From Bispira polyomma (Eukaryota), in NCBI GenBank assembly GCA_965649765.1, contig OZ287754.1:48980001-49044000 (forward strand): DNA of 64,000 nt, read 5' to 3'. Below are positions 1 through 64,000 of the stretch, in pieces. Each line of letters begins with the position of its first letter. Position 1 is the stretch's first letter. A model generated the notes under the pieces. That model worked only from the letters and a program-made list of their open reading frames with translations, was not told where the DNA came from and made no database searches. The position numbers were made by a program, and so were the translations under genes.

Positions 1-1551
1 TATTTTATAAATTTATGGGTACACCGTGGTTGCTATTTTCATGTAATAAAATTTTTTATCTTTATTGAAATAAAATCAGTTCCCAATATTTGGCTCCTCA
101 TTTATTTCTTTTCCTTCTTCATTAATCCCTTTTTAACCTTGCCTACTTGGTTTCCCCTTTCAAACTTATTTATTTCTAGCTTCACCAAATTTACCTTAAT
201 TCTTAGTTAAACTTAGTTTTAATCTGTAATGATCTTCCTATCAAATGTCAGTTAATAAAACGAGTCACAATTTTTTTAAAAACGAAGTCAATTTCTAGTG
301 ATAGTAGTATTGTTAAACTGTATCTAACCGTAGATATCTGAATGGAAGGCAATCAAAGGCCCGAACTCAAATGTGTTTGACTGCTATGAATTAAAAGACG
401 TATACATTATTTTTAATAGACTGAAAAATGGTATTGACCATCATTTATGTTCTGGTCCCCTGAGGTTCGACTTGAAAGGGTTCAACTGTATGTATGTATA
501 TTTTCAAAAGAGTTCACACAATATTATCATGTACACCCCGCATTATATTGCCATATTATGGTTGGCCATTTTAGTTTGTCATCAGCATAACTAGCAATCT
601 TATAATACCTTCAAATCGTTTATGAAAAAAAAGTGTTGCATTAGTCATCACAGCATTGTATATTCAGGTGGCATGGACAAGCTCTAAGAACGGATTGCTC
701 AGTCCAGGTCGGATCCTAATGGCCCAAATAAACCTTCACTTCTGTATATATGATGAGGGTAAGGGTTGGTGTGTATTACTCTAGAGATACCAATGACCCA
801 TATAATGCCATTTTAGTAGCTTATTTGCCACTTAATTTAAAAAAACAACAACAAAGATACATAACCACAAAGATGGATTCCACACACATGCCATCTGGAA
901 GAGAGTTTCCGTTCATTGCATCATGTTACTGGTTCTCCCATCTCACTGGCTGCCTTGTGAGAAATATCTTTAGGTCTTATACATTAATATTGGAATTTTT
1001 CAAAGATTTCTATAAGGAATTACATCTATGCCATTGACACACAGCTCTATGGCTATTTGTCAAATTAAAATGCTTCCACTGTTTTGCAGGTATTATGGTG
1101 GCTAATAGAGGGTATCTACTCTCTTGTTCACCCTCACACAGGATGAACATTTCAAATGTCTGGGTTCCTAGCTAAGCATGAACTTATCAGTGCTAGACAT
1201 GACTTCTTTATAATCAGTTTTAAGCAAAAACTTAAGGTGTTGTGAGATTATTAGAATGTAACAGAGTCTGTAATACAGTAAAAAAAACTCGTTGTCGAGT
1301 TGCTCTAATGAATTGGTCTAATGATCAGCAGGTCTCGGGTACCGGTATCTTTCTTCAGTTAAGGGAATGGCAGTAACTGAGTTAACAGATGACTGTTACA
1401 GTTAGAGAAGAAGGGTTAATTAGCCTTCTGAAATACCAGATAATGGTAGATATATGCGAATACAAATCAATTAACTTATTCAAGGTGTTTTTAATTTTCT
1501 ACAAGATGGTAGTGTTTGTTTATCTACATAGGTGACTAAGTGCTGCCTTAA

Positions 1552-2430
1552 GGCTTTAGTAACGTAAACACCTAAACGAGCCGGGCATAAAGCATGCTAT
1601 TTTTACGAGAGTCATTTCTAGTCTGTATAACAACTATAAGGACATTAAAAGTATACTTTAGTACGGTTTTTAACCATTTTTATGTGTCCAAACTATTTAA
1701 AAGGGTAATACTATGCTACAAAACTGTAAAAAAAAACATATAACGATCCTTGTGTTGTGACGTCACACAATTTGAAAATCTATGTAGAACGTCATATTTA
1801 TAAACAAATCTCAGAGAGAGCCCTTTCTATTGTGACATAATACGAGTATTGATCCAGCATATATAAAGACATTATAGACGCTATACAACTGTAAAAAACA
1901 TGTATTTTATTTTGAATGAATTACATTTTTAAATAGGTTTCCCTATTTTATATAAACAAAGAATACAAAACATCTTTCTGTTTAGAAGAGTGTAAATTTA
2001 ATGTTTCTCTCAAATTTACAGTGTTTTTGTGCTTTTTTTGAAAAACGAATTCATTCAAAATGATGCTGATGTTTTACTTTTTCTATTAATGTATAACACT
2101 TCAGTATTGATCCCTTATTGGTATATCAATTGTGTCACGTTTGTGAGACATGTACTTTAAAAATATTACCCCATTTTAGTTACAATTTTACACACTGCAA
2201 TATGTATTGTATGTCTCAAAATACCTATTAAAATTATACGTAAAGTATATGAATTAGTATATTATTAAAATATATCTCATTATTTATTATATCTACTCAT
2301 GAAAATGTAAATATGTTATCCATATATCGAGTTTAAGGCCACAAAGAAAAAGTTGTGTAGTTTCTGAGAAGCTCGAGCACACATAACGTGGTTGTCGGCA
2401 ATCGTTTTATGTGTTTACGTCACTAAACCC
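1552..2430. mobile_element. Non-autonomous DNA transposon with TTAA target duplication and GG..CC termini (Kolobok-like)
   Basis: TTAA at 1548-1551 and 2431-2434. TIRs GGCTTTAGTAACGTAAACAC / GTGTTTACGTCACTAAACCC. An inverted copy lies at 59420-62887. Confidence 0.75.
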
Positions 2431-3004
2431 TTAATTAATTTTATTTCAATGGTTGGAAATTAATTAATAGCTACTTAGATTGATATTTAGCTCACAAGTC
2501 AGAACCTAATGGAAACCAAGTGGATTCTTTTTGTTGTAAAAATAAGCCAATTGGCTCATTTTTGTATTACTTACACAATGGAACACATAGTTTTGGGAGT
2601 TGTAGTTCTCTATTCGAGTGTGTAAATAAATAACAATAGTGTCCAGATCATAGTATTGGTCATGTTTTCTTGGCTAATATATTGACCCAGTGTCGTTGGT
2701 ACTATTATTTAGTTTTTGTGTGTATATTTCATATTGATAGTCTCTAATTTAAAATAATAATAAAAATTTAAAAAGTGTGTATAAAAGCTTATTGCTTAAT
2801 GCAAATGGGTATTTACCTTATAATTTAGCAACTGTTTTTGGGATTCAATATATTTTTGTTCAATAAGTTACCATTTGACAAGTTTCAGAGGTTTTAAGTT
2901 AACATACCTTTGAAAAGTCTATAACCTCAAGGGACCGAGAGTTATACATCTAATAAATACAGCAGGTTTTCAAAATCAGGGTAGAGTTCAAAAGAACTGC
3001 CTTA

Positions 3005-3690
3005 AGTGGCGGTTCCACATTGCCGATTTAGTGCCCGACCTTCCTGTTTTTGAGGTCCGGGGCGAGTTTGTATAGTTCGGGGGATGAAAATGGGGCGAAC
3101 CAGGTGATCAGCAAGGATATCCAACATGCTTGATATTTTGCAAAATCAGGCGGACTAGCTTCCCCGACCCCAAAAACGTATTGCAGAATAAGTCCGATTG
3201 GATTGTCATTACATTCTGTCTGATAGGTCTTATCTCACTCCAGACCTATCCTAATACTAGCATGTTCAATCTTATAGTTCGGGGAACGAAAACGGGCCAA
3301 ACAGGGTGGTGCAGAAGAATATCAAACCATTTTGTCAGTTATTTTGGCATAGCAGTCCCCACTTTGATTATTAGATGTTTGATTCTGAGAGACATGGGTA
3401 CTGATCTGTCAGATCCTATTGTCGATATGGTCTATCCTAGGGCGATACGTCAGATCCTATCGCCAATAAGTTTGATCCTAACCGGGTCAGGAAGGCCGGG
3501 GCAGTTTTAGTACAGACTTCAAGGTCAAACATGGTCGGTGTCCAGTCAAAACGGGACACAATCAGTTCGATCGGGAAGGTTGCCTCACACTTTCATTTTC
3601 TCGCCCAAAATATTAAATTTATTGGTTTTTTTGCCCCGATCTCAAAATCGGGCCTATTCTCCCGATTGTACTCGATAGTGAAACCATCAT
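3005..3690. mobile_element. Probable Harbinger-related non-autonomous element (MITE)
   Basis: CpG-richer block. Ends (CCACATTGCCGAT...; ATCGGGCCTATTCTCCCGATTGTACTCGATAGTG) resemble the ends of the Harbinger at 36.7-39.6 kb. Shares GACCTATC/GATCCTAT motifs with it. Confidence 0.45.
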
Positions 3691-4393
3691 TTTTGTGGAT
3701 GTACAGACATTTCTCCCTATAAAAGGGAAAGAGACTTAACATGTGTTTCACTATGTTACAATTTGGAAAAGTTTTGGTAACACATATAATTTTTAAAGTG
3801 ATTGACAACATAAAATAAACCTGATTGAAACAAAATATTGAATCAACATAAAGTCAACCTGGTAACAACATGAATTGACCTGAATTAAAAATTATTTCAA
3901 GATTTGGTCCCAGTTACAGTATAAAAAATATATTGTGTTAACTTTGCTCTTGACTCTACAGCTTAACAGTGGGAAGTTTTAAACATAAATTTAGCTTAAG
4001 ACCAAGTGATAAAAGAAATGTTTTGACACCACACTTGTCAAGTTATCTACCGTTAAATCTCACATGGCAACCATATTCAAGTTACAGGGAGCGGAAAGAA
4101 GGCATGAAGCTGGGCAAGGTAGGGTAGAAAAAGGGAGGATGGAACAGAGGGAGAAAGTAAAGAAATAAGAGAGAATGGTTCATGGAAAAAGGGGTCAGAG
4201 AGTTATGGATCAAAGGCCAAAAATTACAAACAGGGAAACAGAGAGTCAGGAAGGAAAAAAAAGGGAAGGAAGCCTACAAATTATATTGCTTGCATCAGAC
4301 TTTCTTCAACCTTCCATGCCAAAGTAATACAGCAATTGAAACTTAACAAACTGTTTATATATTACATTGAAGTAATTAAGTTTTTGGTGGCTA

Positions 4394-4976
4394 CACCCGT
4401 GGACATTGATTGGAACAATTTTTTTTGGTTTTTCTCAATATTTTATTATTTAGAACTACAATTTTTTTGGTATTTGTACTTTATACAATAGGTTACATGA
4501 CAGCACATTTAATAAATAATAGAAAAGTTCCAAATTATTTGATGACTATTCTAGAAATGAAATAGTTTATTCAAATATTTAAAATTAAAGTGGACATTAA
4601 TTGGAACACTTTGCTCGTTTTTTTTACTATGTGTCAAAATTATAACAAATTTTTTTTCCAATACAATTATTATAAACTAAATAACAGGTGATGTAGCATA
4701 ATTTGCTAAAAATTGTGACTGTGAATCTAAAAAAAAATCAGCCCCAAAACAAATACGTATCCATATTGTCATATTTTGGGTTAACAATGAATAAAATTGC
4801 TTTTTAATATATCTTCTTGTTTCATATGGGCTGAGTTTTTGGATATAATTATTAACGGTTGTTTCAAAATATATGCTGGCAAAATTTTATTTTATATTTG
4901 TTTTGTTTAAGCCATAACCTTTATTTAATGTATTATCGTTCCAATTAATGTCCGTTCCAATCAATGTCCACGGGTG
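4394..4976. mobile_element. Tc1/mariner-type MITE
   Basis: Perfect 23-bp TIR CACCCGTGGACATTGATTGGAAC. TA on both sides (4392-4393, 4977-4978). Inner copies of the TIR core at ~4590 and ~4938. Confidence 0.85.
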
Positions 4977-5118
4977 TACAGTATGAATAATTTACTTGCC
5001 ATGTAATTTTAGACTAAGGTCAGCTAATACAATTATTTTAATGAGAGTTAGTGGTATAATTTTAACATGGACATACATCACAATCAATCCAATTACAAGT
5101 TCATATTGTGTTCCTACT

Positions 5119-5272
5119 ATATTCCTTTGATGCTTCAAACTATAATGCACCTTTCAATTTTGGTTACTTGAACTGATTTTCAGAAGATACAACAGATATT
5201 CCTTTGATGCTTCAGACTACAATGTACTTCTCAATTTTAGTTTCTTGAACTGATTTTCAGAAGATACAACAG
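5119..5272. repeat. Tandem duplication of a ~77-bp unit
   Basis: ATATTCCTTTGATGCTTCA...TTTTCAGAAGATACAACAG occurs twice (starts 5119 and 5196). Confidence 0.8.
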
Positions 5273-5513
5273 GAGAAAATGAAGGAATGCATGATTAAAA
5301 AAAATATCTAAAGCACAAAACAACTAAATTATTCAGACATAAACAACCATAAGTTAACTACTGCGGTATATGACTTAAACAGTTTCTCAACTTCAAATGT
5401 ATGCGCTGTTTTGGTAAGTGAGGGTAAAGGTGGAAGGGTAAAGAAGTTTTGCTAATCGAGATTGGATTGTTGATTCTTTTTTTTTTTTGCTTTGAAAAAG
5501 AAAAATAGATAAA

Positions 5514-6881
5514 GTGAATGATTTTATTAATGGTGCTTTGAGTAGTCTGAATGGAATGACAACCTCAGAGGAGTATCACAGAGCAAAGGACAATTTGAGA
5601 CATTGTGTAAATACTAGTGATATTTTGAGAGACTTGTTGGAGGATGTAAACGCATCGACTGAAAAGGTTTTTACAGTTAAAGTTCAATTTCCGCCAAGTG
5701 GCAAACCTTACCTATGTGATGCAGTGATGGAATCCCTGGTTGGGATTGGGTTGGATGTGAATCATTTGGTGTCAGTTGGGCCATTGAATGACAACTGCAA
5801 GTGGCTGATTTCGCTATCAACCAAGGAAGCTGTGTTACATGCACTGAGAAGCACACCCCAAATAAAAAGCTATGAAGGTAGAGTTATCTCCTTGACTTCG
5901 AATGTAGTGCATGTCTGGGTACACTGGTTGCCACCTTTTGTACCAATGGCATCTTTGCTGGCCTTCCTGTCACGATTTGGTGCAGTTTATTCTATGAAGT
6001 GGGATCATTTAAAAGTTAAAGGGTATGAACATGTTAGGTCATCAGTCAGGAACATTGTGATGGAGGTTAAGCCAGGGACTGAGCTGCCATCACTTAATAC
6101 GATGTATTTTGATAAGGAGCAGTTGAAATTTCTGATTACTGTGCCAGGCCGTGGACCAGTGTGTTTTAGATGTAGCAAGATCGGTCACACGAGACAGACG
6201 TGTACTACATCTTACTGTAGACATTGTGCCAAATATGATATGCATACCTCGGAGGAATGTATAGTATCTAACACTTACGCTAGAACTGTCGCCGCTACGG
6301 GCCCTTCGAAGGAGGATCAGATGGTTACTGATGAACCAGAAGTTGATCTTCAAGTAGAAGTGACATCCAGTGCTGAAGACGGGTCTGAGGTGGTTAATCC
6401 TAGTCTTGTTTCTGTTGGTGGTGCTGAACCTTTAACGGGTGCTGATACTGTGGCGGGTGCTGATCCTGGGAAAGATACTGATGCTGTGACTGGACCTGTG
6501 GCTGGTGCTGACTCAGTGGTGGTTTCTGTGGAGGGTGATGCAGGGATATCAGGAGCAGCAGTAGTTTCTGGTACTTCAAAGGAAGAGGAATTGCAGTGTA
6601 CTAAGGACAGTAAAGATGGTAAAGACGGTAAAATTGATTGGAGTCAGGAGGGGGACAAAGCTATTCAAAAGGTTTCACTGTCTGACAGCATAAAGCTGGA
6701 CATTAGTTCGGATACCCTCATCATTGATGAGCGGGACAGCAGTGGGGCTAGCCCTCCTGAGGACTCGGAGTTTCAAGCAGTTAAAAGAAAGAAGGTGATG
6801 ACAAGATTGAAGAAGGAGAAAAGAGAGAAAGAACGGGACCAAAAACTAAAGGGTAAGGGAAACAGAAAAGACAAAAAGTAA
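5514..6881 (+). CDS. Tx1/L1-clade retrotransposon ORF1, gag-like zinc-knuckle protein (ZCCHC3-like)
   Basis: Uninterrupted 455-aa ORF. RRM-like region (VHVWVHWLPPFVP...FGAV), CCHC knuckles CFRCSKIGHTRQTC and CRHCAKYDMHTSEEC, acidic linker and Lys/Arg-rich tail. Lies directly upstream of an APE-RT ORF2. True start uncertain. Confidence 0.85.
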   Translation: MNDFINGALSSLNGMTTSEEYHRAKDNLRHCVNTSDILRDLLEDVNASTEKVFTVKVQFPPSGKPYLCDAVMESLVGIGLDVNHLVSVGPLNDNCKWLISLSTKEAVLHALRSTPQIKSYEGRVISLTSNVVHVWVHWLPPFVPMASLLAFLSRFGAVYSMKWDHLKVKGYEHVRSSVRNIVMEVKPGTELPSLNTMYFDKEQLKFLITVPGRGPVCFRCSKIGHTRQTCTTSYCRHCAKYDMHTSEECIVSNTYARTVAATGPSKEDQMVTDEPEVDLQVEVTSSAEDGSEVVNPSLVSVGGAEPLTGADTVAGADPGKDTDAVTGPVAGADSVVVSVEGDAGISGAAVVSGTSKEEELQCTKDSKDGKDGKIDWSQEGDKAIQKVSLSDSIKLDISSDTLIIDERDSSGASPPEDSEFQAVKRKKVMTRLKKEKREKERDQKLKGKGNRKDKK

Positions 6882-7185
6882 ATTTAAATATGATTTTTGA
6901 GAACTTTGACTTTGTTTTTGGCTATGGACTTTGATTTTGTTTGTAATTTATGTTATAATTTTCTTTCTTTTTGTTTGTATTTTGATTAGTTTTGTACTTT
7001 GGATATATTGGATGTTTAATTTTTCTTTGGCTATATTGTATTGGTTTATATTGTGGATATTGTGTATTTTCTTTCTTTGGTTTAGGATATGTTTATTTGA
7101 GTTTTTTTTAGTATGGAAAACCAGGTTTTGTGCACATTTTGGCACAATATATATATATCTTTAAGTTTGTAATACATGAAATATA

Positions 7186-10100
7186 ATGTCTGTAAATAAT
7201 ACTTTTAATATTGCCACTTTAAATGTGAGACGTTTTAGGGATTATAATAAGCGAGACAGGAGACACATTGTTTTAATATTAAAGATGCACAAAGTTGGGG
7301 TAAACAATATAAGGGAAAAGCTTGAAACAAAGCATTCTTGTGGGGTTGGTATTTTGCTCAGCCCTTTGTTAAAATTTAAGGTTGTAAATTTTCAGTTTGA
7401 TTTTCAAGGTAGGTTTTTGGTTTTAGATGTGGATATTGATAATACAGAATTTAGATTTAGTAATATTTATGCACCAAATAATCCTGGAGAAAGAAAACTT
7501 TTTATTTCTGGCTTATCAAAATTTTTAATTTCAAAAAGAACTATTATTTTGGGATTGGATTTTAATTTTGTTGAAGATTTAAGTTTAGATAAAAAGGGTG
7601 GAAACTTGAAGTCTGGTGATGTGGGTGCTTTAGAAATTAATCATTTGAAAAGTGACTTTGGCCTTTTAGATCCATTCAGGCATAAAAACCATTCATTAAG
7701 ACAGTTTACATGGGAGGCGGGTAATGGGCATGACAAAATTCAATGTAGGCTTGATAGATTTTATGTGTCAAAAAGAACTGCTACCCAAATTTCTACTATC
7801 AAGCATTACCCTGTTTTATCCAATATTAGTGACCATTGTGTTGTTAATATGGGTTTTCAAAATTTGTCGTTTGTTGAAAAGTTAGGGCCTGGCTTTTGGA
7901 AATGTAATGTTAATACTTTAATAGACCATGACTTCATGTTAGATTTAAAAGCTTTGTGGGATAGGGAGTTACAAAATGTACCAGTTATTTCTCCCTGTAT
8001 GTGGGATTCTTTTAAAAGTAAATGTAGGAAATTAATTCAAAATCATTCTAAAAGACTTCATTTGGTTACAAAATTAAAGTACAGGGAATTACAAAAACAG
8101 TATTTTAAATATAAGAATTTAGAAGAATTAACTCCAGGGTTATATAAAAATGATATTCAAAAATATGAGATGCAAATTAATAGCCTTTTGGATAAGAGTC
8201 TTGAAGGGTCAAAAATTAGATAAAAAATTAAGCATTTGGATTATGATGAGAAACCTTCAAATATTTTTTGAATAAAGAAAAGAAAAGAGCTGATCGAAAA
8301 ATTATTGAAAAGTTAGAAATTGGGGATGGGAAATTTGTACAAAATAAAGATGATATTTTAAAACATGTAGGGCAATTTTATGAGCAACTTTTTAATAAAA
8401 CAGAAATAGATCAGAATTTAGTAGATTACTTTTTTAAAGATTTGGCTCTTTTAACTAATGAATAAGCAAAGTTATGTGAAGGTCACTTAACTAAAAAGGA
8501 GTGCTATAGGGCAGTTGTAGGTATGAAAAATGATAAATCTCCAGGTATTGATGGTTTGCCAAAAGAATTTTATCAGTTAAATTGGGATCTTTTAGGGGAT
8601 AGTTTTGTAAATATGGCCAATACCTGTTTTAGGGAGGGTATTCTTTCGGATACACAAAAACTTGGGGTTATTACTTTGATTTGTAAAGATAATGAGAAAG
8701 CACATCTTCTTAATTATTGGCGTCGCATCTCTTTGCTATGTTGTGATTATAAAATAATAAGTAAACGTATTACAAATAGGATTAAAAAAGTAATGGGTTT
8801 TTTAGTAAACATTGACCAAACATCCGCTGTAGTTGGGAGATCTATTCAGGACAACATTCATTTATTGAGAAATATTATTGATTATAATAGTCAAAAGGGG
8901 TTAAAGTGCATTGTTTTGTCACTGGATCAGTCCAAAGCTTTTGACCGTGTAAATCATGATTTTATGTTTCAATTATTAGAAAGATATGGGTTTAGGCAAG
9001 AATTGATAACATGGGTGTCAATTTTGTATTGTAATATTAAAAGCACAGTTTTTGTCAATGGTTACTTTACCAATGTGTTTCCTGTATTAAGGAGTGTGAG
9101 ACAAGGTTGTAGCCTGTCTCCACTCCTCTATGTATTATGTATAGAACCATTTGCTACAGTTATTAGGGGGGATCCGCATATTAAAGGTTTTAAACTTCCT
9201 GGTTCCAACATTGAATGTCGAATTTCGCAATATGTGGATGATTGTACTTTTACTGTTTTGGATACAATTTCGGTTTTAAAATTCTCAATATTTGTGAGAT
9301 TTATGGGTTAGCTTCCGGATCAAAATTAAATAAAGGAAAGTCATGGGGTGTTTGGATTGGAAATTGGGGTACTCAAAGTGAAAATTTATATGGCATTAAG
9401 TGGACCAATGGTTCTATTAAAATTTGTGGAGTGAAATTAGGAAACGGGGATTATGTTTTAGATACATGGGATGGGGTGTGGACAAAATTTCAAAAAGTAT
9501 TAAATTTGAATAGAATTAGAAATTTGAGATTAAGGGGCAGAGGTGTATTATTGAATTCCTTAGCTTTGAGTAAAATTTGGTATTGTGGATCTGGTTTTCC
9601 TCTAAATTCATTTTCTTTGAATAAGTTTAAATCTGAAATGTTTTCTTTTGTATGGGGGAATAAAACTGAATTTTTAAAAAGGGAAGTTTTGTATCTGAAT
9701 TATGGAGAAGGGGGAATTAATTTAGTGAATATTGAATTAAAGATTAAGGCCTTCTTTATAGTACACCTTTGTGATTTTATATACGGAGAGTATAGGAAAT
9801 GAAAAGATTTGGCATTATATTGGCTCAAGTTGGATTTGAGGAAATATTTGTCTCCTAATTTCACTCATAATAATATACCTTATAGTCTCTCAAAACCTCT
9901 CTTTTATTTGAAGGCAATGTCTGGCCTGAAAGATATATTAAAAATTGATCCTGATTTAGATCTAAAAAATTTAACTGTTAAAAAAGTTTATAGTATTTTA
10001 AATAAAAAAGTTTTAATTATTCCAAGAATAATAGGTGTTTATCCTAATTATAAATTTTCCGGATGCTTTTTCAAATTTAAATTGCCCTTTGATGTCACCT

Positions 10101-10614
10101 GAAAGTAGGGATGTGACCTTCCGGATATTGCATCACATATTACCCGTAAATGATTACTTGTACAGATTGAATAAGATAGTTAAAAGCCCAAACTGTACAT
10201 TTTGTAATATAGCTGCAGAAAGTTGTCTCATTTATTTTATTATTGTCGGGTTGCTCATCCACTTTGGGTTTATGTTTCTGAATTACTATCCAAGGTTTCT
10301 TTATGTACAGTTAAGATTACACCAAAAGATATTATTTTAAAAACTTTTTCAAAAGCTAAATTTAAAATTCTTAATGATTTATTTAATATATTAATTGCTG
10401 AGGGGAGGTTGGTTATTTGGTATTCTAGAAATTTACATAAGTTTGAGGAAAAGTATATTAATTCAAATTATTTAAAATGAAAATTTATTGAAAATGTTAA
10501 AGTTAGGATTCAATCGGATTTTCGAAGATTAACTAGGGTAAAATTAAAAAAAATATGGGCATATAATAATATTTTGTGTACAGTTGTAGATAATAAGTTG
10601 GTAGTCTTAATTTG
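7186..10614 (+). pseudogene. Tx1/L1-clade ORF2 (APE endonuclease, reverse transcriptase, zinc-binding domain), disrupted
   Basis: Motifs IATLNV, NIYAPN, RLDRFY, SDH, GFWKCN, KSPGIDGLPKEFY, LDQSKAFDRV, VRQGCSLSPLLY, QYVDD, GEGGINL and CTFC..E..HLFYYC, spread over ORF fragments 7186-8223, 8268-8465, 8523-9311, 9242-9802, 9809-10102, 10035-10340 and 10223-10480 (several stops and frameshifts). Confidence 0.92.
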
Positions 10615-10944
10615 AGGTTTTTAAAGTGGCGATATTCATCGTTTTGTAACCATAATTAGTGAGTGGTGTTTTTTATTATATGTCCTTTTGTTTGGGCACA
10701 TGCATGGCTATTGTTTTTGTATGGAAACATTATTTTTCTTTTGTGTTTGGTTTCCTTTTTGATAGACTATATATATATATATGGCTTTGATCCGGATTGT
10801 TTTTTGTTCCTTTAAATGTTGCTCCTTAATGTATTGTCTGTAATTTAATTTTTGATGCAAATTATTTTTGGTCACTTTTAATTATTCAAACCTGGGCCAC
10901 CATAATTGGTTTTTTTGCTAGTCTTTAAATGGCCAAAATCGGTA

Positions 10945-11310
10945 AGCCCCAGGCCTCTCTCTCAATCCCCACTCCCTCTCATTCTCCATTCTCTCTCTCA
11001 ATTCCACCCCCTCCTTACCCTCTTTTCTCTGTATCAGTCCTCCGGCCCCTTCGTAATAACCACCTTTTTCTCCGTTTTTTCTCTCCTTACTCTCTCTCAA
11101 TCCACACCCCCTCTTACCCTCTTTTCTCTCTCCCATGCACTTCTTCCCTTATTACCCTCCTTTCTCTCTCACACTCCTCCCCCTCATACCCTCCTTTCTC
11201 ACTCTCACCCACTACCATCTTCTATGTCCCCCCCCCTCCCCTTACCCCCTCTTACTTCCCCCCCTTTTACCTACTTTCTCTCTGTCAGTCTCCCCCTTCT
11301 TCTCACTACA
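10945..11310. repeat. C/T-rich low-complexity (polypyrimidine) tract
   Basis: Almost purely C/T with short internal repeats (CCCCTCCTTACCCTCTTTTCTCT). Confidence 0.8.
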
Positions 11311-13086
11311 ATGATGTCATTTGGATGTAATCAATGCATCATAATGACATCACTGTAAAGTTCTGACATCATTTTTACTCTGTGATATCACTGCTGCGAT
11401 TACCTACATAATTAACAATTAATTACATTTTGTGAAAATATGATCCTTTTAAAAACAGGTAAAAGTATATTAATTTTCATCTGTTATATTTTCCCATATT
11501 TGTAATATTTAATTATTAGGCCCTTAAGAAAATTTATGCTAAAAAAATATTGCTGCAGTTTTTCCTAGGTCAATCACTATTTTGACTTGACTAATTTATC
11601 CCCTCTGTTTAAATGACACCTAACAGTTATGCTTATATATTTCTGTCTTATATCTCATTGATTTTACGATTTTTTACAATGGCATAAATATGTGTACAGT
11701 CATGTACTCTCTTTGAAAATAGTGGGCACTTTTTTGAATAGAAAAATCACCAGATATAATTAAAAAACACTGTATGATACATTGCAAACTAATTATTTAT
11801 TAATATATGCACTAGTGAAAACCGTTTTATTGCAAATGACATGGAACTTTTTAAAAAATTTAAATATCTATTTTTTAGTACGTAGATAATGATGCTGCAT
11901 CAATAGGACCTTATAGCTCTCCTTGGTTTTATGCCCTTATGGGTCGCCTTGATTTTATGCACTAATCACGTTATTTTATTTCGATAAATGGAGAGAGCTT
12001 TTAAAATTATGAACAATGATTCATCGTTTAAGTGACACTTTAAGTGACATTCAAAATGGTTTTGGACAGAACCTAGCATTGCTTATCTTTAATTTGGTAT
12101 TTACAGAATTTCATGTCCTAATAAAACTTTACCCTCCCAATACGTTTAAGATAAAAGAGGTCTCTACTTTTCTAGTTTCCTTATGTCTCTGGATACAATC
12201 ACCCAGTATTCATTAGGTGTTCTATAAAAATGTAGTGGGAAAAAATCAGGAAAACCAATGTACAATAACTGAGACATTCATCATATATTGGTCCTATTCC
12301 CAGTGGCAGGCTAAATATCATCGGAGACGTTGATAAATGGTTATCCTTAAGCTTCTCTCTTCAGTTAGGAGAATGACAGCAGCTGATGGAGTTGACTGTT
12401 ACAGTCAGAAAAGGGTTAATTAGTCCTCTGAATACCAGATGAACGTAGGTACCTTAGAATTTGCTTTTAAGAAACAAAAAAAAATCTGATTATAATAATA
12501 ATGAGCCAATCAAAGATTGTCATAATCCCCTGCCGTTGTGTGTTTAAATGCTTTACTTGTGTAGTGGTGTATTGAATAGGTTGAACAATTTTGGACTTTT
12601 GAAAGCGAATGAACTTTATAATTTCAATTTGTGGCATACAGTACCCTTGTGCCACGAACATTTGTTACTTTTAAACATTTTGTTTGTGGGCTTATTTTAC
12701 CATTAATAATACATTCTTTGATAAAAATTCAAGTTTGCATATTAATCAAGACATGTTAAAATATTATTACCATGTGTAAATGATGCAGAAGATATTTAAT
12801 CAATGAAAGTAAATAAATATTGAATTTGACTAGGCCCATCAATAGATTCGTATATACGAATGTTGAATGGCCAAAAGCCGGAGAACATTGGTATATCTAC
12901 CTAAATCTAATATGTCAGAGTTCTTTATGTGACCTTAAATATTGTTACAACATTTTACTTGGATCCATTATAAAGCATCTTTTAAAGTCCTACTGATGAG
13001 TTTTTCTGGTGTTTCAGTAAGAGAATGTCAATGCATGCAACTTTTTTGTTTACTGTTTAAGAAAACGGCAAATGACACCACTGTCA

Positions 13087-13088
<2 letters not shown>

Positions 13089-13170
<82 letters not shown>
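13089..13170. repeat. (AT)n microsatellite
   Basis: About 41 perfect AT units. Confidence 0.97.
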
Positions 13171-13172
<2 letters not shown>

Positions 13173-13959
13173 TATCAATAAAGCTCACATCACTGGCTTT
13201 TTTCAGTTTTTCTTTCTGATGGTTTAATAAGTGCATGTTAATGGATGCATACTTTAAAGCTCGCAGTATCAGAATCTTTAGTACAATTCTACACTTACAA
13301 CAATAGGATGGCGTCACCACTGTCATTTGAGCCAAAGGAAAAAAAAAATCAGCTAAATGCTTACTGGTAACAGGGTAACTGATTATAACCCTCCAAGACA
13401 GATTAATGGATCCTACTTCCAGACAATGTTCATAAATATATATGTATTCATAGCATCCTATCCTTTGAAAGTTCTTTAGTTTTAAATCATTCAAACAATG
13501 TATAGATTCTATTTGGACAATAGAAGGTGTTTAAAATATAGGAAGGCATGGTAGTATAAAAACAATACTATAATAAATATTTGTGGTGAGTGGAACTCTG
13601 TTCATTGAATTGAATATTGAGAAAATAGAAGTTTGGAGAATAGAGGTTCTTCCCCAAGTTCGAGAAAAAGGAGTAACGAATTTTGTGGAATTCCAGTCCT
13701 GTCCTTTAGATATCAGAACTAGTTTTATCGATTTCAGTAGTTTGTAAAAGTCACGGCTCAACCAAGTTTTTGGTTAACATACCGCCCTTAGGGCACTACA
13801 CTACTTTCCTTATGACTCCGGCTTTGTCTATAAGCTATGTTTTTGAACTACTGAAATGATTAATATTTTCACATTGTGAGGGGGATACTGCATCAGCAAA
13901 GAATAGTGGATAAGATTACAGAAGGATTTTATTGATCAGGGTTGAATTTCAAGATTCTG

Positions 13960-14330
13960 CACTATAAACCACCAGGTATCGGTAAATAACTGCCAACTTT
14001 TTGACATATAGCCGCAGCTGAGATACGAACCCTCGACCTCAAAGGTGGGAAGCGAGTGTATTAACCACTATGCCACTGCCCCCCACCCCCCATTACACAA
14101 AAAGGAACTGTGGTGGCCTAGTAGTTAGAGGTATTGGCTTCATAATCACTGGCCTTTCACCAATGTGGGTTCAAATCCCCTTTGTTCCTTCATGTGGAAC
14201 GTTTATTTGGTCGGTACTAAAGGTATTCGCCATAGGCCAGTTGTTTAAAGTTTCTTTTACCATTAAAACTTGCTATTATGATTCGACCAAAGCTTTTGAA
14301 AGCGGTGTAAAATCAAACTAAATTTGTTTT
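13960..14330. mobile_element. Two older tRNA-derived SINE copies, divergently oriented
   Basis: Minus copy ends ...AACCACTATGCCACTGCCCCC (~14085). Plus copy begins GTGGTGGCCTAGTAGTTAGAG with B-box-like GGGTTCAAATCCC. Related copies at ~27530-27690 (-) and ~28150-28370 (+). Confidence 0.55.
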
Positions 14331-14729
14331 AACAGAATTACTGTAGTTTCTATAATAAAGGCTGCCTCTCTAATTAGAGCCCACCCCCTTTTAAAAGGTT
14401 TTTTAGAGATTTTTAGGTCACTAAATGCCAAAATTTCAACAGGAATCTCATTAAAATACTATAGAAAATCATTGCATCTCTCCTTCAAGCTGTTTAGAAA
14501 AATGTTAAAACAGTGACTTGTATAGGGTATTTGGATGATAATACATTGTCAGCTTTGTAAATTGCATTGACCTGTGGTTAAGAATGTGGATATTATTTCG
14601 ATAGTGTTTTATGTATGTTACTATTATTTGTTTTAACAATATGTTATACACTGCCACCTACCACCACTGTTTCATTTAATAATAGCCCCTTTTGAAAAAA
14701 CCCGTACTATCTGTTTCTTCTGTCAAACC

Positions 14730-14996
14730 CTCCAGGAAGGCTGGATCCAGAGCTTTCTCTATTGCAGCTCGCTTGATATGGAACAGTCTTCCAGTCAACC
14801 TCAGATTGTCAGACACACTTATTGGTTTTTACGTGGCCTTCCCACCACAGTTTCCCTCCTGTACACCCCCACATTCTTCCTTGCGACCATGCTATGTCCA
14901 TGGATTACATAATTGGATAACTGATTCTGCTGTTGCACTTTAGAAGATGCCTAGTATCAATAAAGCATGTTAAAATGCATAATAATAATAATAATA
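14730..14996 (+). mobile_element. 3' fragment of an L2/CR1-group LINE
   Basis: Encodes GSRAFSIAARLIWNSLP (typical ORF2 C-terminus) and ends in an (ATA)n tail. A related copy lies at ~22000-22170. Confidence 0.7.
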
Positions 14997-15008
14997 AGAC
15001 TTTATTAC

Positions 15009-15932
15009 CTTGTATCGCTTGCGTTGTATTTTATCAGCCAGACACAGCTGCACGGATTTCTTCCTCAGTTCTGCTTCCCTCTTCTTTATGATTTCATTGT
15101 CCCACCACTTTTGAAATCTCACCGTGAAGCGGTTGGTCATGGTGTCGCGCATACGCATCACTATGGCCCATTTGCTACGGTCGTCTATGTGCGGCTGGGT
15201 GGGGTTCTCCATCTTTTCCTTCAGCAGAGCCCAGTAAGACTGTCGCCTGTGCTGGGAGGCACTGAGATCACTGGATGACCTCCTTAGTCCTCTGTACATT
15301 GAGCCTCCGCCAGCATTTAATGGAGGAAGGAGAGCTTCATCATCCTGAATAGAAGACTGGGTTGGCAAGGTAGAAAGCGACGAATGTTTTGCTAGGCGCT
15401 TGTTTTTCCTCAAAATGGAAGGTTTTGATCCAGAACCATTTGGTACTTTCTTTGAACGAGCTTTATCAGAGCTTTCATCCATGATCTGGACTTTGTTATT
15501 GGTCACTGTCTCTTCATTATTTTCTTGTTTCAGGTCACTGGATGGGCTCTGTAATCTGCATCCTACACGTGATCCTGCCCCAGCACTTAATGGAGGAAGG
15601 AGAGCTTCATTATTCTGAATGGAAGACTGTGTTGGCAAGGTAGAAAGCGAGGAATGCTTTGCTAGGGGCTTGTTTTTCTTTGGAGTCTTTGGAGTAGCAG
15701 GTTTTGATCCAGGATCATTTGATACTTTTGTTGCTAAACCAGCTTTATCAGCGGTATCATCCACGAACTGGACATTGCTATTGACTGCTGGAGACTGGCT
15801 TTTCTCACGATTCTTAGTTTTCCTCAAAGGGTCAGATTTTGATTTGTCAGACATATTTGACACTTTTTCCGAACCAGCTTTATCAGTGGCTTCATCCATG
15901 ACTACTGGAGACTGTTTTTTTTTTGTGATCAC
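15009..15932 (-). CDS. Large coding exon of an unknown Ser/Lys/Pro-rich protein with a 90-aa internal repeat
   Basis: ORF of more than 300 codons in AT-rich DNA; first ATG at 15899. 270-bp in-frame duplication. Likely donor AAG/gtaata at 15008, after which the ORF runs into an (ATA)n repeat. Confidence 0.55.
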
Positions 15933-18570
15933 CTTTTTGTGTCTTTAAATTCAGATAACTGCTTTCTCGGGAGATACTAATGTCTCTGCATTGTTTCCTT
16001 CTTTTGTGTGTCTACCAGAGTTGCTATCCATACTTACTGGTGTTGAGCAGACTACAGGCTTTGATTCTAGGTTTTGATGGGAATCCAATCATTATTGCAG
16101 TTGCTGGTGTCATCACTATTATACATTTGAATACCTTGTACATTATTCTTTACTGAAAAGTGACAAAATATATAAGGTACATGAAATATACTTTTCTTGG
16201 TACATGGTTCAACTCGTCGCTCTGAGTTTTTAATGTTTGATAAAGTGAAAGATGTTTTGGTGTAATTAATGCCTAGGTTACATGTTTTTATCACCTTTCA
16301 AATCATGGCAAATTACTCTTGAGTTCCTTCCATGTACGTTTTAGCACGTGTGCATCTAGTTCAACTCTAGACATGTTTTCATCGGTGCGACAATTTTTTA
16401 AATTTTTCTTTAAAACATCTGTGGTGATGGCTGAAGCAAGGCATGTTTTTTCCCAAATAGATGCATTTCACCAATGATGTTCTATTTCGATTTAAGTACA
16501 ACTACAGAGGTATCTGGATGGCTATGATGGTATGGTGCAGGTGTGACCTCCGCATTAAGCTACATTAGGTACTGTACTGGATGTCAACTTAGTCTAATTC
16601 AATAATATATTATAATAAATTGTATGTATGTACGTAAAATATTTACAATGAACATAATATCATTAGAAAATAATTTATTGGCTCTAATAAAGTGTTTATA
16701 CATTTGGAGTACAGTCTAACCCATTTAACTAGAACTCTATCTAAATCGATTTGCCCTTTTAAGTAGAAAAAAACTAAATTAAGTAGAAATTAAGTAGTCT
16801 AACAAAGGTTGTTTCTTTAAAATCCAACTCTGTTAAGTGGACATAAGTACAGGTAATTTCTAATAATCCCTTAAAGTTCCACTTAAATGGGTTCAACTTT
16901 ACACGTGCATCAATAATAAAACTTAATACCAGGAAGCTGAAGAATCATCATTATTTGTTTTAAAAGTTTTTCAAAGTCAGCATCAAACACTGGAGTCTTA
17001 CCGAACAATACAATTACGACAAAACTATATGTTTAATGTGTCTTTTAAACTTTATTTCAATTTAGTTTTATATGAAAATAATATCTTGATATGTTCAATT
17101 TACAGTAAAAACAGTAGACTCACCATTATCACAAATACACTGTCTCATATCCCACCTCTGAACTATCCATCCACAAAGTCAAACATTTTTGACCCCCCAT
17201 GCACATTTGTCACCATACAGTTTCTATATATTTATATATATATATATCGACATAAACAAACAGAAGCTTTTTGAATCAATAAACAAGATTGGGATTGATC
17301 TATTATCCTGCTCTATTAATCCTTGCCATGCACTGGCTATTGTGAGAGTTAAAAAAGGGGCCCTAGTTACACCTATTCAACCCGGTGGGTCACAAGGCCA
17401 ATGAAGAATGCCCATGTTGCATGTGCAGTTATGACCTGTCATAAGTCTCTGCCTCTTTTTGTTAAAGGACCTTATATCCCACTAGTTATGGGCTTTCCCA
17501 CACAATGCCATTAAAACAAAACAACAAAAAAAAAAACACAAAAACATAAAAATAATAATTGTAAAGTGGGCTGTTGCTGTCCCAAAAAAAATTCCTAGCT
17601 CAAGTCTGGGCTCAAACTTCAATATATTTACAAATAAAAAGTAAGAGAAATGAAAACCTGATTGCATATTTAAATTCAGCACTGAATTCTTGATTAAAAT
17701 GAATGCTCACAAGGACAGGTTATTTTCATAATACAAAAAGTTGACAAGATATTCAGCCATACTTGAGTTAAGTGAGAGTTTGAGTTTGAGTTTCTATAAA
17801 GTGAGAACGGACACCGGTTGGATTTATTATATCTAGCCATCACTGTTTATTATTGCTGCAAAAAAGAGACCAATGGAGTTTTAGGGGGACTGGGGAATGG
17901 GGATAAATTCAATGGGAGTCCTTTTTTTTGTCAGAGCTAATAGTAAGATTTCTCCACACTTAAAGTTTTGTTTCAATATTTTTTTTACAAAACTTAATCT
18001 GACTAAACCCTCTTTTCGTTGAATATCTCAAGAGATCAGCGTAAATATTGATCTACTTAAGCAGGACTTCCACTTAACAGGGTAAATTGGAAAGAAACAT
18101 AGCCTTTTGGGGGGACTATGAATGTTTCTCCTTAAAAGAAAATTGTCTTTACAAAGAGTTATACTTAAAGAGATTCAATTGCATTGGATTTTCCTACATT
18201 TTAATATTTTAATACAATTAAAAATGATTGGTGACCATGGAAATCAACTTAGCAAGGCCACCAAATCTGTCGTTTTTGTCAGGGTGTGTTTATTATAATT
18301 ATAAACTGTATCATTGGTAACAGAAGTTTGGAAAATAGAGTCTAGAATGTCTTATACATATGAGGAACTAATTTGGTGTAGAATATATATATACAGCCAA
18401 ACCTAGTTTAGTAAGATTCTGTGTTTCCTTTTTGTAGATTAAACTTGGTATTTTTTCCACAAAGACTTTCATTTTAAAATCTACTGTGTTAATTGGAAAT
18501 CTTGCTTAAGTAGAGGTTATTGTTCCAGGTGCCTTGTAATTTGACTTGAAGGAGTTCAACTGCAAATCTA

Positions 18571-18783
18571 CAGTAGAACCTCTATTATCCAACCCCATGT
18601 TAGGAAGGTACAATGTTAGCAAGGTACAATTCTAATTTGAAGATAATACAAGCTTCATAAAATAGAAGTGGCACTTGCTTCAGTATAAAACAAGAGGAAA
18701 ACATACATTCGGGGAGTAAAAACGGGTGTATAAAAGGGAATATTTGGATTTGAACAAAAGTTTGGATAATAGAGGTTCTACAG
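18571..18783. mobile_element. TA-flanked Tc1/pogo-type MITE
   Basis: TIR CAGTAGAACCTCTATTATCCAA / TTGGATAATAGAGGTTCTACAG, TA flanks. Related copies at ~32931-33060 and ~36230-36494. Confidence 0.75.
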
Positions 18784-19079
18784 TACTACAATATTATTAC
18801 TACCCACTTGAACAAACTAATAGCGTGAATACAGATTAAATTTAGCTTGACACATGTTTAGATGATGTCACCACAAGCTGTTGCTCAATTAAATTCAGGG
18901 CCCATATTTTCCAAAGAAACTCAAGCTTAAACTCAAAGCCTCAGCTCAAATATACCTTGTACATGGAATAAACCTGCATTTGTGACAATTCCTCTTAACA
19001 GAGATTTTAACACTGAGTTCCCAAATATGCAGTGAGAGGTGAGATATGTTTAATGTATACAGAGTTATAGAGAGTCCAG

Positions 19080-19321
19080 GGCTGGTATTCTCGAACGTAT
19101 ACTCAGCTTTAACTCATACTCAACTCGAATTTGGATTCTCTACAACTCTGAATACAGTAAACATATCTAAAATCTGACTTCGTATTTGAATTCAGTGATG
19201 AAAGCTATATTGTAATGAATGGTCACAAGAAAAGGTTATTTCCATGTATAATGATTTCCACATGGTCTATGTTTGAGTTGAGTATGAGTCTAAGCTGAGT
19301 ATACGTTCGAGAATACAGGCC
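19080..19321. mobile_element. PIF/Harbinger (Tourist-like) MITE with CAG TSD
   Basis: Long TIR GGCTGGTATTCTCGAACGTATACTCAGCTT / AAGCTGAGTATACGTTCGAGAATACAGGCC. CAG at 19077-19079 and 19322-19324. Confidence 0.75.
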
Positions 19322-19959
19322 CAGATTGGCGTTGAGTATAAGTTAGAGCTGAGTATACGTTTGAAAATACCATACCAAGTATTTGTAGCGGTGTACAGTA
19401 AACTCTGTAACTAGATCCAGTATAACTCTAATTTCTCTACAACTAGAAACAAATTTCTAGTTCCAACATTAAAAATACTAATTGGAACTTAGGAATAAGC
19501 ATAAATTAGCCATTAATAGAAACCAAATCCTACGGGTATTGGACATTCGACTTATACAGAGTCTATCTTATTATACAGTTGAACCACCCTTTAAGTCAAA
19601 GCTCAAGGCATCAGTACTTAAGCAGCATTTCCATTTAACACGGTAGTTTTGAAAAGAAAATATCTTTGTGGGACTACATACTTCTTTCCATATGAAAAGG
19701 GAAATCAAGCTAACACAGTTTTACTTACAGACTGTATAATCCAGAAAAAACGTACTTATAAATTTTAATGAAACCTTTGCTTTTCAGATCAGCAGCTGTG
19801 ACTCCAGGCACTCATAATACCAATTTCTGGTTCATACCGCCACATAGAGGACAGCAATGTGGAAAACAGTTGTTCCAGGGACAAATCATGTTTTAGGTTG
19901 AATGGCAATGGCGGTAGAATACGTGCCTATAGACATTGTGGAGTTTGATTTTCTAATGT

Positions 19960-20270
19960 TGCAGTCCTTGCATGTGATTGTTGGGTAAAGCCAGGCCACA
20001 TGTTGCAAGAGTATGTTCAGACTATCTTTAACAGCAGAAATATTCGGACACTGAAATGGCCTGCATTCTCACCTGACATGTCTCTGATTGAGCATGCATG
20101 GAAAAAAAATCAACCCAACCTCAAAAGATCCAACTGTTTAAAGTGGCATTGTAAAATCAGCGGAAGCAAATACCCGAAAAGATTTTTCCAGGTGCTTAGT
20201 TGGAAGCATGAGATGGTTTTCCAATAGATGTATAGCTAAACATGGAGTACACCCTCATTATTAGTTGTTA
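19960..20270 (+). pseudogene. Tc1 transposase C-terminal remnant
   Basis: ARPHVAR-like sequence and WPAFSPDMSLIEHAW, matching the Tc1 WPxxSPDLNPIExxW motif. Confidence 0.8.
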
Positions 20271-21149
20271 GACATAAGTAAGTAATTTTAGTATAAAGTA
20301 GATACAAGTTGCATTTCTATTATTGCCAAGTATAAAAATAATAATAAAAATGACAAACTATACAAACCATCTCTGAAATCTACATCATTATGAAGCTGTT
20401 AGAAAATCCTGTCAAGTTGCTTATAAATAAAACTTTTTTTTTATTCATTGATCAATGCAGTCCATTTTAGCCACCAGCCCTCACACAATGGGTGTTCATG
20501 TCAAAAAATCATTACCTGTGACATTACAGGGAATTTCCTTTAAAGATTCATATATGTAAGTACTGTTACTATGTTACTAAGAGGAAAAAAGTAATAACAC
20601 ACACACATCTAAAAACCTTTTTTGTTCAGAAAGTAAACAGTTCTAGAAAGAAAATAGAAATTATAGAATGGGTTGTATTTGGGTATAAATACAAGATTTT
20701 ATAAAATTTACCAAAATTATCAAGAAATTAAAGACTATGTCAAGGCATCAGATATAAGTTAGCCTTTATTTTTGCGAGTATTTATTTATAACATACACCA
20801 CATATATTAAAAATTTTTTTATTCATTTTGCCCTAACATTTAGACTAAGGTGATCTTAACCTTTGACCTGTGTATTTTAAGAATATTTATTAGCTAAAGG
20901 TCTGTTGCTAATTTATTTTAATTGTTACATCTTAAGGCTACCTGAAGTTGATTAGGCTTATGTTGTATTTATTTAAATGTTATTCTTAATGTAGATGTTT
21001 TGTGTATATAATAAAATGTCATGGCCACAGAATGTTGGTGAGCAAAAAGCACACCCCTCCAAAGCACACCCCTCCCCACTTACCAAGGACATAAGTTCCC
21101 TCTTTGAAATTGTATTAAAACTGTTTGATATATTAATCACTTTTTTATT

Positions 21150-21690
21150 TCATAATGACATCACAACAAATAACCCTATACCTCAAATAAGCACTTATTA
21201 CTCTGTATAAAATTAAAGTGACAACCATTTTAATGTAATTTTTTATCACTGACATGTATTATAACTATATACAACCTCAAATAAGCACTTATTACTCTGT
21301 ATGAAATTAACAATGATAAATTTTTAATGTTTTTTTTTTTTTGTGATCACTGACATTTATAATAACCATATACAACCTCAAATAAGCACTTATTACTCTG
21401 TATAAAATTACAGTGACAAACATTTTAATGTCATTTGTTATCACTGACATTTATTACAACTATAAACAACCTCAAATAAGCACTTATTACTCTGTATGAA
21501 ATTAACAATTACAAACCTTTAATGTCTTTTTGTTATTACTGATATATATTTTAACTATATACAACCTTCAATAAGCACTTATTACTGTAAAAAGTGACAA
21601 TTACAAACTTTTTAGTGTCTTTTTTTGTTATCACTGACATGTATAATATCTATATACAGCCTTAAATAAGCACTTATTACTCGGTATACT
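21150..21690. repeat. Minisatellite, ~94-bp unit, ~6 copies
   Basis: CCTCAAATAAGCACTTATTACTCTGTAT recurs at ~21181, 21275, 21376, 21470, 21565 and 21660. Confidence 0.92.
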
Positions 21691-22728
21691 TGTACTTTTT
21701 GATAGGTTTAACAATTTTAATTTAAAAAATGGTTATGAAGATAAAATTGTTTATATCAAAAAAATTGTACTGTATATAAAACTTTATGACGTACAGACTC
21801 GTTTATAAATCATGAAGTACTGCAGAGAAAAATGTAACAAACATATGATGAGAAAGCTTATTTTATTATGAACACTCAGCGTTTGAATTCAGCTACCCAT
21901 CCTAACTTAAGTTAGGGTATTATAGAAGTGACTAGTGGAGACACCTAAGGGTGGGGAGGCACACTATAACTCCATATATACGGCACCCTAGACCTCCAAG
22001 TAGACATCCAAGTCTCAGATCAGTAGAAACACTTAGTTTCCCTCCTGTACGCCCCCACATCTTTTCTTACAACCTTGCTTTGCCTATGGACTGATTCTAC
22101 TGTTGCGCTTTACAAGATGCCTAGCATTAAAAAAGCTCGTTAAAAATGCATAATAATATTAATATTTATAACTGGTAAACCAATTAACCAATGAACAAGA
22201 GTTTTCTTATAAAAAGACACAGGCCCGAGTATTCACAAAAATCTAACATTCTTGAATCCGGGTACCCACAAATTTGGTACCAATCTCAGAAACCAGTCTA
22301 GCAATATATGGCGGCTGATTGTAAACAAGGTGTCGCAAACACACAGTACCAAAAGTGTGGGGTAATATTAGAAATTATAAGGAAAAAGTATATAAACTGC
22401 AAAAGTTAGACCAAAGTTATTGTTTTGATGAAGAAAACATATTAAAGAGGTGGTACATATTAGTTTCATAGATGCTTCACCAATATACCCAGGCGGTAAT
22501 GAAATATACCAATGTGTGCCGAATACCTTGCCCTAATAGCATTTGGGCACGCTTGACAGCCTCAGTTTAAACGGGTCGATTGCTTCCAAATAATCCATGA
22601 AGGCAATAATATTTCTAAGATGGTGGTGCCCTTATCAATAGAGCGCTGCCCCTTTTAAGAATAAAAACAACGCCAGGTTTATGTTAAAGATCAATTTCTT
22701 TATAAATCGATATACATTCATAATCATA

Positions 22729-22734
22729 TTTATT
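22729..22734 (-). promoter_or_regulatory. Candidate polyadenylation signal AATAAA of the SEA-EGF gene
   Basis: TTTATT on the + strand, about 35 nt downstream of the minus-strand stop at 22770. Confidence 0.4.
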
Positions 22735-22769
22735 TGACTGGCATTCAACTTAATACTTTTCGTGGTTAC

Positions 22770-23065
22770 CTAAACACCCCCACCTCCTCCCACTGCCAGT
22801 TCAGACACAAACTGTGGCTGTTTGATGTAAACATTATTATTAGGTCCACCAGCCTGCAGACCAAGCTGTTGTAGACATTGGTACATTAGACATCGCTGGT
22901 TGCCAGTAATGTAACTGATAGTGTTCACACTTGCGTCTTGACAACCTTGTGCTATACAGTCGTCTTCACTGACATTGTCCACAGTAGTGAGTATAGTGCC
23001 ACAGTTCACAAGTAGTGCGCAGCTGTACAGAGTGCAGTCGATAATTTTACGGAAACTGCATGCAG
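22770..23065 (-). CDS. Terminal exon: PAN/apple- or MANSC-like Cys-rich domain
   Basis: Acceptor ttctttcag, phase 1. Encodes ACSFRKIIDCTLYSCALLVNCG...SEDDCIAQGCQDASVNTISYITGNQRCLMYQC...NVYIKQ; stop at 22770-22772. Confidence 0.75.
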
Positions 23066-23370
23066 CTGAAAGAATTAAAATCACAGTTGACATGAATTAC
23101 ACGTGATGTACAACGATGACTGAATTAAAACAGTTACATATTGCGCCGAATTATTGACATTTCATCATATAAGGCGCTTATTTCTCTTATTTCATACCAT
23201 TGGTGTTAGACGATGGCCCATAGTAACCATTAATGGCACTATTGTCAGTCAAACTAGGGACCTTCTGATCACCAGACCAACTCTCTAGCCTCTTGTATTA
23301 TTTGTAAAGCGCTACATTGATATACATAACTTGTAAATCTTGGACTAGTTTAAAAAAGTTATTCATTTAA

Positions 23371-24140
23371 ATCTGGCTTTACCTTATTGTGATTGTTAGT
23401 GAATATATGCTTTTCTATCTGGCTCTACCTCAATGTAATTGTTAGTAAATGTATCATTTTCTATCTGGCTCTACATCAATATAATTGTTAGTAAATGTAT
23501 GATTTTCTATATTGCTCTACCTCAATGTGATTGTTAGTAAATGTATACTTTTCTATTTGGCTCTACCTCAATGTGATTGTTAGTAAATTTATGATTTTCT
23601 ATCTGGCTCTACCTCAATGTGATTGTTAGTAAATGTATGATTTTCTATCTGGCTCTACCTGAATATAATTGTTAGTAAATGCATCATTTTCTATCTGGCT
23701 CTACGTCAATATGATTGTTAGTAAATGTATGCTTTTCTATCTGGCTCTACCTCAATGTGATTGTTAGTAAATTTATGATTTTCTATCTGGTTCTACCTCA
23801 ATATGACTGTTAGTAAATGTATGATTTTCTATCTGGCTCTAACTGAATATAATTGTTAGTAAATGTATCATTTTCTATCTTGCTCTACCTCAATATGATT
23901 GTTAGTAAATGTATGTTTTTCTGTCTGGCTCTACCTCAATATAATTGTCAGTAAATGTATGTTTTTTCTGTCTGGCTCCACCTTAATATAATTGTTAGTA
24001 AATGTATGATTTTCTATCTGGTTCTACCTCAATGTGATTGTTAGTAAATGTATACTTTTCTGCCTGAATCTACCACAATGTGATTGTTAGTAAATATATG
24101 CTTTTCTGTCTGGCTCTGCCTCAATGTGATTGTTAGTCAA
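23371..24140. repeat. Minisatellite, 46-bp unit, ~17 copies
   Basis: Unit ATCTGGCTCTACCTCAATGTGATTGTTAGTAAATGTATGATTTTCT (starts 23371, 23417, 23463...). Confidence 0.96.
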
Positions 24141-24239
24141 TGACATTTGTGATGTATTCTTGTTTAATTCTATTTGTAAACTTGTTATAATTTAGTTATG
24201 TAACCTAGGTTTCAAAAATTCTTTTTAAAAAAGGAAAAA

Positions 24240-24700
24240 AAATCCAGATTGATATACATCCTTCTCAAGCACGTGTTGTCCAAGGAAGAGGGATAGTCCT
24301 AAATACAAGAAAGATATCATAACCAATGGAAGAGTCAGGCATGGAATGCTATGGTGGGTGGGAAGGCCAATCTAAAGAGACATGTTTGTCATTTGTTCCT
24401 GAAAGAAGTAATTTATGTTAGGGATCTGAAAAATGGTGGTAACTTGTTCCATTCCACCAAATCAGTTACTTGAAAGCTGTAGTGCTAAATATAGATTCCA
24501 TTGTTGAACTATTACACTTGACTAGGGAAGACAAGCAAGATGGTTGATTGACTGAGATTGACTTGAAAGTGACAAGTTGTATTTAAACAGGATGAAATAT
24601 TTTATTGGGAGTCAGTGTAATTTTTGAAGGTATAGGGACTGCCATGAGTATGGATCAAAGAATACCACAATTTCAGTATGATAAACGACCTTAAATTGTG
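24240..24700 (-). mobile_element. Degenerate LINE (L2/CR1 group) 3' fragment
   Basis: Minus strand encodes WNKLPPFFRSL..SFRNK..TCLF, a typical ORF2 C-terminal motif, with stops. Confidence 0.5.
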
Positions 24701-25815
24701 CAGATAATAGAAGCAATTGTCACCACAATAACCTCTGACTAACCTTACTCCCTGAACTAAGGGTCTTTTATAGACTTGCTTACAAGTCTATACTGTTTAT
24801 GAAACACTATATGACTGCATTTTACAAAGTTCCCATTCTGTCCAAGAGGTGTCAGGACTAGTTTTCTATAACTGCCAACTTCTTCATTTTATCGCAAATG
24901 TAAATCCATGGAGGGATATAGACTAACAATCATAATGCCCTCATGGAAGGACCTTGTACAAGGTGTAGGTCTTTTACAGAAGTTTGTATACACATAATGT
25001 GCACATTATAGAAGTCCTAGAACAATTGACAGCAACTGCAAGTTAAAAGGTGACTGAAATAATTTATATAATTATAATTAATTTATATATATATGTTTTT
25101 TTTAATATATGAAATCCATACATTAATAGCTAAACTTTCTTCTAGTCCTTTTTGTCTCAAGCACTATATGAGGTCAGTATGACTTTATATAAAGACTAGC
25201 TCAATTCGCATAGTCGAATCATGATGACTTCATGCATGGTGGATAAGGAATAAATACACAGACTTGTCAGTAAGTACATAGACTTGTGAGCAAATCTTAA
25301 TTATAGCATACGACTTACTTATCTTAGAGTACACATTACAAAAAATGAAGAACTGTCACTTCCCAGATAAATAGATTTACATATAATAACAACATTAGAA
25401 TAAGTAAAAAAAAATTCTGTACTAAAGGCTTTTTTGTTCTTGATAATGAGGATTTACTGAACTATTTTACTTGAATATACCTATATTTTGAAATTTTGAT
25501 ATGGAACAGCCATTTAAAAGTGAAATTTAACTAGCTATGATTTATTATTATGCGATTGATATTCATTCTACTGTCTGACTGGTTTAAAGCCAAGCACATG
25601 ACCCATTAGCTATTGGCTAGTTGATGTTAATTTTTGCAGAGGAATATTTATTTTAAAGTATTTATTATTTTATAAACTGATGCAAGTTATTATATTGGCA
25701 AACACATTGCTTCTCATCGTCCACTATTGGTTTCCTTGGATCAATAAACATTTTGTATTGCACTTTTAACCCTTCCGATCTCTATGTTGTCAGCTAAATT
25801 TTTTTTTTTTTTTTT

Positions 25816-26049
25816 TAAATTGGATATTTAACGTCCACTCTAGTACCTGTATAGGTTATATTGGGATGGGTAGTTGGAAACGCTGGATACGGTTGATCAA
25901 GGTTCTGCACTGAAACTAGCGGCCCACAGTAAGGAACTACCATCTTTCCCACATAGGCATCAACGGGATTCGAACTTACGCCGCCCAGAGGTGAGAGACA
26001 AGTGATTGTAAAGCGCAATGCTTGATAACCACTAGGCCACCACGGCCCC
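25816..26049 (-). mobile_element. tRNA-derived SINE (young family), copy 1
   Basis: A box TGGCCTAGTGG and B box GTTCGAATCC on the minus strand; A-rich tail; near-identical to four other copies. Confidence 0.9.
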
Positions 26050-26750
26050 TATGTTGTTGACTAGCAACCGACAGTATTTCTTACTCCCAGAACCTATGTC
26101 TGTCGCCAAGCAGATGAGCGGCCAAAAATGTTTGATTTTCATTTATTTCCTTGCAATAGAAAATTGTTAGTACAGCAGAATCCTCCGTTTAAACAATTAA
26201 TACTCGAGGTCGTTATTGAAAGCAGGAAGTAGTCTGTGGTGTGTTTTAGTGACTCCAGCTATATATAACCTATTACCCAAAAGATTTCCTTGAGTTCCAG
26301 GCAATAGTTCTCTGTTGGGGTTGAAACGGTGTAAGATGTAATAATTGCTAAATATATACAGTGAAACTGCAAGCGGTGAGCCGAACAAAGTAAAAATATG
26401 TGCCCCATTGTACAAAGTTTACTTGTAACTATGTAATAAGCAAAATCAGCATTGAGTGTGCATGCCGGTGGCTTTCCTTCCACTTAAAATGTTCAATCTT
26501 AATATCAATTAAATTTGTTTTAACAAAGGTTTTGTTATTATATCTTTATTTTTACAATAACTTTTTTTATGATGTATTTAATCAAACTAAGATTTTATTA
26601 CTTGTTCTGGTTATATTTTTCTTTATTATCTCGCACTGAAGCACAGTCATCACATTTTATATATGTCCATTTGTAATGCTGAATTGGCTTATACCAATGT
26701 GCAAACACTAGAAATAAGAGCACATACCTAAACCTGAGCTATATACTTAC

Positions 26751-26867
26751 CCATTTCACATAGAGTACCATTATATCCAGTACCTGTACAATTACAGTCA
26801 AATGAACCATCTGTATTGCTACAATCTCCACCATTTAGACATGGACTCTCTGAACATTCATCTATAT
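26751..26867 (-). CDS. cbEGF exon 10 (type B)
   Basis: ag/gt, phase 1-1, 117 nt: DIDECSESPCLNGGDCSNTDGSFDCNCTGTGYNGTLCEM. Confidence 0.92.
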
Positions 26868-28418
26868 CTAGAAATAGAAGACATTTCTTCCATAGGATCT
26901 AATGCAATTCTACCCTATTCCCCTCAAGTTTATACCATATTTCCGTGTTTTCACAAAATCAAAGCTCTAATTGTTGACTGTACAACTGTTGACTGTACAA
27001 CTAATTATAGTCAATCCCCTTAAAGTAGAACTCGTTAAGTCAATTTCTCTTTTGTATGGGAAAAAGTTTATAGTCCCACGAAATTTACCCTGTTAAGTGG
27101 AAATCCTGTATTTTTGCCTGGTCGGTTAAGGTTTGACTTATAGGGGTTCAAATGTAAATTATCCCTCTAAACTGAGATAAAAAATTTAGGATTATTATTT
27201 GTTAACATCCCCAAGGTTTTCTTTAGCCTGCCACTTCAAATAGCAAGACACAATGGCAGAAGATCATCATTGAAGTGGTCATCTGAGCCAATATGTATCT
27301 GTCTGTACCTGAGAACTACAGGTTTAGATAGAACCAAAGTTCTCTGTGTTCCTATGTGATGTAACCAAAACTTTGCTATGCCTAATCCAATACATTCAGA
27401 ATATTATCTGTAGACACAACCATCAAGTTAGCAAATACACTGGACCAAGGTGAGCAGTAGGCTCGACTACTGCAATTCCCTGCTCATCATCCATTCCAGC
27501 TTTAAATTAAACAAGTTGTTCAGAGTACTTCAGTCACATTCAACAGCATTGGTCATATCGCAATGGCCAGGATTAGTGGTGGGGGGAAGCACCAATTAAT
27601 GGCAAGTACCTGACAAACTTTCTGACATGAAGAAAGAATCTGTAGGATTTAATGCCAAGAGCTGACCAGAGGCCAGTGATATTAAAGCAGATGCTTATCA
27701 TTTTAAAATTGCATCGACCTACAAAACAGTAAATCCACTCAGTTTATCCGGAGTCACTTGTATGAGTAACCCTCATCGCAATTAACTTTAGGTTCTATAC
27801 AGTAGCCATTTCGACAAATCAGCATCATATGTTGCCCTTTCTCTCTGGAATAATATTTCACTCTATATCAGGACAGCAAGAGCTTAGAAACCATTGTAAC
27901 TCTAATCTTTTTAACCAAATCTTTCTAGCATGGCCCTTCTCCTCGCTTATCTGAATGCTAATCTTTTGGCTGACAACTTTGGCTATCCCTCTTGTATGAT
28001 GAAGTTTGCCTATATTTAGTATGCTATGGTACTTTAGTTATCGTATTGGAAAGATTTAAGGCCTATAATGTACTAGATTAGATGTGAAGTGAGAATGATA
28101 TCATGTAAATATGAGCAGCAGTGGCCTATTGAATCATATAATGTAAATAGGGGCATCAGTGACATAATAGTTAAAATTGCCTGTCTAACAATCACTGGTA
28201 TCTTACCAATATGGGTTCAAATCCTGTTTGTTCTTTTGTAAGGGAAGTTTGTCAGGTACTTGCCGTAGGTTGGTGGTTTACAATGCTCAAGGACTGGTTT
28301 GTCCTACTATTGAATATTGCAGTCGTATGACCTAAGCTGTTGAAAGTGATGTAAAAACCCCAACTAAATTCAAACTTTAAAGACATCATGTAAAATAGAC
28401 TAAAAAAGACATGTTTAC

Positions 28419-28532
28419 CCTCTTCACACAATGTCCCTTCAAATCCTGAGTCAGTACAGTTACACAGAAAACCTCCTGCAGTATTGACACATATTCCATT
28501 TGTACAGGATACTTCAGAACATTCATCAACAT
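28419..28532 (-). CDS. cbEGF exon 9 (type A)
   Basis: ag/gt, 114 nt: DVDECSEVSCTNGICVNTAGGFLCNCTDSGFEGTLCEE. Confidence 0.92.
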
Positions 28533-29232
28533 CTGTAAAATGAAACCAAAGGTGAAACCAGAAGTGTGTTATTTGACACTGAAGATGTCTTGTTAACATT
28601 GTGGACATGATGAATTTAACATTTTGATGTAGGCTAGTTGCCATGAATTAAGCAAACAAAGCAAGATATATTGTGCATTATTGACTTGAAAGATGGTAGA
28701 ACATGAAATAAATGAAAATGATTACAAATATATGCTGCTAGTCTTTTATTTATAATCCAAAATACAATTCCAACATCCACCAAATTAACATAATCATCCA
28801 TATTTATTTATAAAACTCTAATTTACATACAGTCAATATATATCTGATGATATCTGAAATACGATAAAGAAAACCAATGTACTTTTAAAAGTTATTTCTG
28901 TCAAAATGCTAACACAATCTAAATATGAAATAATCAGTACCTGGAAAATGCAATATCTCATATAAAAAAAATATTATTGTCTAAATTGGAATATTTTTTA
29001 TTTTAATTGATCTTTTGGGAAGATAAATACTTACCTTATCCTCACTAATGCTTTTATTTGGTTCACCTAAATATTCGACCATAAAAATGACTAAGGTGAT
29101 TTTTATGGTCAAATATTTAGGTGAACTAAATAAAAGCATTAGTAAGAATAAGGAAAGGGTATTTATCGCAATAAAAATGATTATTTGGTATGAAGTTTGT
29201 GTTTTAGCATGATCACTAGTTATCATACTTAC

Positions 29233-29349
29233 CCATTTCACACAGAGTACCATTATATCCAGTACCTGTACAATTACAGTCAAATGAACCATCTGTATTG
29301 CTACAGTCTCCACCATTTAGACATGGACTTTCTGAACATTCATCTACAT
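29233..29349 (-). CDS. cbEGF exon 8 (type B)
   Basis: ag/gt, 117 nt: DVDECSESPCLNGGDCSNTDGSFDCNCTGTGYNGTLCEM. Confidence 0.92.
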
Positions 29350-30399
29350 CTAGAAATAGAAGACACTTCTATGTTATGAACTCTTAAACATCACAAGACA
29401 ATTTTGTTTAATAAAGGCAAATATATATATATATCTATATATCAAAACAATATAGGATAAATATAGAAAATCTCTATGAAAATATAGGGTATTTTAGTAT
29501 CAATATACACTGCATAGAAGTAAACATCATGTCAGACAGGTTTGGTCAAAGTAACTAAAATAAGCTTCAAGTTTAAGTACTATTATTGCAGAGATAGCTT
29601 CACAAAGCAATAAAAATGTATAGACGTATGTTGTACATTTTTGCATGGTTTCGAAATTGGAAAAGCTGACATTTGCAACACACACTTCATTTTTTCGATA
29701 TCCACCACTTCCCCCCCCCTCTCCCCCCCTCTCCCCCCGCCCCCCCCAGAAAATGAGTACAATACTTTTGCAGTGCCACAACATAATTTCAGAAAAAATA
29801 AAGGCGATATAAGAGACTTTAACACAAATAGAGGATGACTATTTATCAATGTCAAAAAGGCTGTTCTTTAGCATGCCACTGGGGACAGAACCCAAATGAG
29901 AGAGGACCACCATTTTAAGTGGTATTTGTTTAATCCCACTTGTATCTGCCTGTACCTTTTCACCCTAAGCTGGAATTGAATGAAGGTCCTCTATGTCCCT
30001 AAGCAGTCTTACCTACTAACTGTGTTACCCACTAGCCGTGAGAGATTTAACCCTTTTGCCTTGTAATCGCCAAAGTTTTACCCTTTTTTTATGAGCTAGT
30101 TTTACCTTCAAAAGTGCCATCATATTGATGTACCATCATATTTGTGGTATTTTAACCAAGGTATGTACAATATTATGTAATGTAAACAATGTACAAAACA
30201 TCTGACTAAGAAAGGAAAATGGCAAATTTCAAATTCAGGCAGCTATATAAAAAAGAACGCACTTCTTAACCTCATCGTGAGATCTTATGTAAATGAAAAA
30301 GGATTACTCGACTAAAATTATCCATTTGTAACTTTAATATACCAATCACATCTGCAAAGGTTAAATGAGGAACATAATGTAAAAAAAAGCCATGTATAC

Positions 30400-30516
30400 C
30401 CTCTGCACAAAGTGTCCCTTCAAATCCCGAGTTGTCACAGTTACACTGAAAACCTCCAGGAGTATTGACACATACTCCATTTGTACAGGGTACACCACCA
30501 GAGCAATTATCAACGT
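30400..30516 (-). CDS. EGF exon 7 (type A)
   Basis: ag/gt, 117 nt: VDNCSGGVPCTNGVCVNTPGGFQCNCDNSGFEGTLCAE. Confidence 0.9.
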
Positions 30517-31214
30517 CTACAAAGCAGTAATCAATTGTCAAATCAATACAGTAAACATACATTTACTTAAAATATATGGAGCGAATGCACTTTACAGGTA
30601 CTAATTACATTTGTTTATGATTTTTTTAAATGTCGGAAATAATGTAGATTAAAATTTTCTTTACAAAAGCAAATTTTACCCAAATAAGATCAAATTAAAG
30701 CAATAATAGGTAGTTTATGACAAAAAAAAACAATAGATCATAATAGTTTTGTAAAACATGGGGCAAAGCCCCTAAACCCCTTTGTTTTATTTTGAAGTGG
30801 TACCAGTGGCTCATATTGGTACCAGGAAAACTGCTTCTAGCCAAATAAACTTCTCACAGTGTGCCAAATTACTTTATTTGTCAAAATGACGAAACATTCT
30901 GTCTGTCAAAAAAGATAGTATACATATTTTCCATATTAAAGAGGTAAGTTTTAGCTCACTTTGAAATGATTGTCATACGACTACTGCAGACGTTACCTGG
31001 GGTTCATAGCAAATTATCTATTTTTTTAGTTTTCTTGTTTTGCAGATGCAAGAGAGGTTTGTTGTGTCATCAATAAGATAAAGTCATTCTGTAAAGTCCA
31101 GGAGCTTGTAATTTAGGCATCAGAAAAAGTCGTGTGTGCTCTCTTTAAAAAAAATGGTTCTCTGTTAGTAACATGTGGAAGTAATTGTAGGTACCAACTG
31201 GAAATATGTCTCCC

Positions 31215-32670
31215 AACAAAAAATGTCCCCTCACATGGAAACAAATATATGAAGATATTGTACAGCATAACATACCATTACTATTAGTATTTTTATAATA
31301 AGTATTTCTATTTGATTCAATATTCTTGGTAAATACTTATGAGTGAATGTTACATTCCTCCATCCTGTGCCAATCTGGATTAACATTTTTCTAAACTTTT
31401 TTAGTGTAAGGTGTGTTTGAATACTTCAACAAAGGAAGAATATTCCTACTACGTTGAAAAGATATAGGTGAGTATGGGCCATATTGTACATCAAGAGACC
31501 AAGTTCAAAGTCGAGGCAAATGATTACATTTCAGATTTTTCCCTGATGTATGAAATTTGTTTTAGGTGTGTTTGAATACTGGAAGGTTTAGAAAGCCAGC
31601 ATGATCTTCAATAGGATAAATATAGGTGAGTGTTGGCCACATTCCTCCATGGTGTTCCATCCTAAGAGTAAGTTCGAAATCACAATAAATGTTAAAGCTA
31701 TTTTTCCCTGATATTCATAATTTGTGTAGTCATGATGTTGTTGAAAACTTAGCAAAGTTTCGGAAAGCTAGCATATTTGTAACTTAAAAAACAATGCTGA
31801 GTTTGTCGTCTTTCATGTGACTATCCACAGACTAACTCCAAATTTCAAAATGCCAGCAAATTTTCAAATTTCATTTTGTGAAGGTCCGCAAAGCTAGCAT
31901 ATTTCTAAACTAATAAAACTGAGGTTTTTTCCAGGGTCCATCTAGAGACTAAGTCCAAATTTCAAAGTTCGGATATTCAATTTTTGTTTAGTCTATGGTA
32001 TGGTTTAATGTTTGATGAACTTTCTTAAAGCTAGCATATTCCTAACTCGATATAGTGAGTTTGTCCTCTATCCAGTGTCCATCCAAAGTCAAAATCCAAA
32101 TTTCAAAGTGACAAGCAAATTTTTCAATTTGATTTTTTCCATGATATTCAAATTTCGTCTGGTCTTTTGTGTAGTTTGATGCTTGGTGAAATATTGGAAA
32201 GCTATCATATTCCTGACTTGAAGACAAATATTTGAGTTTGTCCTCTATTTAGTGTCCAGCCAGACGCTCAGTCCAAATTTCAATCCCCAGCAAATGTTCT
32301 AATTGCATTTTCCTCTTGATATTCAAAGTTGGTCTAGTCCATGGTGTAATTTAATGCTTAGTGAAGTTTCGACAAGCTACCATATTCCTAACTTGAAGAA
32401 AAATGGATGAGCTTTTCCGCCATCCAGTGTCCGTCCAAATTTCAAAGTTCCAGTCATGATATCAAATTTCAATTTTCATACTTGATATTGGAACTTTGTC
32501 TAATCCATTGTGTGGTTAATGCTTTGTGAAGTTGCGAAGAGAAAGAATATTTCTTACTTACGTGGTAGAAAAATAGGTGGGTTTGTCCTCTATCTGTGTC
32601 TTACGGACGGATAAACAAAGCAAAAGCATGATGCCCCGCCCCCGGAATAAAATCGGACCAGGGGCAAACA
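31215..32670 (+). mobile_element. Helentron/HINE (pearl-like) non-autonomous element with internal tandem array
   Basis: Diverged ~130-175-bp tandem units (AAAGCTAGCATATT...GTCCAAATTTCAA), then ACGGACGG and a terminal GCCCC...GGGGC hairpin at ~32632-32665. Confidence 0.55.
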
Positions 32671-32782
32671 AACTGTATGTTATTGTCTCAAATCAAGACA
32701 AAGAACAGAATGCTCAGGTAAAACTACCTTTGAGGACATTTTCATAAGATGGCTACATGGTGATCATATATGTTTTACTTAC

Positions 32783-32899
32783 AAGACTGGCACTGAGATC
32801 CGTTATAGCCTGTACTGGTACAATCACAACTAAATGAACCATTGGTATTACTACATTCTCCGTCATTGAAACAGGGATCCCCTAGGCATTCATTTATAT
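32783..32899 (-). CDS. cbEGF exon 6 (type B)
   Basis: ttccag/gtaagt, 117 nt: DINECLGDPCFNDGECSNTNGSFSCDCTSTGYNGSQCQS. Confidence 0.9.
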
Positions 32900-33405
32900 C
32901 TGGAAGAAGAGGTACTGGCTAATTATCATAACAGTAGAACCTCTATTATACAAATGTGTTAGGAGAGTAACATTTTAAATGGATAATAGACGGTTCATAA
33001 AACATGAGAGGCAGTTTAGTATAAACAATAGGAAACCAATAATTTGGGAGTGTGTAAACAAGATGGGAAGGGAGTGGCCCTTGGGGGCCACAGTGTCAGA
33101 TGTAAGTGATAAGATTTGGTGTAATGAACAAGCGAGGGGATTGAGTGTGTTTGTGGAAGTGATTAGGTATGTATCGTGTGAAGTTAGTGTTTGGATAGAG
33201 GCATTGGTATAAAATGTTTGAGTGTAGGTGTTTGGGAATGTGAATAGCTGAAGGTTGTGTAAAGGAATGTATGTTTGAAGATGTGGGGGAAGAGGATAAG
33301 GAGTGGCTGATGGTAAGGTTACATATAAATTTATGATTTATTCAAGGAAAGGGTCAATGAATAGTGATCGGAGAATGTACAGAATGTGGTGGTTGGTTTC
33401 ATGAC

Positions 33406-34274
33406 TGTTACGGTGACGGGAGCAAGCGCGGTAGCAATTACTGGTTGCTTTGAGGTTGTAACAGGAAAAGACAAAAAGTTTCACTTAACAAATTTATTTA
33501 ACAAATAAAATAACAATTACAGAATTACAGTCAACTGAGATACCCTTAATAGTTCATAAATAATACAATAATGAAACCAATCTGACCTGACCACAGTCCT
33601 GTCCACATAAACAACAATTAAACAACTTTGTCCACTGTATCCAGCAATCTGTCTTGAAATCTGCTCGGTGTCCACACAATGCCTGTATCCTGTTATCCGT
33701 TCGGTGTCCACAAACACAAAATGTATATATCCAGAGAGTCGGCACAACTAAGCTATCCAATCCAGGATGCAAAATTTGAAAAATTTTGCAAATACAAAAA
33801 AAATTCCCTCCCCCCTCCCCCCCTAAAAAAAATAAAACCTCTGGGGCTAAAATTCAGCCAAAATCGCTCTATTTCGCACCGTTTCCGAGATATTAAGGAT
33901 TTTTCATTTTCATCGTTTATAAAAATTTAATTAACAATTTAATTAACATTTAATTAATCGTTAATAAGTCAGCTATTTTGTATCGAATCACTTCCAAAAG
34001 TTGAGGTGGTTGAGACATCTATATAAGAAACCTACTTGCCAAATTTCATAAGAATAGGTAAAGCAGTTTTTAAGTTATTATCCGAACAGGCACACCCCTT
34101 TAAAAACGTGTTTTTGGTCATGTGTCTTCTCTGATTGGTCGAAATGTGATGACACCATATTGAAAATTTTTAGTCAGGCCTACTTAATACATGTGCCAAA
34201 TTTGAAGAGAATCCGCCCAGTGGTTGCTCAGCTATAGCCAATAGAAAAGGCGGGAGCCAGCGGCCCCTTACGCA
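33406..34274 (-). mobile_element. Possible solo LTR interrupted by another repeat (~33770-34235)
   Basis: TGTTACGG...CCTTACGCA termini; AATAAA on the minus strand near the 33406 end; imperfect CATGA flanks. The inner segment resembles the repeat at 35040-35315. Confidence 0.35.
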
Positions 34275-35315
34275 TGAATTTTATACTGTATACAAACAAG
34301 CGTCCCAAGCACTTTATAGTTACTGTACCATTTGTTAAATGCCATTGTATTATCAATCAGTTAAAAGGTGATTAACTTTCCTGAGTAGGTACACCTGAGT
34401 AGTTATCTGAGGGAAATTAATAAATGAAAGAGTTTCCAAAAGATTAATCACTCTCTCTTATTCACTGTGATATTGGTAAATTGCAATAAACAGTTACTGA
34501 ATGTTTCTTTTCTACTTTGCCTCACACACAACAAAAGGGAATCAAAAAAAGGTGCTTAACTTTCCTGAGCAGTTATCTAAGAAAAATAAATATATCAAAG
34601 GCTCTTTGAGAATGAATCCTTTGAAAAACACTTTATTATGTGAGAAAATTAATAAATCAAAGGCTCATAGAAAATTAATAAATCAAAGACTCTGAGAAAT
34701 AGTTTCATGAGCAGTTATCTGAGAGAACTAAATCAAAGGCTCTTTCAGAAAACATTACAGTATCTTTCATTAGATCTACATCAAAGGAAAATAAATTATA
34801 CATACATGACTTCTCTATAAGAAAAATGGCATCTTCACTTTGGTTAGCAAAAGGGATTATTTATGAAATATTCATCAAAGGAAATGTAAAAAGTAAATGT
34901 AAGATTTTTACTCTACCAAAATATATTCCTTTGAAACATTTCAATTTATGAGTGGAGGAGATAACAGTATAAACTAGAGTACTGCTTTGTTGACGAAAGA
35001 AAATTGTTTTTGCTGTGCAAAAACAAAAAGTCCCAATAAGACATTGTGCGACATTAAATGTACTTTGATGGCCGCCAAAAATGGTGGGAGAGCGATTTTT
35101 TTGAAAAAACGTGCGGATTACTCCGCACATAACCTGCTGGCCCAAAATTCAGCCGAAATTGCTCTTTCTCGCACCGTTTACGAGATAAAAGCGTTTTTGC
35201 CTTTTACAAATTTTAAAAATTTTGAACAAACAAAATTTTAAAAAAATATGAAAAATAATAAATTAAAAAAAAATAAAAATAAATTTTAGTTCTGTAAACC
35301 CCTACACACGAAAAC

Positions 35316-35474
35316 NNNNNNNNNNNNNNNNNNNNNNNNNNNNNNNNNNNNNNNNNNNNNNNNNNNNNNNNNNNNNNNNNNNNNNNNNNNNNNNNNNNNN
35401 NNNNNNNNNNNNNNNNNNNNNNNNNNNNNNNNNNNNNNNNNNNNNNNNNNNNNNNNNNNNNNNNNNNNNNNNNN
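35316..35474. other. Assembly gap (N run)
   Basis: Run of n characters. Confidence 0.99.
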
Positions 35475-36505
35475 ATGCCTGTGAGGTCCAATCTTGAGAC
35501 AAATATAAGGGGAAAATAAGTGCCAATCAAGGCCAATCCCCAAAAATATACACTAAAACAATACATTTAGCATCACCTCTCCAACATAACACTACCTACG
35601 ACCACCATTTTTGGTTTAAAGCATCCCCAGCCAATGCCAAACATATTTTAAAAATTACAGCTCTGAACTCTTGACCGTCTCTGAGATTACGTTGTGGACA
35701 CAATTTCCCCACCCATTTACCACCCATATGCCAGGATAATATCAGAATGACAACCATAGCCTGTCAGCCAGTCATGTTCATCTGACATAAAAAGGTTCAT
35801 AACATCCAACATTTAAATATATAACATATGCTGATATTGGAGGCTCTACTGTCCTCCAATCTGTGACATCCAGATACTGTATAACTGGTTTGTTCATAAT
35901 TTTCAAGATATTATGTAACTGGTTATTTTGTTCATAATTTAATTGACAGTGTTTTTTTTTTTATTTACTGTAAAGCATTAATAGTGGTTAATAGTGGTTA
36001 TTTATTTAAATATGATATTTTGTCAGGATATAGAGATTATGATCCAGAATATATACAGAAATATGCATCACTGATCATGACAACTTTTTCAAACCAGCTT
36101 GACCCTAAAGTCCAAGGTCAAATATCAAATCTTCTGAATCCTGGTTTCTTACAGGCCTATAATATGTCTTGCGTGGAGATATGTTGATAGAATTGAGGAT
36201 AATCAAGTCTAATTACTATATTACAATAGAACGTACATTGTTATCCAAACATGTTGGGAGAGCAAGATTTTGTTCAGATAACAGAAGATGGATAAAAATA
36301 GAAGAATCATCTTACTGTAAAAAGCAAAATGGAAATCATCAATTTGGGAAAGTGGAATTTATTTATTTTGAATTCATTTTGGGTTTACATCGCTTTCAAC
36401 AGCTTTGGTCATATTGCGATGTTGGAGAGTGGAAATGAGTTTATAAAATTTAATATTTAGATAACTGAAGTTCTGACAACAGAGGTTCTACTGTAGTTTT
36501 TTTAC

Positions 36506-36620
36506 CCTCTTCACAACATATTCCTTGATATCCTGATTCTGTACAATTACATCAGTAATTTCCTGGGATTTTCAGACATTCTCCATTATCACAGGGATCT
36601 GTCGAGCAGTCATACTTTAT
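36506..36620 (-). pseudogene. EGF pseudo-exon (type A)
   Basis: DCSTDPCDNGECLKIPGNY*CNCTESGYQGICCEE. In-frame TGA at 36552-36554, intact gt donor, no AG at the expected acceptor. Confidence 0.85.
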
Positions 36621-37179
36621 CATTACACATGAAGTATTACTACATGTGTAGAAATGTCTCTTTATATATGTACTAAATGTTCCTTGCTTATTTTTGTAAC
36701 TCTATGCAAGGCTATTTAATACCCCTATTCCACTATGCCGATCATACCCCCTGACCTTAACAATTGTAAGTTTGGGGGTCTTTATTGTGGACGATTCGCC
36801 CCATTAATGACTTATCTCTTGATGAAAAGACTTTTATTAGAAGTGGTTGATAAATCACAAGGAAGCCCCGATTGTAAAGATAACAGACTTTTATTTTTTC
36901 TTATAAAGAATAAGTGAGACTAGTTAAACAAATATTGCAATTATGTCAGGAAAAAGGAGAGTTACAAAGACAAGGAGTATACAGCCAAGACAGGAGGGGG
37001 AGAGGGAGTTTGAAAGGAGCGATACAGATGATAAGGATATTATTCCAGAAGCGCAACAGTCAGTCGAGGCCCCAGAATTTTTTTAACAGTTGAACCGGCC
37101 TACTCTGAATATAGCGGGATTGCAGGACACCTAGGAGACTCAGGATACCCAGCATAATAGGAATACCCCAGACAGTGAG

Positions 37180-37860
37180 GTGGCGGCCTTGAGTCAGAAA
37201 CAGAAGAAGGGGAAGATGAACACTGTGTTGTTAACCGATGAACAGGAGGAGACTGTGGTGAACTTCCTGAAGGAACATGAGTGGCTCTACAATAAATGCA
37301 ATCCAATGTATAAAGACACTCACAGGAAGACCATGCTGTGGAAGTCATACTGCTCAACTAAGGGATTGGATTACATAGAAGTGATGAAGTGGTTCACATC
37401 CCAGAGGACTATCTTTGGCAAGCCTAGTGTACCCAAGTCTGGGCAAGCTGCCCCAAAATTGACCGAGCGACAGCAGTGGGTGAAGACCAACTTTGCGTTC
37501 CTCAGCCGCATATTAGATGCCAGCTCAACAAGTCTGCTGGATTAAAGCCTATAGCGTCAGCCTCTCAGGGGGCTGCCCCATCTGTTGCACCTGATTCACC
37601 TGTTGCGTTGTCCCACTCCGATACAGACCAGGGCGAGCTGGAGTTGTCTAACTTGGCCTCACTAAAGTCATCCATAGCCTTTGGATCCTTGACTCCTATC
37701 CAGGAGAGACAGGAGAGGCAGATCATGATTGAGTTAGCAGATTACATTGGGAGGATGTAACAGATTATTACAAAGATCCTGACGGAGGCAAAGAAACCCA
37801 AAGATGAGAGAGCCCAAGGAGCCTATATGAACTGGTTAAGCAAGGAGACGGAGGAGTGGA
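37180..37860 (+). pseudogene. Harbinger Myb/SANT-like (MADF) DNA-binding protein, frameshifted
   Basis: LTDEQEETVVNFLKEHEWLYNKCNPMYKDTHRKTMLWKS...WFTSQRTIFGK..KSGQAA; continues in a shifted frame. Confidence 0.8.
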
Positions 37861-37989
37861 GCATACTATAACCCACCATCAGTAGGTCTACTGTCAGTAG
37901 GTCCACTGTCAGTGGACAGTGACATCCTGAATACCTCGAAAGCTTCCTCATTTACCAGAGGATTCGACTGGGTCATCTGCTGGGTTTGG

Positions 37990-38972
37990 GTGCTCTCCTT
38001 CCTGGTTAATAATTTTACTTCTGAGCATGTTGTGGGTTAAGGTGGCTACCACAGGTGGTTCCTGCTGCATCGTCAAGAGTAAAAGTCTAAATCTGGCTAC
38101 TAATATACCAAAGGCATTCTCCACCACCCTTCTGCCCCCGGGATATCCTGTAGTTAAACATCCATTGCATAGGGTCCAGGCCTCGTCTGGAGAAATGTTT
38201 TATCATGCAGGTCTTGAAGGCAAATGCGTCATCTCCCATGATGAAGTAGGGGGTGGGGGGCTTCCAAGGTTTATGGGTTCAGGATCAATCTTTTCCTTCA
38301 ATTTAAATTGGTTAAAAATCTGTAAATAAGACCAGGAGCCACTGGAACCCAGGTCCACCCACATGAAGTGGTAATCACCATCCACCAGGGCCAGCATAAC
38401 GATGGTGTGGAATACTTTAGTTGTAGAACTCACTCCCCCTTTCTTGGACATCTCATTGCTATGTGTTTGCCATCTATGGCCCCCAGGGCATTGGGGACAT
38501 TCCGGGTGTCTCTGTATATAGCTGTGACCTTCTTCCAGTCCTCTGGGGTGGTGGGGCATCAGAGAAATTCCTCCTGGAATTCATCAATGATAGCCGGGCA
38601 AACCTCAGGAACATACGTGGTGATGGTTGATTTCCCCACCCGGAATGCGTACTAAAGTGAGGTGTACGACTCCCCAGTTGCTAAATGTCTAAAAGTTATT
38701 GCAATCTTCAGTCCAGGTGAGAGTGTCTTGCGGTACCAGGTCATGTTTTTTGCAATTCTGGGGGCCACCCTCCTCTCCAGTTCCTGGAAAAATTTCGGGG
38801 TCATCCTCAAAAAGTCCTTGTACGACCATGCATCTTGTGCCTCAATCTGTGGTAGAAGTGCCGAATAGTGACCCTGCTCCTCCCTATTCCTAAGTAACGG
38901 CTTCACCCAGAACCTCCTTGGTGCTCTGGCTCTCCTGATCCTGACATTATTATCCTGATTCTGTGTCGGCAT
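37990..38972 (-). pseudogene. Harbinger transposase (HARBI1-like DDE nuclease), disrupted
   Basis: RRFWVKP, FLRMTPKFFQEL, KIAITFRHLATGESYTSL, VMLALVDGDYHFMWVDLGSSGS, GDDAF and [14 protein letters not shown] across several frames with stops. Confidence 0.9.
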
Positions 38973-41006
38973 GAGATTTTGTCTTCTTCAACCTTAAAAA
39001 TCTCTAAGTGCAAGTAATTGTATCCCCATAAATGCTAACAAAGCTTGTAGAATTTGGGCAATATCTATAATCCTTTGGGGTATCATGTTGCTCAGTTGAG
39101 TTTTCAATAAAAACTGTCTGGATTTGTGTGCTCTCCCTCTATATATATGATTTTGGAGGTGAATCGCGAGGCCCTGTACGTCTCCCGATTGCAAAATTGA
39201 AAGATCTACCTTATCGAGGTAGCGAGTAATCAGGATCGAGGCACCGACCTATCTGGATCAAGGTACCGACCTATCGGGGGTGACAAAGACCTATCTTTAT
39301 GGACGTAACTGGTTGTAACGACCTATCTTGGTCAATCGCGAGGATATTTTTTGTTTGTAAGAGCAAAATCCCTGATTTGTCTCAAGCTATCGGGCCTTAC
39401 TCGAGACCTATCATAACAATCGGGAACCATTACAATTATAGTTGTGAAACGTAAAATTTCCCGCCTTTTTGTCTAAAATTGGGGTAAAATACTAACGATT
39501 GCTCCGACCGTATTATCGGGGTCTCCTCCCGATATGTCTTGATAGTGTGACAATGTGACAGCGGCTTTAAGTGACTAATTACTATCATTTGGGCAGGATA
39601 GTAATCTTTAAATGTTTTAGATGTTGACTTTTTCTGAAAAATGTAAGGTCAGCTTATAGCTGTAAGATAGTGGGCAGTGTTCATTGTCAGAAATAAATTC
39701 AAGAAAATGTCTTGGCTGGGAACATTTTTTTTTGGCAAATGAAAAAGACATTTGCAGTGCTATCTTATAGAAGCTGTATTAATGTGAATACTATAAGAAA
39801 TATTGTACATAAATCACATAATTAAATAAATTATTGCCAAGTAAAAACAAAATTGTCTTCCAATATCATTTACCCTAAAAAGTGGAAAATTTCATTAGGA
39901 ATTTATTTCAGGTATTTTCACTTACAAGCTTGAATAGTGAACATTAATCACAAATGGATATTTAGCTTTCGGTTTGTATCTACCTTTAAGGTAAAAATTG
40001 AAAAAATATCTGTTTTTAAAACTTTAGTGAAACTCCTACTACAAGTAGCAAATAAGTAAAATTTTACTCCAGCTAAGATTTCCACTATGTCTTGTAGATT
40101 GCAACAATTTACCATTCTTGACAGTATCTGTCAAATATTTCGAATTTACACCTACACAAAAACAAGAAGAGAATGTAAAACTCCATAAAGACCAGAGTTG
40201 CACAGAGAACAAACAATCCTGACAATGTGCGATTGCTACCAGTCTATTATCTAGGAGAATATTGGAACTCAATATGGTGGTACTAGAGAAAATAACCTCA
40301 AAAACTTACAGAAATACCATAACATAATTCTTTATCATAGAAATAAAATTGCCAATATCGGTGAAATATTAGACAAGAGCACGTTTATGCCCCTGTCTTA
40401 CCAGCCTTCACACTGGATGTCGTGAAAAAATAAATTTTGCGTGAGAGATGGTATGGAAGAAATTTCAAAGACACGCAAACGATGTGGAAATGTAGTGTGC
40501 TGTATGGTGGGTATTTGCATGGGTGTTGCGGAGAGTGGCGTGTTCTAGCATGGTGATGTGTGGCTGTACATATGAACATGGTGTAGCATATGGGCGCATG
40601 TGGAATTGCATCCATTACAGCAATTACTGGCGTGGCTTTGTGACAGTTTGCGCTTGTGCGTGTTGTTGCTTGATGTGGTGTACAATAAAGTGTCTTCCTG
40701 TTTGTCTTGTTGCTTGATGTGGCGTATAATAAAGCGTCTTCCTGTTGGTCTTGGCATGTAGCTGCGTGTCATTTTTGCGGCTACTGAGGCATTTGCATGG
40801 ACAGCGACTCTCAAGGTTTTCGTGTACATGTGTGTCAATTTGTGTGTGAGTTTATGCCTTTTTTACGAAAATCGTGTTATATCAACTTTTGTGTGGACTT
40901 TTGCATCAAATGTCATCCAGGGTCGTGTGTGACTTACATATCCTAACATAAATCCGGTGAGCCTGGAGCATTAGCCTTTATTTGTACTGTAAATTGGCAT
41001 ACTTAC

Positions 41007-41120
41007 CGTCTTCACAAAGCGTGCCTTCATACCCTGAGTCAACACAATTACACTGAAAACTTCCTGCAATATTGACACATACTCCATTTATACAGGGATC
41101 TTCTGTACATTCATTGGTGT
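41007..41120 (-). CDS. cbEGF exon 5 (type A)
   Basis: ttacag/gtaagt, 114 nt: DTNECTEDPCINGVCVNIAGSFQCNCVDSGYEGTLCED. Confidence 0.92.
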
Positions 41121-41279
41121 CTGTAAGAAGGAGGCATATATAAGTGGCTGTTCCATAAAAGTTCACCATGTTAAGTATTAACAAAAAGGCCAAAGCCTGA
41201 TAGCCCAGATAAACACAGCAACCAGATGCCTAGAAGTATAGATTATTCTCACTGATCTTATAAACCACACTTGTACAGT

Positions 41280-41535
41280 GGGGCCGCGGTGGTGTAGTGG
41301 TTAGCAAGCATTGCGCTTCACAATCACTGGTCTCCCACCTCTGGGCGGCGTAAGTTTGAATCCCGTCGATGCCTTTGTGGGAAAGGTGGTAGTTCCTTAC
41401 TGTGGGCCGCTGGTTTCAGTGCAGAACCTTGATCAATTGTATGCAGTGTTTCCTCCAGCCTTTCAAACTGCCCGTCCCAATATAACCTAAACAGGTACTA
41501 GAGTGGACGTTAAATATCCAAATTCAAATTCAAAA
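41280..41535 (+). mobile_element. tRNA-derived SINE, copy 2
   Basis: GGGGCCGCGGTGG head, A/B boxes, (AATTCA)n tail, TSD GTACAGT. Confidence 0.92.
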
Positions 41536-42091
41536 GTACAGTACTGTATTCACATCTACAATGTACACACATTTCCTTTGCAGTACACTATGCAGCAGTT
41601 TGAAGAGATTACATATTGTGTTACAAAGTTTAAATTTTCTATTGCTCCTTTTAATTATGCTACAACATTTTGATTGGTTGGACATCATGTTAAAACGCAG
41701 TGCTTAGTTTTTCACATATTGCCTTATAATTGCTACTGGTTTTTTTAAACGGTCCTATCATATTTGATTAATTAAGTATATCAAAACATGTTACATGGGA
41801 TGGTATTCACAATTATTCATATTTATATAAATCAGGATTGGTAGCGACAAAGATATATGTTTTAAAACCTATGTCTCATTTCATTTAATTAGCTGAAAAT
41901 ATTATAACAAAGAATTTGATTGATTAAGTATAGCAAAACATGTTACATAAATGTGGGACGGTATTCACAAATATTCTTGATTATATAGTCAGGAATGGTA
42001 GTAACAAAGATTAAAGTTTTTTAATCGATGTCTCATTCCATTTGATTAGCTGAAAATATTGTAACAAAGAATTTGATTGGCTCGGACCAAC

Positions 42092-42208
42092 CTATGTGGC
42101 AGGTGTCTCCACTGTAGCCTGTAGCTGTGCAATCACAGGTAAACGATCCCTCTGTGTTTGTGCAAGTACCATTGTTCAGGCAAACCCCATCATCACATTC
42201 ATTTATAT
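42092..42208 (-). CDS. cbEGF exon 4 (type B)
   Basis: ag/gt, 117 nt: DINECDDGVCLNNGTCTNTEGSFTCDCTATGYSGDTCHI. Confidence 0.9.
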
Positions 42209-42692
42209 CTGCAGAGATAAATGATACATACTGTATAGGTCACGTCTTTTTCCAGTTGGTCACAGGTGTCGCCAACATTTTGGCAAGGTTTAACATTCAT
42301 CACCACAATTTTTGTAATGTTTAAAAGTTTTTTTCAAAAAGTGTATAATATTACTGGAAACATGAATTAATTTTAAATACAGGGTGATTTTTTCTAATAT
42401 AGACGAGGGTTATGTGTGTCATATATAATTGACTATTAACCTAGGTACAACACAGGCACAATGGCCCGAGGACAGTAGTTTTCCATTTCTGAGACAGTGA
42501 CAAAAATCTGGCTCCTAAGTTTTGAACTTTTGAGGGTTTGGAACGGCAACTTTACAGCATTCAAAATATTTTTGATCATGTAGGGTCACTCAAATTCTAG
42601 GTTAGGACTAATGTTGACTCACTGGTTCTAACATTAAGATTGTTGGCCGCTGTACGAAAAAGTGAATGGTGCCCCCCTGTTAACATACTTAC

Positions 42693-42806
42693 CATTTTGG
42701 CATGAGGATCCATTGAACCCGGAGTTCCCACAAATACACAGAACTCCACCTGCTGTGTTGACACAATCTCCATGTGTACAAGGATTGTCATCACACTCAT
42801 TGGTAT
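42693..42806 (-). CDS. cbEGF exon 3 (type A)
   Basis: ag/gtaagt, 114 nt: DTNECDDNPCTHGDCVNTAGGVLCICGNSGFNGSSCQN. Confidence 0.92.
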
Positions 42807-43141
42807 CTACATATACATACACAATTATAGGCTATCAAAAAGGTTATATCTATATATATTAGGATTTATTTTATATTGTGAGAATATCAAAATTTGAGAT
42901 CATACAAAAACTGTACCTTTAATAATAATGGTGAGGTAAAGTCTTGAAGCTGTCTGTGTACAGTCCATGAATCCTTAAGTACATTATATTTGTCCTTTTA
43001 AACTGTCCCACAACATTTGACTGGTTAAGTATTTCAACAAATTTTATGTATTCACAAGGATTCTTATACTTTAATTAGTGTCTCATTCCATTTTATTGGC
43101 CGAAAATATTGTAACAAAGAATTTGTTTGGCTAAGACTAAC

Positions 43142-43258
43142 CTATCTGGCAGGTTTCTCCACTGTAGCCTGTAGCTGTACAATCACAGGTAAATGATCCC
43201 TCTGTGTTTGTGCAAGTACCATTGTTCAGGCAAACCCCATCATCACATTCATTTATAT
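43142..43258 (-). CDS. cbEGF exon 2 (type B)
   Basis: ag/gttagt, 117 nt: DINECDDGVCLNNGTCTNTEGSFTCDCTATGYSGETCQI. Confidence 0.9.
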
Positions 43259-43832
43259 CTGTAGAGATAAATGATACATACTGTATAGGTCACGTCTTTT
43301 TCCAGTTGGTCAAGGGGGCGCCAACATTTTGGCAAGGTTCCATTCATCACCACAATTTTTGTAATAGTTTAAAGTTGTTTTCAAAAAGTGTATAATATTA
43401 TTTTATAATGGGTTAAAATAAGACCGAAATCGCTCCGTATCTTATGGTCAAGGAAAAAACCGACATTTTAAAAAAATGCAGATTTTCAAGATTGCTACCA
43501 AGACAGAAACTTTTTGAAATTAAGATAACTACAAATTACAAAAATGGAAACCCTAATTGAACCTGTATATATTTTTACACAGTTTGATTAAATTTTATGG
43601 TTACCTCATTTTAATAGTTACACACACTATAAAAGCATACTCATTGTCCTCATAGTACGTCCAATATGAGTAAAACTTGAAATATGAGTGAAAAAAGTCT
43701 TAAGTCAACCTCCTTGAGTCTAAATTTGTCCGAGACTGGTTGTGAATTTGATTTTATGTCGAAAACAAAATTTAGATTGGAAACCTTTTGCGAATCCAGC
43801 CACTGGACCCTGGTTGGCCATTATCTACTTAC

Positions 43833-43946
43833 CATCTTGACATAAAGATCCACTGAAGCCAGAGTTTCCACAAATACATAGAACTCCACCTGCTGTGTTG
43901 ACACAATCACCATGTGTGCAAGGGTTGTCCTCACACTTATTGATAT
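43833..43946 (-). CDS. EGF exon 1 (type A)
   Basis: ag/gtaagt, 114 nt: DINKCEDNPCTHGDCVNTAGGVLCICGNSGFSGSLCQD. Confidence 0.9.
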
Positions 43947-44599
43947 CTACAATACAAATGTACAATGTTAATAGCATTTATTTATCAAAACACTAAAAGT
44001 CTTTGGGCTTGCACATGTACAATTAAAGAAATTTAAATTCTGGTTATCGAAGTTGGTCTGGTGATAAGAAGGTCCCTAGTGCAACCCCAGCAACTAATGG
44101 CACATGGTTCATGGGGCAATATCATCCGTGGGCAGAATTTAAGCACAAAATGTCCTACGTCTTATCACGCCAGACTGCATCACAAGCTGGGCCATGACTG
44201 CAGATGTGGAAGGCAAGTGTGTTACCACTACACCACCCAGGCTGCTGTCAAGTCAAGAAGCAGGAAGAAAACCAAATGTTTAAAATGGTCATATATAACA
44301 TTTATTTATAAAAAGATTAAGAGCCCTTGGGATTACCATATATAATTAGTGTTATATCTTTTAATTGTATACACAGCCAGACTGTTAATATTGTCAGCTT
44401 AATAAACTGGCCATTACAATCCATCACAGTTGTTTACTTTTGTATTAATATACTTTTTGAGAGCTCTGGGCAGCTATATATACAATTAGTACATAACAAT
44501 GTTCAGCCCTTCCAGATTATGTCTTAGCAGTCAACAACAATGTGTATTAATCTGTACTATGCCATGCCTTTACTATATATACTAATACCTTTCATCAGT

Positions 44600-44812
44600 G
44601 TGGGGCCGCGGTGGCCTAGTGGTTAGCAAGCATTGCGCTTCACAATAACTGGTCTCTCACCTCGGGCGGCATGAGTTCGAATCTCGTCGATGCATTGATC
44701 AGAACCTTGATCAACTGTATGCAGTGTTTCCTCCAGCGTTTCCAACTAACCGTCCCAATATAACCTAAACAGGTACTAGAGTGGACGTTAAATATCCAAA
44801 TTCAAATTCAAA
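44600..44812 (+). mobile_element. tRNA-derived SINE, copy 3 (internally deleted)
   Basis: 13-bp TSD ACCTTTCATCAGT (44587-44599, 44813-44825); A/B boxes; tail. Confidence 0.92.
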
Positions 44813-45771
44813 ACCTTTCATCAGTCTACTGCAATACCAATATGTTGGTATATTGTTACCCAGTGACCCCTTAAGCGTAAAAAAGGTCTACGAAACTTAA
44901 GTAAAGGACCAAGCCATAAAACTTAGACACTGTAATTTTAAACTTTCAACAGTAAAAATCTGACAATAGTAATTGCATTGTATTATGGATTTTTAACCCA
45001 CCCCATTGATGCGAGACATCTTCTAAAGTGCAACAACAGCATCTGTTAACCAATAGAGAAGTCCAAATACATAGCCAAGGTATAGCAATATAACCCTAAC
45101 TTGCTCCAAGTAACAAGTCAGGAGACATCTTGAGAAGGTTTTGTTAAAATCCTAACACTATTGTAGGAGTGCTGATGGATCCTAGCATGTTGGCCATAGT
45201 CCCGATTGGGTGCCAACAACATTGCTCCTGTTCAAGACTCTTATGGTCTAACAACAATTTCTTTTAAAGTCTTACTGGATCCTGATCAGTCCTGGTGAAT
45301 CAGAGTTAAATCGTAATGCATCATAGGTGTGATCTGGTCTCAGTTAAACTGGACAATTTTCTCCATACCAAGTACACTAACTTATTAGTTGTGAGACACT
45401 ACTGATGCCCCCTTCCATAGTAAGTCAGAGGCAGTAGTTATGTCTCAATAGATCGCCACGGTAATCATTGTAGGTCAGTACTATCTTTATGATGTTGACT
45501 GTTTCCTGTTTATCGCTTGATTTTTAATTCTGATTACCATTTTAATCAAACACTTTGATTATAATAAAAAAAGTGCTAAAAAGTTTGATAATAAATAATG
45601 AATAAAATTTATGAAAGACTTTAACTTTCTTGTAAACCACACTAAGAAGGACTATATATATAAATGCTTAAGTTTACTGGTAATCAATTGGGTTTAACAC
45701 CTCATACAATAAGGAGTTCTTTGATTATTATATTTCGACCCTTTGTGAGCAGAAGTCTTATCAGAGGCAAT

Positions 45772-47080
45772 GCTTGTAATTTTAATTGTAATTAGACTTT
45801 CATAGCGCTTAATCTCCCCTTAAAGAAGGGGACTCTAAGGCGCAACAGCACAAAAGACAATAATCCAATTTCCAATATTAAGGGACAGAAAAGGGTCGAG
45901 CACCACAGAGCGTGCCGGGGAATGATTGAGACTAAGGTGGGTATGCTTTGGTGTACAGTGGGATTTAAGCTGCTTTTTAAAAGAGGCTAGTGAGGGGGAA
46001 GCACGAATCACATCAGGAAGAGCATTCCAAACAATGGGAGCATCAAAAGCAAAACTGTGACCAAACTGTTTAACTGACTTTTGAGTAGACGGGTGGAACT
46101 TTGGAACTACAAGAAAATTACTACCACTCTGACTGTGTCTGGTATTATAGGAACTACTGTAAGAGGAATAATGTGGGGCAAAATACCTTGGAAAACCAGT
46201 GTGAAGAAACTTACGAACAAGTGTAGCTGTTTTAAACACTGAACGCTGTTCAATAGGGAGCCAATGCAATTCATTAAGAACAGGAGTTATACTGGTGTAT
46301 CGACTGGTATTTGACACAATTTTAGATGCACTATTTTGAATGCATTGTAATTTACATAAATTAAACTTTTAGAGACTCCTGAAAAGTGAATTGCAGTAAT
46401 CCAGTCTACTACTGACAAGAGCATTGGCCACAAGTATAGACACATCATAAGTGAGAAACCGCCTGACATGTCTAAAGTCCCGGAGTTGCACAAAACAACT
46501 TTTGCAGACACTCTGAACGTGTTTAGAAAAGGAAAAGTCAGAGTCAAACCATCCACCCAGGTTCTTGACAGAATCAGCTGGGCTGGAAGCTGTCAACTGG
46601 AAACCATGCTTTCAACTTCTCCCTCTGTCGTTTTGAGCCAAAGATTATAAACTCAGTCTTGTCAGGATTAAGTTTGAGTTTACCAGTTGACATCTACTCC
46701 TTCACATCGTCGAGGCACCTGTTCAAATGTTCTTTTTGGGCTAAATACACATAAATTTGGGTATCATGCTGCATCTGCATAGAAATGAAACTTAATGCCT
46801 TTGTATTTGCCAATCACCAATCTGAGAGGGCAGTGTACAATGAAAACAACAGAGGGCCCAAAACATAACCTTGAGAAACACCAAACAATAGTTTACAAAG
46901 ATCGGACAAAGTAGAGGCAATTTTTATTGACTGATAACGATCAGTTAAGTAGGAAGTAAACCACTTAAGAACAGAGCCCCCAACTCCAAACCAAGTCTGA
47001 AGACAACTGAGAAGAGTGGAATGATCAATGGTGTCAAAGGCAGCAGAGAGGCTGAGCCACACCAGGGCAGTAGGTTCGCA
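45772..47080 (-). mobile_element. 5'-truncated L2/CR1-group LINE, degenerate
   Basis: LSAAFDTIDH, GVSQGYVLGPLLF, SVKNLG, ALVSSRLDYCNSL, LHWLPIEQR and WNALP. 3' motif GATTAAGCGCTAT plus (AATTAC)-like tail. Confidence 0.92.
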
Positions 47081-47175
47081 TAATACATACCAACTTTATT
47101 GGTAATCAGGTTTTCAGTCCGTAATGTACATTTTGGCCTTGGATGGTGTATCTGGTAATCTTCTTAGTAACTTAC

Positions 47176-47241
47176 CTGGTGAAATAAATTCCAAAACTTT
47201 CGTGCCCTTAATGTCTGTACACGTAGTGCTGGTGCACACCT
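47176..47241 (-). CDS. Linker exon between SEA and EGF array
   Basis: tctttcag/gtaagt, 66 nt, phase 1-1: EVCTSTTCTDIKGTKVLEFISP. Confidence 0.7.
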
Positions 47242-47828
47242 CTGAAAGAGAAAAACACCTAGCTGACTTAAATGGTAAATTAGAATTTTGCTGACTCGCC
47301 ACATGCATATCCCCAGATGAAGCATTTGTCAATGCCACACAAACCATTTTTGTCTAAATGAGGTAGTCATGTACAAAAATACTATCCATTCGACGAATTT
47401 CTGGTCTTAACTTAGAAATGGAAATTCCAATACAAACCTCGAATCTTTGAAATAGAACAGTTAGTTAATACAAATACACATTTAGGTCAAAGCAAAGATG
47501 CTTTGAAATGTTTTATAAATGTGTGATATAAAAGAAAAACACAACTTTTTGAAAAGACTGGAAAGTGGTACTACTATAATTGGGAAAGGTGATTGTATGA
47601 AAGGATGTCCATTAAATATAGGAGACATTTAGTAAAAATTTTACTCAAATTGAACCTCCTCCTGTCGAGAGGGAGGATACTAAAAATTTGACTGTTTGAA
47701 TTCAGCACTGAAAGCTCTATTGCAATGAATGGTGACCAGTATAGGTAATTATAGATACAGGAGTTATACATCGTCTTCATTTGAGTAGAGTCTGAGGTTC
47801 TTTTTAGAATAGGGGGCTCTAAACTCAC

Positions 47829-47992
47829 CATTAGATACTTCTTCAGTGAATGTTACAAAAATGGTGTTGTCTTTTATTGGAAAGTTGTCACTACCTTCCT
47901 TTAACATTGTGAAGACAGTCTTAACAATATCTGATGAGGCTCTTGTTGAATTTACAAACTCAATCGTGAATGCAATTGATACTGATCCCTTC
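47829..47992 (-). CDS. SEA domain exon 3 (GSV motif)
   Basis: tttcag/gtgagt, 164 nt, phase 2-1: KGSVSIAFTIEFVNSTRASSDIVKTVFTMLKEGSDNFPIKDNTIFVTFTEEVSN. Confidence 0.85.
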
Positions 47993-48439
47993 CTGAAACA
48001 TATAGGATATACAGGTTTTTGTGTGAATATTCTTTTGTATTCAAATTCTTATATTCTGTCCAGTATCAACCTTTTGTCTGGGCTTGTCGTCATGAACATA
48101 ATATTGTGGTTTAATTGGGGAGTAGCAAAAAAAAAATATTATTTAACAAGAATCTATCTTACTAATAAAACAAACAGAATAAAAAAAATTTAAATTAATT
48201 TATTTATTTTTTCTTATTTTTTTAAAATTTTTTTTTTTATTATTTATTTATTTATTTTTTTTTTTTGTTGTCATTAAATTGGTACGCCTGGGCGTACTGG
48301 CGTTAATGGTAGCTACGCCACTGCTTTTACTCCATTTATCGATAACTTATTGACATTTTGATTAGCACAAATACTACAGAATAACTACTTTAAATACGTT
48401 CTGATTTAAAACATTTTATAGGTAATCTTAACAAGTATA

Positions 48440-49320
48440 ATGTTACACAAAATACATGTAGCAATGTGTAAAATTATGGTAAAAATAGTTAATATAGTTC
48501 AAAGTACATGCTTTCCAAATGCATCACAACTCACATATAAAGAAAGAAATCAATACTGAAGTATGGTACATAACTCAACAATTGACTTTGGATATTTAAT
48601 GTCCACTCTAGTACCTGTTTAGGTTATATTGGGACGGGTAGTTGAAAACGCTGGAGGAAACACTGCATACAGTTGATCAAGGTTCTGCACTGAAACCAGG
48701 AACTACTACCATTCCCACATAGGCCTCGATGGGATTCGAACCCCCGCCGCCCAGAGGTGAGAGACCAGTGATTGTGAAGCGCAATGCTTGCTGACCACTA
48801 GGCCACCGCGGCCCCCATAACTCAACAAAGGACAGCTTCAGCATTATTTTGCATGATTTAGTTTTTCAGTTAAAACGCAAAAACTGGGTTAACTTCTCAG
48901 AAAAACATTTAAGTTACTGTCTTCTTAGAAAAAATGTCATCTGTACGGCAATTATATAAAATAAGGAAATCTATTAAGAAATGTCAATCATTGAAAATAA
49001 ATATATGTTTCTGTTTTCTAAAGTGGGGGTAGTGTACATAATGCCGTCATATATGCCGGATGAATAGCCGTATTATGTCACAGTGGAAACCCTTTTCTCT
49101 TGGATATATTTACAAATATGACATTCCAACATCGATTTGAATATGTGTGACGTCACAATACAGAGGCCATGGTATTGCTGTTTTAATCATAGCAGTGCCA
49201 AAACAATGACGTTTAAAAGTTGTTCCCATATACAAAAGTTATAAAAAACAACAGTAAAGTACTTTCAAGGTTGGCATAGCATGATATGTAGTAAATATAA
49301 ATTAACGTTCATAACATTTT
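48440..49320. mobile_element. Older partial copy of the Kolobok-like element, interrupted by a SINE
   Basis: Colinear similarity to 62232-62750 (CAAAGTACATGCTT, CAGCATTATTTTG, TGTGTGACGTCACAATACA). Confidence 0.65.
48582..48815 (-). mobile_element. tRNA-derived SINE, copy 4
   Basis: 13-bp TSD CATAACTCAACAA (48569-48581, 48816-48828). Confidence 0.92.
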
Positions 49321-49399
49321 TAGAGGAATCATAGCGGATGATTTGCACATTCATGTTACTGAACCCCTCAAACTAGAATACTATTAAAGATCTACTCAC

Positions 49400-49461
49400 G
49401 CTATGCCCGTTACCACACAACTTGTGTAACCGTAGTCCAGACTGCTGTACATTTGATCTAA
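49400..49461 (-). CDS. SEA domain exon 2
   Basis: Pyrimidine-rich acceptor ...cttctag, donor gtgagt, 62 nt, phase 0-2: LDQMYSSLDYGYTSCVVTGI. Confidence 0.82.
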
Positions 49462-50649
49462 CTAGAAGCCAAACACAAGAGAAGAGAACACTAAGAACAC
49501 TCAGAACTTAAATATATATATATAGCAACAAAGAAGCTTCCATGAGCAAAAAGGTGTAAATTTGAAAATGGCCAGGATTTGTGGTTTAGTTTTTTATTTT
49601 ATATTAATTGATGTATACACTGTCGGCATAAAATATACCCCAGAAAATTGGCTACTTTATCATATATAAGAAATGAGGATATATATTGATTTCAACTAGA
49701 TTCTATCTCTGTATATGCCGATTTTGATTTACAACGTTTTGCATATGGAAGCCGCTCTGTCGTCAATCAGCAAAACATCAGTTTAAAAAGCTGTCATTGG
49801 CGGCAGAATACTCGGTCTACTACAGTCCCTAAGGCAATCTTTGTACCAAATATGAACTTCCTCTGCCTCACAATTTCTGAGAACCAGCCCAGACAAACTG
49901 TATAACCATAGTTTAGATTGCCGTACATGTGATCTTACTGGTATAAGTGAAGCAAGATTGAAGATATAAGGCCATTGCAAACCAGTTCTTGTGTGGTATG
50001 ATCCAAATGTTTATAATCAAAAAACATTTTGCAAATGATAAAAACATATTGTCGATACATACACAATCACATCCGATTACATAAGTGCCATTTTCTATGG
50101 ATATTTCTGAAATAGAAATGTCTCTAATGTTCGTCTGATCATAGTATCTGGTTACCTCAAGAGAGCATCTTGTTACCTCAAGATAACATCACGTTACCTC
50201 GAGATTTTTTTACAAAAAAAAAAAACAAAAAACAAATTGTATGGCAAAACATGAAGAAACTTTGGCAGAAACATTGGGGAGGGACATTATTAATAAGTGC
50301 AAATAGGACAAACCACAATAAAGATGTCTTGATACTTTAAATCATAAAATAGTTTATAAGAAAATAGACAGCCTGGAAAGATTTATTATAATTCAATTAC
50401 ATACTGATAAAAAAAGATTTTCTTTTAACAAACATTTATGCTCTTAATACTAATAGGGAACAACTAAAATATTATGAAGATTTATTGCATGATACGGAAC
50501 ATGAAGACATAAATAAATGTTAATGTTAATATAATTATATCAGGGGACTGGAATTTAGTTCAGAATGTAAGTATAGATTAAAAAAGGTGGAATTTCATCA
50601 AGTAAAGGATCTTGCAAATTAGTACAAAATATGATGAACAAGCTAGAAG

Positions 50650-50880
50650 TGGTAGATATTGGGGACTTGAAAACCTAAGTACAGAATATGGAATCAAAAG
50701 CAATCAGAAATACACTGTAGGCTTAATAGACTACTGGATGATGTTATATAACTGAATAGATTGGGTCACCTATGCAAATATTAACTTTTTTCAAACTGAT
50801 CATTCTCAGATAAGTTTAATTTTGCAATATGATGATAACTGTGACAGAGGGAAAGGATACTGGAAAACGAACAGATACCT
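50650..50880 (+). mobile_element. Highly degenerate L1-type endonuclease fragment
   Basis: Remnants of IDYW, TDHS and RGKGYWK.N motifs. Confidence 0.45.
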
Positions 50881-51826
50881 TTTATTTTTTATAGTATTTA
50901 ATGATAGCATGGATGTAGAGGAATACAACTTGGTATATATTACAGAATTTTTAAGGCGTGACAAATTTAATCAAAATTTTGCTTAAAAATCTCCACAAAT
51001 GAAGAATTTGTCGAAATTCTAAAGGCTTGGTAATTTGTCAGCTGTTTGCCTGCATCTTTGAAACTTTCCCCAAACTGCTTATGAAGGCTCGGTCAACATT
51101 TTACGCCTACCCGAGAAATATTTGAATCTGTTACACTTGCAAAATAGTAGTTTTGCAAAGTATTAAATAACTTTGTAGTGGCAATATAAGAGACATCATC
51201 AAAGTAGTTAACAGTTATAATAGTCCAGGTATATGAAATAGGACATTTAATATAGCGCACTTATACAACACAGGGCCGTTTCAAATGCACTTCCTCATGG
51301 GCAGCCACTATAAAATGGGTGCAGAGGCTTGCTTTAGAATGACCATTTATCAACGTCCGCAATGATCTTTAACCTGTCACTGGAGATATTACTCAATGAC
51401 CTTAAGGAGCGTTTGCCGTTGAGCTATGACAAACATTTTTTTTAGAAAACCCAATGATAAGCACTAATTAGATCCCCGGGGGTCATGTGACTTTTTAAGT
51501 ACAAAGGAGACCACAAATAGTTTTTCCAAGACTGTTGCTAAGCACTGTTATCATGCACAAAATGGTAAACATGTGGTCATAATCTTCAAACAGCTCGAGC
51601 TAAACTCAAGCTCAAATCTAAGGTACACATATGTCTCGCCAGAATAAAGATAGGTAACATCTAATTACATATTTAAATTCAGTGATCAAATCTCTATTAA
51701 AACGAATGGTTACAAGTATTGGGTATTTCCAATAAACTGTAAAATCACAGCTGTCCTTTATTAGGGTTGAGTGTTGGTTTCCTTGGATCATATGGTCCCT
51801 GGTGTCTGTTTTAGCTGTACACTCAC

Positions 51827-51951
51827 CTCACTACAGAACACATCACTCACATCCTTGTAAGCTGCAGATGTTGGATCGTCATAGTCATCTTGATAGTCCC
51901 AGTTCAGACTTACTCGGCCATGGATTGTAACATCAGAAACATCATTATTTG
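51827..51951 (-). CDS. SEA domain exon 1
   Basis: ctacag/gtgagt, 125 nt, phase 1-0: ANNDVSDVTIHGRVSLNWDYQDDYDDPTSAAYKDVSDVFCSE. Confidence 0.85.
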
Positions 51952-52239
51952 CTGTAGATCAGATCGATTAAAAATATTATATCAATGCTGTATAATATAT
52001 ACAAAAAAGCATATGTTACCACAGAGAGCTGCAGAATGGGTTTGCTGACATAACAAAGAAGAATAATATCTAGCGATGAATGAAGGATTATTCTCATGTC
52101 ATATCTTTTGTCGTTTAGTCGCCATACATTGGTACTTCCCAAAAGGACAAAGGACAACGTCACAGACTATATTTGGAAAAAACCAAGGACACAAAGTCGA
52201 TTTCGGCAGGCCAAAGTCATTAGCTGAAATGAAAAAAGT

Positions 52240-52460
52240 CCTAAAGTCACAGGCTGGCTTGGTATAGGGCCAAGGTCACAGGCTGACTTAGTATAGGACC
52301 AAGGTCACGGGCTAGCTTGTTAAAAGGCCAAGGTCACAGGCTGACTTGGGACAAGGCAGTATCACAGGTTCACTTCAGACCAGGTCAGGGTCACAGGCTG
52401 TCCCGGACAAGACCCAGGGTATTGGGGGACTTCAGACAAGGCAAATGTCACAAGGACACA
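52240..52460. repeat. Degenerate ~30-bp tandem repeat
   Basis: Recurrent CCAAGGTCACAGGCTGACTT units. Confidence 0.7.
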
Positions 52461-52852
52461 CATATTAGTTCATTCTTTAACACATTGGTCGCAGATACAA
52501 CTGTTACATTCACACAGTAACCTTGACATAATTTGACATAATATACAGATATGTACCATCAACTGTTTACTGTTTCATTGAAATTGTAAGTAAAGACGGT
52601 ATTCACCTTTGGTACAATTAATTACAGTTAATGTTCATATATAGGAGCAATAGTTATACTTTTATATAGTTTAAATTATATTGAAATAATCCTTAAAAAG
52701 TCATGATTTAAATTCAGTTTACAGAATGCCACTTGTGGAAGAAGTAATGTACCAACCTTTGACTTTTATGACTCCCTCAATATGGAATTTATAATTTCAA
52801 AAGCAATTGTTTTACAGAATTAGGTATAAAATAAGTGATCTCATTGACTTAC

Positions 52853-52986
52853 CATAATAAATCCCAAAGTAAATTGACAGAGCTATTACCAGGCATATCA
52901 CTAGTGCTATCAAAAGTAGACACAGAAAACGCAGATAAACTACAATTTTTCCGCCATTCTGATGTTCAGTATCGTCTTTGGTTGGT
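52853..52986 (-). CDS. Transmembrane (type II signal-anchor) exon
   Basis: Strong polypyrimidine acceptor, donor gtaagt, 134 nt, phase 2-1: PTKDDTEHQNGGKIVVYLRFLCLLLIALVICLVIALSIYFGIYY. Confidence 0.85.
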
Positions 52987-53229
52987 CTAGAGTTGAAAAA
53001 AAAAAGAAGATTTACTGTTAACACAGCCAGTCTAAAGAAATCTCTATTTTTTAATAGGTATATACAGCAACTGCTACGGAAACATTATTAATTTTTAGTA
53101 GCATAAGATATAATACCTCTTATTACGGTGCCTTAATAACACAAATACAGTTTAATCCAATTATGTCAAGTCATAAATATTTTTTTAGAGTTAATAAATT
53201 AAAAGACATGATAAAATAGCAAAATACAG

Positions 53230-53340
53230 ATTACCATTGATGTTGTGTTTCAAAGATTTTTAAAATAGCAATGATTGATTTATACAGTCAAAGGCTTTTG
53301 ACATATCAATAAAGGCAAACAACACAGTGTTCAAGTATAC
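53230..53340 (-). mobile_element. Short reverse transcriptase remnant of a non-LTR element
   Basis: FAFIDMSKAFDCINQSLLF matches the FIDxxKAFDxV RT motif. Confidence 0.65.
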
Positions 53341-53659
53341 TATGATAGAGTGTTTGGTGTCAAATGTAAATATTGTGACCGAATGTTTACCTGTAAAATG
53401 ATCAACTGTACCGCATTCATAAAGCTTTGGTGTTGTTTTTTGGTGTTTCTTTTTTAACTTGAAGAAACATGATGTAACTCTGACTATTGTATTGTAAATA
53501 TATATTTTTAACATATTTTTTTGATGTGATGCATTCTAAACCATAACAACTAAATCAATCAACCAATGTGTTGTAGAACATAATCTGAGTTCTCATCTGC
53601 AGGCAATAGCATGTCCACATCTTGCCCAAGGATGTTATCCCACCAATGAACTCTAGCAG

Positions 53660-53860
53660 TGACATTAGCAGGGGGGCCTCTTGATCACCAAACCAACTCC
53701 CCTAATCAGGAATCGAACAAGGAACCTTATGTTCACCAAACTAACTCCTCCAACTATGAGTTGAACTGGGACCTTTCAATCACCAGGCAAACGCCCCCAA
53801 CCAGGAGTTGAATCGGGGACCTTTTGATCATCAGACCAACTCTCCAACCACTCGGCAATC
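53660..53860. repeat. Degenerate ~47-bp tandem repeat, probably from a SINE head
   Basis: Four units of GATCACCAAACCAACTCC...GGAGTTGAAC. Confidence 0.55.
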
Positions 53861-54306
53861 GGAGACCATCTATTGTAATAATGATGATGATACATGTATA
53901 TTGTATTGTGATTTTGACCGTGCATTAGTGATGCGAGGCATCTTCTAAAGCGCACTAACAGAAACAGTTAACTAATAGAGAAGTCCAAAAACCTAGCTAT
54001 GGTCTTAAAGGAGGATGTGGGGGTGTGCAAGGAGGGAACTAAGGGGGGAGGGGGAGAGGCGAGCTTAAAAAGATGGTCATGGGTTTTAAGCATTTTTCTG
54101 AAACCAAAAACTATTTCAAGTGATCTATGTAATTCATAAAAAACAAATATATAAAGGACACCAACCTCCAAACTCTATGCTGTGGGCGCTCATAAGGATA
54201 TCTTTGAACAAATACTGTCGATGATTTTTCTGGTCTGGATGTTGTCACATAGACACGATTTCTCTGAAAAATATCAATTAAGTGAATGTTCTTTTAACGT
54301 GTCCAT

Positions 54307-54555
54307 GGGGGCCGTGGTGGCCTAGTGGTTAGCAAGCATTGCGCTTCACAATCACTGGTCTCTCACATCTGGGCGGCATGAGTTCGAATCCTGTCGATGC
54401 CTATGTGAGAAAGGTGGTAGTTCCTAACTGTGGGCCGATGGTTTCAGTGCAGAACCTTGATTAACTGTATGCAGTGTTTCCTCCAAAATTTCCAACTACC
54501 TGTCCCAATATACCCTAAACAGGTACTAGAGTGGACGTTTAATATCCAAATTCAA
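54307..54555 (+). mobile_element. tRNA-derived SINE, copy 5
   Basis: 14-bp TSD TTTAACGTGTCCAT (54293-54306, 54556-54569). Confidence 0.92.
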
Positions 54556-54633
54556 TTTAACGTGTCCATGTTCAGGCCATTAATCATGTATTAGCCACAT
54601 TTATGAAAAAGTGGCTCCTATGATAAGGGTGTA

Positions 54634-54873
54634 GGACTAAACGTACCGAAACTAAATGTACCAGGACAAAATGTACCAGGACAAAATGTACTGGCACTAA
54701 ATGTCCAAGAACAAAATGTACTGGGACAAAATGTACCGGAACAAAATGTACCAGGACAAAATGTACAAGGACTAAATGTACTGGCACTAAATGTCCAAAG
54801 ACAAAATGTACTGGCACAAAATGTACCAGGACAAAATGTATCAAGACAAAATGTACCAGGACAAAAGGTACCC
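54634..54873. repeat. 15-bp tandem repeat, ~16 copies
   Basis: GGACAAAATGTACCA units; a short second array at ~55055-55095. Confidence 0.93.
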
Positions 54874-57800
54874 ACGATGTATAATATATTTGTATATTAT
54901 ACAGATTGAATCCCTACTTGGCTAAGAAATTTATTGTTATTAGTTAATTTCTATTGATAAAAAAAAATAAAAGCTACTGGCAAAGTTTACTGGACATAAA
55001 TGTATTCATGACTGATTTTTTCATCACTTATAATTTTACTTTAGGTCATAGGTTGTAGGACTAAACGTACTAGCACTAAATGTACCCGGACAAAAGGGGC
55101 TGTACCAAGATGTACACACACCTGGGCAAAACATGAACCAAGATTTATAAAACTCTATATCTATTAATATAGAGTTAATCATAACCTGGTCAAGGAAATG
55201 AATTGTTATTAGTCGTTGATTGCTGCAAATAAACATATTTTAAAATATACTGAAAAAGTTAACTAGAAACTCACACACGACTTTAGCTAAAATAAATTTA
55301 AGTGATTAATTCATCAATTTATAATTTTATTTTAATACCTATTTTTTGAATTTACACTAAAGGTCGGCAAGCGCAAACTGTGGTTCTCGAGACCGGTGAA
55401 CTACTGTGGTTTCCTAAGCCATTTAGAAGGAAACCTGTGAGTCTGTACATTGCTTTTAATTTCTTGGATTATTGCTGTTACTGTGCTTTTTTTTAAAAAA
55501 AAAATACAGGTTGTCGATTATCAGCCGTCAACAGTTTTTACTCCCAGAACCCTTGTCGTCTGTCAGCAGTCAACACTTCTAAAATATAATTTTATTTTTG
55601 TTCAGTTCCTCAAATTAGGAAATTATCAGAACAGCAGGACAAGGTAGAACGTGAAATTTCAAACTTTCCCCTATAAGCGAACCTTAAAGTCGAAGTTATT
55701 TACACAATTTCAACTCATAAAATATCAAGATTGTATACCAAATATGAACAAAAAAAACTACAACATTAAAGGCAAACAAATGTATTGATTGTGTGTAGCA
55801 TGTATAAACGTAAATTTTTAGTCAAAATCGCCAAATTTTAACCTTCAAGTTCAATTTTTGTTCATGAACTTCGAACCCATATACTGTCAGAGTCAAATTT
55901 ATCTGTGTCAAATAGCCTACTCCAACATTAAAAGCAATAAATATATTATTTATGGATGGCTTGCCAGCCGGACAAAGTTAAAAATGCAATGACCCAATTC
56001 TTTTCCTCTTATAGGTAATTCAACCTTAAAAGTGCCTCCTGTGTGTTAGAAAATAAACATGCAGGAAATGTTGTCTTCTTCGAAACCCCCCTTCTTCTGA
56101 CGTATAATGATTTTCCAAAACTTTTGTTGCATTAAACATGTCATAAAAACATTCCAAGAAAAACATGCTGAACATGTGTCATGTTCTGACATTTAGGGTG
56201 TGCCAAGTAGGAAAAGCCAGTATTTCAGGGGTTTGTATATTAATGTAGAACTGATTTTACCAATAACACTCGTAATATAACTATCTATATAAGTATCTGT
56301 ATAACTATCTTTACTTTTAATAGTCTGCACTAAACCACCCCTCCAATACACATACTGTACACATTCTATGCATATTAGGTTTCATCAAAATAATAAAATT
56401 AAAGTGTGTATATCTCTCTGCTCTGTGTATGCCTTTCAACTACTGTAAAATATTGATTTTTTTTTCGGTGGGAATTTTTGCTCTTTTTGTGATGTAATGA
56501 ACTTAGAACAGTGAAAAGAATAAGGATTTCAGTTAAGATTTAACTGTTCAATATTTTATTCAGCAAAAGAGTGACAATTAATTGCAGTAAAACGTGTTAA
56601 AATGATAAAGTTGTGGACATTCAATACAGCTAACATTTATAGTTTTACAGTAATATGCACCAGATCTTTCACAAACTAGCTGGCACAACCAAACATCCAA
56701 ATTGACAGTTCCAATGACATTTATGTAAATTGTTGTCTTTTTTAGGCATGTTACAAAGAATACACCAGGATATGTCAGAATACCCCCACTTATTAGAACA
56801 ACTATAGAATCCTACTGGGTTTAATTTATAATCTTGGCTGTCTATATAGTGGGTTTTCTTCAAATAAAAACAAACATGAACTTTTTGATGCTTATTTTAT
56901 CTCACTCTAACATGCACTACTGAAAACAAGAAGTATACCGTACTTTTTTATTTTCACAGAAAAGTGTTGAAATTCATTGGCATAATATTTGTAAACATTT
57001 GTTGTAAATAAAATAATTAAACTTTAATGAGATTTACCTTCCACTGAAGCCACATTTTACAGTTATAGTGACAACAACAGAGGGGTTTATAAAGGATACT
57101 TTTAATCTAGTTATTATACTACCTTCAAAGGTAGTGTGGCCTTAACAAACATAAGTCATTGATGATATTTTGATGATGTAGAAGCCACAGTTTACTATTT
57201 ACAATAATACCAAATGAAAGTATTACCTTACTATATATTAGTATTTATTTAATCCAATAGTAATTTAAAATAAATTTTTGATTTTTACCAATTTGTGAAA
57301 ATATTATTTTAAATAAAAAACTCTTAATAGTGTTTAATTTACATACTATAGGGAAACCAATATTATGACTACACTTGTGAAAATAGACAAAAATGTACAT
57401 ACAAAACACAGATGATGTAGTGTGCTTTTAAATGACCAAAACAAAGACATTAATAAGTTGTAGAACACAAACCACCAAATAATACTACATGTACATCATA
57501 TGCATGAGAAACACTAAAATTACCAAATATTGATAAATAAATGAGCTTTTGAATCTAAATTAAACATATTAAATTAAACATTAAATTAAACAAATTTAAT
57601 TTTTACATTACACATGTTCACTGAAATGACAACCAGTAAACTTGTGAAATATTGAAGACCAAATTTCAGTAAATACGGGTAGTTACTGAAGTTTTTAAGA
57701 GATTACACTTATTTACTGACCAAATCAGTAAGTTCGCATATTTACGCATATTTACTGATTATGCATATTTACTGCAAGACATATATATTCATGGGTGGTA

Positions 57801-59419
57801 ATCAGACATTTAACGACATATATAGCAAAAACAATTAATTTACGTCATTCCCGTCCGTATAAAAAGGGTTTGGAAGCTTTTTCTATGGATATAGAGGGAA
57901 ATGACATAAATTGCTTAACTGAATAGCTATCACCCGTGAATATATATATATATATATATATATATGGATACGTACACGAGTGCAGATGAGCATGGATATG
58001 TCTTATTTCCGACAAAAGCTGGAAATACATCTCTCACAGAAAATGCATCAGTGTTAGATATCGTAAAAGATACCGTATTTATGGTTAAAAAATACACCTC
58101 TCAGTGATTTTTTGATCCTGTCAGAAATTGTGTCGGATATATTACATGGAAGATCAAGTTTGATCACTGAGTTTAGCCCAATGAAAGAAGGGAAACAAAT
58201 ATATTAAATATTTCTAAAAATTAAACAGGCATAATATTTGGTGGAATGATAAAAATTGCCATTCATTTTAGTTGAGCCACAAACATTAAAAATGTGGGAG
58301 AAACTTGTTGCATTCCAGAGCTTTAAAGTACAAAATATACCTAAATTAGGCTCATAATTTGATAATGCTACTACAATTATTTTGTGGTGTTCTTTAATTG
58401 GCGAGGACCAAACTTAGCTACATTTCGCAGCTCTGCCTGTCACGCTCACGGACCCGTGTACTGATCGTGCCATATCGCAGAGGTGTATTTCACACTTATA
58501 ATAGTGTCAAGTAGACATTTTTAAATCAGTACTATGTTAAATGCCATAAACTGAATCAACTTCTATGTTTTCTATATAGATATATTGTCTGACAGTTAAT
58601 ATACTGTCAACCTCTTTGATTTGATTAAAAGAATGTTTATTTTACCAATAACAAAAATATTTTCTGCAAGTAGCGAGGCACGGTATGCCCCTACTGCACA
58701 AATTACTGAGTAGCAGTATTCTAAAAAATCTAGTTTACCTACCCCACCTCGGCCAGCTGTTTTATCCATTTCTATATGATATTCATGTTCCACGAACCTA
58801 CAGAGTACAACTTCATAGATAAATGACTATTAATTTAACAGAGGACGGAGGTGTTTGACAAGGTACCTTTAAACTATGTCCCTGCCTAGACTTTTTTCAC
58901 AGTATCAACAATCACGCCAAACATTGTATCATCCGCTATAAGTTTATTTAACCTCAAATAACTATGGTGATAAAAAAGAACACACTTTATGTTTAGACGA
59001 ATGAAAGTGAATGCACTGTAAATCTAGTGAAGAATCTTTTGGGATTCCAATTCTTTGACATAAAACCACAAAATAAAAAAAACCCAACAACGTATAGCTG
59101 TATTACTGTTTCTGTCTTTATACAAATAACACACATGTATAAACCAGTTAAGTCTATTTTTACTGTTATACTCTGGTACTTCATTTCCTCACATATACAT
59201 GCCATAAATCACAGTCGGTCATGTGGAAAACTGGATAGATTTCAATTAGACATGGAGGTATGGTGCCCCTTTTAGGCCATGTATACATAATCTAGATATA
59301 GCAACAAAATTAAGTTTGTTAGAATAAACTAATTTAGTCTTTATAACAAGATGTTATCATGTTGAGACGACCCATATGATCTTACTAGAATGAGATATGA
59401 TATTGTGTGCACAACTTAT

Positions 59420-62400
59420 GGCTTTAGTAATGTAAACGCATAAAACGATGGCCGGAAAACCACGCTATGTATGTTCAAGCTTCTCAGAAACTGCACAACT
59501 ATTTCTTTGTGGCCTTAAATTCAATTTATGGATAACATATTTACATTTTCATGAGTGGAAATAATAATAAATGACCTATATTTTAATTATATATTAATTA
59601 ATATATTTTATGTAAAATTTTAAATAGGTATCTTGGGACATACAATGCATGGATTTCAATATTCACATAGACACCGCATCTGGAAATAGTAATCGGTTTT
59701 CCACAGTTCTGGAATCTTGCAATCTTACCCAACATATAAACTTCCCTACCCATATTCATGGGCATACACTAGATTGCTTGCTAACTCCTACTGATTTCAA
59801 TGGTATCAAAAACATAAAAAACATTGGTTGCATCAGTGATCATTTTTTGATATCCTGTGAAATTGATGCTCCCTCCCCACCATCTTTTGATGTCACACAA
59901 ATCACTTTTCGGCAATTTCAAAAAATCAATATGTCTGACCTTAGACGAGAGTTGGCAGATACGGCCTTCGCCAAGTCTCCTGCTGATAATGCCACTGACC
60001 TATACACACAGTACTGCACTGACCTGCTGTCTCTTATAGAACGCCATGCGCCATGTAAATCAAAGACATTGAAGAAGCCAGCACCTGAGTGGATCACCAG
60101 TAATTATCGTGAAATGAAGATGCTGCGCAGGCAAGCCGAACGAACATGGCGCCGAAACAAAACAGCTACAAATAGATCTAGACTACGCCAATGGATCACC
60201 CGGTGCAACAACACTATAAATGACTCAAAACGTGCCTACTATGCTAACATGATATCTCAAAGCGAGGGTGACCCGAAGAAACTTTGGCCAAAACTAAATA
60301 ACACCCTCCACCGCAAAAAACAGACTATACTACCCGAAAATTCCAATAGCAAATCACTGGCAAACATTTTTAGTACTTTTTTCACTGATAAAATTACCAG
60401 AATCCGTAACGGTTTTACATTAGCGGCCCCAAATACCCCTTTACCAACAGCTCCACCAACCGTCTTCAACTGTTTCTCCACAGTAACTGTTGATGAAGTC
60501 AGGAAAATTATACTGGCATCACCCGTAAAATCTTGCTTGCTAGATCCGTGGCCCACATTCCTTGTCAAAGAATGTATTGACATTTTATTGCCCTCAATCA
60601 CAAAACTTATCAACCTCTCGTTGATAAATGGCGTCTTTCCAGATGATTTTAAAAAGGCTATTGTCACTCCTTTAATAAAAAAACCTTCTCTTCCAAAGGC
60701 TGACTTGAAAAATTACCGTCCTGTCTCAGGCCTTTGCTATATCTCTAAGTTGGTAGAACTCGCGGTTGCCTTACAGATCAAACAACATGTTGACGTCAGC
60801 AATCTGTCCAATAAGTATTAGTCAGCCTACAAAAGTGGTCATTCTACTGAGACTGCACTTCTTTGCATCAAAAATGATGTTCATACATCTTTATCCAAAG
60901 GTATGCCTACTACCTTAGTACTGCTGGATCTGTCAGCAGCCTTTGATACTATTGATCACAAAGTTCTTCTTGAGTGCCTATCGTCCTGGTTCGGTATCAG
61001 CGGTATGGCGCTTAAGTGGTTCACGGCATATTTATCTGATAGATTCCAATCAGTCAAAATTGGCAATATCTTATCCGACCCAACATGGTTAAAATTTGGT
61101 GTTCCCCAAGGTTCCGTCCTAGGTCCCATTTTGTTTTCCATGTACACCACTCCACTCAGCAAGATTATTGCTGCATACAAAAACATAAACTTTCACTTCT
61201 ATGCTGATGATACCCAACTGTACATCCACCTTACACCTGACTCTGCCCAGGTAGCTTTCACTTCATTACAGAACTGCCTTGTTGATGTACAACACTGGAT
61301 GGCAGCAAATAAACTCAAGCTGAACCCTGAGAAGACTGAGTTTATTTTGTTTGGCTCCAAGTCGCAACGGGAAAAATTGTCCAGCTGTTTTCCACTTGAG
61401 ATTCTTGGCAGCAGGTTTTTTCCAGCTGACAAAGTACGAAACCTGGGTGTGGTGTTCGACTCTGAATTTTCCTTCTCGAACCATGTCGCATCTGTGTGTA
61501 GATCATGTTTTGTTGGCCTCCGTGATTTCAGGCGGATTCGACGCTATCTTTCAAAATCCACTGCAATCACTGTTGCCAATGCTTTGGTCAGCAGCAGGCT
61601 TGATTACTGCAACTCTCTGTTCCGTTCCTTATCTCGTAGTGATCTCAGACGCCTTCAGAATATCCAACACTCCTTGGCACGTATTGTAACCAAAACATCT
61701 AAATTTTCCCACATTACTCTTGTACTGAAGTCACTGCACTGGCTCCCAATAAAATATCGTGTTGCTTTCAAAACAGCAACAATAATATATAAATTTCTAA
61801 ATTCTGGATTACCCACTTATTTTAGCCCCCATCTATCCAAATATATATGCTCAGTCAGGACTAGGCGCAGTAACCCTGATAAATTATACCTTAACATTCC
61901 CACTTTCGACCCTCGCATCCACAAATCCAAAGTTCAGTTCAATCACTGCCTAGCTCATGATGGCCCCCTCATTTGAAACAGCCTACCTGATCATGTTCGC
62001 CTGGCTCAAACCTTCTCCTCTTTCAGGAGTAAGCTGAAGGCCTATCTTTTTTAACAGGCTTTTCCACCTTAGCCGTCGCAACCATCTACGGTAGTCTCCC
62101 TGGTTACAACTTCCATCCGCCCACTATTTTTGATTTGCGATTAACGTTTTGGGTTTGTTGTGCCTTAGAATTTGTTGTACAAAGATTAAGCGCTATAAAA
62201 GTACGACTAGATTAGATTAGATTAGATTAGATGTAGCAGTGTGTAAAATTGTAACTAAAATGGGTAATATTTTCAAAGTACATGCTTCACAAACGTAACA
62301 CAATTCACATGCCAAAAAGGGATCAATACTGAATTATTATATATGAATAGAAAAAGGAAAACATCAGCATTATTTTGAATGAATTCGTTTTTCAAAAAAA

Positions 62401-62887
62401 AAAAAAAACACACAAAAACACAGATAATTTTAGAAAAACATTAAAGTTACACTCTTCTAGACAGAGAGATGTTTTGTATATGTTTTTATAAAATAAGGAA
62501 AAATATTGAAAAATGGAAATCACTCAAAATAATATACATGTTTTCTGAAGTTGTTCAGTGTATATAATGTCTGCATTTGTGTTGGATCAATACTTGTATT
62601 GTGTCACAATAGACAGGGCTCTCTGCGAAAAATGTTTACAAATATGACGTTCCAGTATAGATTTCAAATTGTGTGACGTCACAATACAAAAATCGTTATA
62701 TGGGTGTTTTTATAGTTTTGTAGCATAGTAGTAGCCTTTTAAATTGTTTGGACAAATAAAAATTGTTATAAGCCTTACCAAAGTGTACATTTAAAGTCCT
62801 CAGAGTTGTTATACAGACTAGAAATGACTCTCGTAAAAATGGCATGCTTTATCCCCGGCCCGTTTATGTGTTTACGTTAGTAAAACC
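59420..62887. mobile_element. Kolobok-like non-autonomous element (inverted relative to 1552-2430), split by an L2 insertion
   Basis: TIRs GGCTTTAGTAATGTAAAC and GTTTACGTTAGTAAAACC; flanks TTAT / TTAA; both halves match 1552-2430. Confidence 0.8.
59652..62232 (+). mobile_element. 5'-truncated L2/CR1-group LINE (partial APE + RT), young, three nonsense codons
   Basis: DFNIH, GHTLD, SDH, NYRPVS, SAYKSGHSTETALL, LDLSAAFDTIDH, GVPQGSVLGP, YADD and LHWLP in one frame. Stops at 60819, 61974 and ~62052. (ATTAG)n tail at ~62207-62232. Confidence 0.95.
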
Positions 62888-64000
62888 TTAAACATTTCAT
62901 CATAACAAGATCATGCTCATGATATATAATACGACTTAATTATCTTGTGATAATGATTTAATCATCTCACTATAACCACTCAGTTATCTCATTATATCTT
63001 CCTATATAACAAGATTACCATAGCTGTTATCACGAAAGATGACCTGTATATACCATGTCCAAGTAGTTAGGGTTTTGATCTCATGATCAGAAAGTACCTG
63101 GTTCTATTTCCCATGCCGAACCCTAGTTTCGTTTGGTGGGATAAGATTGTTGGGGAAGATGTGAACACAAGTTTGCCTAGTGACTCAGACAACCACTTAA
63201 AAAGGTGGTCCTTTGTCACTGAGTACTATCACTAGTGGCAGATTACAGATCTTTGAGGACGTTGCTAAATGGTCATCCTCAAGCACGCCTCGGCTCCTAT
63301 AGTGTCAGACCATAAGGAAGTGCATTTGAAAGGACGCTTTGTTCTGTAAGTGCGCTTAACAAATGTTCTATTTTATATTTCATTTTATCTAAGAAATTGA
63401 TATGTCTTAAAAGGGTTACCTTAGACAGGCCTCACGTGCCCATGTCCTTAAAGCCAAGTGGGGTTGTGGTGGGGCAAGGGAGTGGGAGGGGGGGGGGATT
63501 TAAAAACCTGTACCTTATTTGGCTATATGACAATATATATATTAAGTGTGGTGGTTCACTGATGTGTATTTAAGTGGTGTTTATTCATGATTTTCTGAAA
63601 TCTTGATTATCAGTTTGACTTGTCATGTGCCCTCACATAACACTCCACCCCTAATCCAAAGAGGTCACAAACGTGCTAAATGTCATTGTATTACTATCTG
63701 TACATGTTATACAAATACACTTTATGTGGTAGTATAATAACAACGACAACACATCACATGACAAATGACATCACAATTTTTTTTAAGAATTACTAATTTA
63801 GTTTATATTTGACACATAGATATCATACGACAAGGGTGTGAATAATTTAATGAAAGCTTTTTTAAGATAGACTAAAATTAGTTACAAGATAAAACACACC
63901 ATTGGGTAAATAATATGTTGAGTTACTCTAAGATATTACAATAACCTTTTGCTACAGTTAATAATGTACATGTAACACATCATTACTTTGAAACACAACA

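Follow-up and report, generated by a model that had tools for sequence, protein, structure and literature searches.

The window analysed here, a 64,000-nucleotide stretch of Bispira polyomma DNA, carries an animal gene that is real, looks intact and encodes a cell-surface protein. Its 16 exons lie on the minus strand between a first acceptor at 52986 and a TAG stop codon that ends at 22770. We consider it probable that this is one functional gene for a non-catalytic type II cell-surface glycoprotein, 5'-incomplete in our model and built by phase-1 exon shuffling. The modules all belong to known types; what appears undescribed is only the order in which they stand. As a new reshuffling of such modules, the gene is of modest interest. 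Its features are as follows.

52853..52986, minus strand: exon 1 of the model, without a start codon; here an N-terminal tail ends and a 25-residue hydrophobic segment follows, probably a signal anchor
51827..51951, minus strand: exon 2, probable SEA domain, N-terminal part; Pfam SEA is its sole match
49400..49461, minus strand: exon 3, probable SEA domain, middle part; acceptor at 49461
47829..47992, minus strand: exon 4, probable SEA domain, C-terminal part; starts with GSVSI, resembling the SEA cleavage motif GSVVV
47176..47241, minus strand: exon 5, 22-codon linker with two cysteines, phase 1-1
43833..43946, minus strand: EGF1, type A; has neither of the two calcium-binding consensus elements
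43142..43258, minus strand: EGF2, type B, calcium-binding consensus
42693..42806, minus strand: EGF3, type A; 87% identical to EGF1 in nucleotides
42092..42208, minus strand: EGF4, type B; 97% identical to EGF2, with duplicated flanks too
41007..41120, minus strand: EGF5, type A
36507..36620, minus strand: decayed eleventh EGF exon, type A, outside the open frame; in-frame stop, no AG acceptor where expected (nhmmer E=2.9e-10)
32783..32899, minus strand: EGF6, type B
30400..30516, minus strand: EGF7, type A
29233..29349, minus strand: EGF8, type B
28419..28532, minus strand: EGF9, type A
26751..26867, minus strand: EGF10, type B; 97% identical to EGF8, flanks unrelated
22770..23065, minus strand: exon 16, eight-cysteine domain with a predicted PAN/apple (MANEC-like) fold, then the stop

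Gene structure and the 5' end

The first-pass annotation had joined 16 phase-compatible GT-AG exons into one open reading frame, and this model was borne out. All 15 introns are GT-AG, and the exons, joined by script, give 667 open codons and a stop, with no internal stops; no stop or frameshift interrupts the 2,005 exonic nucleotides. Compared by leave-one-out with all minus-strand GT and AG sites, every one of the 15 donors reaches at least the 85th percentile and 15 of the 16 acceptors at least the 88th, values that are somewhat inflated because duplicated exons have sites in common. The exception and weakest site is the acceptor of exon 4, at the 55th percentile. For exon 3, three nearby acceptors were tested, and 49461 alone kept the frame. 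The junction that joins the N-terminal half to the EGF array combines an exon 5 donor at the 99.6th percentile with an EGF1 acceptor at the 98.1st, both in phase 1. We infer that all exons lie on a single transcript.

An AATAAA (22729..22734, minus strand) follows the stop by about 35 nt, which is weak evidence since this signal is common in such AT-rich DNA. Neither TM-SEA nor PAN exons recur in the window, and no Rfam families or tRNA genes were found. An assembly gap of 159 N (35316-35474) falls inside the EGF5-EGF6 intron. The introns also contain LINE fragments and a broken Harbinger-type element.

The signal-anchor helix noticed earlier is the sole strong hydrophobic segment of the protein, spanning residues 20-44 with a KD19 of up to 3.35, while the next best segment reaches 1.65. 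The only TM segment is N-terminal, the best KD19 over the last 40 windows being 0.28. The cysteine-rich, sequon-bearing region that follows it must be extracellular, and the protein is therefore probably single-pass with type II topology, although the charge difference across the segment is slight (0 vs -1).

The same annotation had described one open frame from signal anchor to stop. The frame is indeed open through to the stop, but the start codon and the 5' end are missing: no in-frame methionine precedes the TM segment, the first being residue 90, so at least one further 5' exon is needed. A search upstream of exon 1 did not identify the start exon. One candidate, 54166..54263 (minus strand), is open and phase-compatible and contains no methionine; it is not distinguishable from chance, since 33% of random open segments match or beat its leave-one-out coding score.

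The probable SEA region, EGF array and terminal module

Exons 2-4 probably encode a SEA domain, although the evidence lies below every threshold and is weaker than the earlier SEA assignment suggested. With exons scanned singly, exon 2 matches Pfam SEA (PF01390) over profile positions 10-31 at E=0.083 and 13.5 bits, where the cut-off is 26.4, and exons 3 and 4 show no SEA match. An Atlas feature links exon 4 to a SEA cluster with a score of 0.83. The G-S-hydrophobic motif GSVSI lies at model residue 109; such motifs occur 10 times in the 127,996 residues of the six frames, so that about 0.01 would be expected in 140 residues. The amphipathic periodicity of the region is only roughly compatible with the ferredoxin-like alpha/beta fold of SEA domains, and PDB sequence searches with exons 2 and 4 did not match solved SEA structures.

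The ten EGF repeats are clear. All ten carry six cysteines in EGF spacing (all 60 kept) in exons of 114 or 117 nt, one module per phase 1-1 exon, and all ten match Pfam EGF or EGF_CA at E≤5.2e-5. The count itself needs one amendment, as the additional decayed exon at 36507-36620 had been overlooked. The EGF exons have been under purifying selection (pN/pS 0.30, Fisher p=8.7e-5, from the four disjoint closest EGF pairs). Two repeat types, A and B, alternate strictly, and odd versus even is the best of the 126 possible 5/5 splits. The dead repeat is the copy that would break this alternation; the stretch from EGF5 to the decayed exon showed no trace of a type-B exon that might have been lost there.

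The array is extremely acidic, with 66 D/E against 1 K/R (95 against 14 for the whole ectodomain). By the calcium-binding EGF consensus motifs used for scoring, seven of the ten repeats have both the N-terminal acidic and the beta-hydroxylation element, EGF3 and EGF7 have one each and EGF1 has neither. The closest solved structures for EGF2 are Notch EGFs. The claim that the repeats are rich in N-glycosylation sequons did not hold up, as the 13 sequons (11 of them in the array) show no enrichment beyond composition (shuffle mean 7.7, p=0.125).

The terminal exon is predicted to adopt a PAN/apple, MANEC-like fold, in line with the PAN/MANSC-like eight-cysteine module proposed at first, and the stop follows it. 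The model used, built on three sequences, has a pLDDT of 68.8 and a pTM of 0.62; a single-sequence fold (pLDDT 50.3) was too poor to use. In VIA-align its best match is the MANEC domain of HAI-1 (2msx; Z 8.5, rmsd 2.6, 87 aligned), followed by plasminogen (Z 8.4) and the HGF N-domain (Z 7.8), where a Z of 7-8 is common, and the top 14 matches are, by title, nearly all PAN-containing proteins. The top Foldseek matches are also PAN domains, with TM about 0.6 but E≥0.017, none reaching E≤0.001, and Atlas PAN clusters score 0.91-0.92. Identity to PAN and MANEC structures is 7-17%.

Two relatives of the terminal exon share 36-39% identity and end 7 residues past the last shared position, against 8 in this protein. 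Seven of the eight cysteines are common to the three sequences (8 here, 8 in P0003 and 7 in P0005). None of the three members matched Pfam PAN or MANEC at E≤10, in scans whose HMMER filters discard most matches above 0.1; together with its two relatives, the terminal exon marks out a PAN-fold family outside Pfam coverage. PDB sequence searches with the exon or its alignments gave chance-level matches only, such as VPS15. Of the two matches that an exhaustive search with the exon gave, one, P0004, is spurious, a long repeat protein with a 39-residue match and no match to the window. In bacterial and archaeal genomes, 39 pattern matches yielded no confirmed relative.

Comparison with known architectures

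A TM segment followed by SEA opens many serine proteases of the type II transmembrane class (TTSPs), including HAT/DESC, matriptase and enteropeptidase, as described in the available portions of two papers (PMC4161349, PMC7215454). The shared features are the single N-terminal signal anchor and the probable SEA domain behind it. TTSPs also have a short cytoplasmic N-terminus that begins at a start codon; in our model no in-frame methionine precedes the TM segment. TTSPs, however, end in an S1 protease with a His-Asp-Ser triad, and, as first noted, there is none here: the S1 catalytic motif is absent from six frames of the window and from the Pfam scan of the exons. The frame ends in a stop after the PAN-fold exon, and the protein modelled here is not a type II serine protease. 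The stem domains SR, LDLRA, CUB and frizzled are also absent here, and an EGF array is not among the stem domains that those portions list. A non-protease protein with this start may be C3orf52, as a short protein of TM-SEA type.

The closest precedent is TM-agrin, a type II isoform of agrin with an N-terminal anchor (PMC10067498, accessible part); agrin carries SEA and EGF modules ahead of C-terminal binding domains (PMC10381214, likewise). The type II anchor, SEA and EGF modules, terminal binding domains and lack of a protease are common to both, with the SEA domain weakly supported and the binding role of the tip presumed here. Agrin differs in having follistatin-like and laminin-EGF modules before a mid-chain SEA and in ending with three laminin-G domains, whereas here SEA adjoins the membrane and is followed by ten contiguous EGFs and a PAN tip. 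The Pfam scan of the 16 single exons detected no follistatin-like, laminin-EGF or laminin-G domain, only EGF-type families and the weak SEA. TM-agrin is a precedent and analogue, not an orthologue. The domain order does appear undescribed, as had been proposed, but the surprise was overstated, since TM-agrin already combines SEA, EGF and terminal binding domains in a type II protein that has no protease.

MUC1-type mucins also place SEA with a G-S-hydrophobic motif next to the membrane, and MUC1 cleaves at GSVVV, leaving a non-covalently held, sheddable ectodomain, according to the available text of PMC9564314. They are type I, with a signal peptide and C-terminal TM, whereas here the only TM is N-terminal and the orientation is reversed. 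In place of their O-glycosylated Pro/Thr/Ser tandem repeats stands a folded EGF stalk with no such tract, S+T amounting to 17.8% overall and being spread through folded modules. Notch and fibrillin arrays share the pattern of one EGF per phase 1-1 exon and the calcium-binding consensus, but DSL, LNR, ankyrin and TB matched no exon here, the array has only ten repeats and the anchor is N-terminal.

At the other end, the HGF and plasminogen N-domains, the factor XI apple domain and microneme lectins share the predicted fold. So does MANEC of HAI-1, which has eight cysteines as well and disulfides linking the N-terminus to helix 2 and strand 2 to strand 4, as far as the accessible part of PMC12940448 describes it. 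These known domains sit N-terminally, whereas the PAN-like module is C-terminal here. Presumably only part of the terminal-exon cysteines sit at MANEC positions.

Word-indexed searches for longer proteins gave 54 candidates with the terminal exon, none at E≤0.01, and 8 with exon 2, none at E≤1; they produced no relative linking the TM-SEA half to the EGF-PAN half, and such blanks are weak evidence; the searches were weak for animal proteins. In the literature we found no protein with this domain order; Pei and Grishin 2017, reportedly on divergent SEA domains, or subscription journals may list one.

Proposed function and alternative readings

In the reading we favour, the uncleaved hydrophobic segment would anchor the protein with its N-terminus inside the cell and SEA adjoining the membrane. 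The EGFs, most of them calcium-binding and arranged as five A-B pairs in tandem, would then form a strongly acidic spacer, stiffened by calcium and, from the length per EGF module, about 25-30 nm long. For the PAN/apple tip, the most likely role would be to bind a protein or glycan, whether on another cell, on a microbe or in the matrix. The initial proposal of a non-catalytic surface protein holding a ligand-binding module on an EGF stalk therefore stands as to the missing protease, the probable type II topology and the PAN-like fold; binding is suggested by the fold alone. SEA may in addition self-cleave at the GSVSI hairpin, for which we see at best about an even chance, leaving the EGF-PAN part non-covalently held and sheddable; such cleavage would give a type II equivalent of MUC1's shedding device. 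A bolder version, which we regard as unlikely, would make the protein the founding member of an undescribed invertebrate 'inverted mucin' family, in which the self-cleaving SEA is a force-released latch for an EGF-PAN ligand, the stalk is polyanionic with obligatory A-B pairs in a selected register, and the tip represents a PAN subclass with eight cysteines that is new and differs from MANEC.

Other readings fit less well. The acidity of the ectodomain would suit a secreted or shed matrix component, in which the hydrophobic segment or SEA cleavage delivers an acidic calcium-binding EGF rod to mucus, cuticle or mineralising matrix, to be cross-linked by the PAN tip. This is unlikely, as a 25-residue hydrophobic run after at least 19 residues would fit an anchor better than a cleaved signal, and the domain order occurs in none of the shell proteins compared, within the accessible parts of the sources. 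Less likely still are two transcription units or main isoforms: one would encode a short TM-SEA protein and finish after exon 5, the other would begin with a first exon of its own and yield a separate, secreted EGF-PAN protein. If exon 5 is read through, the frame closes after a further 20 codons, just ahead of an AATAAA at 47100, which makes a short TM-SEA form possible; ATG-hydrophobic-donor candidates lie at 46274 and 44424 in the exon 5-EGF1 intron, and the halves are joined in no relative found. Against this stand the strong phase-1 junction, the four AATAAA in that intron, the LINE fragment that contains one of the two candidates and the similar ATG candidates that arise by chance in 2 of 10 later introns (7 candidates).

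Decay of the gene, with the intact frame as a recent remnant, is very improbable: the dead EGF exon, the transposon debris in the introns and the missing start exon would agree with it, but the uninterrupted exons and the full set of EGF cysteines argue otherwise, as does the pN/pS, though this measures past selection. The slimmest chance goes to a truncated TTSP or larger receptor whose exon 16 would be internal, with a catalytic exon or a second TM exon joined to it further downstream. Its TM-SEA start is that of many TTSPs (PMC4161349, available text), and phase-1 GT sites at the 85th-90th percentile lie within exon 16. A downstream exon of either kind was looked for in the window, and none was found: the S1 motif is lacking, and ten open segments that follow strong acceptors in 16200-22700 include nothing TM-like, the best KD19 being 1.44. 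Both terminal-exon relatives, moreover, stop at a nearly identical position, and an AATAAA follows the stop.

As one functional surface-protein gene, the locus is a clean case of exon shuffling that gave rise to a lineage-specific surface protein. It overturns no rule and opens no long-standing question, since the modules are all known and the general plan is already present in TM-agrin. Automatic annotation would probably name the gene from its EGF repeats and miss both ends, because neither the SEA nor the PAN part reaches its Pfam cut-off here.

Gene model and probable membrane anchor

A six-frame scan returned ten EGF segments, intact and all minus-strand, and the 16 exons proposed in the first-pass annotation can be read from the DNA between 52986 and 22770, with every intron GT-AG. 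The exons comprise 2,005 nt against 28,212 nt of intron and, joined by script, give 667 codons and a stop. In leave-one-out splice scoring, each of the 15 donors reaches the 85th percentile or better and 15 of the 16 acceptors the 88th or better, the exon 4 acceptor being weak; for exon 3, only one of three acceptors tested keeps the frame. The exon joins, open frame and splice scores thus show the proposed exon model to be right, and the annotation is confirmed in what it observed and supported in part in what it made of it.

The model has no in-frame methionine before its hydrophobic segment, so the gene must contain at least one further 5' exon. This missing exon had been overlooked, as had an eleventh, decayed EGF exon. 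An upstream candidate (54166-54263) is open and phase-compatible, lacks a methionine and scores like chance; the gene's start may lie outside the window. Reading through exon 5 (47100-47176, minus) gives a stop after 20 codons, closely followed by an AATAAA, possibly a short TM-SEA isoform.

A single stretch, residues 20-44, is strongly hydrophobic (hydrophobicity score KD19 3.35, next 1.65). The protein downstream is Cys-rich throughout and carries 13 sequons, and therefore must face outwards, making the protein type II provided that the segment is not cleaved. The flanking charges, 0 and -1, add little on topology.

For the SEA domain, searches used single exons, each apart from the rest of the domain. 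The sole match of exon 2 was Pfam SEA, at E=0.083 and over positions 10-31 of the profile, and an Atlas SEA cluster was a lead for exon 4 (score 0.83, low recognition); no solved SEA structure matched exon 2 or 4 singly. Exon 4 begins GSVSI, a motif type expected about 0.01 times per 140 residues. The claimed SEA domain thus has convergent leads, every score below threshold, and exons 2-4 very likely encode one. According to excerpts of the literature, MUC1 is cleaved at GSVVV, between Gly and Ser (PMC9564314), and many SEA domains self-cleave with the parts staying associated (PMC10327162, PMC6586460). By analogy this domain might self-cleave too, which we put slightly short of an even chance.

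The EGF array

All ten EGF exons are phase 1-1, contain six cysteines and match Pfam EGF or EGF_CA, which bears out the ten repeats described earlier. Both elements of what we take to be the calcium-binding consensus occur in 7/10. The array is acidic, with 66 D/E to 1 K/R. Its reported richness in N-glycosylation sequons did not hold up, the 11 found being no more than composition accounts for (shuffle mean 7.7; p=0.125).

Two repeat types alternate, A at odd and B at even positions: among 126 splits the odd/even one ranks first, and the five even repeats group in a tree with support 91. EGF8 (29233-29349) and EGF10 (26751-26867), both on the minus strand, are 97% identical within the exon with flanks at chance level, which suggests exon-limited homogenisation, while the similarity of EGF2 and EGF4 extends into the flanks and reflects a recent duplication. 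Three features share the EGF5-EGF6 intron:

36507-36620, minus: decayed EGF exon of type A, in-frame stop present, acceptor lost
~36870-39420: broken Harbinger/PIF-type transposon, MADF frame plus, DDE_Tnp_4 pieces minus
35316-35474: assembly gap of 159 N

The decayed exon belongs to the odd type, as does the exon before it, so its loss preserves the A/B alternation; that selection kept the alternation in this way is a guess. It lies about 250 nt from the Harbinger-type element, whose MADF frame (37135-37542, plus, E=0.0064) and minus-strand DDE_Tnp_4 pieces (E=0.00019) are accompanied by an imperfect inverted pair of 16 nt at 36867/39424. The gap could hide one or more further EGF exons.

The terminal domain and the probable C-terminus

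An exhaustive search of the terminal exon against 1.84 billion representatives returned one true relative and one spurious match; a second relative came from a profile search. The two are unnamed frames some 100 residues long, at 36-39% identity, and 7/8 cysteines are invariant across all three sequences. Their similarity starts where the terminal exon's acceptor sits, as it would if they were exons read through from an intron. A search for prokaryotic relatives found none.

An AlphaFold2 model from the three sequences (pLDDT 68.8), compared with 48,161 chains, best matched the MANEC domain of HAI-1 (Z 8.5, rmsd 2.6, 87 aligned). No Pfam family matches the exon, which makes MANEC membership tentative. 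Plasminogen (Z 8.4) and the HGF N-domain (Z 7.8) came next, with apple domains, microneme lectins and leech proteins further down the list. Foldseek agreed with the PAN-type matches, its best E-value being only 0.017, and Atlas features independently pointed to PAN clusters at 0.91-0.92. The assignment of the predicted domain to the PAN/apple fold is sound, in agreement with the PAN-like module first proposed. Judged by entry titles, other PAN domains that matched in structure are binders of glycans or proteins. For MANEC, a role in protein-protein interaction has been proposed (excerpt of PMC12940448).

No serine protease motif was found anywhere in the window, in keeping with the protease-free gene of the first reading, and of 10 open segments that follow strong acceptors in 16200-22700, none is TM-like. 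An AATAAA lies about 35 nt past the stop, such hexamers being common in this DNA, and both relatives stop 7 residues past the last shared position. Together these results favour the exon 16 stop as the true C-terminus. Immediately after the stop codon at 22770 (minus) comes a fair donor (93rd percentile), so an intron may be present in the 3' UTR; it would not lengthen the protein.

Proposed architecture, alternatives and setting

We consider the product probably a non-catalytic type II surface protein. The hydrophobic segment would hold it at the cell surface, and the acidic EGF array, stiffened by calcium, would serve as a spacer above the SEA domain and present the PAN domain, a putative binding module, at its tip. 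The SEA domain may permit shedding, and a shed or secreted matrix component is an unlikely alternative to the anchored form. Two separate units, or dominance of the short TM-SEA form, would accord with the exon 5 read-through; we rate this reading as distinctly improbable. A decaying gene, to which the one lost EGF exon might point, is more improbable still: the EGF exons have pS 0.20 and pN 0.06 (ratio 0.30, p=8.7e-5, four disjoint closest pairs). Least probable, by a little, is a truncated protease or receptor, given what the window holds beyond exon 16.

Returning to the anchored surface protein, identity with the type II transmembrane serine proteases was rejected: excerpts of PMC4161349 and PMC7215454 require a C-terminal S1 domain, absent from the model. 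MUC1-type mucins differ in topology, and the model has no tandem-repeat tract. Agrin identity was ruled out; TM-agrin is likewise a type II non-protease, combining SEA and EGF domains with binding domains at the terminus (excerpts of PMC10067498, PMC10381214), and the general plan is therefore already known. Literature searches for this domain order found nothing, and no full-length relative was found, both of them weak blanks since annotated invertebrate proteomes appear poorly reached. Lineage-specific domain shuffles of this kind are numerous in invertebrate genomes.

The window has the look of DNA from an invertebrate animal. It is AT-rich (29-42% GC per 2 kb) and contains LINE-type reverse transcriptase and endonuclease frames among its repeats:

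5496-10477, plus: near-complete LINE-type element (upstream frame, endonuclease, reverse transcriptase)
59628-61973, plus: second LINE-type element, upstream of the gene
45838-47095, minus: LINE-type fragment akin to the 59628-61973 element, inside the exon 5-EGF1 intron
25813-26053, 41269-41530, 44600-44813, 48580-48818, 54297-54558: dispersed repeat of ~250 bp, 5 copies
23371-24142: tandem array, 46-nt unit, 16.8 copies, in the last intron
21180-21688: tandem array, 94-nt unit, 5.3 copies
54633-54872: tandem array, 15-nt unit, 14.6 copies

The five dispersed copies are 73-89% alike and probably a SINE; Rfam and tRNA checks gave no match. A low-complexity open frame of 324 codons (14973-15944, minus) ends near a GT donor at ~15012, has an internal duplication (15300-15501 versus 15570-15783) and no convincing Pfam match, and probably belongs as an exon to another gene downstream. 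On the plus strand, an open frame at 3088-3507 with a sub-threshold CECR6/TMEM121 match (E=0.002) is a probable neighbouring gene on the opposite strand.
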